Source: Zootoca vivipara (taxonomy: Eukaryota). Taken from it: 64,000 nt of DNA. The stretch's first letter is position 1. Every line of letters starts with the position of its first letter. A program made the translations under genes and the position numbers. Below, piece after piece: positions 1 through 64,000 of the stretch. Location of the stretch: contig NC_083280.1 in NCBI RefSeq assembly GCF_963506605.1, positions 33,356,001 to 33,420,000 of the forward strand, read 5' to 3'. The notes under the pieces are model-generated. The model did not search any database. It had not been told where the DNA came from and saw nothing but the letters and a program-made list of their open reading frames with translations.

Positions 1-1902
1 TGCCTTCAATTCTGGCAGGCAAGGGTTTTGGTTGCTACAGGCTGTTGTTTTTTTAGGTTTAGGTTTCCCCCACCAACAGTGTTTTCCCTCTGCAGGAGGG
101 AAATTCATAAATTAAGTGGCCCTAGTTCAACCCAGTGTCCATTTCTTTCTCTTTAGTTTGGCATCAAGTCTCAATGAAAGTTCTTAACATTTGAACAATA
201 TATTAACACTCATTTTGACAATACACAGCTAAATACCCTGGGCAACACAGTACTTTAAAGTTCCTTGAATCCATCTGTTTTATGTTCCTTTATTTAAAGT
301 TGTTAGTATCTTTCAGCAATAAAAACACTGCAAGGAAACAATCAATATTAGTATTTTTAAGGAAATAGCTGTTGCACTCATGCCATTTATGGGCTTCCCA
401 GAGGCATCTCTCTGATCCTGTAGGGATATTGCTGTGTTATTAAGTAATGTCAACCAGTACTAGGGAAGGATCCATATGTGCAGGAGCCATTTTATGTGAC
501 CTCAACAATGGGCCCCATGCTGCACACACACTAAACAACCACCTGCAGTTGGAGCGTCTAGGAGAGTCAAGGGAAGGATCAGGGCCAACCCAATACATTT
601 TGGTCCCTGAGATCAATCTCAAAATAGTACCTCCCTACCAGTAAATAAAGGGTTAGGGAAGATCTCATCAGGAACAAGGAATGGGGAAGAGAGATCAACA
701 TTGGTATCTGCTGCCCCTTCCAGGAACTTCCTTCTATTCACTTTTCTTAAGATCCAAGCCATAGCAAATAAACCCCAGTAAATAAACCTAGAGACAGCCT
801 TTTGGTATAAATACATACATTATATATTCCATGAATACTTAATTCATTCAATTTATTACCCTCCCTTCATCAGTCAAGCCCCCAAGGTGCTATACAACTG
901 CTAAAACAATAAATACAACAAAACCACACAAACATTAGTCAAACATTAAAAGCCTAACCTCACAAGAACAAAACCACAGCGATACGTGTGTCAGAAAATG
1001 CCATGCTCTCCAAATATAACTAGACATGCAAACCTGCTTCCAGTTTCTTTGAACGAAGTAATGGCTGGGGAGGGCAATGGTACTGTAAGTATGTACGGTA
1101 AGTGAAGTACATGCTTTGAAGGGATTGCTGCATCAAACATCCATCAGAAAAGAAGTTAGTGCCTCGACCAGCTGTCATCATTTATCTAAAACAACAAATT
1201 CAATGAGTTTGTAAAAAGAACAAAACATACTCCAAAATGTTTCCAATGGAGACAACCCAGTCTGTGTGAAAACACTGGAAGCTGTGCTATGAAGCATAAG
1301 GCAGAAAAAGCTCTTTTGTAAGCAAATACTTTCATTTTGTTTTCGTTCATCTTTTCCTAAATGATTCCTCTGCCATGCTGAGCATTACATTTTACCATCC
1401 TTGAAGAACAAGTTCACACTGTTTATCTTGTTGGCTCCACAAGAACAACAGTTTAAAAATGAATAGATGCTGTAGGGCAAACAGTTGTGCTCAGAGGTTG
1501 AACTAACTATATAAGAATCAAAAAGGGACAAAAACATTAATCCTGCAGAAACCTTAACTGGTTTAGCTCACAGCTCATTCACAGAGAGATTTAATCACAT
1601 CACCAGGTATGAAGGCAAACAAGGTCTGGGAAGAGAAATCATGAAATTAAAAAAGGCTAAATTTTCTAGGAATGAGACAGTAGATATTTGCAAAGTTAGA
1701 GATGCACATTAATAAAATTATGTCCTTTATTTGATGGTTTTTCCCCAATTTGTGTTTAGTCTGTTGTTGAGACAGGATGGGTGGCATTGCTGTAACAAAG
1801 GAGACCCCCAAGATTGCCACACCCGTTGCAAGCATGCAGCAGTCCCACAGATAGCACACTTCTCTTCTGTTGCTCTGGATGGCAGTATTAATATATTTCT
1901 CT

Positions 1903-1904
1903 TT

Positions 1905-1943
<39 letters not shown>
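1903..1943. repeat. (TTTC)n microsatellite
   Basis: Direct reading. Confidence 0.95.
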
Positions 1944-1944
<1 letters not shown>

Positions 1945-4200
1945 TTGCTTTTCTATTTTATCACATTATCAACACGTACTGTGTTACAGACATACCGGTA
2001 CATAAATAATATGAAGTATAGAACAGGGACAGCTGATTGGTCGCCAGCTTTCAGACCTCCATATTTTTGTTTTGGATGGAGTCAAGTCATTGGAACCATT
2101 TTGGGGTGGCATATTATTGTTTCTTTTTGGCCAGAACAAGGTGATATTTTCATTTTTCATCAAAGAAGGAAGGTTCAAGTTTGGTATGGTTATCGATGAA
2201 AATTTGGCGCAATTTTCTTTTAAGTTGAAGACATTCATCGTCAAACCAGGGACCAGTTCTGTTTTTGAGTGTCCTGACTTTTGGTGGAGTATTAAGCTCT
2301 TCAAACGTTCTGAAAATGTCACTATATACCTCCAGAATGTCACTACGAGTAGTGATGTTTAGATTAAAGAGTACCTGGTTTCTAAAATCAACTAAGTTTT
2401 TGCCCCACTGCTACACTCATTTCCTGGGACAATTTTTGTTGGATCATTTGCTCATGTTGACAAATTAGTTATTTCTAAATCAAAGTTTACATTTATAGAA
2501 TCAACAATGGTTGTTGATCACTTTCAGTACGTGTCCCAACTCTAAACTCCACTATCAGATTTACAATGTTGCAAGGGACCAGCATATAGTCAATTACATT
2601 ACATCCTCGGTGGGGGAGATATGTAAATTCCCCATTTCTATCCCCATCTATTGAACCATTCACAATTTGTAAGCTAAAATTATTACACAGCTCAACCAAG
2701 CATATACCTTCCCTATTTATAACCTTATCTCTAGAGAGTCTTCCTATTTTCAGTGAATGTACAATTTCATTGGTGGCATTCCAATTTAAAAAGCTACTTA
2801 ATTGTTAGTTGTCAATACCCACCCTAGCATTAAAATCACCCACTATTATTAATGAGGTGTTTGGGTATCTTTCAATAAAATTTTCAATATAAAAGTTTAG
2901 TTGTGACCAGTTCTCAAAAGAGATATTGCTTGATGTAGTAAGGGAGATATAGATATTTACAAGCAGCAAAAATAAAATAAAATCATTTTTAGAAGTTAAA
3001 TGGAGAGCTTGTGCAAATAAAGAGCATTTTTGTTTGACTTCAAACCCTAGGGTGCATTTAAATAGATAACAAATCCCTGCTTTAGGCCGGCTCTTAGAGT
3101 TAGGTTTTGATGCAGGGATCGTAAGGGGTAAAACCATTAATTTTGATGTCTCTAGTTGACCAGGTTTCTTGTAAAAGGATATCAAAATCTTCAAAGAAGT
3201 TCATTAAATATGGGTCACTGCCTTTGCTTTCCCACCCAGCAATGTTCCAGGACAGTAGGTGTACAGTTTGTTTTTTGGGTTTGAGACTGATAGGGGAATT
3301 TAGTCAATCAAGTTCAGTTATTAGATTGAGAGAAGGATTTTGTTCTACACAAATAAAACCATTTTCTGTTGCTTGGGGTAGGGGGCATATTGGTAGATAT
3401 GCTTTCTGGTGCTTTCTTGGAGCACCGGAAGATAAACCTCCCTCCCTTTCTTAGGTTTCTTCATCTGATATACCTTGGCCCTGAGGAACGTCTATAGATG
3501 TCAAATGGTTGCAGACACTGGATCTATTAACAGTCTCTACCTCATAGAGTCAAGCCTACCCAAGACTTGTTTGTTGCTCTTCTGAGGGAGGTTCCTATAG
3601 GAGCTAAGAAAATCATCTTCCAAGAGGTATGAAATGCTCTAATGCCTGGGATTGTTTGTTCGGAGGAATCAGCTGATCCTTTTGACCTTCCTGGTTATAT
3701 TGCTGTTGAGAATGGTTCTGGCCATGTAGCTGTTCTTGTTGAGCAGGAAGTATTTGCAAAGTAGCTTCTTGTTCACCAATCTCTAGAAGTTCTTGTGCCA
3801 GAGGTTTAAGGTTTGCTTTTTCCTGTTGCTCGCCGCTATGGTGAGATCTGTATAATGTGTACAGGTCTACTTCATAGTCCACCCAGCCTGTGTGGATATG
3901 TGGTGTAAGTTCTTTTTTGTCACAGTTATGGTCTGTCTGATGTTCGCCCAGAGCTATATTCGGGGTCTCTTTAATATATTCTCTTTATCTGGGCCAGGTT
4001 GAATCTTCCTGGGTCGAATTTCCCTGGTGGTTTACCCACTGATGAACAGTATGAGGATTCCAGGGTCAGCATAGATGCAAAGGAGCAGCATGATACATTA
4101 TGAACTAGATTAGGTCCAAAGCTCTTTTCAAGTTTTGTGATAATGGGTTCTTTGCCAGCTAAGAACCCTAGAAGCCAGTTCGCACAAAGAGATACAATAC
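1903..4200 (-). mobile_element. Degenerate non-LTR retrotransposon: apurinic endonuclease (APE) domain and linker, no RT seen, followed by a (GAAA)n tract
   Basis: Minus-strand motifs SWNIAGW, LLQETW, IIVGDFNARVG, LQIVNG..GEFTY, VIDY, ESDQQPL and linker PWFDDEC, broken by stops and frameshifts; (TTTC)n at 1903-1943. Upper boundary uncertain. Confidence 0.7.
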
Positions 4201-4919
4201 AATACAAAGAGATTCAATAGAATGAAATTACAGTTATCACAACTAGTAGTTAGCACATTTTTCAAAAACTGAAGCTTGCACCAAACTCAAGTTTTTTGAA
4301 TCCTTTGCAGAATTTGGTTGGGGGGATAAATGGCAAAGTGTCCGTTTCCCACTAACTCATCATTTCTGTGTGCTTGATATTGTGGTTGAAGACTAACACA
4401 TGAAAAAAGAGTCCTAAAAGATTTTCTAAAGCTGGATTTGCCTTTGGAAATAGTGCTTCTATTTAGTCATCACAAAACTAATCCAATCTCAGGTATGTCT
4501 GACAGGCAAGCATATTTAAATTATGTCCATCAGCAAAATATTATTCTCATTTACACTTCTAGACATGCATACAATGAGTCTGTTTATGCCTCATGTATCA
4601 ATTAGGACATTTTGTGACTTCATTTAGGGCATATATTGGCACACACATAAATATTATTTATAAGAAGTTCCATAACTTTCTAGGTGAAAGGGAGAGGATT
4701 AACATATGCATGCAATATCTTTAACTTCTGTAACACTCTAGACAAAGACAAAATACCACTGACTGCTCCCCTTAATAAATGTCATTTGTGACCCACTTTA
4801 TTAAAATGTATTACTAGGGCTGCAAATCTCAGACTTTATTCACTAAACAACTCAGTCAGGACCCAAGTATTTGGGAATGTCAGACTTTGAGATTTGCAGG
4901 TAAGACCACTCTTGATCTC

Positions 4920-5262
4920 CCGTTGATGGATTAAGCCCTCTGGGAGGGGACACTGAACAGGGCCTTCTCTGTTGTGGCACCCCACATTTGGAATTCTCTC
5001 CCCCATGAGTTGTGCAAAGCCTCATTGTTGGTGTAGATTTGCCACTATCTTAAGACCTACAATTTTACTCTGCTATTTGGTAGGAATTAACTGGAAGAGC
5101 TTAATATTGCTGCTTACACTGTGTTATTTTAATTGACCAATTATATTGATTGGTTTTATAATTGGTTTTATTATTTTGATGTTTACTATAAGTAGTCTTG
5201 TGATATTCTTGGATGAAAGGCAGTACAGAAGCATAGTAAATAAATGATTAAAATAAAATAAA
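4920..5262 (+). mobile_element. Old L2-type LINE 3' fragment
   Basis: agggccttctctgttgtggcacccc..tggaattctctcccc (RAFSVVAP..WNSLP) followed by an AT-rich 3'UTR and (AAAT)n end. Confidence 0.6.
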
Positions 5263-5620
5263 GCTAATAGGTGTACTCAGGAGTGAATAGTACAAGAGCT
5301 GCTTTCTTGGTGTATTTGGCAAGTCCTGTCAACAGCCTTTCACAAAATCTGAATTATGCAGGGTATTGAGCTCTGGTGAAAACATAAAGAACATTTCATT
5401 ATCTCCTGTCAGTGCTGAGCCATAGCTGACTGGACCTTAACAGTTACAGAAAGTAGTAATTAAGTTCAATATATTTGGAAACCTGCTTAATCACCATAAT
5501 TCTTTAATTACAGTTATTAATTAGTTATTAACCAGATTGTAAATTGTCTCAGGCTGCTTTTAGTGCAACTGAATGATGCAGCTACTCATATCAGCAGATA
5601 ACCCTTTAATTCTAAAATGA

Positions 5621-5723
5621 AAATAAATAAAAAAATCCTTCCAGTAGCACCTTAGAGACCAACTAAGTTTGCCATAGGTATGAGCTTTCATATGCATGCA
5701 CACTTCTTCAGATCCATGTAACT
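5621..5723 (-). mobile_element. Penelope-like element, short 3'/pLTR fragment
   Basis: Same terminus as the other PLE copies (aaataaaaaaatccttccagtagcacc); 12-bp TSD ATTCTAAAATGA at 5609-5620 and 5724-5735. Confidence 0.8.
5678..5715 (-). ncRNA. Degenerate minimal hammerhead ribozyme motif (PLE)
   Basis: Minus: GGAT CTGAAGA A GTGTG CATG CATAT GAAA GCTC ATAC; G-U wobbles in stem II and a weakened stem I. Confidence 0.5.
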
Positions 5724-5859
5724 ATTCTAAAATGACTTAATGATGGCACCAAGAAGGCACTATGGTGAGTCAAAAGCAATGACATTTAGGTTACCTTCTT
5801 AATCTCCACTAGTTTCTTGCTTGAATTAGTGAGTTTAGCTGTGTCAAAATAGTAATGTT

Positions 5860-5958
5860 TAGGGAGGCTTTTAATGTTTAATAGATTACTGTGTTTTATT
5901 TTTCTGTTGGAAGCCGCCCAGAGTGGCTGGGGAAACCCAGCCAGATGGGCGGGGTATA

Positions 5959-5997
<39 letters not shown>

Positions 5998-6006
5998 TAA
6001 TAATAA
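5860..6006 (+). mobile_element. L2-type 3' end with (AAT)n tail
   Basis: gaagccgcccagagtggctggggaaacccagccagatgggcggggtataaat(aat)n. Confidence 0.7.
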
Positions 6007-6658
6007 TATATTGTTATTGTTATTGTTATTAATATTGTAAGGACAAAATAAATAACATGGTAATAAAGATATTTTTATCACACAAAGAGTGTAACTGATA
6101 TAGGAAGACAAAAAGGAATTAGGATGAAAGACACTAGTGATCAAATAATTTAATGTAGTGAACTTTACAGGGGGCAATAATGCAACATCTACAGATTAAG
6201 GAGGTTTGTACAAATAGCATAATTTCTACATACTCCTCAAAGTCTTGTTGCCTTATTGGCTAGCAAGTAAACAGCCCCAGTTGGCCAAAATGATTTCATT
6301 ACGTGGTAATTAAGGGCAAGTTCATTGTTATACTTCCCTGGTGGAGGCTCTTGAGAAACATTTATGCATAGCAATAATCCACACAGGGGTTGTAACATTT
6401 TAAATCTCATTTATTACAACGAAGATAGCCTTTACACATGGACAGACCCTCCACATCAGTTCTGTATATCCCTTAAAGCAGCTGCCATGGAAACTCTCTA
6501 GAAAATCAAGTAATTGTGGGACAATGCAAAAGAACTGAGCAAGCAGCTCTGAACTTAAACTGGGAAACTAATGTAACTCACTTGATGGCATGTTTGGTTG
6601 TATAAAACAGTAAACTACGTGACCACAGAAGCCATATACCTGTCCTATTTATATAAAG

Positions 6659-6797
6659 CAGGAGTGGGATACTTGTGGCTTTCCACATATTGTTGAGCCT
6701 ACGGAGATCATCAGCCCCAGCCAACATTGCAAGTGGGAAGGGATGGTGGTAGCTGAAGACCAACATCGGCTGGAAGGCCAAAGGTTCCCCACCCCTG
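6659..6797. mobile_element. Degenerate hAT MITE (URR1-like)
   Basis: CAGG...CCTG termini, imperfect palindrome, near-TSD ATATAAAG/ATATAAAA. Confidence 0.65.
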
Positions 6798-7130
6798 ATA
6801 TAAAACCTGGGATTCCAGTGCTAACATCAAAGTCAAACCACCCTCTTTCCCCACTTTATTGAAAGCCTCAAGAGTTTTAGTCCAAGACTTACAACTGGCA
6901 TTGAGGGCATGCTGAAGGGGAAATGAGTTTCAATGATGGATCCAGGAGGAATATGTGTAGGGGAGAAGTTCTGATTCTCTCAACTGCATGCCCCACTCCA
7001 TTTGATGTTAAAACTACGCACACACCATTTACATGTAAATGGAGAGGTGCAAACTTCATTGCCACCATCAAACCTGGAAGAGCCCTTGCTCACTGCCAAA
7101 AAGGGGGGAAATGAATATAAGACACATTAA

Positions 7131-7475
7131 AGGTGGCGCTGTGGTTAAACCACTGAGCCTAGGGCTTGCTGACCAGAAGGTCGGCGGTTCGAATCCCTGT
7201 GACGGGGTGAGCTCCCGTTGCTCGGTCCCAGCTCCTGCCAACCTAGCAGTTCGAAAGCACGTCAAAATGCAAGTAGATAAATAGGGACCGCTACAGCGGG
7301 AAGGTAAACGGCGTTTCCATGTCCTGCTCTGGTTTGCCAGAAGCGGCTTTGTCATGCTGGCCACATGACCTGGAAGCTATACGCCGGCTCCCTCGGCCAA
7401 TAATGCGAGATGAGCGCGCAACCCCAGAGTCGGTCACGACTGGACCTAATGGTCAGGGGTCCCTTTACCTTTACC
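7131..7475 (+). mobile_element. Sauria SINE, near full length
   Basis: tRNA-like head with B box GGTTCGAATCC, body ...gcaagtagataaatagg..., tail cctttacctttacc. Confidence 0.9.
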
Positions 7476-8621
7476 TAAAATATGTTTTATATAAGAATTA
7501 TATTCCATTCTATTTACCAACTACTGAATGCCTTTTATTCTTACAGGCCTTTATTTTATTTGGCAGACAATGTTTTAATTGTTGACACTACCTCTTTTTT
7601 TATTAAATAGCATACCCCAACTGCCTTGATTAAATCGGGAGATAACACAGCACAAAAAATGTGCAAGATGAGCTCATGCAAGATCATGGACCCTCAAACA
7701 CACATTTTTGGGCTCCATGATCTTACATGGGTCCCCACGTGGGATCACAGCTGGAAAGATGTGCATCCCAGTTTTCAAATAGGTGCTGTCAAATTTTTAA
7801 AAAGAAGAAGGTACATGATGGTACTTTTTCTTAAATAATATTTGTTCGCAATCTATAATAAAGCAGTTGGTTATTAAAAAGGTGGAGCTTCTCTGAAGGG
7901 ATCCTTTTCAGTATGGCATGTAAAAAGAACCACTGCAATTCAGAGGTGTCTTGTTTTTTAAAGCATTTTCTATGCCAAATTGTCTGCACAATTGGACTTC
8001 ACATTTATTTATTCTTTAGTTCTCAAAAGTGTGCAGTTTAGTATACATTCTGCCACACAGGATAAAAAGCTGTAGAATATGAACAGAAATGTTTTATCAC
8101 ATGGTTATCATTTGTCATCTTCAAGACTGCATGTTTCAAAAGTGGTTTCGAGCATTTATGATGCAATAGCTGACTTACTGCAGAAGACGTTAAGAGCTGA
8201 TTTGGAAGACAACACTGATTTCTAATGCCATCCCCAAAGGCTTCAGCAGGACAGTTAGCAACTCAAAAATAGCAGAAACCATGAACAAATGTGCAGTTTA
8301 GATAGGAGGAGGAGAAGCAAAAAGAGCTAATTCATCAATGACTAACAGCCAGGGTTACTTACCAGTAAACTCACTGCTGTGGAACAATACGTTTTATGTT
8401 TCACTATTTAACGTATTGCTGAACTACCTGTCCCTTAGTTTCTATGCCCACAGTCTTATACATGTAATACGTACTTTGCCCAAGAGACATCAGTGAGGTT
8501 CTTCTGCACAGAGCACATCAAGGGCTGCAACACCTCTTATCATACAAACTGTAACTTTCAGTAAATAAAATAAAAAAATTCCTTCAGTAGCACCTTAAAG
8601 ACCAACTAAGTTTTTATTTTG

Positions 8622-8659
8622 GTATGAGCTTTCGTGTGCATGCACACTTCTTCAGATAC
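8622..8659 (-). ncRNA. Minimal type-I hammerhead ribozyme motif (PLE)
   Basis: Minus: GTAT CTGAAGA A GTGTG CATG CACAC GAAA GC TC|ATAC. CUGANGA and GAAA core, stem I GUAU/AUAC, stem II GUGUG/CACAC, self-complementary AGCU in place of stem III. Confidence 0.7.
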
Positions 8660-9170
8660 AGTGAAATGGGAGTCCCCAGGCACTTATGTAGAGAAGGGGT
8701 GGGGAGGGGTGGGGATGGGGAGGGGGGATCACTCAGAAGGGTGGTGGAAATGGGTGATTGACTGACTGATAGCTGTTGATGACCGAAAACGACTGCAAAT
8801 GGTTTTGCATGAAAAAGCAAGGGTTGAGATGGCTGAAGATCGCTTATCATGTATAATGAGATAAGAACCCGATATCTCTGTTCAAACCAGGTCCCTCCAT
8901 GGTTTTGAGCTTGGTGATAAGTTGTAATTCAGCAACTTCTCTTTCCAGTCTATTTCTGAAATTCTTTTGTAGTAAGACAGCTACTTTGAGATCTTGTATA
9001 GAATGTCCTGGGAGATTGAAGTGTTCTCCTACTGGTTTTTCTGTCTTCTGGTTCCTGATGTCAGATTTATGTCCATTTATCCTTTGGCGTAGGGTTTGGC
9101 CTGTTTGTCCAATATAGAGAGCTGAAGGGCACTAGTAGCACCTTAAAGAACCAACTAAGTTTTTATTTTG

Positions 9171-9208
9171 GTATGAGCTTTCGTGTGCATGCACACTTCT
9201 TCGGATAC
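9171..9208 (-). ncRNA. Second hammerhead motif with core mutation (CUGAAGA to CCGAAGA)
   Basis: Identical to 8622-8659 except plus-strand tcgg instead of tcag. Confidence 0.55.
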
Positions 9209-11048
9209 AGTGAAATGGGAGTCCCCAGGCACTTATGTAGAGAAGGGGTGGGGAGGGGTGGGGATGGGGAGGGGGGATTACTCAGAAGGGTGGTGGAAAT
9301 GGGTGATTGACTGACTGATAGCTGTTGATGACGACTGCAAATGGTTTTGCATGAAAAAGCAAGGGTTGAGATGGCTGAAGATCGCTTATCATGTATAATG
9401 AGATAAGAATCCGATATCTCTGTTCAAACCAGTAAATAAAATATATTGTTTGCCTATGGCTTGGTTCAATATTCATATTTAATTCTCACATTTTTACACT
9501 ATCCTTCATCCCAAAGGATTCCAGGATATGGTATAATTCCACTAAATTTCAGAGGTTGGTATTCAGCTACGTTTCACAGAACTGTGTTGTTTTCACCGCC
9601 ATCACTACCATATGGTAGGCAGGACAATTCAAATTACTCAATAACTCAATTCAAATTGAGCAATGACAAAATGAGGCAAACAATATATTTTATTTACTGA
9701 GGGTTGCAGGGGAAATTGTGACTTTTAACACCTGCTATGAGGGGGGGGGGGGAATCACTGAACTGGTATACTTGACTACTCTTGATCTTATGCACAGATG
9801 CATACAAGAGCCACAACATGACCCTAAGAGATGCAATTAAATATTTGATTCATTGCATTGTATTTTAGTAACTACAGGAATCCAGAATGAGAACAAAATT
9901 GAACTTTATAGTGGGTGCATCTGTCCCAGCCTCATTTAATTTGACTTGCAAGGTACTAAACTAGGAACAACCAGAGAATAATAAATTGCATTCTGAATGA
10001 TAAAAATTTATGAAGTATACAAATTCAATTACAATAGCATTCAAACTATATCCAACGGAAAGAGTCATACCTCAATGCAGATGTTGTAAAATCTGACAGA
10101 TTTGTTGTTTTTAGGTTCCTCCTAGTGTTACAACTTTGCCTTGTGATACTTGCTTTTATACAACAGCATTTTGAGATGCTATTTTCATTGTTTTAAAACT
10201 TATTCAACTCATTTGTTACCTTCCTCAGTTTTCACCCTTAGATTACCTTTAAAATCCACAGAAATGTGCACAGCCTTGAACAGCTGATAAATTACCAACT
10301 AACCTTTCATAGATATAAGAGTATCACATACATATGGAAATGGTAAAGGCTCACTCAGGCTTACGTTGTAATTACGTGTACTTCTAATGTGAGATAAATA
10401 ATAAAGACCCTGCTAAATTCTGGCCTGATCAGAATTTATGCCAGAATCACATCTCAAATGGGACAAGCTGCAAGTCTGAAGAAGAACCAAGATGGGGCTA
10501 GTCAGCAGATACTGATAAATCTTCAATCCATAGTAGAACTTACTGCACAAGTGTAGGGACTTTACTAGACTTCACAGGATGCAATGAAGTCCTCTGCATG
10601 CATTGAGAGTAAGCAAATTGCATGGGCTGTATTGCTGAAGTTATTTCAATGACCTATCAGGGCCTTTGGGAAATATTTATTTATATAACTCCACCCATAT
10701 TTAGAGAAGAGGCCAGCTCCTGGCCCAGAGGATTTACTATCTATAATTTTACACAGGGGAGACTACAGAGGAAGGCAAGAATTGTTCCCCACCCCAGTTA
10801 CACATACGTACTTACATTTGGTTTCAGTAGGGGGACTGGCTGGACATTAAGGAGTGGTGGCTGGATACTGATGAGTGGGCACTGGAAGAAGTGGGATTGG
10901 AGACAGACTTGGAAGAAAGGATCAGTGATCTGGTGGAGCCTGTAACAGCCAGGAGATGAGACAGGAGAAGTTGCAGGATTGAAGAACAGGAGCAGGAGAA
11001 GGGAGAAATAGGTCAGGCTGCTGTAGAGTCATGGCAGGGCTTCTACAA

Positions 11049-11051
<3 letters not shown>

Positions 11052-11119
<68 letters not shown>
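11052..11119. repeat. (CTG)22 trinucleotide microsatellite
   Basis: Uninterrupted CTG run. Confidence 0.95.
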
Positions 11120-11121
<2 letters not shown>

Positions 11122-14100
11122 GATCTTTCCTGCTCCACTGTCTCCCAGGACCAAGCAAGAATTGAAGGAGGATTAGCCGAAGCAGGTTACAAGCAAACAC
11201 AGTCTTTGCCAGCTTGCATGGATAAGATACATAAACTGAGGCTGGGGGTGGGTCCTCTCTGTTGCTGCAACTGCCCCATCGGGTAGCTGAGACACATAGG
11301 ACTCTCAGGTTTTCCTAATCTGTAAGTGTACTTCTGGCAACAAAGAGTCCGCCCCATACTGGGAAGCAAGAATTATCTGATAAGATAGGAAAATGTAGAT
11401 GAAAAGAGAAGTCAGCCTCAGGAGTTAAGACTGCTCACTAGATGTTTGGGGATCAACCTTCTTCCTGCTGCAAATACCACAAACCCTCTAGTTTACATTT
11501 CTACCACCTAAGAGCTTTTTCTTTTTAGAGAACAGCAAGACAGACTGCTTTTCTTGTAAACTGACCAAATAGGCAGAAGATGTGGGGAAAGGATGGATTT
11601 TCTCATCAAGATGTCTCTCTGTGGTGTTGCTTTTTTATCATATTGCAAATGTTTTAGAAGAGAAAATCATTTGGATGAAGTCACTGGGAGAACCAGTGAG
11701 CAAATAATTCTGCACATTTGGTTCTCCTGAAACAAGGGTTTGGCAATGTAAGTCACAAGTCACCTTGCTTCTTGCAAGAATGGTAGCCTGTGTAATTTGT
11801 GCAATTAGTCCGCTATGTCCCTTGATTAATCATGCTGCTGCTAGATATCTAAGGTTATCATTATGAATTCCTACAGTTTATCGAACTTTTTTTATTCCCA
11901 ACTAAAACATACCTTGATGCAGTATAGACATAGTGTTTTTCAGAAGTGTAAATAGTTTGTGTTTAGGTTTAGTGACAGATGAGAAGCATATCAGTTACAA
12001 GTGGGCCTCCCATACTATATTGGGGGGAACCTTAGTGGACAGAAGCACTGACTTGCTATTACACTGCTTTAATAAAAAAAAACCCTAGTTCAAAACTCAT
12101 ATTTACTCACACTTCTGTAAAACAGGTCATACTAAATCACTTAATGACAGCCGTGATTTGTCATCAGAAAAAAGAATGAGATCAATATTCATTAATATGC
12201 AGTGGGTTACTAAGAAATAATCACATCTCTAGGCCCTACTGTCTAAAAAAGTTGAATGTTTCCTATTTTTCCATCAATATATGTGGGGGGGAAGCCACAC
12301 AGCTCTTTTAATATTTCTTTAAAATGTTTACTTTGATCAATGGCAAGTGTTGGTTGTAGGACTATAAATCAGAAGTGACATTTGCAAAAGCCTGTCTAGC
12401 TTATGACATATCGGACAACAATAAACATGATGTGTCAGCCTGATCTGCTTTATATTTAACACTACCAAAAAACATTTGCTCAGATATAGCCAGTGCAATC
12501 TGCTTTATCCTTTGTTGATAAATCAGTTCTACGCCTACTACAAACCACTACAGAGTGTGAGGTATAACAATACTCCAACATAGAAAAATATAACTGTACC
12601 TCAAGTTATAGCATTAGAAGATTTCAAACCCCAAAGAGCAGCCAAAAATGGGAATCTTCCGCCTTGATATTACTTTGTTATACAGATTTTGTTTTGACTT
12701 CTATATTAATAATTAAGGGATTCAAATGGAAAAATCAGATGGGGGTTGTTTGTTTGTTACTAGGTTATATATTTTTGTGTTTTTATATATTGTAAACTGC
12801 CCTGTGATCCTCACATGAAAAGTGGTATAGAAATTTAATAAATAAATAAAATGCCAAGTTTCCTTTTCTTCTTAAAAAGAAAGGTGACTCCTCATTAGTA
12901 CTCTCCTAAGGAGAACCCTGCAGATGGCTCAGTGGATATGCACATACTCTCATTTATAGTGCAATGTTGTAGTTTTTCCTCAATCTAGAATCGTTTGTGC
13001 TCATCAGTGTTAACATGTTGCTTTCAGTCTAGATTGATTTTAGATCCTGCTGTATACATGGGTGGCTTGGGTTCCATATACACATGTAAAAGCCCTCCCT
13101 TTGATTAGGGTATCCATGCTTTCGTCCCCTGCATATCTCAGGTGAATGAAGAAGAAAGAAGTGATTGTGTTCTTGGTATAGCCACCCACAACATCACTGT
13201 GCAGGTGTAGACACACACACCATTGTCAAGACCACCACCTACACCTGTTTTTGATCGGACACACTGCTGTGTAATGTAGAATCAATCTGCAATGAGCTTT
13301 CTCTTTGCCCGCCTGCCCCAGAATGAAACAAATTTTTCAATAACTCCTTTGTAATGATACAAAATATTTGATGTATCTAGATTGTGTGTGGACTATATAC
13401 AAAAAACATGTACTCCGTTTCCATTGGTTCTAGAAATGTCAGGTGACACGTCCAATTACCCCCCCCCAAAAAAAATCTGTACCTTCATCTGCTAAAAAAA
13501 AAAGGCACCTCACAAGCTCACATCTATTTTGGCTGTGTTCTGCCCAGGAATCATAACCTCCCTCTGCATTGTGTCTTTGCAGTGACACACTCAAATACAA
13601 ACTTAAATAATTGCTCTGATTCAAGTGGCAATGACACAGACGCTTAGAGGAGTGCTTCACTTTAAGAGGACAGGGGACCACAAGATGTAAAAGTGACCAA
13701 CAGAAACTACCACCTTTCATCACAGTATGGCAAGCATGCTATACTATCTGCCTACCTCAACTGGTGGTTAGGGAAGGTGGGACTGGGGGCTTTATGTGTT
13801 CTGTTCCTGTTGGTCTCAGACCAACTCCAGAGACTGCAAGACACCAGGCAGCGTTCACTTGAAACTAAGCCATGCAAGGCTGCTTCTTGCATGCTTTCCC
13901 TTTTCCATAGGCTTAAGGTGTGCTGCAAAGCTCCACAATGTCTCACATTGAAAAATTAGATTTTCCTCAATCAACAGGTGAGAATGTGATGCCAATTTAA
14001 GAATAACAGTTTTAAGCAAATACAAAAACAGAAGCAAGTCGGGAAATACACAATCCCCAGAGAGACTGTCGTTAAGTTCAAGACATACTATTACAGTAAC

Positions 14101-15599
14101 AATTACTGTTGCTGTTGATATTATTTGACTAATCAGCCATGCATAGTTAGCACTATGTTATCCAGTTCCCATTTGACTGATCATAATCATGTTCAAATTG
14201 GATAAAGTAGTTCGTCACCATCAGCCATGAAGCTAATGGCAATTGGCAGTCTCAAGGTTCCCACCACCACCCATAAACTCCTTTTCCAAAACACATTTTC
14301 TGTATTACTGATCAAGCATTTATGAAGCTGAGAACCTCATTACATCAGAATCTCTGATATCTATCTTTCTTTCACCTCATCACAAATAGTTGGATGTGGG
14401 AGATGCTTTAGGAAGTTAACAGCAAACGCTAAATGCTGGGCAGGTAAGATATTAGCAGTTACTTAGCTAATTAAAAGTGCTCCGAGACCCAGCTGTGCTC
14501 CTGGATGCTTTGTTTATGACTATGGCCAGTCATAAACTGCAACCCAGCCAGATGGGTGGGGTATAAATGATAAAATCATTATGGTGTACCATAACATCAT
14601 ACTTGAGTGTAGAAAAGGGACCCTGCATTAGTGATTTTGAAACCAGAATGGGCTAGGAGTTATTTCAGTGTATTTTTCGACTGGCAAGCTGTGTTTTCTC
14701 CACTGTTTTCTATTATAGCAGCTGCAATAAATGTAAACAGCTAATTCGAGCTCTTTACTAAGCAAAACACACTCTTCTAGACAAAATAGATTGACAAGAT
14801 TTCAAACAGCATGGAACTGAGAATGAGCAATATATATATGTTCTTTTAATAAAAGGTCAGTCTCATTCTGGGGATGGGCTGCAAAGCAAGTGCTCTGAAT
14901 CACCACCAGGGACCAATTTCTGTTTGCCAAAGGTGATGAGTTAGAATGTAATGATAACAAGCCTCAGTTACCGAAGGGCCATTTGCTTTACAGTGCAATG
15001 TTTGGCATTTGAGCATTTTGGTCCTTTCATCACTTAAGCCACAGTTAAGAGTTCTATGTGGTAATCCAAACTACGCTAATGTGGTAAACCATATCAGGGA
15101 TTACTGGGAGACTAGGCGAATCGGGGCAGGGTGCTGTCTTGGGCTCTATGACTTCCTGTGGGACTGTACAGTCCTGCAACCTTCTGGATGTTGCTGGATC
15201 CCAACTTCCGTCATCCCTGACCATTGGACACGTCAACTGGGCTGATAGGAGTTGGAATCCCTGGGAGGGCCAGAGATTCCCCATTCCTGATTTACACCTG
15301 GTCTTTCATCCATCGTGGAACTGAAGGCAGAATCTCCCATCAAGGCACTGACCAGATGCAAAACTGTTTTGTTTCAGCCAGTACCTTACCTCAAATGCTG
15401 AAGCATCATACTGTATTGAGCTTGTTCTCAAAGCAGACCCATGACAAACCATTTCCTATTCGCCATTAATGTACATTGAAATCAGACTAATATTGCTCAT
15501 GAACACTGTCTAAAAACAATCGGCCTTCAGTTTATTGTGACTTATCTAGTCCACTACCGAACACTGCTTAGCACTTCCATAATCTCACCTGAGATTGAT

Positions 15600-16110
15600 G
15601 AAAAATGAGATACTATGCTGAGTTTTATCTCCATGGTGATTTCATCTCACTTCAATATCATTCATTCAGTGGTTTCTTGTGCATATTAAAGAACAAGGGA
15701 TACATGATGGAACCCTTAGGTATAATGAATATCACAGAAATTAGCTCCCAGTGTACTGCCGTAGTACAGTGTCCCTCCTCCTGTTTCCAGACACCTGATC
15801 TAGAATGATGTTAGAACCAAAGCTTTCAAAAGCCACAGAGAATTCCAGGATAATTAGTAGAGTTGAACTCCTTCTGTTTTTCTCCCAACATAGCTTGTCT
15901 CCCATCTATCAGGTGACCAAGACCGTCTCTTTGCAAGAGCCAGGCCTGAAATCAAACAAGATACAGTAATTAAGTTTTGTTTGAAACATTTGGAAATGTG
16001 CCTTGCCCAGGAAAGAAATATTAGCAACTGTCCAACAGATGTTATAATATATGGATCCAAGAGTGAGGCCTTCTTCAGAAGCACCTGCATAGCTCAAGAT
16101 AGCCAAGACT
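15600..16110 (-). mobile_element. Highly degenerate L2-type RT fragment
   Basis: Minus FDFRPGSCKETVLVT resembles the QSGFRPG..TETALV motif of the L2 RT at 48965. Confidence 0.5.
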
Positions 16111-17530
16111 CCTGTCTCTTGAAGGCATTAACCATTCAATTTCATCCTTAAGTGCTTCAAAAACAAGCCACAATATTTATTTTCCATTGATCCAAGTTGG
16201 AGCACACATAAAAACTCAATGAGAAACTCACAAGAACTTTCAAATTCCATTAGCTCCTGAAGAGGGATCATTCTAATAGCTGTCCCTCTTGCAAAACAAG
16301 GTTTCTCTTGCTAGGTGACAAGGGATTGCGAAAAAAAGAAGAGAAGAGAAGTCCTACAAGCAGGGGTTCCATTTTTCTATCTAGGTGAGAAAAGCAAGCA
16401 AGAGCACAACTTGACTTGCTATGTGTACCAGGTTGGTAACATGTTGGGCAGATCTAGTGGTTGTCTTCAATGGTCATGAAGTCCAAATCTCTTCCTTATC
16501 ATTAGAGGATTATGCTCCAGGTCACTGCTTGGATTCGGCGTTGCTCGCAAGTAATTACTTCAGGAAAATGTCAGCTAAATCTCTTCACATATGCAAAGCA
16601 TATAGGATTTGTGTTACATTTCACTCAACCTTGATGCAATTTCACAAAAATTTGAGCAGGCTTTGAGAAGCAGGATATATATCAGCTAGACAGTTTCAAG
16701 ACAGGCAGAGATTAAAGACTGACTCTGGGCAAAGATAACATCGATTTGTAAACAGCTTTCTAACAAGTGAAGATGGCTCCTTTTCATGCAACACACTTTG
16801 CAGACATATGTATGATCTATCAGCAAGTAACCAAGATTTGTATTCTCAAACCACACTCTGTAGAGACAAAGATAAATCATAGCAACCAGCATTTAAAGGA
16901 TCTAAAGGATTTATAGACCACTCGCATACTATGGCTATCATGAATGGGTGACTCAAAAAGAAGTCAGCTACAATAGTCTCAAGTATGAGCAATAAGTCAA
17001 ACCACCCAAGAAAAAAAATGAAATTGTAACTTTATTTGAGGCATCTCACCACAATTTTTAATATCAAATCCCAAAATACTACATTTGTTTGAAGTCAACA
17101 ATGTGTGGGCCAAACCTCCTTTATTTACTATACATGAGTTGGGCAATTCCTTACACTTGAGTCATATTCCCATGAACAGAATTTTTACAGCTAATTAAAA
17201 CACTGCTGTTTATTGCTAATGTTTTGATTTTACAGCAAATGGCCGTTTTCTATCTATATAATAAACACTATGCTCTTTTTCCTGCCAAATATCAGTACAA
17301 TATAGTTAGCGATATGTGCATTTGGCAAGACTATTAATCAAACTATGAGACAGAAAGGCATGCTGCTTTTCAATTGAAGCCTAGCTGGAATCGGTTAGTG
17401 CAAACACTATTGCAGTATAATTTGGAACATTTACAGAGGGTAGAGTTCATTTGACAGATCCTTACAAAAAATGGCTACTCCAAATGGTCTACCTTACTTA
17501 GTTTTGACCCGCTTCTTGTTTATAATATAA

Positions 17531-18506
17531 CTAGTGGATTTTAGCCCGTTTAAAAACGGGCGCTAGAGGAAGCGGCCTGCCGGGACTGGCTTGGCGGTGG
17601 CGGGTCTTCCCGCCACCACCAAGCCAGTTCGCAGCGGGGGCTTTTCGCCGTTTGCCTTCCCCTGGGGGAGGCAAACGGCGAAAAACCCCGCCGCGCCGCA
17701 ATTCGGCTCCGGGACTGGCTTGGCGGTGGCGGGTCTTCCCGCCACCGCCAAGCCAGTCCGCAGCGGGGGCTTTTCGCCGTTTGCCTTCCCCTGGGGGAGG
17801 CAAACGGCGAAAAACCTCGCCGCGCCGCAATTCGGCTCCGGGACTGGCTTGGCGGTGGCGGGTCTTCCCGCCACCGCCAAGCCAGTCCGCAGCGGGGGCT
17901 TTTCGCCGTTTGCCTTCCCCTGGGGGAGGCAAACGGCGAAAAACCCCGCCGCGCCGCAATTCGGCTCCGGGACTGGCTTGGCGGTGGCGGGTCTTCCCGC
18001 CACCGCCAAGCCAGTCCGCAGCGGGGGCTTTTCGCCGTTTGCCTTCCCTCGAGGAGGAGGCAAACGGCGAAAAACCCCGCCGCGCCGCAATTCGGCTCCG
18101 GGACTGGCTTGGCGGCGGCGGGAAAAAGGGGAGGAATTCCTCCCCTTCTTCCCGCCGCTGCCAAGCCAAAGCGGGCCTCCCTCCGCGCCCGCTGCCGCTT
18201 CGGCTTCCTCGGGTTCCCCGAGGAAGCGCCGTCCCATGCCGGAGGTGTGCGGCAAGGCTGCCGGGGGGGGGAGCGCTTCTCTCCCCCGCCGCCTCACCGC
18301 GCACCTCCAGCATGAGACTGGGCTTCGGAGCGGCGGTTGGCGGAGCGGCAGTTGGCTGTTCCCTGTGTCCCGAGAGCACGGGTCCAATCCCTGTGTCCCT
18401 GGTTGTCCCTCCGTCCAATCCCTGTGTCTCTGGGGGACATGCGCAGTACCCCAGGGACACACGGGACATCTGGACGCAGGGACAACATGGACATTATTAT
18501 ATAGGA
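17531..18506 (-). mobile_element. Non-autonomous Helitron (976 bp)
   Basis: Minus 5' end TCCTATATAATAA; 3' end CTAG preceded by hairpin GCCCGTTT/AAACGGGC (17544-17561); inserted between A and T with no TSD. Confidence 0.85.
17581..18165. repeat. GC-rich tandem array, 129-bp unit, ~4.5 copies, two hairpins per unit
   Basis: Unit starts at 17581, 17710, 17839, 17968 and 18099; 21-bp stem GACTGGCTTGGCGGTGGCGGG/CCCGCCACCGCCAAGCCAGTC and a second stem TTTTCGCCGTTTGCCT/AGGCAAACGGCGAAAA. Confidence 0.95.
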
Positions 18507-19880
18507 TTTTAGAACAATTGACTCAACCTCTACTATCCCAGTCCCTTAAATGGGGAGGAGTCATAGGTTAGAGCATGTACCTTAAATGTAGAAGGCCCAT
18601 GGTTCATACAGAAGGATCTCAAATAGATGAGCTCGGTTGGGGGATAAAATGCTGCCTGAGATATTTGGAGAGGCACTGCTGGTCAGGATTTTTTTTTAAG
18701 GCATACATTTATAAATTCAAAGCAGAATTCTGTATAATCAATCAATGATAATTAATCCGTAGAACAAATGTGGTACAGAGGTTTGCTACAATGGCTAGTG
18801 TGGTTTGGATGGAGAGATCTTAAAAGTTCATTAGGAGGATTGGGGTAAGTTGGGGCCAGATCTCTCACAAAGTTGTCATATTTTAAAAATAAACGCTTAC
18901 TAATTTGGCACTGGAGTCTAAAACTTTAAGGTATTATGAAAACATTGGTTCCAAAGAATTCCGAGTGCAAATTTTTGGTTCAATACCACCTGTATTGATT
19001 AAAAAAAACACCTTATAAACACCCTCTGAATCTGAAATACAGCTCTAAACTTATTTCTGATCTTCAGATATGTACCTGATAGCAAATTAGAAAAAAATAA
19101 TAGTACTGTACAGTAGTCCTGAAATCTACTTAAACCCATCCAAGCTTTTATATTTTTATATTTGTTGCCTCATTGGACCTTACTTCCTCTTCTTGATTCT
19201 TGTTACTTTGTTTATTGCAGTAAGTTAGTACCAATGATGGCAGGATCCTTTGATTATGTGCAATGCGCTATGATGCAATTCTTAGAGACATCCTGGCTGT
19301 AGAGGTCTATAAATCAAAGCCACTTTCAAAATGCAACTCAAAAGATTTATTATCCATTTCTCAGAATTCAAATGTATTGCTTCCTACTAGTGCCACATAC
19401 AATTCAGTTGTCAGGGCCAACCCTGGCTATTTTACTGGCATGAGCAAAAAGACAGTCTCTGCAACACTGTTGAAAATCAGATTACCTTCCAGACATATTT
19501 ATATATTTCCAACTTTCAGCAGTCTTTCTGATATACCACCTCTCCCCTGCATTTCAAAGGGAGCATCACCAGCCCCAGGTAGCATGGTCAGTGGTCAGGG
19601 ATTATGAGAGTTGTAATCTAAAAAATCTGGAGGGCGCTACGTTGGCTACACATGTGCTACACAACTATAACCTTCTTTTCAATCTGCAACACAACACACC
19701 TTAGTTCAGATACAAGTTTTTTATGTTGCCTGGAGCAATCAGCAAATGCCCACACCCCACACTATAAGTCAAAGTCTACAGTTCCCAAAAATGGCAAAAT
19801 TATTCTGAGGGGGTGTGTGTGTTGCTCTGTCTTTACATACAAAATCATTTGCTTAAGGCAATGTCCACACTCTGTATAGT

Positions 19881-21667
19881 GGTAAAGGTAAAGGTAAAGG
19901 TAAAGGGACTCCTAACCTTTAGGTCAAGTCACAGATGACTCTGGGGTTGGGGCGCACATCTTGCTTTACTGGCCGAGGGAGCCAGCGTACAGCTTCAAGG
20001 TCATGTGGCCAGCATGACAAAGCCGCTTCTGGTGAACCAGAGCAGTACACGGAAACACTGTTTACCTTCCCGCTGTAGCGGTACCTATTTATCTTTTTGT
20101 TCCCCCAAATGATGTTTATTGATTTTCAAAGAATACAAAAACTACAAAATACATAAAAACAAAAATAACACACACGAAAAAAGGAAAAAACTAAAAAGAA
20201 AAAAGAAAAAACATTCAATAATAACAATCTTTCTATACACTTAACATTGTTGACTTCCTCGACTCCCACCACACTGGGTCCATTTCTAAATCCAACTTAG
20301 GCAATTTTCATATTATATCTTAAATCATTTCCCAACATTTATATATTTCCATTCCCTTCAATTGTTCTTAATCTATATCAACAATTATCCTTAACCTTTA
20401 ATCATCAAATAATGCTAACCAATAATTAATTTCCCAACTATCTATTTTCTATTTCATCCCTTAGCCTAAAACTAATTCCCAAAAATACCCATAGAATCAA
20501 ACATTACTTCTTATATCCCAATAACATTTAAGCATTAACATCTAATTCACACACACCCCTCCCCTGGTCCCGGTATCTCCCAGACGGCACAGCCAGTTCC
20601 ATAATTCAATCCAGTATCAGACCATCCTAGGCAATCAGAAAATTGCATTTTCATGAATTTCATCCCACCCCCACTCTGTCTTGGCCTGTCAGCCACTCAT
20701 CCCTCTTCCTCTCCTGCTGTCTCCCCAATTCATTAACTGATGCACGATGCCAACCGCTTAACTTGTTCTACCTTCCCCATTCTACCTTCCCCATTGTCTC
20801 CCCACTTCCCCAACCATTGTACAGAGCCATCCTCCTAAGTTTCCCCTTTTCATTCCTTTCACAACTTTTATTCCCCTTGAATTCCAACCCCAGTGTAGAA
20901 ACTGCCCCCTCTCTCTCACTGAGAGAGCATTATTCCACACTTGCTTGACTTTAGAAACCTTTTGAGTCAGGCAAGGATCTTGCCCCCCCCCCCTCACTGG
21001 AGGAACAACATTCCATGCCTCTTCCTCTTCTTTAGGGTCTGTTGCATTGTCCCGGAATAATGATTGCTCATCTTTCATCTCTAGTTTGACACGGCTCTGG
21101 TTCATTTTTTCAATCTGTATTGTATTCTGTTGCACATCGTCTTTCAATTCCCACAGGAGTTTCAGAAATTCCTCTTGGAAGTCAACAAAGTCAGGCGACA
21201 TTGTGTGTCTAGTGGCATCCTTCACACCTCAAATTTCCTTGGCACAGCAGAATTGTAAAGCAGGAAATTGTGCAGTTATATTTCCAATCCTCGAAAACGA
21301 AAGTTTTGTCCAAACTGGGGACAGTTTATCATTTTAAATTCTTACTCATACATTTTATTTCCATATACTTTTATGGAGAAGGCATTTAGCATTCATAGCC
21401 ATATGTTTTTATATTTACTCCACTTCCCACAGTTCACAACCTTGAACAATCCTTTCTTTTTATAATGTACTAATAACAACTCGCTGACTCCTCCAGGGCG
21501 GAGTGCTACCTATTTATCTACTTGCACTGCATGCTTTTGAACTGCTAGGTTGGCAGGAGCTGGGACCGAACAACGGGAGCTCACCTCGTCACGGGGATTC
21601 CAACCGCTGACCTTCTGATCGGCAAGCCCTAGGCTCTGTGGTTTAACCCACAGCGCCACCCACGTCC
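19881..21667 (-). mobile_element. Sauria SINE (19881-20094 plus 21507-21667) split by a nested insertion
   Basis: (GGTAAA)n tail at 19881, head at ~21667; the halves rejoin at the duplicated TACCTATTTATCT. Confidence 0.9.
20095..21506 (-). mobile_element. 1.4-kb polyadenylated L1-like non-autonomous insert with a short coiled-coil-like ORF and no ORF2
   Basis: 13-bp TSD TACCTATTTATCT (20082-20094 and 21507-21519); minus-strand AATAAA and short A tail at the left end; ORF 20782-21225 (FQEEFLKLLWELKDDVQQNTIQIEKMNQ). Confidence 0.7.
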
Positions 21668-23773
21668 TGCATAGTAGTAGTAGGGCTGCCTAAAAAGAAA
21701 AAAACCAGGCCTAACAGTGGAGCTCTCTATAGCAAATAGCCCTCCCAACCTAGCCTTGCTTCAGCACCATATATAACCTTGGCTGTAGACATTTTTTTTG
21801 TCTCTCTTACCATTCAAAGTACAGAAGCCGACCACATTGGTACTTGAAACTTACTTCCAACAGGGTAATTCAAACGATAGCAGATACCGAGACAGAGATT
21901 AATGTAGTAATATTGCATTGGCCAGGAGAGCCTGATTTCCTGAGCTGGCCAGCAGGGACTCTTGAAATATACATAATAAAGGACCACTGATGGATCCACA
22001 CTCAAATCAATCCAAGTGAGTTGCTTGAAGGTTGAGTTACAGCTCTTGTAGAAGTTTAGATATGCTGATCACATTTTGACAATAGTGGCATCCAGGCAGA
22101 AGTCTACAAACCAGGTACTGTACATATATCCATTTAACGTGGAAAGTACTTCCCATAGACAACTCCATCCACAAAACTTTCATGCATACATGTATATTAG
22201 TTCTTTCCTGGTACATTGTTCCTTCAGTGAGAATATGGCATAGCCGCTGTGAGCAGGCACTTTTTTCTACTGGGCAGGCAAGCTATAAAATAATCATTTT
22301 TTGTTTTTTGTTTTTTTGCAAAATATCAAATACAGCTAAGCTACCACCAAGTACAAAGCATAGCCTTATCCTCTTTAAATCCATTCACTGTAGATCTCAT
22401 TTAAAGGCTTTCTGGGGGGAAATGGCTTTGAACAATAGTTACTCTCAGCTCAACAAGTATTCTTTGCAAGCCATTGACAAAGAGCTGTCAACCATAACCT
22501 GACAGGCAATTCACTAGGACTAATAGCTCTCACAAAACTGTGCAAGTGTTCTGCAAGTTCCCACTTGCTTTAATAATTGTTGACACCCCTTGACAAGGGT
22601 ATGCTAGTGACAAGAACAATTCTCTCTGTGTGGACACAGTTTACATCCAGATCAGCAGCCCCTTGCAATTCTTTGCATCAAAAGGCAAATAGCTATTTTT
22701 TTACCCCTATTGTATATTTGAACTAGAAGCACTATAACTAATGGGCACAATAGGCAGCAATCAAATACATGGCCCAGCAGTATTTATATGACCAATACAT
22801 CATTCTTTTAAAATAGGGTGCAAAAAGCCACAAGTATGGTATTAAATGCTTTAAACAAAATACAATGGACCCTGTCATGAATAGTCCTTCGCTGAGTATG
22901 CTGTGAGCTCTGGGTCAATGTATTTGCTTATACAAAAGAATAAAAGGAATACTGCAACATTTTAACAATCAAGAATTTAAACTAGACCATTTTTAGACTT
23001 TGCTGTTGTTTACTTTATTCAATGTTTTCAGGCTGTGTTTCAAGGAAGCTTCCAGAATAAATACAACCAAATACATCAAACTGTTATTAAAGATAACAAA
23101 ACAACTACAACAACAGAGGGGGGGGAAGGACAACAGAATCTATCGCCCTACACAAGCTGTTTCTATGGGACAGAGATGCCAGAGTCAGGGATGTGACTTG
23201 CTGGTAATGATTATTTTGAGATGAGTGGAAGCCTGCCAGACCTGGGTGACAGGAGAAAGACTGAACTATGACTTTGGAGGTTTGGGAGGCTCAGGTTCTT
23301 GGGGAGGGCTATGCCCCACTTTGTCAAACAGATGCGGCTCCACCACAAGCACATCTGGATGTCTGGATGCAGAAGAGAACTCCCACATATCCTCTCTCTG
23401 CATCCAATCCAGGAAATCACTGTTGTAGGACTCAGTGCCCTCACAGCAGGAACTGCCACCATCACTATTGATGCACGCAACAGCTGTATGACAGAAAGTG
23501 ATATAGACGTATAAGGCAGAGGAGGAAGAAGGGACAGGGACAGGGAACGGTTAATGTACAGACCCAAAACATAACTGAGCCCAATTTCACAAGAATTTGT
23601 AGACATTGGAAAGCGTATTATTATTATTATTATTTTAAAAACTTAGCATCTTACTTGCAGCAGATATGACAGTCTTTTCCCCATCATTTAAACTGATTTT
23701 TACTCTTTTAGTATATTAATATAAAAACTAGTTTTTCTTGCAAGCTGCTTTGGTTTGGTTTTTGTTTCTTTTA

Positions 23774-23774
<1 letters not shown>

Positions 23775-23821
<47 letters not shown>
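23775..23821. repeat. (TG)n microsatellite
   Basis: Direct reading. Confidence 0.95.
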
Positions 23822-23823
<2 letters not shown>

Positions 23824-24049
23824 GACAGTCACTCACATATATTAGATATTAGATATTAAGACTGAATTATTGTAATGCATTCTCTTTCTTTTTAATGAGA
23901 TTTTAAACTCTTGGGCTTCTAAATTTTGATGGTTAACTAACATTTTAAACCTTGTGTATTTGATTGTTGCACACCCCTTTGAGATCTACATGGTGAAAAG
24001 TGGGATATAATTCTTTAACTTACAGAATGAATGAATGAATGAATGAATG

Positions 24050-24580
24050 AATGAATGCAGGCCTGCTCCAGATAGTGCATAATGTGGCACTTATGTTGCT
24101 GGTGGGAGCAGACAGCTGACAGCATGTGTCACCACATCTTTGCTAAAACATCTGCATTGGCTGTCCATATGCTACTGGGCCAGGTTAAAGGCTCTTCCGT
24201 TGATATATAAGGTCCTGAACATTGTGGGCCCGAGATGCCTCAAGGCCTGTCTCAGTCTTTACATCCCATCTCAATCTCTGGGATGACCTGGAGGAGCGCT
24301 GTTAGTTGTCCCTCGTGTTACAGAGGCCTGAGCGGCCTCAACCAAAAGGCACTGTTGGACACATGCTGTGAAACACCCTTCCAGCACATAGTTGGCAGGC
24401 ATCCTTGCTTCTGATGGCTTTTTAAAAAAATTGCTCGCAGGCTGCTTAAAATCTTGATTAGCTAGGCATCTTAATGATTGCTTCGCATTGCTTTGAAATA
24501 GTTTTTCATGTTTTACCATTTACATATTGTTGAACACTGCCTTGATATTTTATGAGAGGTTGGTATATAAAATACAGATT
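24050..24580 (+). mobile_element. Old L2-type 3' fragment
   Basis: ctccagatagtgcataatgtggc...catctgcattggctgtcc (LQ.VQN.AA / LHWL motifs) followed by an AT-rich tail. Confidence 0.55.
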
Positions 24581-24719
24581 GAATGTGTTCCTGATTGAAA
24601 CAGGTTCATGAATTTATTTGAGTACAATCACCATAGCTGAGACATTAGTTGCTCTTGAAGTGCAGCCAAGAGGCATTCTAAAACAAAGGGCATTGCGAAT
24701 CTACCCTCAATCTCTAGAG

Positions 24720-24855
24720 CAGGCATCCCCAAACTTCGGTCCTCCAGATGTTTTGGACTACAATTCCCATCTTCCCCGACCACTGGTCTTGTTACCTAGG
24801 GATCATGGGAGTTGTAGGCCAAAACATCTGGAGGGCTGCAGTTTGGGGATGCCTG
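24720..24855. mobile_element. hAT MITE (URR1-like), 136 bp
   Basis: TIR CAGGCATCCCCAAACT/AGTTTGGGGATGCCTG; perfect 8-bp TSD CTCTAGAG. Confidence 0.9.
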
Positions 24856-25734
24856 CTCTAGAGGAAGGTATCCAGATGTAACAATGTTAAAACATTAGCT
24901 ATAACATTATATATGCACTACAAATAATTAAATGGAGATCATCTTTGGGTGAGATACCTCTCACCTTATCTTCTTTGGAACCAAGTCTTATCTTGTACTT
25001 AAAACAAATAAATGAAATTTTAAATCAATATTAAGGCCCATTGAGCAATTACTTGATATAAACTGGGAGTCAAATCTGAGTGCTCCACAGTCCTGCTGTT
25101 CATCATGGAAGCCAAGAAGCAAGTAGCAAGTGCTCAAGGAAAACCTACCCATCCAGAGGTGCAAGTTTCTTCAGAGGATTTGGGGGCCAGATGGGACATT
25201 GTGTAATGTCCTCGGAATATTGAGGGGGCCTGGATCCATATATGCATATATTCAGAGGGCCACATCTATATTTCAGTATGACTGAAAACCTTAACCCAAG
25301 ACTGAAGTCAGGTTAAAACATATTTTAAAGGTTAGATTTTATACCACTTCTAAATTCACTTCTCTCCCATAATTTTACTATATTTTACCAACACACATGT
25401 GTTTACTTTCTTCTACACTGCAAATTTCCAAACTATAATTTACAGAAGTATCAGAGCGTTTTTCTTGAAAAAAAATATATATAAGGCTATTCTTTCACTT
25501 TAAAATTACTATGGAATAATTTGCAAGTAAATTAATGTTTGACAAGGAACATTTATCTTTTTGCCCTGATAAACAGCATGGGAAATGTCTGTTACAACAA
25601 ACACAATACAGTAAATTAATAAAATTTGAATCTGTTGGATTTAAAAGAGCAATGCTAAGATATTCCTTTTTGTGTGTCGAGACCAAGTAACCACCCCCTC
25701 GAGGAGGAATAAATACACTAGGACACATCATATA

Positions 25735-26135
25735 CATACCTGCCAAGTCTCCCGCTGATAAAAGTGGGATCATCAGCGGTGCAGCACCCGAAGTTGCGTA
25801 GAAGCAACTTCTGGGGCCGCTCTTCCCATGTGTGGGCACCAGAAATTGGGCAGAGCTGCACCGGAAGTCGCTTCTACGCAGGCCCGGAGGCCATCTTGGT
25901 GAAGGCCACCACCATGCGGCCACCACCAAGATGGCTGCCGGGCAGGCGTAGAAGCAACTTCCGGTGCCGCTCTGCCCAATTTCCGGTGCCCACACATGGG
26001 AAGAGCAGCACCCAAAATCCCTGGCAGGTAGGAAATCCAGGGGATTTCCAGGATTTTTCTCCATTCGGAAGAATAGCAGGAAACGGATTAAAATCCGGGG
26101 GTTTCCCGTGAAAAACAGGACACTTGGCAGCTAGG
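25735..26135. mobile_element. Non-autonomous hAT element with an internal ~200-bp palindrome
   Basis: TIR CATACCTGCCAAG/CTTGGCAGCTAGG; near-TSD ATCATATA/ATGATATA; inverted repeat ~25815-26010. Confidence 0.8.
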
Positions 26136-26684
26136 ATGATATAAAGTATGTTATTGGGCAAATTTAGGCCACAACTTTATTGGCTACAGAATGTGAGCAG
26201 TATTAGCTTAGGCATTGAGTAGACCAGGCTATATCTGACTCCTGCCCGCTGCGCAGGAAATCTGGTAGGGTAAACCACCGGTAGGAGGAGCCCCGTCGAT
26301 GCAAACCAACTCGAGCTCCCCCCCCCCGGGTTCCCGGAAGGGTCGTGGCCACTAGAGGAAGCACAGAATTGTTGCAGACTACACAACCAGTCTACCTGAC
26401 CTTTGACCCCTCGCCTCTTCTGCACCAAGTTTAACAGATCTCCCCTACTGGAAGCCAAGAAATTGCCAAGATCAGACATCACATTGAATAGTACTGCGAA
26501 GAACTGTGCCATTTCTCAAGGCTATTATTTATTAAACTCAGAATTTGGCACAGATGGGATAAAAAGGAAATCAATACAAGAGAAAACTCTCAGAATTTAA
26601 TTTAACAATCTCACTAGTAGAATGGGATTGTATGTTTAAAAATATTCTGTCATTATTACCAAGGGCAAACCATAAAGAAAACTA

Positions 26685-26926
26685 CAGTGGTACCTCTACT
26701 TACGAATTTAATGTGTTCCGAATGCACATTTGTAAGTCGAAAAAATTGTAAGTCGAATCCCATAGGAATGCATTGGGACAAAAAATTCATAAGTAGAAGC
26801 AACCCTATCTAAAAATTCTTAAGTAGAAAAAATCCTATCTAAACCGCATCCAAGATGGCGGACGGAGCTCCATTTGTAAGTAGAAACATTCGTAAGTAGA
26901 GTTATTCATAAGTAGAAGTACCACTG
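26685..26926. mobile_element. Tc1/mariner (Tigger-like) MITE
   Basis: TIR CAGTGGTACCTCTACTTA/TAAGTAGAAGTACCACTG flanked by TA on both sides. Confidence 0.9.
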
Positions 26927-27297
26927 TACGTACTTCGAGGTTCCATTTCAATGGTACTGAACTCCACATTGACTGAGCAAAATTTACAGTTCAGATATGT
27001 ATTGCTAGTAGGGTAGAAGAACAAAAAGAGGTTTCATACAGATTTGTGGAGTAGAAACAAAGGAAAACAAATCTGGTCCATAATACTGAACACAATATGG
27101 GAAACAACAGGCTATTTTATACCCAGAATGATCCTGTCTGAGATAACAAATGTTGATCTTCAAGTTTATTGACAAGAGTCTGTATTGCTCAATTTTGGAA
27201 AAGTAAAAGCACCCCACAATGACAGAAAGCTGAGGAAAATCGGGAGACTCATGCAAATAAGGGAGCCAAATAATCGACAAACAAAATATAACAATTA

Positions 27298-27585
27298 TCG
27301 AAAGTAAATTTATTGAAAGATGGTCCATATTTATTCATTTTTTGAATGTTAAAGTAGCAGGTGATGTATCCTTGTAGTTTATTTACATCAGTTTAATTCT
27401 CTATTCTCTCTTGTTCTTCATCATGATTATTTTATTATAATTTTTTCTACTATTTTATATAAATGTTAAATTTAATAAAATGCATAGATGATAGATAAGA
27501 GAAATGGATTTGCATGAGCCACTGAAATCTGGTATAGAAAAGTATTAATGCCAGTCCAAGACTGTCCTCTAAAAAAAATTTAAAA
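27298..27585 (+). mobile_element. L1/Tx1-type extreme 3' fragment
   Basis: ESKFIERWSIFIHFL...* resembles an ORF2 C-terminus; AT-rich 3'UTR with AATAAA. Confidence 0.45.
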
Positions 27586-28576
27586 AATGAATATGACAAT
27601 CTACAAACTAGGTAAAAAGAATTACCCTTTCTATTGTTGTGCAAAGCTGTTATTAGTGAAGGACTTTGAAATGTCTTTGAATCATGTTGCTGTGTTCTGG
27701 CTATCCCTGCCTGCTGCCCATGCTTGCCTCCAAATTCTCTCCTTTTTTATTTGTCACTTTCCAGATGGCTGGAGGGATCAATTTGTTATGATTCAATGAC
27801 ACTCTCAATAAGCACAGCCCATTCTAGTCACCATCTCTACTGTTTGCAACAGTACAGTTCCTTGGGCTAGAGTTGTCATATGCTGACATCAGGGGTCTTA
27901 TCAGGCATCTGCTTAAATTAAGATATCCAAATGCCTGCTGATTAATTACCTTTTTCTGTGAATAAACAGGAGGACCACGAGTTAATTAATGTACATGTTC
28001 AATTACCCTAAATTGGTGTCAGGTGCCCTACGTATCAGAAACAGGGATGAATGCTTGACTGCTTTTAAATACATGCAGAGCTACATAGTACAAACACAGG
28101 CTCCAGTCAGTAAAAACACAAGCTGCTGCACATCATCTTTACTTGAAAAAAAATTAACAAAAATTAGAAGATACCATCAAATTAGTCCACCAACATGATT
28201 TCATGGTAGGAGCAGGAACCTCTGTTGGAAGGGATCTGCTGGATTATTTTAGTATGCAGACTCCCCTGCTCAGCACCTGAGGACCCCTGACCTGCCACTC
28301 ACTACCTGGCCTAGGACAGGGTCTGGCAGGCTATATGAGAACTGCTGCTGCTGCTGGGCAAAGAGGGCTCCATTTTGTTGTTTTTAAAATTGCTGTTATT
28401 TTTTATCCATGTCATTTTAAACTGTGTTATTAATGCTGTATTCTTAGTTTTAGATTTTGATTTATCTGGAAATTGTTTTCCATTTGGTTGTGTATTTTTT
28501 TTTTGGATGTGGTTTATTGGTTATGACTTTTGTAATTATGTAAATATTTTCATGTTGTAATCCGCCTTGAGCATTG

Positions 28577-29548
28577 GTTTTTTCCTCAAATAATTTTTAT
28601 TATTTTTTTCCAAATAAACGAAACAAAAAAATTATTATACAATTCATCTTATGTTCACCCATCTCAGTTCCTTTCGCTCTGCCGAGCTGTGACTTCCCTC
28701 CCTCCCGTCATTCGGCTTTGTTTCTCACTCTTATCTCACAGTTCCTTTTTACCCACATTTTAAACCAGTTCATAGGATTTATTTCAGTCCTGCAAGTGTC
28801 TTTAAACTTCTACAGTTCTTCTCCATATAGTCAATGAATTTACTCCATTCCCTTTGGAACTTTGTCTCTCCCTGGTTACGGATCCCACAGGTGAACTTTG
28901 CTAACTCTGCATAGTCAATCATTTTTGTCTACCACTCCTCAATTGTCGGTATCTCTTGTAGTTTCCATTTTTGGGCTAATAAAGTTCTTGCCGCAGATGC
29001 AGCATACATAAATAATCTCTGGTCTCCTTTTGCTATTTCCTCTCCCATTAGTCCCAATAGAAAAGCTTCAGGTTTTTTTGGGAAAGGTATACCTAAACAT
29101 CTTTTTCAATTCATTATATATCATTTCCCAAAATCTTTTTACTTTTTTGCATGTCCACCACATATGGTAAAATTCATCATCTTTATCTTTACATTTCCAG
29201 CATAATTTACTACTCATTCTATACATTTTAGCTAATTTTACTGGTGTTAGGTACCATCTGTACATTATTTTCATTACATTTTCTTTCAAAGCATTACATG
29301 CAGTAAATTTCAATGTTTCACTCCACAATTTCAACCACGCATCATATTCAATATTGTACCCAAAGTCTCTTTCCCATGTTATCATCACTTTTGTTATTTC
29401 ATCTTTCGTAAACCACTCTAACAAAAAATTATACATTTTCGATAACAATTTCACTCTGCCTTCCAACAATTCTATTTGAAATTTGGACCTTTTATCTTCA
29501 AAACCTATTTTCTTATAATTTAACAATACATCGTTCACTTGATGGTAC
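28577..29548 (-). mobile_element. 5'-truncated L1 (ORF2 C-terminal zinc-finger region and 3'UTR) inserted into an L2 tail
   Basis: ORF 29068-29658 contains KIMYRWYLTP..CWKCKDKDDEFYHMWWTC; 12-bp TSD CCTTGAGCATTG (28565-28576 and 29549-29560). Confidence 0.9.
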
Positions 29549-30862
29549 CCTTGAGCATTGTTTTTAACTGTGGAAAAGCGGCATACAAATAAAAAATGAT
29601 GATGATGAGTATGCAAATCATTTTCAGGTCTGGACACCACATGAATAAAGTGTTGCATTGTTTGAATATAACTCTCTGGTCACTTCTAGCACATTTTATT
29701 TGTTCCTAATACTAAACAACTGGAAACATTATCTTTGTTTTTAAACAAATCACAATTTGCTCTGGTTCTGACAAAATGGCATGTAAACATTTGGGTTTAA
29801 TTTAAAGAAGTCAATGTCACCTTATGCTGTTTTATGATTTAGAATTTATTGCAGCAGTTTTGATTTTTCTATGCAGCAGTAAAGTTTTAAGTACTACAGT
29901 TTTAAAATATTTCCATTTCATGAATTATGGTAAACTGAATCTACATATTCCATTACAAGTATCCTAGAAATATTTTAATACTCAGTGTGGCACAACAAAA
30001 TCAAACTTCTTCCCTATAAATTCAGAGTTTCTGTGCTTAAGATGCATGCTGTCTTGTCCTTTTCAACTGGCCTAAGGTCTGTCTCTCATCATACTTCAAC
30101 AGAAACTTTAAAAGACCCCCACACCTGCTTGAAGACTGAAGGCTGCAAGCAATTTGCCATTACACATTCGCAAACACTCTTTAGAGATCATTCCTGGTTT
30201 CTAAAGAAAGAAAAATAAAATCATTTTTCACTTCAAGTGCAAAACAGATAAAATGTTGAGGAAATGTTCAAATAAAAATAGAAACCTTATACCTCAAAAT
30301 AGTTAACTTAAGTACCATATAAACCTGTTCACTTGGCCTGAAACTGTGTATATGAATGGAGGAGACACAAGATCACACCCACCATCCCGGCCCAGCCACT
30401 AAAGAGCCATGCCCCTGTGCACACAAAGCCCATAAAAATATGGTAATCATTGTCCAACAGTATGATTTTTTTAATGCTACATCAAAAAATAAATGTATAT
30501 CTAGCAAATTAAATTAGGTTTCAGTAATGCATATTATACTTCAAAACTAACGAAGCTGAACACTTACAAATAATTTAGAGAAAATGAGTTTTGAAACGTT
30601 AGATATTGAGAGCTTCCTTAAAAAAAAAAAAAAACACTAACCACACTTTCCATAGCATCTGGATCCAGAGCTATGGCCCAGATCTGAAACCATGATGCGG
30701 CACACACGCAATCTGAATGGCAATGCCAATCAACTTTTTTGGGGTGGCCTCAAGCATTTTATTGGGAAGGGGGCGAAGGGACCTCAGCCCCTGGGAGTTG
30801 GGTCCTATGTCCCAGTTAGCCTGTGTTCAAATGTATGGTTATGTGAGGTGTGCCTGTTGTCT

Positions 30863-30920
30863 TTGTCCATGGAGTTTTCTTGGCAGAGATACTGGAGTGG
30901 CTTGCCAGTTCCTTCTCCAG
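30863..30920 (-). mobile_element. RTE/BovB-type 3' fragment
   Basis: Minus ctggagaaggaactggcaagccactccagtatctctgccaagaaaactccatggac. Confidence 0.6.
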
Positions 30921-33152
30921 AGGTGTGAGAGATTAGAAAGTAGGACTGCTTTGCCTCTTGCAATTCCTTTGGAGGACCTCAGAGATGGAGTGACAATACA
31001 GTTTTCAACTGCTGGCTTGTAATTTCTTAGCTTCCAGAAATTCTTAATGTACTCTGTGTTAATTGATTACAATAAGAGTTCCAAAAAGAGAAAGTGATGC
31101 TTCTTGCATTAAACTGCAAAAAGTGCTGTGCATGGTACACATCTATCAAAAGGGACAGCTGGCAATCTTAGTATCACATGCCAAAAAGCTCGTCAATGGA
31201 TTATCCCAATTACTCAACAGCATCCTTATATATTGGAGTGTGTCATAAATGTCTTGCATCAACATACTACAACTCTTTTGTATAGTCAGCATGATCGTCC
31301 AAGAAGGTGCAAAAATGCTGAATGTTGAAAAGGAACATCACTCCAAAAATAACAGTTTGCCTTCTCAGCAACTTCTCTGGGATATAAGATCACAAGATCT
31401 GCCATACCGCTCCAAGCAAATGTCCATCTTGCATCCTGTCTCTAGCAGTTCTCAAGCATGACTATGAGCAGCTGATACCCATTGTAAGCCAATGGAACTC
31501 CTCCGATTAGAGTTGCCATATAGATAACCCGATACTGGGAACAGGGGGTGACTATCGATACATTTTACGAGTTCGTCTAACTTTTTTAAAAAATCATTCA
31601 CCTAGTGGTAAACGTCACATCTTGGAGCAGTGGGTACTATAAGTATGAGGAAATGCATTATTTTTGCCACCTTGAACTTATGAGCAATAGACTTCATTAC
31701 ATGACACCAGTCTCTCTTCTAGTGCCCATATACAACTAAGGGGAGCTCACAATCACTATGTAATGAAATATACTCAAATACTTTTCTTTTTATTCATAAC
31801 CTACTGTTAAGGTCTCCTTCATAGTTCCCCCCATCCTTCAGATCTAAGAGAACCATCGTTTCAGGGAAAATATTCTGAAAACCTATATAATATATGTGCC
31901 TTTCTCTGTTTTTTCTTCAGGTCTTCAAGTATGATGGACAAACTGCACTTTTTTAAAAAATGGCTGAACTATACACAGACCTGGTTTGCATGGTGTTAAG
32001 CCAAACCATGGGTTAGCACAAATGACTTGGTTTTGGCAGAGAAGATACTATGCTAGTGTGAGCTAAGCCATGTATTGGTTTAGCATTTTATCCAAACCAC
32101 AAGCTATAGGCAGGGTTTGTTCAGAAACATAAATTCAAAAACTATCCATGTTAAACTAAAAACTTCCAGAAAGAGCCTAGGTTTGTGGATAAAATTCAAT
32201 TTGCCATACAAATTCAACATGTCATTTCTGTCCTAAATCTTCAAAGTTTGGTTGAGTTCCAATGTCACATTCATTTCAGATCCAATTCCTTCTGTTGGGT
32301 ATTCCATTGATATAAAACACCATATTACCAAGGTATATGCAACTTTGATTTTAAAATGCAACAATGAATTTCATGGATCTCCAATATAATCGATTGATTT
32401 TATTTCTATGCCATGTTTCATACAAGTCCTTCAGGTTAAGCTTTTTACTTGCATGCTCCTCTAAAAAAAAAAAATTACGTCATGAAAATTATCATGTATT
32501 TCTTAATGCTCAGGGCATCCAATAACTGATTGTTTTATTATTTATTAATTGTTAGTCACTTTATCTTGCCCAGAACGACTCACAACCAAACTTAACTATT
32601 AGTTCGTCAGCTCAACAAAGCTATTCATAAAGATGAAAGCCATGTAATGCAGAAATTGGGTTTTAAAAATTTGTTTTTATTTCTTGAATTGTTTTCATAT
32701 CAAAGAACTGACCTCTGGCTCTCATGCCACCAGATGTGTTGTCATTAATGTTCTCTTGAAGACACCGATTGTGTAAAAGCAAAGCTTTGTACACAACACA
32801 GGATATAAATGTTTATAATAACTCTACAGGTGACTGTCACAGTGTAACACCTACTGCACAATAAAGATTGCAAAGCAATTTTGAAAACCCATAAAAGAAT
32901 GATGTTCTGTTCCTTAAATAAATCTATTACATTTAGCAACCAATTAAACTGGAGCAGGCCAGATGCCACAGTATGAAAATAGAACTTATAACACATTTAA
33001 AGAATCCTGAGGAAGAACACACAACCTATTCTTCAAGCCAGAAATATACTCACAATGACAGAGAGTACAACCAAATATAATGCTATGTGGTCTCAACAGA
33101 ATTTTATTACCACATTTTCAAAGCCCAGCCACCCTGGACCATTCATTCCTCA

Positions 33153-33407
33153 AGAGCCAGTGTGGTGTAGTGGTTAAGAGTGGTAGACTCGTAATCTGGG
33201 GAACCGAGTTCTCGTCTCCACTCCTCCACATGCAGCTGCTGAGTGACCTTGGGCTAGTCACACTTCTTTGAAGTCTCTCAGCCCCACCCACCTCACAGGG
33301 TGTCTGTTGTGGGGGAGGAGGGGAAAAGGAGATTGTTAGCCGCTTTGAGACTCCTTCGGGTAGAGATAAAGCGGGATATCAAATCCAAACTCTTTTCTTC
33401 TTCTTCT
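33153..33407 (+). mobile_element. tRNA-derived squamate SINE with L2-like 3' end and (CTT)n tail
   Basis: A-box-like TGGTGTAGTGG, CORE-like tgaccttgggctagtcac, tail gccgctttgagactcc...ttcttcttct. Confidence 0.8.
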
Positions 33408-33635
33408 AGAAAATTCCAACAACATTGCTAGGCATGTTGGTAAAGGTGGCCTTTTGTGAATCCTGAGTGCCGTACTAGAGGAGTTACTAAAAGTATTATT
33501 CTTTTGGGCAGAATAAGTAGGAGGTCACTGAAGCATGTCACTCTTCAAAGGACAGATGAGAATATGTGTCCCTCTAAATGTTGTTGGATTACAGCTCCCA
33601 TCGGATTGGATATTATTAATTTGAATGTATATTAT

Positions 33636-33720
33636 GGGACGCGGGTGGGGCTGTGGTCTAACCACTGAGGCTCTTGGGCTTGCCGATCAGAAGGTCAGTA
33701 GTTCAAATCCCCACAATGGG
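33636..33720 (+). mobile_element. Sauria SINE 5' fragment
   Basis: gggacgcgggtggggctgtggtctaaccactgag...agttcaaatcc. Confidence 0.7.
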
Positions 33721-33777
33721 GATTCTCTGGGCATTCCATGCAACATGATCACCATGGGCTTTTCTACTTCCTGAGGA

Positions 33778-33837
33778 CAGGTAGGTAGCCGTGTTGGTCT
33801 GGGTCGAAGTAAAATAAAAAAAGGAATTTTTTTATTT
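33778..33837. mobile_element. Minimal 60-bp Penelope-like insertion (tail plus micro inverted repeat)
   Basis: caggtaggtagccgtgttggtctg is the reverse complement of the PLE tail at ~47333-47356; 13-bp TSD TACTTCCTGAGGA (33765-33777 and 33838-33850). Confidence 0.8.
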
Positions 33838-36800
33838 TACTTCCTGAGGAGTGAAGGATTATACCCAAATGGGAGCCACAGAAAGCCACAGGTTTTCCAT
33901 CCCTGCTCTAAAGCCAGTGGTGATTGAATGCCGAATGACTGTTGTCAGGGGGTGGGGAGGAAAACTCTGATATGAAAGGGAATATTATGGAATATTGTGT
34001 AAGAGGGCATGACTGGCTGGGACCCTGAACAGGAGCACCCACTTTCTGTGGCAGATCCCGCTTGTATTCCTATTATTTTAATGGTGCAAATAGGTACTGG
34101 GTAATCCACATAAAAACCAAACCAGTGCCCAACAAGTGAGAGGCAAATACATTTTTGCATTTCCGCAACCATTCTTTTAGGGCTCTATTTCAACAGTTGT
34201 AAAAAAATTAGGAAATTTTAAGGTGGGTGAAACGAGAATGAATTACTTCATGTCACTTTGGGCCAGCCCTATTGGGCACCTTGCAAATTGATTGTTAGCC
34301 TCCTGTTATGCATTTGCCTGTCTACCATGGTTACGATCTGTCAATTGGACTCAACTAATTATAGTGAACAAGTCTGTGACAAATAGCAAATTATCTCTTT
34401 CAGACTTCAAGCATTAACAGGAATGAATGACAGAAAAACACCACTCTAAAATAAGAACATGTTCTCTCCAAAACCACAACCAAATTGAAAAGCTACTGGG
34501 TCATTTTAGATAAACATTGGAGTTCACAGATTTGTATGCTATTGCAAGCAGCAAGAGACAAACATTTAGGATTATCACTTATTAATCTTGTCAGCTTTAT
34601 TTTGTGAATTTCTGACTGACAAGTAAATGTGTAGTGCTGAAGAAATACAAAATGGCAAAGCATACATTATATTATTCTGCTTTTAATTATGTCTTGTCTC
34701 TGTTACTTCAAGAGACAATATAGGGAACTGACAGACTTTGTCAGAATTGCCAACGCCCAACAGATTTTGAAGTTGGCTCAGTAACGCAGAGAAATATATC
34801 CAATAGTCTTCTGCATTTCTAATGGTACACTAGAAACAGAAATGCAAAGGTTTGTGTATCTAGTGCAGCAAACACCAAAACAGATTTTTAGTAACAGGAA
34901 TACAAAATGCAACAGATGTAACTCACTTAGATGTAACTCACCCCAACAGGCACTACTAAAGCATCCAAGACTGTTATCAGTTGGAAGAGAAGTCTTGTAG
35001 CTGTGGTCACAACTGTGTGTATGTTCCCATGTGATTCCACTTCCAAAGTTTGCTATCAGTTTGGAATTGACACCCAGCAACACACACACACTTGTGGTCA
35101 CTACCGTACTACAAGGCTTCTGTTCCAGACTACTGTAGCTGGAGTTCTGAAAAGCAGCACTCCCCTAAAGAGTGGAAGTATGATGCAGTCATGTTGCAGA
35201 AGGGAAGATAAACCTCTCGTGTCACGTGAGTATTTCTCTGTATTAAGCAGATTCCAGGTAAGGTAATCAGAGTGACTGACTGTGTGATGATTTAAACGAA
35301 GAGAGATGAAACAAACTCTTACATAAGCTATGATGTATTCTTGTTAAGGGTATTTGTTCAACTGGAGAATCTTACCTTTCAAAAGATTAGAAAAGGTAAA
35401 AAAGAAAAAAAAGGTGAGTTTGTTTCTATAAAGAAAGACTTAAATAATTAATACCTTCTAGCATCTGGGGGGGAGGGGAATGAAGGAAGGAAGGAAGGAA
35501 GAGGCTAAGGAGAAAGTGTGAGGTTTAGAGAAGAATGTGTGTCAATTGATAAATTATTCAGAATACAAAAAATATATAAAGCTGAGCACAAAAGTTGATA
35601 ACAGAAGGACAATGCATAACTTGATGTTGAAAACTCAAAGCTACTGTTCCAAAATGAACAAAACTATACACAGGGACTTCTTTTATTAAAAATGATTCTA
35701 AAGCCTTAGAATAAATTAAAATTTAATTGTTTATCAAAAAGATGTACTGAACAGAAACTGATTTCCACAGAGAAAGGGTGTTGTTTTTGGGAAGGGAGGG
35801 TTTGTATTTGAAACTAATCAACCAAGAGATGCTGCATTACAAAAGAAAAATGCAGCATAACATCTTACTCTACTGAAAGGAAGAAAAATCAAAACTGTAC
35901 TTCAAAAAAACAACCTGGACATCTTTATGATGCTAATTAAAATTGATTTGGCAAATGCAAGAGCATAGTTTGGGAGAATGGACTCTTTGTTCTTTTATTT
36001 AGTCTGCCTAACCTCCCAAAGCATTTAATTCTAATTAGATAGAACCAGAAAACTGAACTGGCAGGAAGAGTCATTGACATTTCATTAATGTCTGGTGTTC
36101 CATTAAGCTGTAGGAAAAACCCAAAGTAATAGCACTTAGTCCATACCTTCCTTGAACATTTAAATGAGCTATTAAATGCAGTTAAAGTGTTTTTGAAAAG
36201 GATGCCAAGTGGTAAAACTTCCATGATGCTTGTTCTAAACAATGTACATATATATTTCCCTATACAGTACGGAATACAACTGAGTATCACTATCTCAATA
36301 CCACAATAAACAGGAATTTGTGTCTGAACTCATCTTCAGAACACTTTGAATAAAAGCGAAATAGTACTAAAATTTGAAGACCTAAATACTTCTATACTAT
36401 TGATAAGGAATCATCATGCAAGACCTAATTGAATTTAACAAGTTTGCTTCATATATTTCTAGGCACCTAATCCAAGAGCAAACCTCACGATAGCTCTATA
36501 TTAAAAACATAGAATGCATTCTAAATCCTTGCTTATTTCCCCTCATCCAAGAGAAGTAATAGTGTTATTCCCCAGTTCCCACAACCCTCAAACTCTGCTT
36601 TACAGTGCAATTTCTTCTTGTAAGTCTCTACTGTGTTCAGCGCGGCTTATTTTCATCATTCATCTTGTAGATACTATTTGGGAGATGCTACAGAAAATAA
36701 AATGTACTCTGGTACCCATAAGAGAAACAATACTGTACAGTATTAGTAATCAATACTAGAGGCTTAGGTATCAGAGATGCCTATCAGTCAATGGACACAT

Positions 36801-37714
36801 TGTTTCCTCCTGATTGGCATACTGTATTCAGTTTTCTGTAGTTGTGTGTGTGTGTGTGTGTGTGTCTGTGTAGAGAATGGGACTAAATGGCTGACATAAT
36901 GGTTGACATTGGGCTAGGTAATTTGAACATCCACTAGTGCCAGATGACCTGCTTTGCAAATCTCTCTTCCTGCTTTACATTTTATAATTAAAAAAAATTA
37001 AAACAGTCCTGTTGCAGCTGGTTAAAAAATCACATATCTTGGTGAAATCAATGGAGCAAAAAATATAGTATGAATAATGGGGTTGAATGACTATTGAAGG
37101 ACAAGAACAGCTATTCTGTTTCGCAGTAGCTTCACAGAAATCTCAGATTACGGTTAATATGATTTATAACTTTTTTTATATAAAACCTAATGAGTGGACA
37201 CTCAACATTAACTCAACTCTTTAGGCAGGGATAACATTATGAAGAGGACATTTTGCCATCATATGACTGCTAATAAAATTCCTTACAGGGACATTAATCT
37301 TTTCACCTCTGTTAAATCTTTCATTACTCAGAAATAATAAGTACTGGGAGTAAAGGGGGGGGGAACATGCAGGGGGAAATATAGAAGTCATTTAGAAAAG
37401 CATCTAACATGTGCCTAAGGAAACATTAAAGCCATTATTTAAATTTTAAGACATTATCTTATATATTAAATACCACAATAAACATTATGATATTAGTTGT
37501 ATGGAGTATTTCCTATCTTTTTAGAACCTTGTATTCAGAGAAAGACTCAGATCCAGCAGAGGGTTCTGTTGGGGAAATGCAGAGGTGTTTCAGTGCAGCC
37601 TCCAGTGCCATAATCCCCTACTGTTCCAGGGGATTCCCCATTCCTAAACAATAACTTTTGAAGAGACACCAGGGGAAGGAAGGGCTGGTGAAAATTGCCT
37701 CTCTAGTTGCACTC

Positions 37715-38018
37715 TTGCCGATCAGGTCAGCGGTTCGAATCCGCACAATGGGGTGAGCTCCTGTTGCTCTGTCCCAGCTTCCGACAACCTAGAAGACACC
37801 AGAACACCAGGATGGAAGCCAGAGCGCACATAAACTGTGTACTTTCCTGCTGCAGTGGTACCTAGTTATCTACTTGCACTGGTGTGCTTTTGAACTGCTA
37901 GGTTGGCAGAAACCTGGGACAAAGCAACGGGAGCTCACTGCATTGCACAGATTCGAAACACTGACCTTCTGATCAGCAAGCCCAAGAGGCTCAGTGGTTT
38001 AGACCCCAGCGCCACCCA
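37715..38018. mobile_element. Two oppositely oriented Sauria SINE pieces
   Basis: Plus-strand head piece 37715-37792 (GGTTCGAATCC) followed by a minus-strand 5' half ~37795-38018. Confidence 0.75.
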
Positions 38019-38739
38019 CTCTCTATATGTATAGAACACACACAACACAAGCTTGCACTTAACCTTGATAAATTAAATTACCGAAAGGGGTGATTTGTTG
38101 CTCTCATTGGTCACATAATCTGCCTGCCTGGGCAAGGCATAATACGTCTTACCATAGCCACATGAAAATGATGGCTTCCAGTGGAGAGCTTGCACCTACA
38201 TTGGTCCTCAGCTTTTTAGAGCAGGACAGCAGTTAACCTAAGATTTGGATTAGCATATTTTATGAACCTGGTCTCTCCTCCTTAACCTTTAACCATAGGA
38301 CAAACTTTGGCTACAAATTTTCTTTGAAGAGGAGAAACCTTAACCATGATCCTAAGTTCACATGACATGCTAAAGCTTGGCTTGGCTGCTTAACTCCACT
38401 GACCGAAAACCTCTGCGGCAGAGCAAAGTAGCTTCTTATCCATGATATTGCTTTAGCATCAGAGAAACAGTGGCTTCATCCTTGGGCTGTATTGAATAAA
38501 CTGAAGGAATCCAGTGAATACCTGTTTGAAACAATAATGCAGCATAAATCATAACAGATTATATTAATTTACTAGAGTATGATACAGAATCTAATTTAAA
38601 ATCAGAATTATACTGCACTTCCCTTCTACTACATCAATTACGTCCATAAGAAATGCCTAGCTCTTACAAATTACAGCTGCTGATGCATTGGTTAAAAAGC
38701 TTCCTGGCTGTTTCAAGTTTACTTAATGTTTCAAGATGC

Positions 38740-39094
38740 AAGTTGGGTATGTTTAGCCTGGTAAAGAGAAGAGTGCAAGGAGATATGATAGCCATTTTCA
38801 ATTAACTAGAGGGCTGTCACATGGGGAGGATGCAGCAAGCCTGTTTTCTACTGCTCCGGAAGCTAGGACCAGAACCAATGGATTTAAGTTACAAAAAAGG
38901 AGATTTCGCCTAAACAGTTGTGACAGTTGAATAGACTCCCATGAGATGTGGTGGACTCTCTTTCCTTGGAAGTTTTTAAGCAGAGGTTGGATACAGCCAA
39001 CTGTCATGTATGTTCTAGTTGATATTTCTGCATTGCAGGGGGTTGGAGTAGATTACTCTCGGTGTCCCTTCCAGTTTACAGTTCTATGATTCTA
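38740..39094 (+). mobile_element. CR1 LINE 3' fragment
   Basis: LGMFSL.KRR..GDMIA motif and TTCTATGATTCTA tail. Confidence 0.85.
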
Positions 39095-39277
39095 TTTAGA
39101 ATTCCCCAAAATTTCACAAGTCTGTAAAGCAGCACAGTGAACTGCTATTTAGAGGAAGAGGTGTATGAATTGAAATATCAGAAGCTTCACTGCACATGCA
39201 GAATTCACCATTCACTTTTCATGCCAATGATGGGGTCAACAGTTGTAGAAAGTAGGAGGTGGCAGATGAGCAGAACA

Positions 39278-39367
39278 CATAGCTGCCAAGTTTTCCCTTT
39301 TCTCGCGAGGAAGCCTATTCAGCATAAGGGAAAATCCCTTTAAAAAAGGGATAACTTGGCAGCTATG
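39278..39367. mobile_element. 90-bp hAT MITE
   Basis: Perfect TIR CATAGCTGCCAAGTT/AACTTGGCAGCTATG; 8-bp TSD GCAGAACA. Confidence 0.9.
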
Positions 39368-40150
39368 GCAGAACAGGGATGAAACTTTGCCCCAAGTAAT
39401 TAGTTGCATGGCATTTGAGTAAAGTCTTTGAAAGCTCCCCCCCCCAAAAAAAACCCTCAATATATTTCTGCCTGCATTTGATGTAAGCAGTCCTGCTATG
39501 ATTAACATGATTTCTCAGCACCTGCCTTAAAAAAAAAGTCACTCATATGCAAAGCTTTGTTGATTAAGCAATCAGTTAATATTGAATGTCACTAAAGTCT
39601 CATTATCTCACCAAGTTGTCAAGACTGGATCAATTCCCATCCATCATCCTGAAAGACTACACTAAGCTTCACATCCAGATTCATGCAACCGATACTGTAA
39701 TTAAGCAGCAGCCTTAATGATCCAATCAGACAAGCCAATACTGCAAGCAAGTCTAAACCCAATTCTTCAGGTCTAGCTTCATGAAAAGTTGAGCAACTGT
39801 AAATAAATATGGCATATCAGACATGAAAATAACATTCAGTGCCACAGAGATACACTCTGCTTCTATATACAGTTGTCCAAAAATCATCACCATAATGAAA
39901 AAATCCAACACAGGTCATCAACATCATTAATTGAATGAATAAATATGTTTCTATCCTGCCCTTCATCTAAAAGGCACCAAGGGTGACAAACATCAAAATG
40001 TTATTACAATACAATTTAAAATAAAATAAAAATATTTTTAAAACAACTGAAAACCATCTAAAGACACCTAAATCAACCATAAAGCTCACAATTACTAATT
40101 TCAAGATTTCCATTACCAGTATCTTTCAGCCATTAAATGCCTGGGTAAAC

Positions 40151-40153
<3 letters not shown>

Positions 40154-40197
<44 letters not shown>
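40154..40197. repeat. (AT)n microsatellite
   Basis: Direct reading. Confidence 0.95.
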
Positions 40198-40200
<3 letters not shown>

Positions 40201-40927
40201 GGTCGGTACTGAGGGAGACAGACACACCACAACAGAGCAAGCATTTGATGGAGACCCACTGCTGAGAAGCCCCTGTCATTTTTAATTTTTTTGATATTTT
40301 ATTGAAGAATTTTCAATCATAAAGGGAAGCTGTGGTAGTGCTCACCAAATATCCTACCAAGAATGGCTGCTGCAGAAGAAAATATCCCTGCATCATGAGC
40401 CATGTATGTGGAAGCCTAACTAGCCCTCTGAATCCAGTGCCACATCTAATGCACCAGACACCTTTAATTCTGCCATTAATTTTCCCTCGAGACTGCTGGT
40501 TTCCCTCCAATAATCATCAACTTCTGCCAAGTACACAGAGAGACCTTTTATATATGATCCAGTTGATTAAGATGCCTATGTGACTGCAACAACTCTAAGG
40601 CAGGAAACTTAATTGGTGTGATTCATGATGGTTACTTTTGTTTTGATTAACCTACAATTGCCCCCAAAGATAACCTCTTTGCAAATTCAGGTCACCACAC
40701 ATAATAAGCACCTTCTCTATAAAGCATCTCTCCCTTCCTCTATTAGTCCTCTTTGAGGTTTTTTTTTGTTTCCTCTTCAGATCACATATTTTGCCTTTGC
40801 TTAGCCCTCTTTGTTAAACATTTCCTTCTAGCCCTCCTGAATAAAAATTCTTCCTGCAGCAGCCACTTTTTCCATTGGTATTTTTCCATACTAAAACTTT
40901 AGTGCTAAACAAACAGAAAAACAGCTA

Positions 40928-41160
40928 CCCGTTCTCTGAAAATAAGACACCGTCTTATATTTATTTTTCCTCAAAAAACCCCCACTATGGTTTATTTTCA
41001 GGGGGTGTCTTATTTTTTCCTCCTCCTCCTGCCGCGGCCGGCATTGCTGCTGCACCTATCACTATGTCTTATTTTTGGGGTATGGCTTATATTCCTTGAA
41101 TACTTAAAAATCCTGCTACGTCTTATTTAATGGCTACGTCTTATTTTCGGAGAAACAGGG
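40928..41160. mobile_element. Tc1/mariner (pogo/Tc2-like) MITE
   Basis: Imperfect TIR CCCGTTCTCTGAAAATAAGAC/GTCTTATTTTCGGAGAAACAGGG flanked by TA; internal GTCTTAT repeats. Confidence 0.8.
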
Positions 41161-41214
41161 TACTATCAATAGCTTGGCATAGTATTTATAGCAGACCCAT
41201 TTCTTCATCCACAT

Positions 41215-41378
41215 CAGGGCCGGCTCTAGGTAGCCCCCCGGTGGCGCGGTGCGCCAGGGCGCCGGGCCGGTAGGCAGGGCGCCGTGCGGAAACCATGCTG
41301 CGTCCTGCGAGGGCGGGGGCGCCAGAGTGATTTCCCCCCCTCAGCATCAGGGCACGCGACCTGCTCGAGACTGCCCTG
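41215..41378. mobile_element. GC-rich hAT MITE, 164 bp
   Basis: CAGGGC...GCCCTG termini; perfect 8-bp TSD ATCCACAT. Confidence 0.85.
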
Positions 41379-42414
41379 ATCCACATCAGAATTTCAGAAA
41401 GCCATGGGACATTGGGGCAAGTACAGACTAATCCACTCCAGGACTTTCCGTGGGCAAGCAGGACAAGGGTATTCGGCAAGGAAGAACATTAGTATCCATG
41501 TAACTGTATGCAAAGCAGAAACTCTAAAGTAAAATTATACCAAGAACAGTGCAAATCCAGATTCTTATTTCCAAGAGCCACAGGATTCTGAACACAAATT
41601 TGTTGTGTTTGTGTGAATAGATTGCTGCAGAAACAGAGCTTAGTGGGGAGTGAGTGAGGTGGTGGATGTGGTGGCAATATTTGTGGAGGCTTTTAAGTAC
41701 AACTGCATCTGTTGAACAGTTAGTATAGCTTGATAAGAGCAGAAGTGTGATTTTAACATGTATCCATTGTTAGGTAATTGGTAAAATAATAATAATCATA
41801 ATACTATGATACTTCTGAAACACATTATTTGCATGGCTTGCTGCAACGCTAAGCAGCCAAACTGGAGAATGAATTTTTAGTGAAGAGGTACCGGGTAAGT
41901 GAGGAAAGGGGTATGTTGCTATGAAAACACCAACAACAGTTACATGAACAGTTTCATTTGATATATTTTCTCATGTCCTTGTAGCCCAGCAGGAAACAAG
42001 GGCAGGGTGACACAGAGAACCAGGATTAAACGAGACTACCAAACTTGAACATAGTGACAAAGCACATGTAGCACGAACTGCAATTCACAAACAAAACCAT
42101 GGTTTCAGATTCTGGTTCATTGACATCAAACAAGCTTTGGTTAGTGAGCCTAGCCAGGTTCAGACATACAAATATAGCCTAGAATTAAACCAAACAAACT
42201 ATGATTTAGCTTTACATCTATGTGCAAGAACTCAGTAAACACCAGCATTCTCCACACTGGGCCAACCAATTACACCACACTGGTGAAAAGCAGGTGAAAT
42301 TTACAAATAGCTATTGTAATTTTACTTCACAGGATTGGGCAGGATTCTGCTTTCTATAAATGAGACCACGAGAGAATAGTGAGAGGGAGGGAGGGAATCT
42401 ACCAGGTGTATAAC

Positions 42415-42546
42415 CAGTGCTTTTTTCAGGGACTACTCAATGATACGTAGCACCAGCACCTCTTTTTGTTATTAAAAAGTGTGACACTTAGTGTAACAAT
42501 TTCATGGTGAGTACCAATACCTATTTTTCTAGAGAAAAAGCATTAT
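42415..42546. mobile_element. Degenerate hAT-type MITE
   Basis: CAGTGCTTTTTT...AAAAAGCATTA termini. Confidence 0.5.
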
Positions 42547-43992
42547 GTATCTTATGTTAAATCTTAAAAACAAAGACAACTTAATTAACTGTAGGGAGGA
42601 CACCAGTTTTAAGAAATCAGTAGCTTGACTCATTTTCAATTATTTTTCATATTTTTTGCTTCCCCAAAGCACTTTAGAAACTGAATTGTACCCAGTGAAT
42701 CTTTCATGTGAGCTGTAGAACTTAAACATTATGCAGATCATACATAAGAGTTAAAGGAATAAGATTAGCTGCTGAGCATGACCTGCTGTGTATGTTTTTG
42801 CTTTGCAGCAGGGAGCATGGAGACCATCTCAGCAGAAATAATCTGCTTGTCCAGGAATATTGCTAGGAAAATATAGTCTGTTTTAATGAAGTGAAAGAAT
42901 TGCTGGGCACAAACATGGAAAGAGAACGAGAGCAAACAAAACCTAAGCTGAGGAAAGTCAACATGGCTTCTGAAAAAGGAAGGCATTGTCAAATACTAAA
43001 AATTCTTTTTGAGTACATGAACAAATGTGCAGACAAAAAAAAATATGTTCTGCAATGTTAGGTATACATTTATTTTTGGTACAGAAAGTATTGATCTAAT
43101 TTGTAGAGTTTTTTTCAATTCTAATCAATTCAAGAAAGTTCTGGAAGCTTCTCTGTGTGATACAAACTGGAAGTTTCCAGCTGACAAGCAAGATTCTATT
43201 CTGCCTAGAAACAAGCAGAAGGTTCCTGAGGTTTTGGTTAGTCCTTCAGAGAAGCTGAACAGCCAGTTCAAACTGGTTCTGTCATCTCTTTCTGTCAAGG
43301 TCATGCTGACTATAAGAACAGGCCAGAAAGAGCCAGGGTTTCTGTCTGTCTGTCTTTTCTTCTGGTGTGGTGGTTTGTATATAGAATGATTATGTTAAGG
43401 TTTTTATTGTAAGTAAAATAGAGCTACTTTCATCTTAAAGGAGACATCCAGAAAAGCTATTTTGAGTGGTATAGGGCTTGTTAATATCTAGCCTGCTTAA
43501 CAGGATGCTCTGTCCTTAGAACAGGGGTGTCAAACTCAAATTCATCGGGGGCCGCATCAGCAGTTTGGTCACCCTCAAAGGGCCGGTTGTATCTGTAGGA
43601 CTATGTGTCCACTCTTTATTATCATAAATTATTGTCACTGCATTCAATTATTACTGTTTTTTGTAATAATGTAAGTAATAACTAGCGCTGAAAGCAGAAA
43701 CATAGTCAGAATAATGGCAAGTAGATATTCAAATGTACAATTATTGTACAATTTATTGAAAAAAGATTTTTGGTAACTGCACTGGGTGGTGGAGGCTCGC
43801 TAGGGTTTCATGCAGGAGCTTTGCAGAGCTACTGGTACCTGGAGATGCTGGGGTCCTTCTGCATGCAGGACAGATGTTCTGCCAGTGAGCCACCACCCTT
43901 CACCAAAGGGACTGGCTGAGGTTGACTCACTGGAGCTGCTCTCCTGGTTCCAGGGTTTAAGGGCCAGAAGTATAAAGCAGCATCCTATGTTT

Positions 43993-44132
43993 NNNNNNNN
44001 NNNNNNNNNNNNNNNNNNNNNNNNNNNNNNNNNNNNNNNNNNNNNNNNNNNNNNNNNNNNNNNNNNNNNNNNNNNNNNNNNNNNNNNNNNNNNNNNNNNN
44101 NNNNNNNNNNNNNNNNNNNNNNNNNNNNNNNN
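43993..44132. other. Assembly gap (N run)
   Basis: 140 N. Confidence 1.
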
Positions 44133-44458
44133 TAGGAAATAAGGAAGGGAATAAAGAAGGAAAGAAAAAGAAAGAGGGAGAAAAGACAGAAAGGGAGAAA
44201 GAAGGAAGGAAGTAGAGAGGGAAAGAAAGAATGAGAATGAGGGAGAGGAAGAAAGATGGGAAGGACGGAAGGAAGGAAGGAAGGAAGAAAGAAAAGAGGG
44301 AGCAGGAGGGAGAGAGGAAGGAAAGAGGGGAGAGAAGGAAAGAAAAAGAAAGAGGGAGAGAAGACGGAAAGGGAGAAAGAAGGAAGGAAGTAGAAAGAAA
44401 GAATAAGAATGAGGGAGAGGAAGAAAGATGGGAAGGACGGAAGGACGGAAGGAAGGAA

Positions 44459-44489
<31 letters not shown>

Positions 44490-44670
44490 GGAAAAGAGGG
44501 AGCAGGAGAGAGAGAGGAAGGAAAGAGGGGAGAGAAAGAAGAGTAGGAAAGAAGGAAGGGAATAAAGAAGGAAAGAAAAAGAAAGACGGAGAGAAGACAG
44601 AGATAAAGAAGGAAGGAAGGAGAGGGAAAGAAAGAATAAGAACGAGAGAGAGGAAGAAAGAAAGGGAAGG
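44133..44670. repeat. Purine-rich low-complexity tract with ~180-200 bp higher-order repeats
   Basis: Almost entirely A/G; repeated gagggagaggaagaaagatgggaaggacggaagg blocks. Confidence 0.9.
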
Positions 44671-46663
44671 GGGGTGTCGCCGCCTTGATTCAGCGCCAGA
44701 AAAGAGCGCGAAGGGACCCAGGGGCAAAAAGCATTTCCCGTGCAGCGTGAGGCAGCGGGTGTCCGTTTTAGCAGACGTGGGTAAAGCCTCAGAGTTGCAC
44801 GTCCATGAGGCTGAGCCGCTGCTGAGCTCACGTTCATGAGGCTGAGCCGCGGCAGGAGGAGGAGGAGGTGAGGCAAGAAGAGGAGGAGGCGGCTTGTCGG
44901 GTCGGTGCCCGGCAGCACCGTATGGAGAGTGCCGAGCCTCTGGGACGCAGCAGTGCTCTGTAGCACTTTGAATCCTCCTCCTCCTCCACGCGGCGCTGCT
45001 GGGTGCTTTGTCTGTGCTTGTGCTTCAGCAGCAGCAGCAGCCGTTTCCAGGCGCCGAGCCATGGCAGGAGGAGGCTCGGGACTCTCCGTGCGGTGCTGCT
45101 GGGCGCTGACCCGGCAAGCTGCCTCTTCCTTCTCCTGCTGTGGCTCGTGGCACTCCACGCAGCGCTGCTCCTGCCGCCTTTCTACCACCCCAGGCCCCAG
45201 CTGTTTGTCGGCGCTTTGTCAGCACGGCGCTTCAGCAGCAAGGTCCCGCTGCTGGGTCCCGCTGGCTGGGGCGCTTGGCGGGCCACATGACGAGGTCTGG
45301 CGGGCCGGATTTGGCCCCCGGGCCTTGAGTTTGACACCCATGCCTTAGAAGGCTGCTGTGACAATTCTGAAAGACACTTTAAGCTGCTCGTCTCAATAGA
45401 AACTCGGGTGCCATTTCTTTGGCAGGTCTGAATGAGTTGTACATTATCTGGTATAGTATTATGAGATCAGTTTCGGCTTCTAAGGCCTAGTGATGCAGGC
45501 AGGGTGCTTGTGGCCATTCAGTAAACTACATGCTCCATTGACCCTTACCCATCGTGTCTGATTTGAGTGAGCTAGCAGCAGTTGACTGGGTGTTTGTTTA
45601 ACCCAGTGATGGTGAACCTATGACTTCTTAGCCTAGAGCAGCAGCACTTCACAGGACAGGAGGATGGATTTGATTCTACCCTTTATTCCTAAATATTCCT
45701 TTATTCCTTCTTGAAAATGACTGGCTGGCTGTGTATTGTTTTGTTATTTGTGGCTAGTGGGTAAATTCTGTTTAACCAACTTTTCAAAAGAAGCAGCCCT
45801 TGCTGGTTTACTATTTAGACATTCTGGGTGCCCACACATTTACTTACTTATTTAAAATATTTATAACTGCACGTCCATAAAAATGCAACAAGGCAGTATA
45901 CACCATTCAAAAGTTAAACAGTAAAAACATTAGAAGACGATACAAGTGTTTTGACAACAATATGTTAAAGAATCAGGGATGCTTCTCTTTGCTGTTTCTG
46001 AACAAAGGGGCACCATGTTTTCCTCTACAACCATCTAGGATCTCATCTGTTATCCATGACTTCCTGGATAAAATATCTAATTGTTTGGAGATTTAGCACC
46101 CTGGAGTGAATTTCATCAAATCCTGCTGATTCAAATTCATCCAAATAGGTTTAGCCTTTCCTGGTCTGCAGTCCTTGTTAAAATTATATTAACCATCTGG
46201 TCACAATTCATCCTTTTCAAATGATAAAACAAGATGAACACAGGCATTCATTCATCTATTGTAAGCAAGGTCATATTCAAGGTATATCTAGGGTACTGGT
46301 TTATTTCAATTTTGTAAGCTAATATAAGATTTTTATCAAGAATACATGATTGTTTGGTGACATGCTAGCATAAATACACATTTTGTATGGTCTGTTTTTC
46401 CTCAATTAAAATATTTTGCATATTCCTTTGCATTCCTTTTTATTTTATAATTTTGTGACATGAGGGTACATGTATCATTTCATAGAATGTTATTATATTT
46501 TATGACTGGTTTTAATTGTTGTTAGCCACTTTCTAGTGATTTATCACCACTACAAAGGTGGGATCTAAAATGCATATATACATTACACATATAAACACAG
46601 AGCAAGGTAAAATAAAAAAATTCCTTCAGTAGCACCTTAAAGACCAACTAAGTTTATATTTTG

Positions 46664-46701
46664 GTATGAGCTTTCATGTGCATGCACACTTCTTCAGATA
46701 C
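46664..46701 (-). ncRNA. Minimal hammerhead ribozyme motif (PLE left arm)
   Basis: Minus: GTATCTGAAGAAGTGTGCATGCACATGAAAGCTCATAC. Confidence 0.65.
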
Positions 46702-47230
46702 ACTAGAAACAGAAGTGTCAGACCCTATATATATACAGAGGGTGGTGGGGGTGGGTGGGTGGGAATGGGAGATGGGCTGATGGGAGTGGTAAACCTGTAG
46801 ATGGATGTTAATGGCTGCTGATGGCTGCAATTAGTCCTGGGCTGAGGTGCTAAAGAAAGCTTGATCATGCATAATGAGATAAGAATCCGATGTCTCTATT
46901 CATCCCAGGTGCTTCCATGGTTTTAAGCTTGGTAATGATTTCCAATTCAGCAACTTCCCTTTCCAGTCTGTTCCTGAAATTTCTCTGTAATAAAACAGCT
47001 GCTTTGAGATCTTGTATAGAATGTCCTGGGAGATTGAAGTGTTCTCCTACTGGTTTTTCAGTCTTATGGTTCCTGATGTCAGATTTATGTCCATTTATCC
47101 TTTGGCGTAGGGTTTGGCCTGTTTGTCCAATATAGAGAGCTGAAGGGCACCGTTGGCAATCATTCCCATTCCCACCCACCCCCACCACCCTCTGTATATA
47201 TATATAGGGTCTGACACTTCTGTTTCCAGT

Positions 47231-47268
47231 GTATCTGAAGAAGTGTGCATGCACACGAAAGCTCATAC
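47231..47268 (+). ncRNA. Minimal hammerhead ribozyme motif (PLE right arm)
   Basis: Plus: GTATCTGAAGAAGTGTGCATGCACACGAAAGCTCATAC. Confidence 0.7.
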
Positions 47269-47993
47269 CAAAATATAAACTTAGTTGGTCTTTAAGGTGC
47301 TACTGAAGGAATTTTTTTATTTTGCTTCGACTCAGACCAACACGGCTACCTACCTGTAAACAGAGCAAGGTGTTCCTTAAAACATTCAGGGCCCAGGTCA
47401 TTCACATGTTTCATTGTACAGGTAGCTCACACCATGTGTTTAGCTGCTATTGGGAGATGTTGCAGCCGTATTCTGCTGCTTTGGGGACCAAGTTTTTTGT
47501 AAAGCTGCCTTTTGTGAAAACCGTATGAACTTTTTTGGCTGGCAGAACTAATCCAGTACAAAAATTAAAATGAGGATGGGGCAACACATACAGTCTTCTT
47601 TATGAAAAGTCATAAGAATTTCCAGCAATATATATCTCTAATCTAATCTATCTATCTATCTGCAGATTGGTTTTACTACATATAATGCATACTTTCTATT
47701 AAAAAGCAAATTGGATTTACTACATATAACACAGATGCATACTTTCTATTCCCACTCTGCAAAAAGTTACATTAGCAAACAATGGTTCTGCAGAACTCTA
47801 GAAGACCTTTGGTTTCATATAGATAATATCCAACTCAACCAAGTTAAAACATTTGTAAGTCTCTAACTGAGCCAACAGTAGATTCACTGGTAGAATCTCC
47901 CCTCCAGCCCCCAACTTCTGCACTAGAAGGTCCCTCAGTCATCTGGAACAGATTTTGAGGGTGCAGGGGGAAGCATTGGATATAAGCTTCTGT

Positions 47994-47995
<2 letters not shown>

Positions 47996-48052
<57 letters not shown>
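47996..48052. repeat. Compound (TC)n(CA)n microsatellite
   Basis: Direct reading. Confidence 0.95.
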
Positions 48053-48053
<1 letters not shown>

Positions 48054-48964
48054 CAGAATGTAAATAATATTATGGGTTAAGGTTATATTTCTAGAAGCTA
48101 CTGGGCAACTGTTTCATAATGTGAAGAGCTATTACAGCCACACACCTCTTTTGTTTAAATTAATGTATTTTAGTTCATCTTAATAATTCCTATCCGTAAT
48201 GGGAATTTCAATTACATTGTTGTCTTTATTATGTTGAATTTTTAATTTAAAAAGGAACACTTCAAGCATAGAACCGCATATTCCTTTCTCTACTAAAGCT
48301 TTCATATTCAGCCTTCTCTTCACTAGTTTCCATGGACCATTTAGACAATACAGACAGCTATAAACAGCCCAGAGTATGTCAAAGCAGTATAGAGAATCTT
48401 TTCCATTTTAGCTAACAGTGAAAGAACTGGGCAAAGTTAACAAAGACCTTTACAATTTATTTATTTCTTGAATGAATAACTATGGTAGATAAGTTACTAT
48501 TCAATTTCAGTTGCTAGGATATGTTAACTTTGTCTTCTTTTAAAAGCCTTACTCTAAATAAGATTGCTATTCAGCTGCCTCATAAATATCAGTGCCTTCT
48601 ACACTATATTTAACTTTGGCAGTATTTTTGAAAAGCTTAGCTGAGGACAGTAAATCAACCTTTTCTGCAAGCCATCTTAACTTGTTCTACCTATCTATAT
48701 TTTGAAGTCACCATTTCATTTAACTAGAGTACATTGTACAGTCCTGCTGACACAACATACAGTGGTACTTCTTCCAACACGTTTTCAGAGCTTGTTTCCA
48801 GTACATTTTATAATTAGAACAACCATTGTGTGCCTGCTAAGAGCAACTGCACATATTATTTTTCATTATTTATACACCTAAAATCATTTGTCAAATGTGC
48901 ATTGATCAGCACACGACCAGCGTGCATAAAACTGTCAGGTTGTTATTAGCAGTCATGTTTAGGC

Positions 48965-49592
48965 TCTAGATCCATTTCAGTCTGGCTTTCGCCCTGGTCA
49001 TGGGACCAGGACGGCTCTGGTCGCGTTAACAGATGATCTCCATAGACAGCTGGATCGAGGTGGGTCGGGACTGCTGATTCTTTTACATTTGTCAGCAGCC
49101 TTCGATATGGTCGATCACGAACTTTCAGACCACCGCCTTGCCGACGTGGGGATTCAGGGCACAGTCCAACAATGGCTGCATTCCTTTATCTCAGGTCGGG
49201 AACAGAAGGTGGCGCTACGGAGGGAGTTGTCGCCGTGGCACTCCTTGGTGTGTGGAGCCCCGCAAGGCGCAATCCTTTCCCCAATGCTTTTGAGTATCTT
49301 TATGCGCCCCCTTGCCCAGATTGTCCGGAGTTTTGGGCTGGTTGTCATCAATATGCTGATGACACCCAGATTTATCTGTTGATGGACGGCCACCCTGCCT
49401 CGGCCCTGGACACACTGACCAAGTGCTTGGAAGCTGTGGCTGGATGGCTACGTGGGAGCCGGTTGAAGCTAAATCCTTCGAAGACAGAGGTCCTCTGGCT
49501 GGGTCGGGACGACATGGGGTTGGGGGGCCAACTCCCATCTCAAGAGTCTGGGTGTAACCTTCGACGCCTCCCTCTCCATGGAGGCACAGGTT
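48965..49592 (+). mobile_element. L2-clade LINE reverse transcriptase fragment (frameshifted)
   Basis: LDPFQSGFRPGHGT.TAL, LSAAFDMVDH, GAPQGAILSPML, HQYADDTQIY, LKLNPSKTEVLW. Confidence 0.9.
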
Positions 49593-51009
49593 TTGTATGT
49601 CAAAGACAAGACCTTGAATTGGGAATAGGATAGGTAGAAAATACAATTCTCTCAGAAGCAGTGTAATATGAATTCTTCCGGCCAAACCAGTCAGTAGTCT
49701 AGTTGCCTTCTGCACTTCTTTCAACATTCTGAATTGTCGTCTTCAAGGAAAGCCCCACCTACAGCATATTGGCTGGGAGGACAGAAATGATGTTTTGCTA
49801 ATTCCATTTCTCAATATAGCACCCAACAAACCTCTAGGACATTGTGGGAAGTGATGCTGAACTTCCTCTCAGGAAATGCTGCCACTGGCCAAGAGGAAAG
49901 TCTGGATCCAACACTATGTAATCGTAGTTTCCAACCAATGCAGACTGAACACTCACATTATACCAGTACTGCAACAGATGATGTCTGAAAACAAGATTAC
50001 GCAAGTCATAGTGTATGACTTGCCAGGAGGAAGAAAGAAGACCATCAACTCAGAATGCTTCTGGCTCATGGCTCTGGTTTTATATTAATACAAATGCTTC
50101 TCCAAGATCAAAAAGTATCAAGGTAACAGGTGATAATAAGAAAACTGAGATGGAGTGATTTATATTTCATCTGAAAGCATTGCAATGTGCAGACTCTGCT
50201 GTAGGTTCAACAGCATACTGTGGCACCATACAGCAAATTCTTAAAAACAAACGAACACAAATTTTGTAGTATTTCTATTTGGATTATTTTTAAACTTCCC
50301 TAACATCCATGACATAATATCACAGTGCAGCAGCAGCAGCAGTCCATTTGGGGAACCATTTCCCACTGCAGATTCTACTGCTGCCGTTTTCTGTTTATTC
50401 AGACAACAGCTTAAAAGTTACCTATTGCTGCAGGCCTTCGGGATATAGCATAGATGATTTTGCAAAACTGCATTGCTTATTGTGGTGTATTATTTAATGG
50501 TATTTTAAGGTGATGTTTTTATTTTGCTTTAATGCTTTACCTTCAATTGTTGTTTACTGTTATATTTTGTATGTTGTTAGCTACTCATGAGAAGAAGCAA
50601 GATATAAGCATTATTGTTATTTAAAGAGGGAGACAAAGCAAGAAGAATGAAACAGTTCACAAATATTATTTGGTTTAAATCCTGTAGCACAGCCTTCCCC
50701 AAGCACGGCCTTCCAGATATCCCTGGAATACAACTCATAGTCTTCCCTGATTACCAGTATTGACTGTTCTGGCTAGTTTGAGCAGTTGCACTTCAACATC
50801 AGGTAGTCGGGAAAGGATGCTCTTGCTAGACTCTTTAAATATCAGAAAGTCTCCATTATCTCTCCCCAAGAGTGGTATTTCTCACCCTACAGTCTGTATA
50901 CATTTATTAGTGCTTACAGATTCAGCCACCCCTTTTACACTTCTAGAATCCTCTATGATTTGTTGTGTTCTTTCTGCTTTTCACATTTCTAATAACACCC
51001 ATATTTTCA

Positions 51010-51187
51010 AAATAAAAAAATTCCTTCAGTAGCACCTTAAAGACCAACTAAGTTTTTATTTTGGTATGAGCTTTCGTGTGCACACGAAAGCTCATACCAA
51101 AATAAAAACTTAGTTGGTCTTTAAGATGCTACTGAAGGAATTTTTTTATTTTGTTTCGACTCAGACCAACACGGCTACCTACCTGTA
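51010..51187. mobile_element. Palindromic Penelope-like insertion (fold-back pLTR plus tail)
   Basis: 73-bp arms 51008-51080 and 51081-51153, one mismatch, no spacer; tail 51154-51187; 13-bp TSD ACCCATATTTTCA (50997-51009 and 51188-51200). Confidence 0.9.
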
Positions 51188-52521
51188 ACCCATATTTTCA
51201 CATAGCCATCATTCCAGTAAGAATTCAATTCACAAGTTGACATGGCTTGTTTGAACAGAACTGTGCTGGAGCTACATCACTGCTCCACCACAAGCACAAG
51301 CTGAATCACAACTAAGCTACCATAGGACATGTGTGCATGGTGCACTAAATGAAAATTTCACTGCAAGTTGTGTTGGGCACAAAGAGACACCACTCTCGTA
51401 GTTCAGGTGAAATAGGTTCAGTCCCAGTATGATGATCTGTTAACATTCCCATCTTCCATAGCTCAACTGAAGAGGTTTTTCCACTGATCTGGAGTGCCCG
51501 TTACTCCAGTTTAGAACCCGCACCTACAACATATTATCTAAAGCTACTCTTGAGCAATAGATCCAAATTGCTTTATAAATATTGGGGAAATCAGATTTAC
51601 CTTGAGATTTTAAAAAAGCACAGCATGAAATACATTTATGAGCACAAGAAGGGATCAGTATTTAGGACATCAGTGTGGATTCTCTGTCAGCCTGACCAAG
51701 TAGCTTCGGGAAAGATTAGGTATATATTTTTAACATTTCATTAGAAACAGACACATCATAATCTATCTGTGTGGTGTTGGTGGGGAGAAATACATATAGT
51801 TGATTTTCATCTACATCAAATATCATTATTTTAAAAGGTACTACTTACTTTAAACTTGTATAACCTTAGGCTGTATTAATATTTCACAGTTTAGCCAATT
51901 ATTTTACCAGATGAAGAAACAAGTTGCAGTTCAAATCAGTTTGCTACTAATTTTTTGTCCATTTTTCTCACAGATATCTTATTAAGTAGCATTAATGACA
52001 ATTTGCTATTAAGGGTAGCTATGTCTTATCACCCCTGCACTGGGCTAGCTAAAATTATATATTTTCTTAACATAATCCTCTTAAAAGTAAGAGGGGATCT
52101 CTTTGAGGCAAGTAAGGCAAAATTGAGGTTACTGTTCAAGAGACCTTGAATTACACACTTTGAGAAAGAGGGCAAGGGCAAAGTTGCAGTTTAAAGAGAC
52201 TGAAATGAGGATTTAGCAAATCTAAGTATTTTCTTCAGTATCTGATATAAAATATTGTAAGCTGCCTTAGGGACTGACACTTCATATCAGATGTTCTCTA
52301 GTGCTGAGTAACTCCCGTCAGGAGTTTTCTTTTTGCATAGCTTACAAAGCAGGGGGAAAGATTCATAGTGCAAGGTCACACATCTACCATACAAAAAGAG
52401 CTGCTGTAAGAATGTCTTATATAAAAATAGCCAATGACCGCAAGCCCATGATGTACAGCAACTCAACTTTCAAGAAATCCAAACACTGTAGCAACTTTAA
52501 GTATATTTTCAGTAATACTGA

Positions 52522-52716
52522 AGAGCCATGGCTCAGTGGTGTTGGATCTGCTTTGAATGCCGCAGTTCCCAGGATCAACCACTGGCATCTCCAGCTAGAA
52601 CTGGGGACGGTCCTTGAACCTGTGACTCTGTAGAGTGGCTGCCAGCCAGTGTGTAAACATTACTGAGCTAGATGAATCAGGTGGGCTGACTAGATACGAG
52701 ACAGTTTCCTATGTTC
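52522..52716 (+). mobile_element. Old tRNA-derived SINE with CR1-like 3' end
   Basis: A-box-like TGGCTCAGTGG; end actgagctagatg...ttcctatgttc. Confidence 0.6.
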
Positions 52717-55489
52717 TCAATACTAGACTACCTCCTAATATAGACAGTCAGTGGTCTGGTTCCTATGACATTCCCTGGATTAAACAGACATTCATTCATG
52801 AACCAGGCAATAAGCTTTAAGCTCCTCAAGCTTTGCTCTTTTCTTATTTCCTTATTATTTTAAGGATATTATATCCAAAACACCCACTAACCTATATCAT
52901 AAGAGTATCAGGGCTTCTTGAAGTATCCTGCGATGAAGTAGGCCTGTGTTAAGCTAAATATCTACAAACAATATGACTTGTCACATTAAAGCAGAGCACA
53001 AAAGTCTTGGTAAAGCCAGTTTATTGGCCTCATCTAATGGCGACAACTAGCAACATCTACCATAGCAACTTTAGACTGGTGGTCTTCAGCAGAACATTTT
53101 TCAACTGTGAACAATTTACTCTAATGTCAGTGAAGTGCCCTGCATACAAATTTATTGTGAAGCATAAGGAAGAAGCAAGATGCCGGTAAGACATATTCTA
53201 GTTTATTGATACATCGACTGCAACTTCACTGAAGGAGGGAGGTGTATTTTTGTCTGTATTACTCAGAGAAGTGCCAAGTACATTGGTGGTGGCAAATAAA
53301 ATATTTGTAATAAATGTATCTGATTATACAGACAGAAATGTGAATATATCTCAATATGTCAAAGTTATACTGGCTCCCTTTTGGTTGCAGCTGTTATGGA
53401 CTGTTTTAGATATTTGTGATCTGCCCTTCGCCAAAAAAGGTTCTAGGGCACCAGACAACAAAGATTCAAAGCATGATTCACAATAACTAAAATTAATATA
53501 ACCCATGTCATAAAATTCAGAACTGAACCCTATACCAAAATTTACTTGTAGACACAGAGTTGTTTTTTGGAAAGGTATTACTGCTCTTTCCAAGGCCACA
53601 GAATGAGCAAGCAAACATGCTTGTGATGTCTCCAAGCAAAAGGATCCAGGTATAGAGTATGTATTTTCATACATCTAGAGTCCTTATACTTTACAGATAA
53701 AGAGGGTAAGTCATACTACAATTGGGAACTATAGCCAGTTCATGCTACTGTTTGCTCCCTGCATCATCCTGACAGAATCACACAATGCGCAAAACTTTAG
53801 CAGGCTAGGTGCTGAGAGGATATCCTCAGAATGGCAGTGGAGCAGAGCACCTTTGTAGCAACTGGTACCATCCCAGAACCACAGCAGATAGAGATGTGTT
53901 TGTTCATACACAGAACAAACCAAAGAGTGATAGTTCTCTTCATTAGCCAGTATAGGTAGTGAGCATGTGAGTTGCTCAGTTACTTACATCTTCTTTGACA
54001 CTGAAGCCTCTGTTTTTCAGCAGGAAATAACAAGAAATAAGAAATAACAAGAGGTGGGCTGACTTGCAGCTCTCTCTTGCCAAGTAAACCAAACAGTACA
54101 TCAGCTGTGTACAAAGACCTCAAAGGAGACAACATCCTCCTTCAAGCTACCAAGCAACTCACTTTACATACATGACCCCAAACATATCATTTTGGGAGGG
54201 GGGCAATCAATTAAACATATCAAGCATTCTTTGCAATCGTAGTACCTTTCATCTGATGGTCTACAGCTGCTCTTCATAAAGAAACCAAAACTTGAAATTT
54301 TCACACATATTTGCACAAATGAAAACAAAATCACAATGGGAAAGTAACTGGTGGCAACTGCAGCGATTCTCCATATATAAATACCTCACCAGGAATGAAA
54401 GCATAATACCTTGTTGACATCTTTTTATGTCTCTATAATGGTCATTAAAAAGTCTTCTTATATCAAGCACTAAACATCATGTAAAATTGTAGAAGTCTAA
54501 CAATGCACTTTGCAGCCCCCCAGTGGTAAAGTAGAATTTGTAACTTTGACACTATTCATATGCACCAGTCTTTATAGAATAACACTCCTCAAACACCTAC
54601 AAACAAAACTCACGTTTGCCAGAAGGAAATCATATGGTGGTTATTTTAAAGGAGATAAATAGAGGGACAACTGCCAGCTGCTCTATTTCTGTCCATTGCT
54701 TGCAATCTATATTGCAATCAAACTGCATGCAAAACACAAAGATTATAGTAATTGAGCTGATGACCTCTGTGCCTTGTGCTCAAATAATCTATATTTCTGC
54801 TGGTTCTCAGAACATAATCCTCCAAGTTCATGTGAATTAATGTTAATGTTTTGTCCTAGGCATACACAAAGAGCAATAAGAAACCGTGGCATTTTCAAAG
54901 CAGTGCTTAGTAAAGTTATCACCACTTCTGCATAACACTGAATAGTTAAGATAACAAAGATTCACAGCAGAAAGGCAAGACAGAGAAGGGGGAAATCATT
55001 TACTTTTTGAGAGCCAAGGTGAACCACAGATGTCACCAGCAAAAGTAGTTGGGTTAAAAACAGAAATTACTAATGCATACTATCAAAATAAATCTATGAA
55101 TAACATGTTTCATCATAGAGGGAATACCAAAAGCCACCTGGGGTTATCTAAGTAGTTTAATGCTACAGAGACTATTATTATTTTCCCTGCCAAGTTTTCC
55201 TTTTTCTCTGACAACATTGCTTTCCATTGAAGGGACATCATATCAAGGGTGAAAAGTCTTAAATGTGTTTCAAGGAGGAGCATTGCAAAGTGGAATGCAT
55301 GGGAACTCCAGGGCCAAGTGGGCTACCCCAGCTAAAATGAAAAACGAGTATTTTCTATGTTAGGCAGGCTACGTCAATGTTTTGGTGTCTTCAACTTTGC
55401 TGATGCAAGAACCGAAATACCAAGTTTCAGTGTGTACGACGGTACACACAACCGATCTTCCCTACCGATTCGAATTTCCCCTTCAAATA

Positions 55490-56900
55490 AACCCTTTTGG
55501 CCAGAGCTCCACGCAAAACAGACTCCTTTCTAGATTGGAGCCCCATAAGGCGAATAAACATTCCGCCTCAGTTTCGCCTCCTCATTTGCAGCCACTGGCT
55601 GCCTTTCGCTCAGCCAAGCAATCTGTTTAAGCCCCGCCAGGGTCAGAGCGCCCGTCTCCGGAGAGCGATGTGTGCGAGGCGCTTCACCTTCCCAGCACGC
55701 CTGCCCAATTCCCCCCAACTCCGGCAGCGGCTTCCCCTCGCCCTTCCCCTCACGACGCCTCAAACTTTCCCCGGCTCTTCTTTCCCTCAAGGATGCGTAA
55801 CGGCGAGGGAGTCCCTTTTCCTCGCCGCCTCCCACCCACCCCCTCTCTCCGAGGCGAGCGAGCGTCCCCGTCTGCACCTGCTGTTTCCAGGTGCAGCCAA
55901 CGAAGCTTCCCCGCTTCCCTCTTCCGCACCAAAACCAACGGCAGCCCAAGCGAACGAAACTCCCCCTGCGTGCCACCAGAGCCTCGCCAAGCGCAACAAG
56001 CCCGCCAGACACAACAAACGCTGCCGCCTGCGCCCTCGGAATTGCCCCGGGAAGGAAGCGCTTGCGCCAAGCCGACGAGGCGGCGCCCCTCACACCTGCG
56101 CGCAGCCTGGCTTCGCTGGGAAGGAGAAGGCGAGGCGAGGCGAGGAGGGAGGAAAACTTCACTTACCTTTGGCGGCGAGGAGACTGCCGACCCCGCACAG
56201 GAGCAGCGCCCACTCCCAGCACTGTCTCATCCTCTCGGCAACCCGGTGGAGCAGGACGCGCTTTCTTCTTCTCTTCCTCCTCTTCCTCGGCTTTTATCGC
56301 AGCTGCTGCCACAGCCGTCTCCCTTCGTCGAGGCAGAGGAGGCTCAGGGCTGCGCCGCGCGCTCCCTCAGACCGCTTGTGTCGCTGGGCTGTGGCAGCGG
56401 AGGGAAAGGGAAGCGAGAAGAAGCTGGAGCTGCCGCGCGCGCGCCGCGGCGTATGCTAGACTAGAGGATGATGACGGCTACTGCTCAGTCATTCGCAGGA
56501 TTTACTGCCAGGACCAAAGCAGCTCTCCGGCTTTCACCGCGGGACTGCTGCAACGTCACTGGGAGGAGATACGTGAATATTCATGAGGAGGAGGAGGAGG
56601 GGCGGGGCGGCGGGAGAAGAGACGCGGCGGGAAGGAGGTTCGGCGCGCGCAAACTACGGCGAAGAAAAGCACGCTTTCTGAACGCTGCCACTTTCATTCC
56701 GCAGGAATAGCCTCTGAGTTGGGGGCTTTAACCTCTTCTGCCTTCTCTGGATGTTGCAGCCAGGAGGATCACTGGCTGCCCCGAGGGAAGGTGTGCGCAG
56801 CCACCTCTTCCTGCTGCGCACCTACCTACCTACCTGCCTGCTGTCTCGGGTTGGTGCAGCGCGGAAGGTTGGCTACGAAGCAGCCACTTCATCCTCTCAC
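55490..56900. promoter_or_regulatory. CpG island / promoter and 5'UTR of the minus-strand gene
   Basis: Non-repetitive GC- and CpG-rich tract. GC boxes (GGGGCGGGGCGG ~56600), CRE-like TGACGT (~56554-56559, minus) and a TGAATATTCA palindrome (~56574-56583) lie upstream of the signal-peptide exon. Confidence 0.8.
56167..56230 (-). CDS. First coding exon (signal peptide MRQCWEWALLLCGVGSLLAAK + phase-1 intron) of an unidentified secreted or type-I membrane protein gene
   Basis: Minus strand reads gagaggATG AGA CAG TGC TGG GAG TGG GCG CTG CTC CTG TGC GGG GTC GGC AGT CTC CTC GCC GCC AAA G|gtaagt. A at -3 (Kozak), basic N-terminus plus hydrophobic core, consensus donor, inside a CpG island. Too short for the ORF track. 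Confidence 0.75.
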
Positions 56901-58810
56901 TTGCTCACCTGAGTTCGCGCTCTCTTTTGGAGGAGAAGGTTGCAGCGGGGATTCAGCTCAGCTAGTCAAATCCCAGTGGCTCCTCCTCCTTGCACAACCT
57001 CGCACCCTTCTCGGCATTAAGCACTGGGCAGGGAATGGTTGCCACTGCCTTTGGTTCCCTCCCTCCTCTCTCCCTCCCTCTGAAATTAGGCTCTTACAGA
57101 AGAGCAATAGAAAGGATGGGGGCCCAGTTATGCAGAGGAAATAGGGGGCAAAAAAGGAGGCAGGGACTGCCTGCTCACTCACCCTCTCTCTCTGAACAGC
57201 ATGTTGGTGAGGGATTGGGTTTTCACTGGGCTCACTCTCCACTGATGTGCCACCCAGCAGGAGAGCACAGGTGGGCAGATGAAGTTCAGGTGACTGCTTC
57301 TTCCATGATCAGCGCCCCTGAGTATCCATCCAGATTTGTTTGCACAAAGCTAGACCATGGTTGCAGGGATGCTATAGGACAATAAACATTTATCCTGATT
57401 TACTTGCACCGTGTTTGCATTACCTGTTACCCATTTGTTCACCCCACACTTTTCATTCCATTCCCATGTCACTTTCCTGGCCGCAAAAAGACTTTTTTTT
57501 TTTAAAAAAAAAGGTGGGTTTGTTGCAATAGGGTGACAGAGCAGTTTAATCACTTAAATTGTGCAAACCTAAATTACCAGTATACACTAGAATCCCTCCT
57601 GCAAAATACTGACAGACTGGATGTCTGTGTGATGTAATGCCCAGAGAAGGAAGGTGGGCAAATGGACAGAGGCAGCTGCTTGTGCTGACTCTTAAGGTTT
57701 TCTGCTGACTCTTAAGGTTTTCTAGAAAGCATGAGAGAGAGAGAGAGAGAGGAGTTAGCTACCCTGGGGAGTTTTGTGGGTTTTTTTGTTTTGGCACATT
57801 CCATTCCCACCCACCCCCAAGAGCAGGAGGTGTTGCCAAGGGTTCTAGGGGGCTCCCTAGCTGGTGACATCCCTCCTTATCCACTCTCTGCTGCAGGGCA
57901 GAAGAAGGGCGTGGCTGTTATTTACTATTTGACCACCTTCACTAACTAGTAACAGTGCTAAGTGACTGCTTGACTTTCAAAATAAAAGAGGCGTTATTAA
58001 ACACTTTTTTAAAAAAAAAATCAAAATATTCTTAATTTAATGTAGGTGCTTAATGTGGGGATCACCAATGTGATACCCATGGGTGCGTGATGCCCCTGAA
58101 ATCTTTCCCTGGTGCCCATGAAACCTCTAAGCCTTCCATTTACTGAACCCTTGGTCACAAGGTGTTCCTTGTTCTCTCTTGAAAAGTACATAGAGTTGAA
58201 GGAGGGATTTAGAATAAGAACTCTCGTTCCCACTTCCCCTTTCAGTTCCTATGTGCTTTTCAAGATTCCAGTTAATTATATTGCATATGACTTTACCTAG
58301 ATCCTTTTTTTGTTTAAGTGCAGGTGTGCTTTCTGACTGTCTGGGGGGGGGGAGTGTTGGGGGAGGGGAGAGATGTGACCAAAAAGGGTGGAACTCACAG
58401 TACTCACTCAAAAATCAAAATGTGCACATGAACTTAAAAAGGCTGGCAACTGTAGTTTGTCCAGATGGTGCAGAGAGCAAAGTGCCCAACATTCACAATC
58501 TATTCCTCCAGAACAATGGAACAGGGATATTTCAAGCTTCTTTTGTGTCTTCTCCATACATTATACATATGAAATAGAAGTACAGTAGAACTTCCATGGG
58601 AACTGGTTCACACATGTGTGTGCATATAACCTGAGAACTCAACACTTGGTACAGCTTCATATAGTTGAGATCTTTAGGATCTCATACACACATGAGGATA
58701 CATTCACATGTTGGTAGAATTTGCCTCATTACTAATTTCCTTTCACCCCCTTCTGAAGCACTGAGGAACTGGGGCGAATCATGCATATACTTTTCACATA
58801 TGAATGCCTG

Positions 58811-58988
58811 NNNNNNNNNNNNNNNNNNNNNNNNNNNNNNNNNNNNNNNNNNNNNNNNNNNNNNNNNNNNNNNNNNNNNNNNNNNNNNNNNNNNNNNNNN
58901 NNNNNNNNNNNNNNNNNNNNNNNNNNNNNNNNNNNNNNNNNNNNNNNNNNNNNNNNNNNNNNNNNNNNNNNNNNNNNNNNNNNNNNNN
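58811..58988. other. Assembly gap (N run)
   Basis: 178 N. Confidence 1.
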
Positions 58989-59207
58989 CCCGCTTTATCA
59001 CTATCCGAAGGATTCTCAAAGTGGCTAACAATCTCCTTTCCCCTCCTCCCCCACAACAAACACTCTGTGAGGTGAGTGGGGCTGAGAGACTTCAAAGAAG
59101 TGTGACTAGCCCAAGGTCACCCAGCAGCTGCATGTGGAGGAGCAGAGACGCGAACCCAGTTCCCCAGATTATGAGTATACCGCTCTTAACCACTACACCC
59201 ACTAGCC
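58989..59207 (-). mobile_element. tRNA-derived SINE (same family as 33153-33407)
   Basis: Reverse complement closely matches 33153-33375. Confidence 0.8.
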
Positions 59208-60840
59208 CTGCCCCATAAACAGTGCTGGTGTGAAAGAAATTTTGCAGCAGCAGGCATAATCCCCCTTTCCCACTGCATGAACTTGTGATGACTATTTCTG
59301 ATTGGGGGAAAGCTGGGCAATTCATGTCCCATTTAAAGTGTGCATCCAACAGTTATGAACATTCCTAGGTTTACCAGCCTATGGTTTAACCCTATTCAGA
59401 ACAGAAACAGGTTTTCTTTTTAACTTGAGAACAGCTGAGATATTATTTTGATTTTTGTGTGGTCTGTGTTTTCCTTGAATATAATTGTTAATTATTACAT
59501 TTATACCTTGCCTATCATGTGTTATGCTATTCAAGGCAGCTTATATGGTGCTTCCAGACTGTCTCCTATCCAGGCAGACTCTGGCCTCTTTAGCTTCACC
59601 AACGTTATTGCATCATGTGCCCTCAGGCCATGCCCTGGGCATCATTTTGCTTATTCTCTGCCACAATACCAGTGGGCCCAGCCACTGTGTTTTCAAATTT
59701 GCAAAACAAGAGTCCATACATGTTCAGGATTGCTTCAAAATTAAAGATCGCTCATTGTGTTAAGCGATGGGAGTGTGACTCCTGCTTAGGAACATAAGAA
59801 GTATCTTTCCAGATGAAGCAAATCCATTCTTTGCATGAGTTCCAGCAACCAGCCCTAGTTGGTCAATCATAAATTGACCACTGGTTCATTGGTGGACCAC
59901 TGGCAGATGCCTTCAGTCCACCATGCCTGTTCTAGAGCTCAGCCTTGGGAAAAGAAATAAACTTTTTGAGCATGTGCAGAATGCCTTTCTTCACTACTGT
60001 GCCTACCCTCAGTGCCTACCCTTTAGCTCTCACACCACTCCTGGGAAGGAGTCTTTCAGTGTCTTCACGTCATTTGTCCTCAAGGATAAAGCATTTCTTG
60101 AAACCCTGTCTTGAAACTCCCTGCTCAGATAAATATGTACCATCATGCCTGTACCAATGAACTATGTATGCTATGCATTTATGATAAATTACTGCTCCTG
60201 CTTGCTGACTAAACACACAGCCCACTATCCCATTTGTTTTACTGCATGCTTTGTCCACCCAGTGCTGCCCGTTGGCCCCTTGCCAGGCTCTTCATCCAAG
60301 CATCGTTTTGCCTGGCAGATGACTGCCGTGAGCACCTCGTTAACTCATTCAACTCCCCAGATTTGTCACAAATCATTTGCCCCTAAATGGCTGAATCCCT
60401 ATAAACAGGAGGTGCCTCCCTGCTTGCTTTCTTCTGTAATGGCTGTTAACAGCTGATTCCACAGCATTCCCACCTGCTGTCCCAATCAAAACTGGCCAAT
60501 GCTCAATGGAAAGCCAAAGCGATTAGCAAAGCGATTAGCTATTTCTCCAAGGCCAGAACACAAATCTGCAGTGATGATCTGCATATCCAAATTCTAATTG
60601 ACACACAGGCACTTGGGACAGCAATCAACTTTTTAACATACGAAAAAGCATTTCAATTGGGTTTCCAGATCTGAGGAATCCCCTGAAAAAGTGTGGGGAA
60701 ATGCACAGAAAAATGCACAACAATTTTCAGAGTAGACAAGTTATCCTCCTGCAAAAAAGCAACCAAAGGGTCTTGCAACAATTTAATAAATTTGTTAACA
60801 TGAAATTTATGCCATATTTTTTTAAAAAGTGTTTAAGGTG

Positions 60841-61960
60841 TCATAGAATCATAGAGTTGGAAGAGACCACAAGGGCCATCCAGTCCAACCCCCTGCCAAG
60901 CAGGAAACACCATCAAAGCATTCTTGACATATGCCTGTCAAGCCCCTGCTTAAAGACCTCCAAAGAAGGAGACTCCACCACACTCCTTGGTAGCAAATTC
61001 CACTGCCGGACAGCTCTTACTGTCAGGAAGTTCTTCCTAATGTTTAGGTGGAATCTTCTTTCTTGTAGTTTGAATCCATTGCTTCGTGTCCGCTTCTCTG
61101 GAGCAGCAGAAAACAATCTTTCTCCCTCCTCCATATGACATCCTTTCATATATTTGAACATGGCTATCATATCACCCCTTAACCTTCTCTTCTCCAGGCT
61201 AAACATACCCAGCTCCCTAAGCCGTTCCTCATAAGGCATTGTTTCCAGGCCTTTGACCATTTTGGTTGCCCTCCTCTGGACACGTTCCAGTTTGTCAGTA
61301 TCCTTCTTGAACTGTGGTGCCCAGATCTGGACACAGTACTCCAGGTGAGGTCTGACCAGAGCAGAATATAGTGGTACTATTACTTCCCTTGATCTAGATG
61401 CTATACTCCTATTGATGCAGCCCAGAATTGCATTGGCTTTTTTAGCTGCTGCATCACACTGCTGACTCATGTCAAGTTTGTGATCTACCAAGACTCCTAG
61501 ATCCTTTTCACATGTACTGCTCTCAAGCCAGGTGTCACCCATCCTGTATTTGTGCCTTTCATTTTTTCTGCCCAAGTGTAGTACCTTACATTTCTCCTTG
61601 TTAAAATTCATCTTGTTTGCTTTGGCCCAGTTGTCTAATCTGTTAAGGTCATTTTGAAGTGTGATCCTGTCCTCTGGGGTATTAGCCACCGCTCCCAATT
61701 TGGTGTCGTCTGCAAACTTGCTCAGGATACCCTCAAGCCCATCATCCAAGTCATTGATAAAGATGTTGAATAAGACTGGGCCCAAGACAGAACCCTGTGG
61801 CACCCCACAAGTCACTACTCTCCAGGATGAGGAGGAGCCATTGATGAGCACCCTTTGGGTTCGGTCAGTAAGCCAGTTACAAATCCACTGAATGGTAGCA
61901 TTGTCTAGCCTGCATTTTACCAGCTTCTTTACAAGAATATCATGGGGCACCTTGTCAAAG
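60841..61960 (-). mobile_element. Young 5'-truncated CR1 LINE with an uninterrupted RT C-terminal ORF (60913-61950, 345 aa)
   Basis: [43 protein letters not shown]; minus-strand tail ...CTCTATGATTCTATGA. Confidence 0.95.
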
Positions 61961-61994
61961 GGTTAGGATTAAGTTGTTACTCTACTTGCATGCT

Positions 61995-62732
61995 ATAGAA
62001 TAATAGAGTCATAGAATTGTAGAGTTGGAAGGGACCCTGAGGGTCATCATGCAGGTATCTCAGCTGAAGCATCCATGACAGATGCCCATCCAACTTCTGC
62101 TCAAAAACCTCCAAAGGAGGTGTTATGTACTGAGCTGAATCCTAGAACAATAGGATCCAGAATGCAGCAGTCTGATTGGTCTGCAGGAGCCATCCAATCC
62201 AGCTCCAAGTGGAAGTGAATCAGCAACCTGATTGGCTGCAGGAGCAGCCAATCAGGCTGCTGGCAGAAGTCAATCCGCAACCTGATTGGCCCATAGGTGC
62301 AGCCCTGAAGTGGCCAATCACGCAAGGCCTATTGTGTAAATAATGTATATAAGCAGACGTTTTTGGGAAAAGAGCAATTCTTCTTTTCTTCCTCTATTGC
62401 TACTACAAGCTGAATAAAGAGCATGAAATTCACTCTCGACTCCAAGTATATTTCAGAAGGAGAGGTCATCACCTCCCAAGGGAGACCGTTCCACTGTCAA
62501 ATAGCTCTTAGTGTAAGATAGTTCTTTTTGATATTAAGTTGGAATCTACTTTCTTGTAACTTGAAGCCATTGGTTTGGGTCCTAGCCTCTGAAGCAGGAT
62601 AAAGCAAGTTTGCTCCATCTTCCATGTGACAGCCCTTTAGATAGTTGAAAATGGTTATCGCATCTCCTCTTAGTCTTCTCTTATCCAGGCTAAACATACC
62701 CAACTCTCTCAATGGTTCCTCATAAGGCTTGT
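61995..62732 (-). mobile_element. Older CR1 3' fragment interrupted by a solo LTR
   Basis: [21 protein letters not shown] in ORF 62497-62850; tail ~61995-62025. Confidence 0.85.
62121..62455 (+). mobile_element. Solo LTR (335 bp)
   Basis: TG...CA termini; 5-bp near-TSD GGAGG/GAAGG; six CCAAT/ATTGG boxes; TATATAA at ~62346; AATAAA at 62413. Confidence 0.8.
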
Positions 62733-64000
62733 CCCAAAAGACAGGGACAAAGGCAACGTTGAAGCACATTCTTAGAGAAGAAAAGGTGAAGCCCCACCTT
62801 ACTTTCTTAGAGGAACCTGGGATCCTCTTTATTTTCTTCGTACATACCATGAATTGTATCCAGCTAAGTCCTAATCAGAGAAGACTCATTGATTTTAATG
62901 TGTCTAAGTTAGCCATAGTCATCCATTTTAATAATAGTTCTGCAACAGGTAAACAACAGTTTCCAGGATTCAGGCGTGTGCGTGCTTTAAATGTATGGCA
63001 TATACATAACTATTATTTCTGCCCAACCTGCAGGAAAGCATTAATGGAAGCTCCAGAGCTTCCTTGCTTTGAACGGAGAGCATCCCAGAGCTTCCTAGTA
63101 TTCCCTGGTGCCTATACCGTCTCTGTGGGTTCCAACAGGAGACTGGCAGGATGGATTCTGAATAAGACAGAGAAGCATGAGGAGTACAATTTTGGCCTCA
63201 TTTTTGACACATTCAAAATGGTTGCTTGTAAAAAAGAGAGGTATAGAAACTGTGTTTGGATGTAAGGGGTTGATGTGTGGTATGTAATATTCTGCAGTTA
63301 TTGTAATCCTGGCCTTGTAGCATCGCCCCTCCTCCACACCAAATTAGCATGCTTGTTCCATTTTACACACAGAGGGAGGAATAAAAAGGCAACATATCTC
63401 TTCTTCACAATTTTATGCACCTTCTCTTTTTACAGATGGCTTACAAGTGTTGAGGTTCTCTGTGCTAGTGTAACCTTTCCATTAAAGATCCCACTGTTGA
63501 CAAGGAGAAAGGAATTCATGAATTTACGATTCAGTCCATCCGTATCGTTTCTCATGATATTTATGCAGACCGGGATGAGATGCTATTCTAGCACTGACCT
63601 TAGCCACTCTATTATCCTGGAAAATGTTGCTGCACCTGTTGCCAATTTTAAAATGAGCAGTGGGACTGTTCTAAAAACACACACACTGCTCAGTTTCTCA
63701 GCTCTCTGTAACTCTCTCACACATACTCACAGATTTACAAGACCATCAAAGGAAAGATTTCTTCACCCTTGCCTGTATGTGTTTGGGTGTGCCCCCCCCC
63801 CAAGACAGAGCTAATTCCTCCTTTATTGGCAAGCTAAACTAAATGTAGCAAAATTACGAATCACTCAATGCTAGCAGAATGGATCAAATAAACCCTAGGC
63901 TACAATCCCATGTCCCGTTTGAACAGCATGTGATTTACTTTTGAGTAAACATCCATTGGATTGGATGGTGAAGCAAAAACAACACAGGATGTGATGGGGT

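What the first reader, a model, noticed from the sequence alone, without database searches (positions are those of the whole stretch)
5678..47268. Minimal hammerhead ribozyme motifs carried by Penelope-like elements, four of five in sense with the host pre-mRNA
Seen: the 38-nt motif GTAT-CTGAAGA-A-GTGTG CATG CACAC-GAAA-GC-TC|ATAC (or close variants) occurs at 5678(-), 8622(-), 9171(-), 46664(-) and 47231(+), always in the PLE terminal repeat. It has the CUGANGA and GAAA core, a 4-bp stem I, a 5-bp stem II, one extra A before stem II, and only the self-complementary AGCU in place of stem III. Established: PLE pLTRs encode minimal type-I hammerheads whose palindromic stem III favours cleavage as dimers. 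Inference: the four minus-strand copies would be transcribed within the long intron of the minus-strand gene and could cut the nascent RNA, or pair with PLE transcripts in trans.
Basis: partly seen in the sequence, partly recalled or inferred. Interest (0 to 1): 0.7.

Follow-up and report, generated by a model that had tools for sequence, protein, structure and literature searches.

The report
Penelope hammerhead stubs in calsyntenin-2 intron
These five tiny ribozyme motifs are pieces of three dead insertions of a jumping gene that has left about 25,000 such motifs in this lizard genome, their orientation in the gene is likely chance, and the start points of sister copies show that the ribozyme likely sits at the capped front of the jumping gene's own RNA, which is likely copied uncut.

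Summary
The five motifs are real and lie in intron 1 (~121 kb) of minus-strand calsyntenin-2. They are minimal type-I hammerheads of a Neptune-type Penelope-like element, a known class; 24,503 genomic copies share the core. The 'four of five in sense' claim carries no weight. The five belong to three insertions, one an inverted pair that forces one copy per strand. Only one sense copy (8622) is intact; 46664 is predicted to be locked in a 143-bp hairpin. Across the whole intron, intact copies are 1 sense versus 3 antisense. No pile of copy ends or RNA read ends marks the cut site (1.8% of 20,319 copies break there). Instead, 27.6% of 18,599 copies break just before the hammerhead's first base, 31 nt behind a TATA-like box, and 68 of the first 100 carry a G there (14 of 100 at a control site). 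The ribozyme therefore likely begins at +1 of a capped RNA that is reverse-transcribed uncut. I did not find this in print, but this scan noted it before on other genomes. Cutting of the host pre-mRNA is unsupported and was not directly testable.

The parts
56167..56230 (-). Calsyntenin-2 coding exon 1 (signal peptide); intron 1 begins at 56166 and runs ~121 kb to the left, beyond the window start
   Evidence: Translation is identical to the N-terminus of P0016, named calsyntenin-2 by its source; exon 2 in L007:5055-5177; GTAAGT donor
5625..5724 (-). Insertion 1: older pLTR stub (~86% to young copies) plus an 8-nt inverted tail piece; 12-bp TSD
5678..5715 (-). Hammerhead copy, degenerate (stem I U>G; two C>U in stem II including C11.1)
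8563..9432 (-). Insertion 2: partial tandem (short ORF end + pLTR, then GIY-YIG C-terminus + pLTR); 8563-9133 is 99% identical to the intact element in L050; ~14-bp TSD
8622..8659 (-). Hammerhead copy, intact; the only intact sense copy; predicted cut between 8626 and 8625; 8659 is the inferred element start site
8683..8690 (-). TATA-like box (TACATAAG) starting 31 nt before the hammerhead's first base
9171..9208 (-). Hammerhead copy with U4>C core change; tandem partner 549 nt upstream of 8622
33777..33843 (.). Insertion 5: tail-only inverted stub of the same family, no hammerhead; 12-bp TSD
46609..47359 (.). Insertion 3: head-to-head inverted pair (minus arm with GIY-YIG C-terminus + pLTR; plus arm pLTR + tail); 143-nt arms, 94% complementary; 12-bp TSD
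46664..46701 (-). Hammerhead copy with C11.1>U; predicted fully base-paired with its antisense arm in the host pre-mRNA
46865..47158 (-). C-terminal GIY-YIG endonuclease fragment
   Evidence: Pfam PF01541 E=2.4e-4, 21.8 bits, just under the 22.6 cut-off; 82% DNA identity to L050
47231..47268 (+). Hammerhead copy, intact, antisense to calsyntenin-2
47324..47359 (+). ~35-nt tail between the two 3'-end sites of the family
   Evidence: loose read ends at 47319 and 47359
51009..51188 (.). Insertion 4: near-perfect fold-back of two pLTR 3' halves joined inside the stem II palindrome; lacks CUGAAGA; 13-bp TSD

Best explanation
The five motifs are minimal type-I hammerhead sequences left by three insertions of an abundant Neptune-type Penelope-like retrotransposon in calsyntenin-2 intron 1, where they are likely inert passengers; in the active element the hammerhead likely forms the first 38 nt of a capped RNA that is likely reverse-transcribed uncut. 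Shown: identity, copy number, insertion anatomy, a sharp pile of copy 5' ends at the hammerhead's first base with a G excess in front, a TATA-like box at fixed spacing, and no pile at the cut site. Inferred: (1) Pol II starts at the first base of stem I, from the pLTR of an upstream copy; (2) the element protein nicks both target strands and primes at two internal sites ~35 nt apart, giving head-to-head pairs with one tailed arm; (3) short cDNAs run off the cap and add a C opposite it; (4) the ribozyme cuts only when helped by the element protein or a dimer partner, which would remove a capped 34-nt leader and act on the element's own RNA, not on host introns.
For: Intact 901-aa RT + GIY-YIG ORF with a C-x4-C-x2-C linker in L050, 99% identical to window 8563-9133. 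Nested genome counts: 24,503 copies from C3, 18,599 from the first base, 10,706 from -3, 9,127 from -7. 5,134 of 18,599 lack the T at -1; the first 100 listed have G68/A17/C15 there, against G14/A25/C61 just before C3 and G38/A38/C24 at U16.1 (hand counts; background G share 0.285). Only 2 of the 56 G-type rows inspected are an untruncated variant, and 5 show a TSD plus exactly one extra G. An extra G marks capped full-length L1 insertions (PMC11702581 passage). In 46 of 47 untruncated copies picked for a TATA-like word, that word lies at -31 to -24 although the spacer differs between subfamilies. 38 of 42 head-to-head pairs have exactly one tailed arm, matching the two RT start sites of anole PAc. 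At the cut site, 366 of 20,319 copies lack C17, and 70 of the first 100 are C>T. RNA depth shows no step and no listed pile of ends there in 3 of 3 runs.
Against: The start site is inferred from DNA copies only. No capped 5' ends were measured, and the element itself is almost unexpressed in the three RNA runs (depth <=14 past the tail). 7 G-type rows have the G inside the TSD and many others are fold-back junctions, so the G is not always demonstrably untemplated. The control positions are diluted by point mutations. The TATA count used a regex that preselected TATA-like words. The sample shows no compensatory change in stem II, so the fold rests on the known motif and not on covariation. Protein-assisted cleavage was shown for a Poseidon-clade element, not this clade. 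All 3 antisense copies in the intron are intact against 1 of 5 sense copies (Fisher p=0.14), which leans, not significantly, towards selection against intact sense copies. In two of three runs pLTR reads are strongly lopsided by strand.
Confidence: 0.78

Rival explanations
1. One reading: the sense copies cut nascent calsyntenin-2 RNA, in cis (8622 with 9171 as a dimer through AGCU) or in trans with element transcripts.
For: The copies are inside intron 1 on the transcribed strand. 8622 and 9171 are 549 nt apart, and in a dimer the intact core of 8622 could in principle cut the intact site of 9171 (inference). 4 of 5 sense copies are defective against 0 of 3 antisense (p=0.14). Retrozymes are under-represented in Xenopus introns (bioRxiv 10.64898/2026.07.22.740005 passage).
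Against: Three insertions, not five events; p=0.19 at best. Stem I pairing probability is 0.00 for 8622 in pre-mRNA context, and 46664 is predicted to be locked in a long hairpin. The 14-bp stem II duplex (-28.0 kcal/mol) is predicted to out-compete the AGCU dimer (-14.9). Monomers are inactive and dimers weak; the anole ribozyme needs its protein. Hundreds of host-transcript reads in each orientation span the cut site with no step. The genome tolerates 17,230 exact 34-mers.
Confidence: 0.07
2. The ribozyme cuts tandem precursor RNA into unit-length or circular templates for reverse transcription (Cervera and de la Pena model).
For: Proposed in PMC4209133. Tandem arrays exist here, e.g. four 598-nt units in L045. 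The intact element in L050 begins 2-4 nt before the cut site. 2 overlapping fold-back pairs at the cut site appear among the first 100 rows.
Against: 1.8% of copies break at the cut site against 27.6% just before the first base; 0 of 135 aligned pieces start at the cut site. Catalytic mutants do not change PAc insertion in vitro.
Confidence: 0.12
3. The motif is kept for a role other than cleavage: a downstream promoter element, a protein-binding hairpin, or an RNA dimerisation signal through the perfect 14-nt stem II palindrome.
For: It lies at +1 to +38 of the inferred start. The predicted two-strand minimum is the 14-bp duplex, -30.6 kcal/mol. No covariation. Naiad PLEs thrive without hammerheads (PMC8557442).
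Against: Inside the motif the recurring subfamily-type change is at N7 (A103/C10/T3), and position 17 varies C/U, both positions that the hammerhead core leaves free (tolerance recalled). The anole relative does cleave, and its C3G/G8C double mutant partly rescues.
Confidence: 0.22

Closest known systems
[quoted passage not shown]
   Same: Type-I layout, 4-bp helix I, extra nucleotide between 9 and 10.1, G10.1-C11.1, palindromic 15.2-16.2, thousands of dispersed single copies, close pairs on opposite strands; reptiles (turtle, snakes) already listed
   Different: Helix II is 5 bp with a self-complementary 4-nt loop (a perfect 14-nt palindrome) rather than the 7-8 bp of Schistosoma; sequence is very uniform here; the motif likely starts at +1 of the RNA
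PAc, Poseidon element of Anolis carolinensis (Frangieh et al. 2024, PMC11167929; parts 1-2 of 4 read; supplement 2 was image-only, the .gbk file unreadable)
   Same: Squamate EN+ PLE, hammerhead at the pLTR-ORF junction, two 3'-end sites bounding a tail, no RNA-seq ends at the cut site
   Different: This element has the CX2-5CxxC linker (Neptune/Nematis type), and its long ORF's first ATG lies ~100 nt after the ribozyme rather than inside it; sequences were not compared directly
Neptune-type EN+ Penelope-like elements (Craig et al. 2021, PMC8557442; passages and section 15 read)
   Same: Single RT + C-terminal GIY-YIG ORF, Zn-finger-like linker, 5'-truncated tandem and inverted copies, tail at one end only
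   Different: No phylogeny was built, so Neptune versus Nematis rests on the motif and the host group
Drosophila virilis Penelope promoter (Schostak et al. 2008, PMC2377424; passages read)
   Same: Start site inside the pLTR, with the hammerhead in the 5' leader
   Different: Reported as TATA-less with an intron 46 nt after the start and the ribozyme behind the intron; here a TATA-like box, no sign of an intron, and the ribozyme at the start itself

Membership tests
Minimal type-I hammerhead (min-HHR) | CUGANGA and GAAA core, NUH site | tested here: met
   4 of 5 copies; 9171 has U4>C
Minimal type-I hammerhead (min-HHR) | Extra nucleotide between 9 and 10.1; G10.1-C11.1 pair | tested here: met
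   Extra A in 5 of 5; G-C pair in 3 of 5; features
Minimal type-I hammerhead (min-HHR) | Short helix I, helix II hairpin, palindromic 15.2-16.2 in place of helix III | tested here: met
   Isolated motif folds stems I and II in 4 of 5 copies; AGCU in 5 of 5
Minimal type-I hammerhead (min-HHR) | Compensatory changes in the stems | tested here: inconclusive
   None among 116 mostly young copies selected by near-exact match
Minimal type-I hammerhead (min-HHR) | Self-cleavage at NUH, as a dimer or with protein | not testable with these tools
   Only indirect negatives: no pile of DNA or RNA ends at the site
Rfam hammerhead families | Match to a curated covariance model | tested here: not met
   No hammerhead family among 57 matches at E<=5
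EN+ Penelope-like element | Single ORF with RT and C-terminal GIY-YIG | tested here: met
   L050, 901 aa: RVT_1 E=4.5e-12, GIY-YIG E=5.9e-5
EN+ Penelope-like element | 5'-truncated tandem or inverted copies, pLTR, 30-40-bp tail at one end | tested here: met
   Window insertions 2-4; 38 of 42 pairs have one tailed arm
Neptune clade | CX2-5CxxC linker between RT and EN | tested here: met
   Residues 761-769 of the L050 protein; feature
Neptune clade | RT phylogeny groups with Neptune | not tested
   No tree built
Intronic ribozyme acting on a host pre-mRNA | Sense bias, an active monomer fold, cut ends in host RNA | tested here: not met
   No significant bias and stem I probability 0.00 in context; host RNA ends could not be tested because the gene had no reads

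The most novel reading that the evidence does not exclude
The Penelope hammerhead is a self-decapping switch: it is the first 38 nt of the capped element RNA, and binding of the element's own protein lets it clip off the capped 34-nt leader, shutting translation down, while uncut capped RNA serves as the reverse-transcription template. Thousands of extra-G stubs in this genome are the fossil record of cap run-off.
Probability: 0.3. Interest if true: 0.65.

Novelty: new member of a known kind. Interest (0 to 1): 0.27.

Why it matters
The finding as given is an ordinary member of a class described in 2014, and the host-gene angle has no support. What is useful is the genome-wide record: the function of PLE hammerheads is called unclear in PMC8557442. 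A very abundant, young family with an intact ORF, a ribozyme at the inferred +1 and a measurable cap signature argues against the model in which cut RNA is the template. It makes the decapping or autoregulation idea directly testable, and ~17,000 identical copies give the power for a real intron-orientation test once gene annotation is at hand.

Tried and rejected
Rfam scan: no hammerhead match. PDB and Pfam searches of the exon 2 peptide: nothing; the homolog search named it. No indexed RNA holder was listed. Splice-acceptor explanation of the 5'-end pile: rejected, because one major subfamily has CACT and no AG before the motif, and truncated copies are preceded by their own TSD or inverted arm, not by a shared exon. 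The piles at -7/-8 are alignment artefacts of subfamily indels and were not counted. Subfamily variation as the cause of the drop between the first base and -3: 5 of 18 inspected loci were such variants, 13 of 18 true ends. No count further upstream than -7 was obtained. A genome-wide orientation test was not possible without gene annotation. Luense et al. 2017 was not available; it is known here only through a review passage (PMC6765202). Literature searches listed no paper placing a PLE hammerhead at a capped start site; only listings and the passages cited were seen, and unseen supplements of PMC11167929 (Fig. S2, File S1) may bear on this.
Full report
Observation. The 38-nt motif is present at all five stated places, with none expected by chance. 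Only 8622(-) and 47231(+) match the consensus. 9171 has U4>C, 46664 has C11.1>U, and 5678 has one stem I and two stem II changes. Rfam has no model that matches it. The isolated motif folds stems I and II as described in 4 of 5 copies.

What carries it. The copies belong to three insertions with target-site duplications: a 100-nt older stub (5625-5724), a partial tandem (8563-9432, holding 8622 and 9171) and a head-to-head inverted pair (46609-47359, holding 46664 and 47231). Two more insertions lack a full core: a fold-back joined inside the stem II palindrome (51009-51188) and a tail-only stub (33777-33843). An intact element elsewhere in the genome (L050) has a 901-aa ORF with RT and C-terminal GIY-YIG and a C-x4-C-x2-C linker, the Neptune/Nematis mark (PMC8557442 passages). 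Window 8563-9133 is 99% identical to it. The 1.44-Gb genome holds 17,230 exact 34-mers, 8,570 forward and 8,660 reverse, and 24,503 copies of the shorter core. These are lower bounds.

Host gene. A minus-strand exon 65 kb left of the window encodes a peptide that is 100% identical to calsyntenin-2 of several squamates. Window 56167-56230 encodes a signal peptide identical to the N-terminus of a lacertid calsyntenin-2 (P0016).

The orientation claim. Four of five is p=0.19 one-sided if the copies were independent, and they are not: one insertion gives two copies on one strand, another gives one per strand by its structure. The whole intron was fetched. It holds 8 near-complete motifs, 5 sense and 3 antisense; 1 of 5 sense and 3 of 3 antisense are intact (Fisher p=0.14). 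That lean is the only hint of selection against intact sense copies and is not significant. In pre-mRNA context, stem I of 8622 has pairing probability 0.00, and 46664 is fully paired with its own antisense arm. Published activity is low: no cleavage as a monomer and weak cleavage as a dimer (PMC4209133, parts 1-2 read). The anole element's ribozyme cleaves only when its protein is added, and no RNA-seq reads ended at its cut site (PMC11167929, parts 1-2 read). Here, 1,928-6,147 reads per run lay on one pLTR unit, 84-92% of them running on into unrelated host sequence. Depth shows no step across the cut site in either orientation, and no pile of ends is listed there. Steady-state mRNA selects for uncut molecules, so this is weak evidence. 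The strand ratio just past the ribozyme was about 4:1, 2:1 and 1:1 in the three runs, with strandedness not on record.

Where copies end. 3' ends fall at two sites: 61 of 128 longer pieces at the tail end, 58 in the U-rich stretch ~35 nt earlier and 9 elsewhere. 38 of 42 head-to-head pairs have exactly one tailed arm. This matches the known tail and the two RT start sites and two-strand nicking of PAc. 5' ends do not fall at the cut site: 366 of 20,319 copies lack C17, 70 of the first 100 being C>T, and 142 lack the neighbouring U16.1. They fall at the first base of stem I. Loss per position is 6.7% from C3 back to the first base, 27.6% at -1, 10.8% to -3 and 3.9% to -7. 13 of 18 inspected loci from that drop are true ends. 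RNA reads from embedded copies show the same edge as loose ends with mixed flanks. The base in front is G in 68 of the first 100 listed, against 14 of 100 just before C3 and 38 of 100 at U16.1; these are hand counts of listed rows. Of 56 G-type rows inspected, 2 are an untruncated variant, 5 have a TSD plus exactly one extra G, 7 have the G inside the TSD, and the rest have longer extras, fold-backs or no resolved TSD. An extra G is the cap signature of full-length L1 insertions (PMC11702581 passage). A TATA-like word lies at -31 to -24 in 46 of 47 untruncated copies that carry one, across spacers that differ between subfamilies.

Mechanism. Shown: the element, its insertion anatomy, the end distributions, the G excess and the box spacing. 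Inferred: transcription starts at the hammerhead's first base; cDNAs primed just downstream run off the cap of an uncut RNA; two primings give the inverted pairs; cleavage, if it occurs, needs the element protein or a partner and would remove the cap. The recurring subfamily-type change inside the motif is at N7 (A103/C10/T3 of 116), consistent with selection on the core in active masters, but no stem covariation was seen, and G12 changes in 11 of 116 at a CpG. Stem II with its loop is a perfect 14-nt palindrome; the predicted 14-bp two-strand duplex (-28.0 kcal/mol) is far more stable than the AGCU dimer thought to be active (-14.9). This keeps a non-cleaving dimerisation role open.

Novelty. 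The motif class, its presence in reptiles and the insertion structures are published. Searches listed no paper placing the ribozyme at a capped start site; D. virilis Penelope has a TATA-less start upstream of an intron (PMC2377424 passages). I had reached the start-site reading before looking, and then found five unreviewed notes of this scan reporting the same cap run-off pattern in other genomes; they are not independent support. Verdict: a real, ordinary member of a known kind, with an unsupported host-gene inference and a useful side result. Interest 0.27.

Noticed in passing
L045:4320-6741 (G000:C1 ~2,777,300-2,779,750): Four head-to-tail 598-nt units of an internally deleted element (ORF start joined to the endonuclease end), each with an intact hammerhead: a retrozyme-like tandem derived from this family.
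   Followed up: partly
L050:3290-8220: Full-length element with an intact 901-aa ORF plus a 1.9-kb inverted partial copy; its 5' end lies 2-4 nt before the ribozyme cut site.
   Followed up: partly
window 8613-8618 and 9162-9167 (minus strand): AATAAA directly after the hammerhead, followed by U/GU-rich sequence, in one subfamily; in sense orientation this could cause premature polyadenylation of the host RNA, a simpler route to interference than the ribozyme.
   Followed up: no
window 51009-51188: Near-perfect 73-bp fold-back with zero spacer, centred on the stem II palindrome; several sister insertions also join their arms inside stem II.
   Followed up: partly
window 9133 and 47150-47158: The endonuclease-bearing arms of two independent insertions of different subfamilies break within ~8 nt of the same place, next to a 7-nt match to the pLTR antisense; a possible template-switch hot spot.
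   Followed up: no
window 8640-8608 (minus strand): The ATG in loop II opens an 11-codon upstream ORF; the long ORF's first ATG lies ~100 nt after the ribozyme.
   Followed up: no
window 11050-11128: Long (CTG)n/(CAG)n tract in calsyntenin-2 intron 1 inside an exon-like stretch with a GTAAGT donor at ~10815 on the minus strand.
   Followed up: no
window 17580-18122: GC-rich 129-nt tandem repeat, about four units, each with an internal hairpin; similar sequence in L003.
   Followed up: no
window 25813-26012: 95-nt-arm inverted repeat, MITE-like.
   Followed up: no
window 60913-61962: 349-codon open frame of a LINE reverse transcriptase C-terminus, CR1-like by recall.
   Followed up: no
window 44700-45350: CpG-rich stretch that looks like an island but is a high-copy repeat by DNA depth.
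   Followed up: partly
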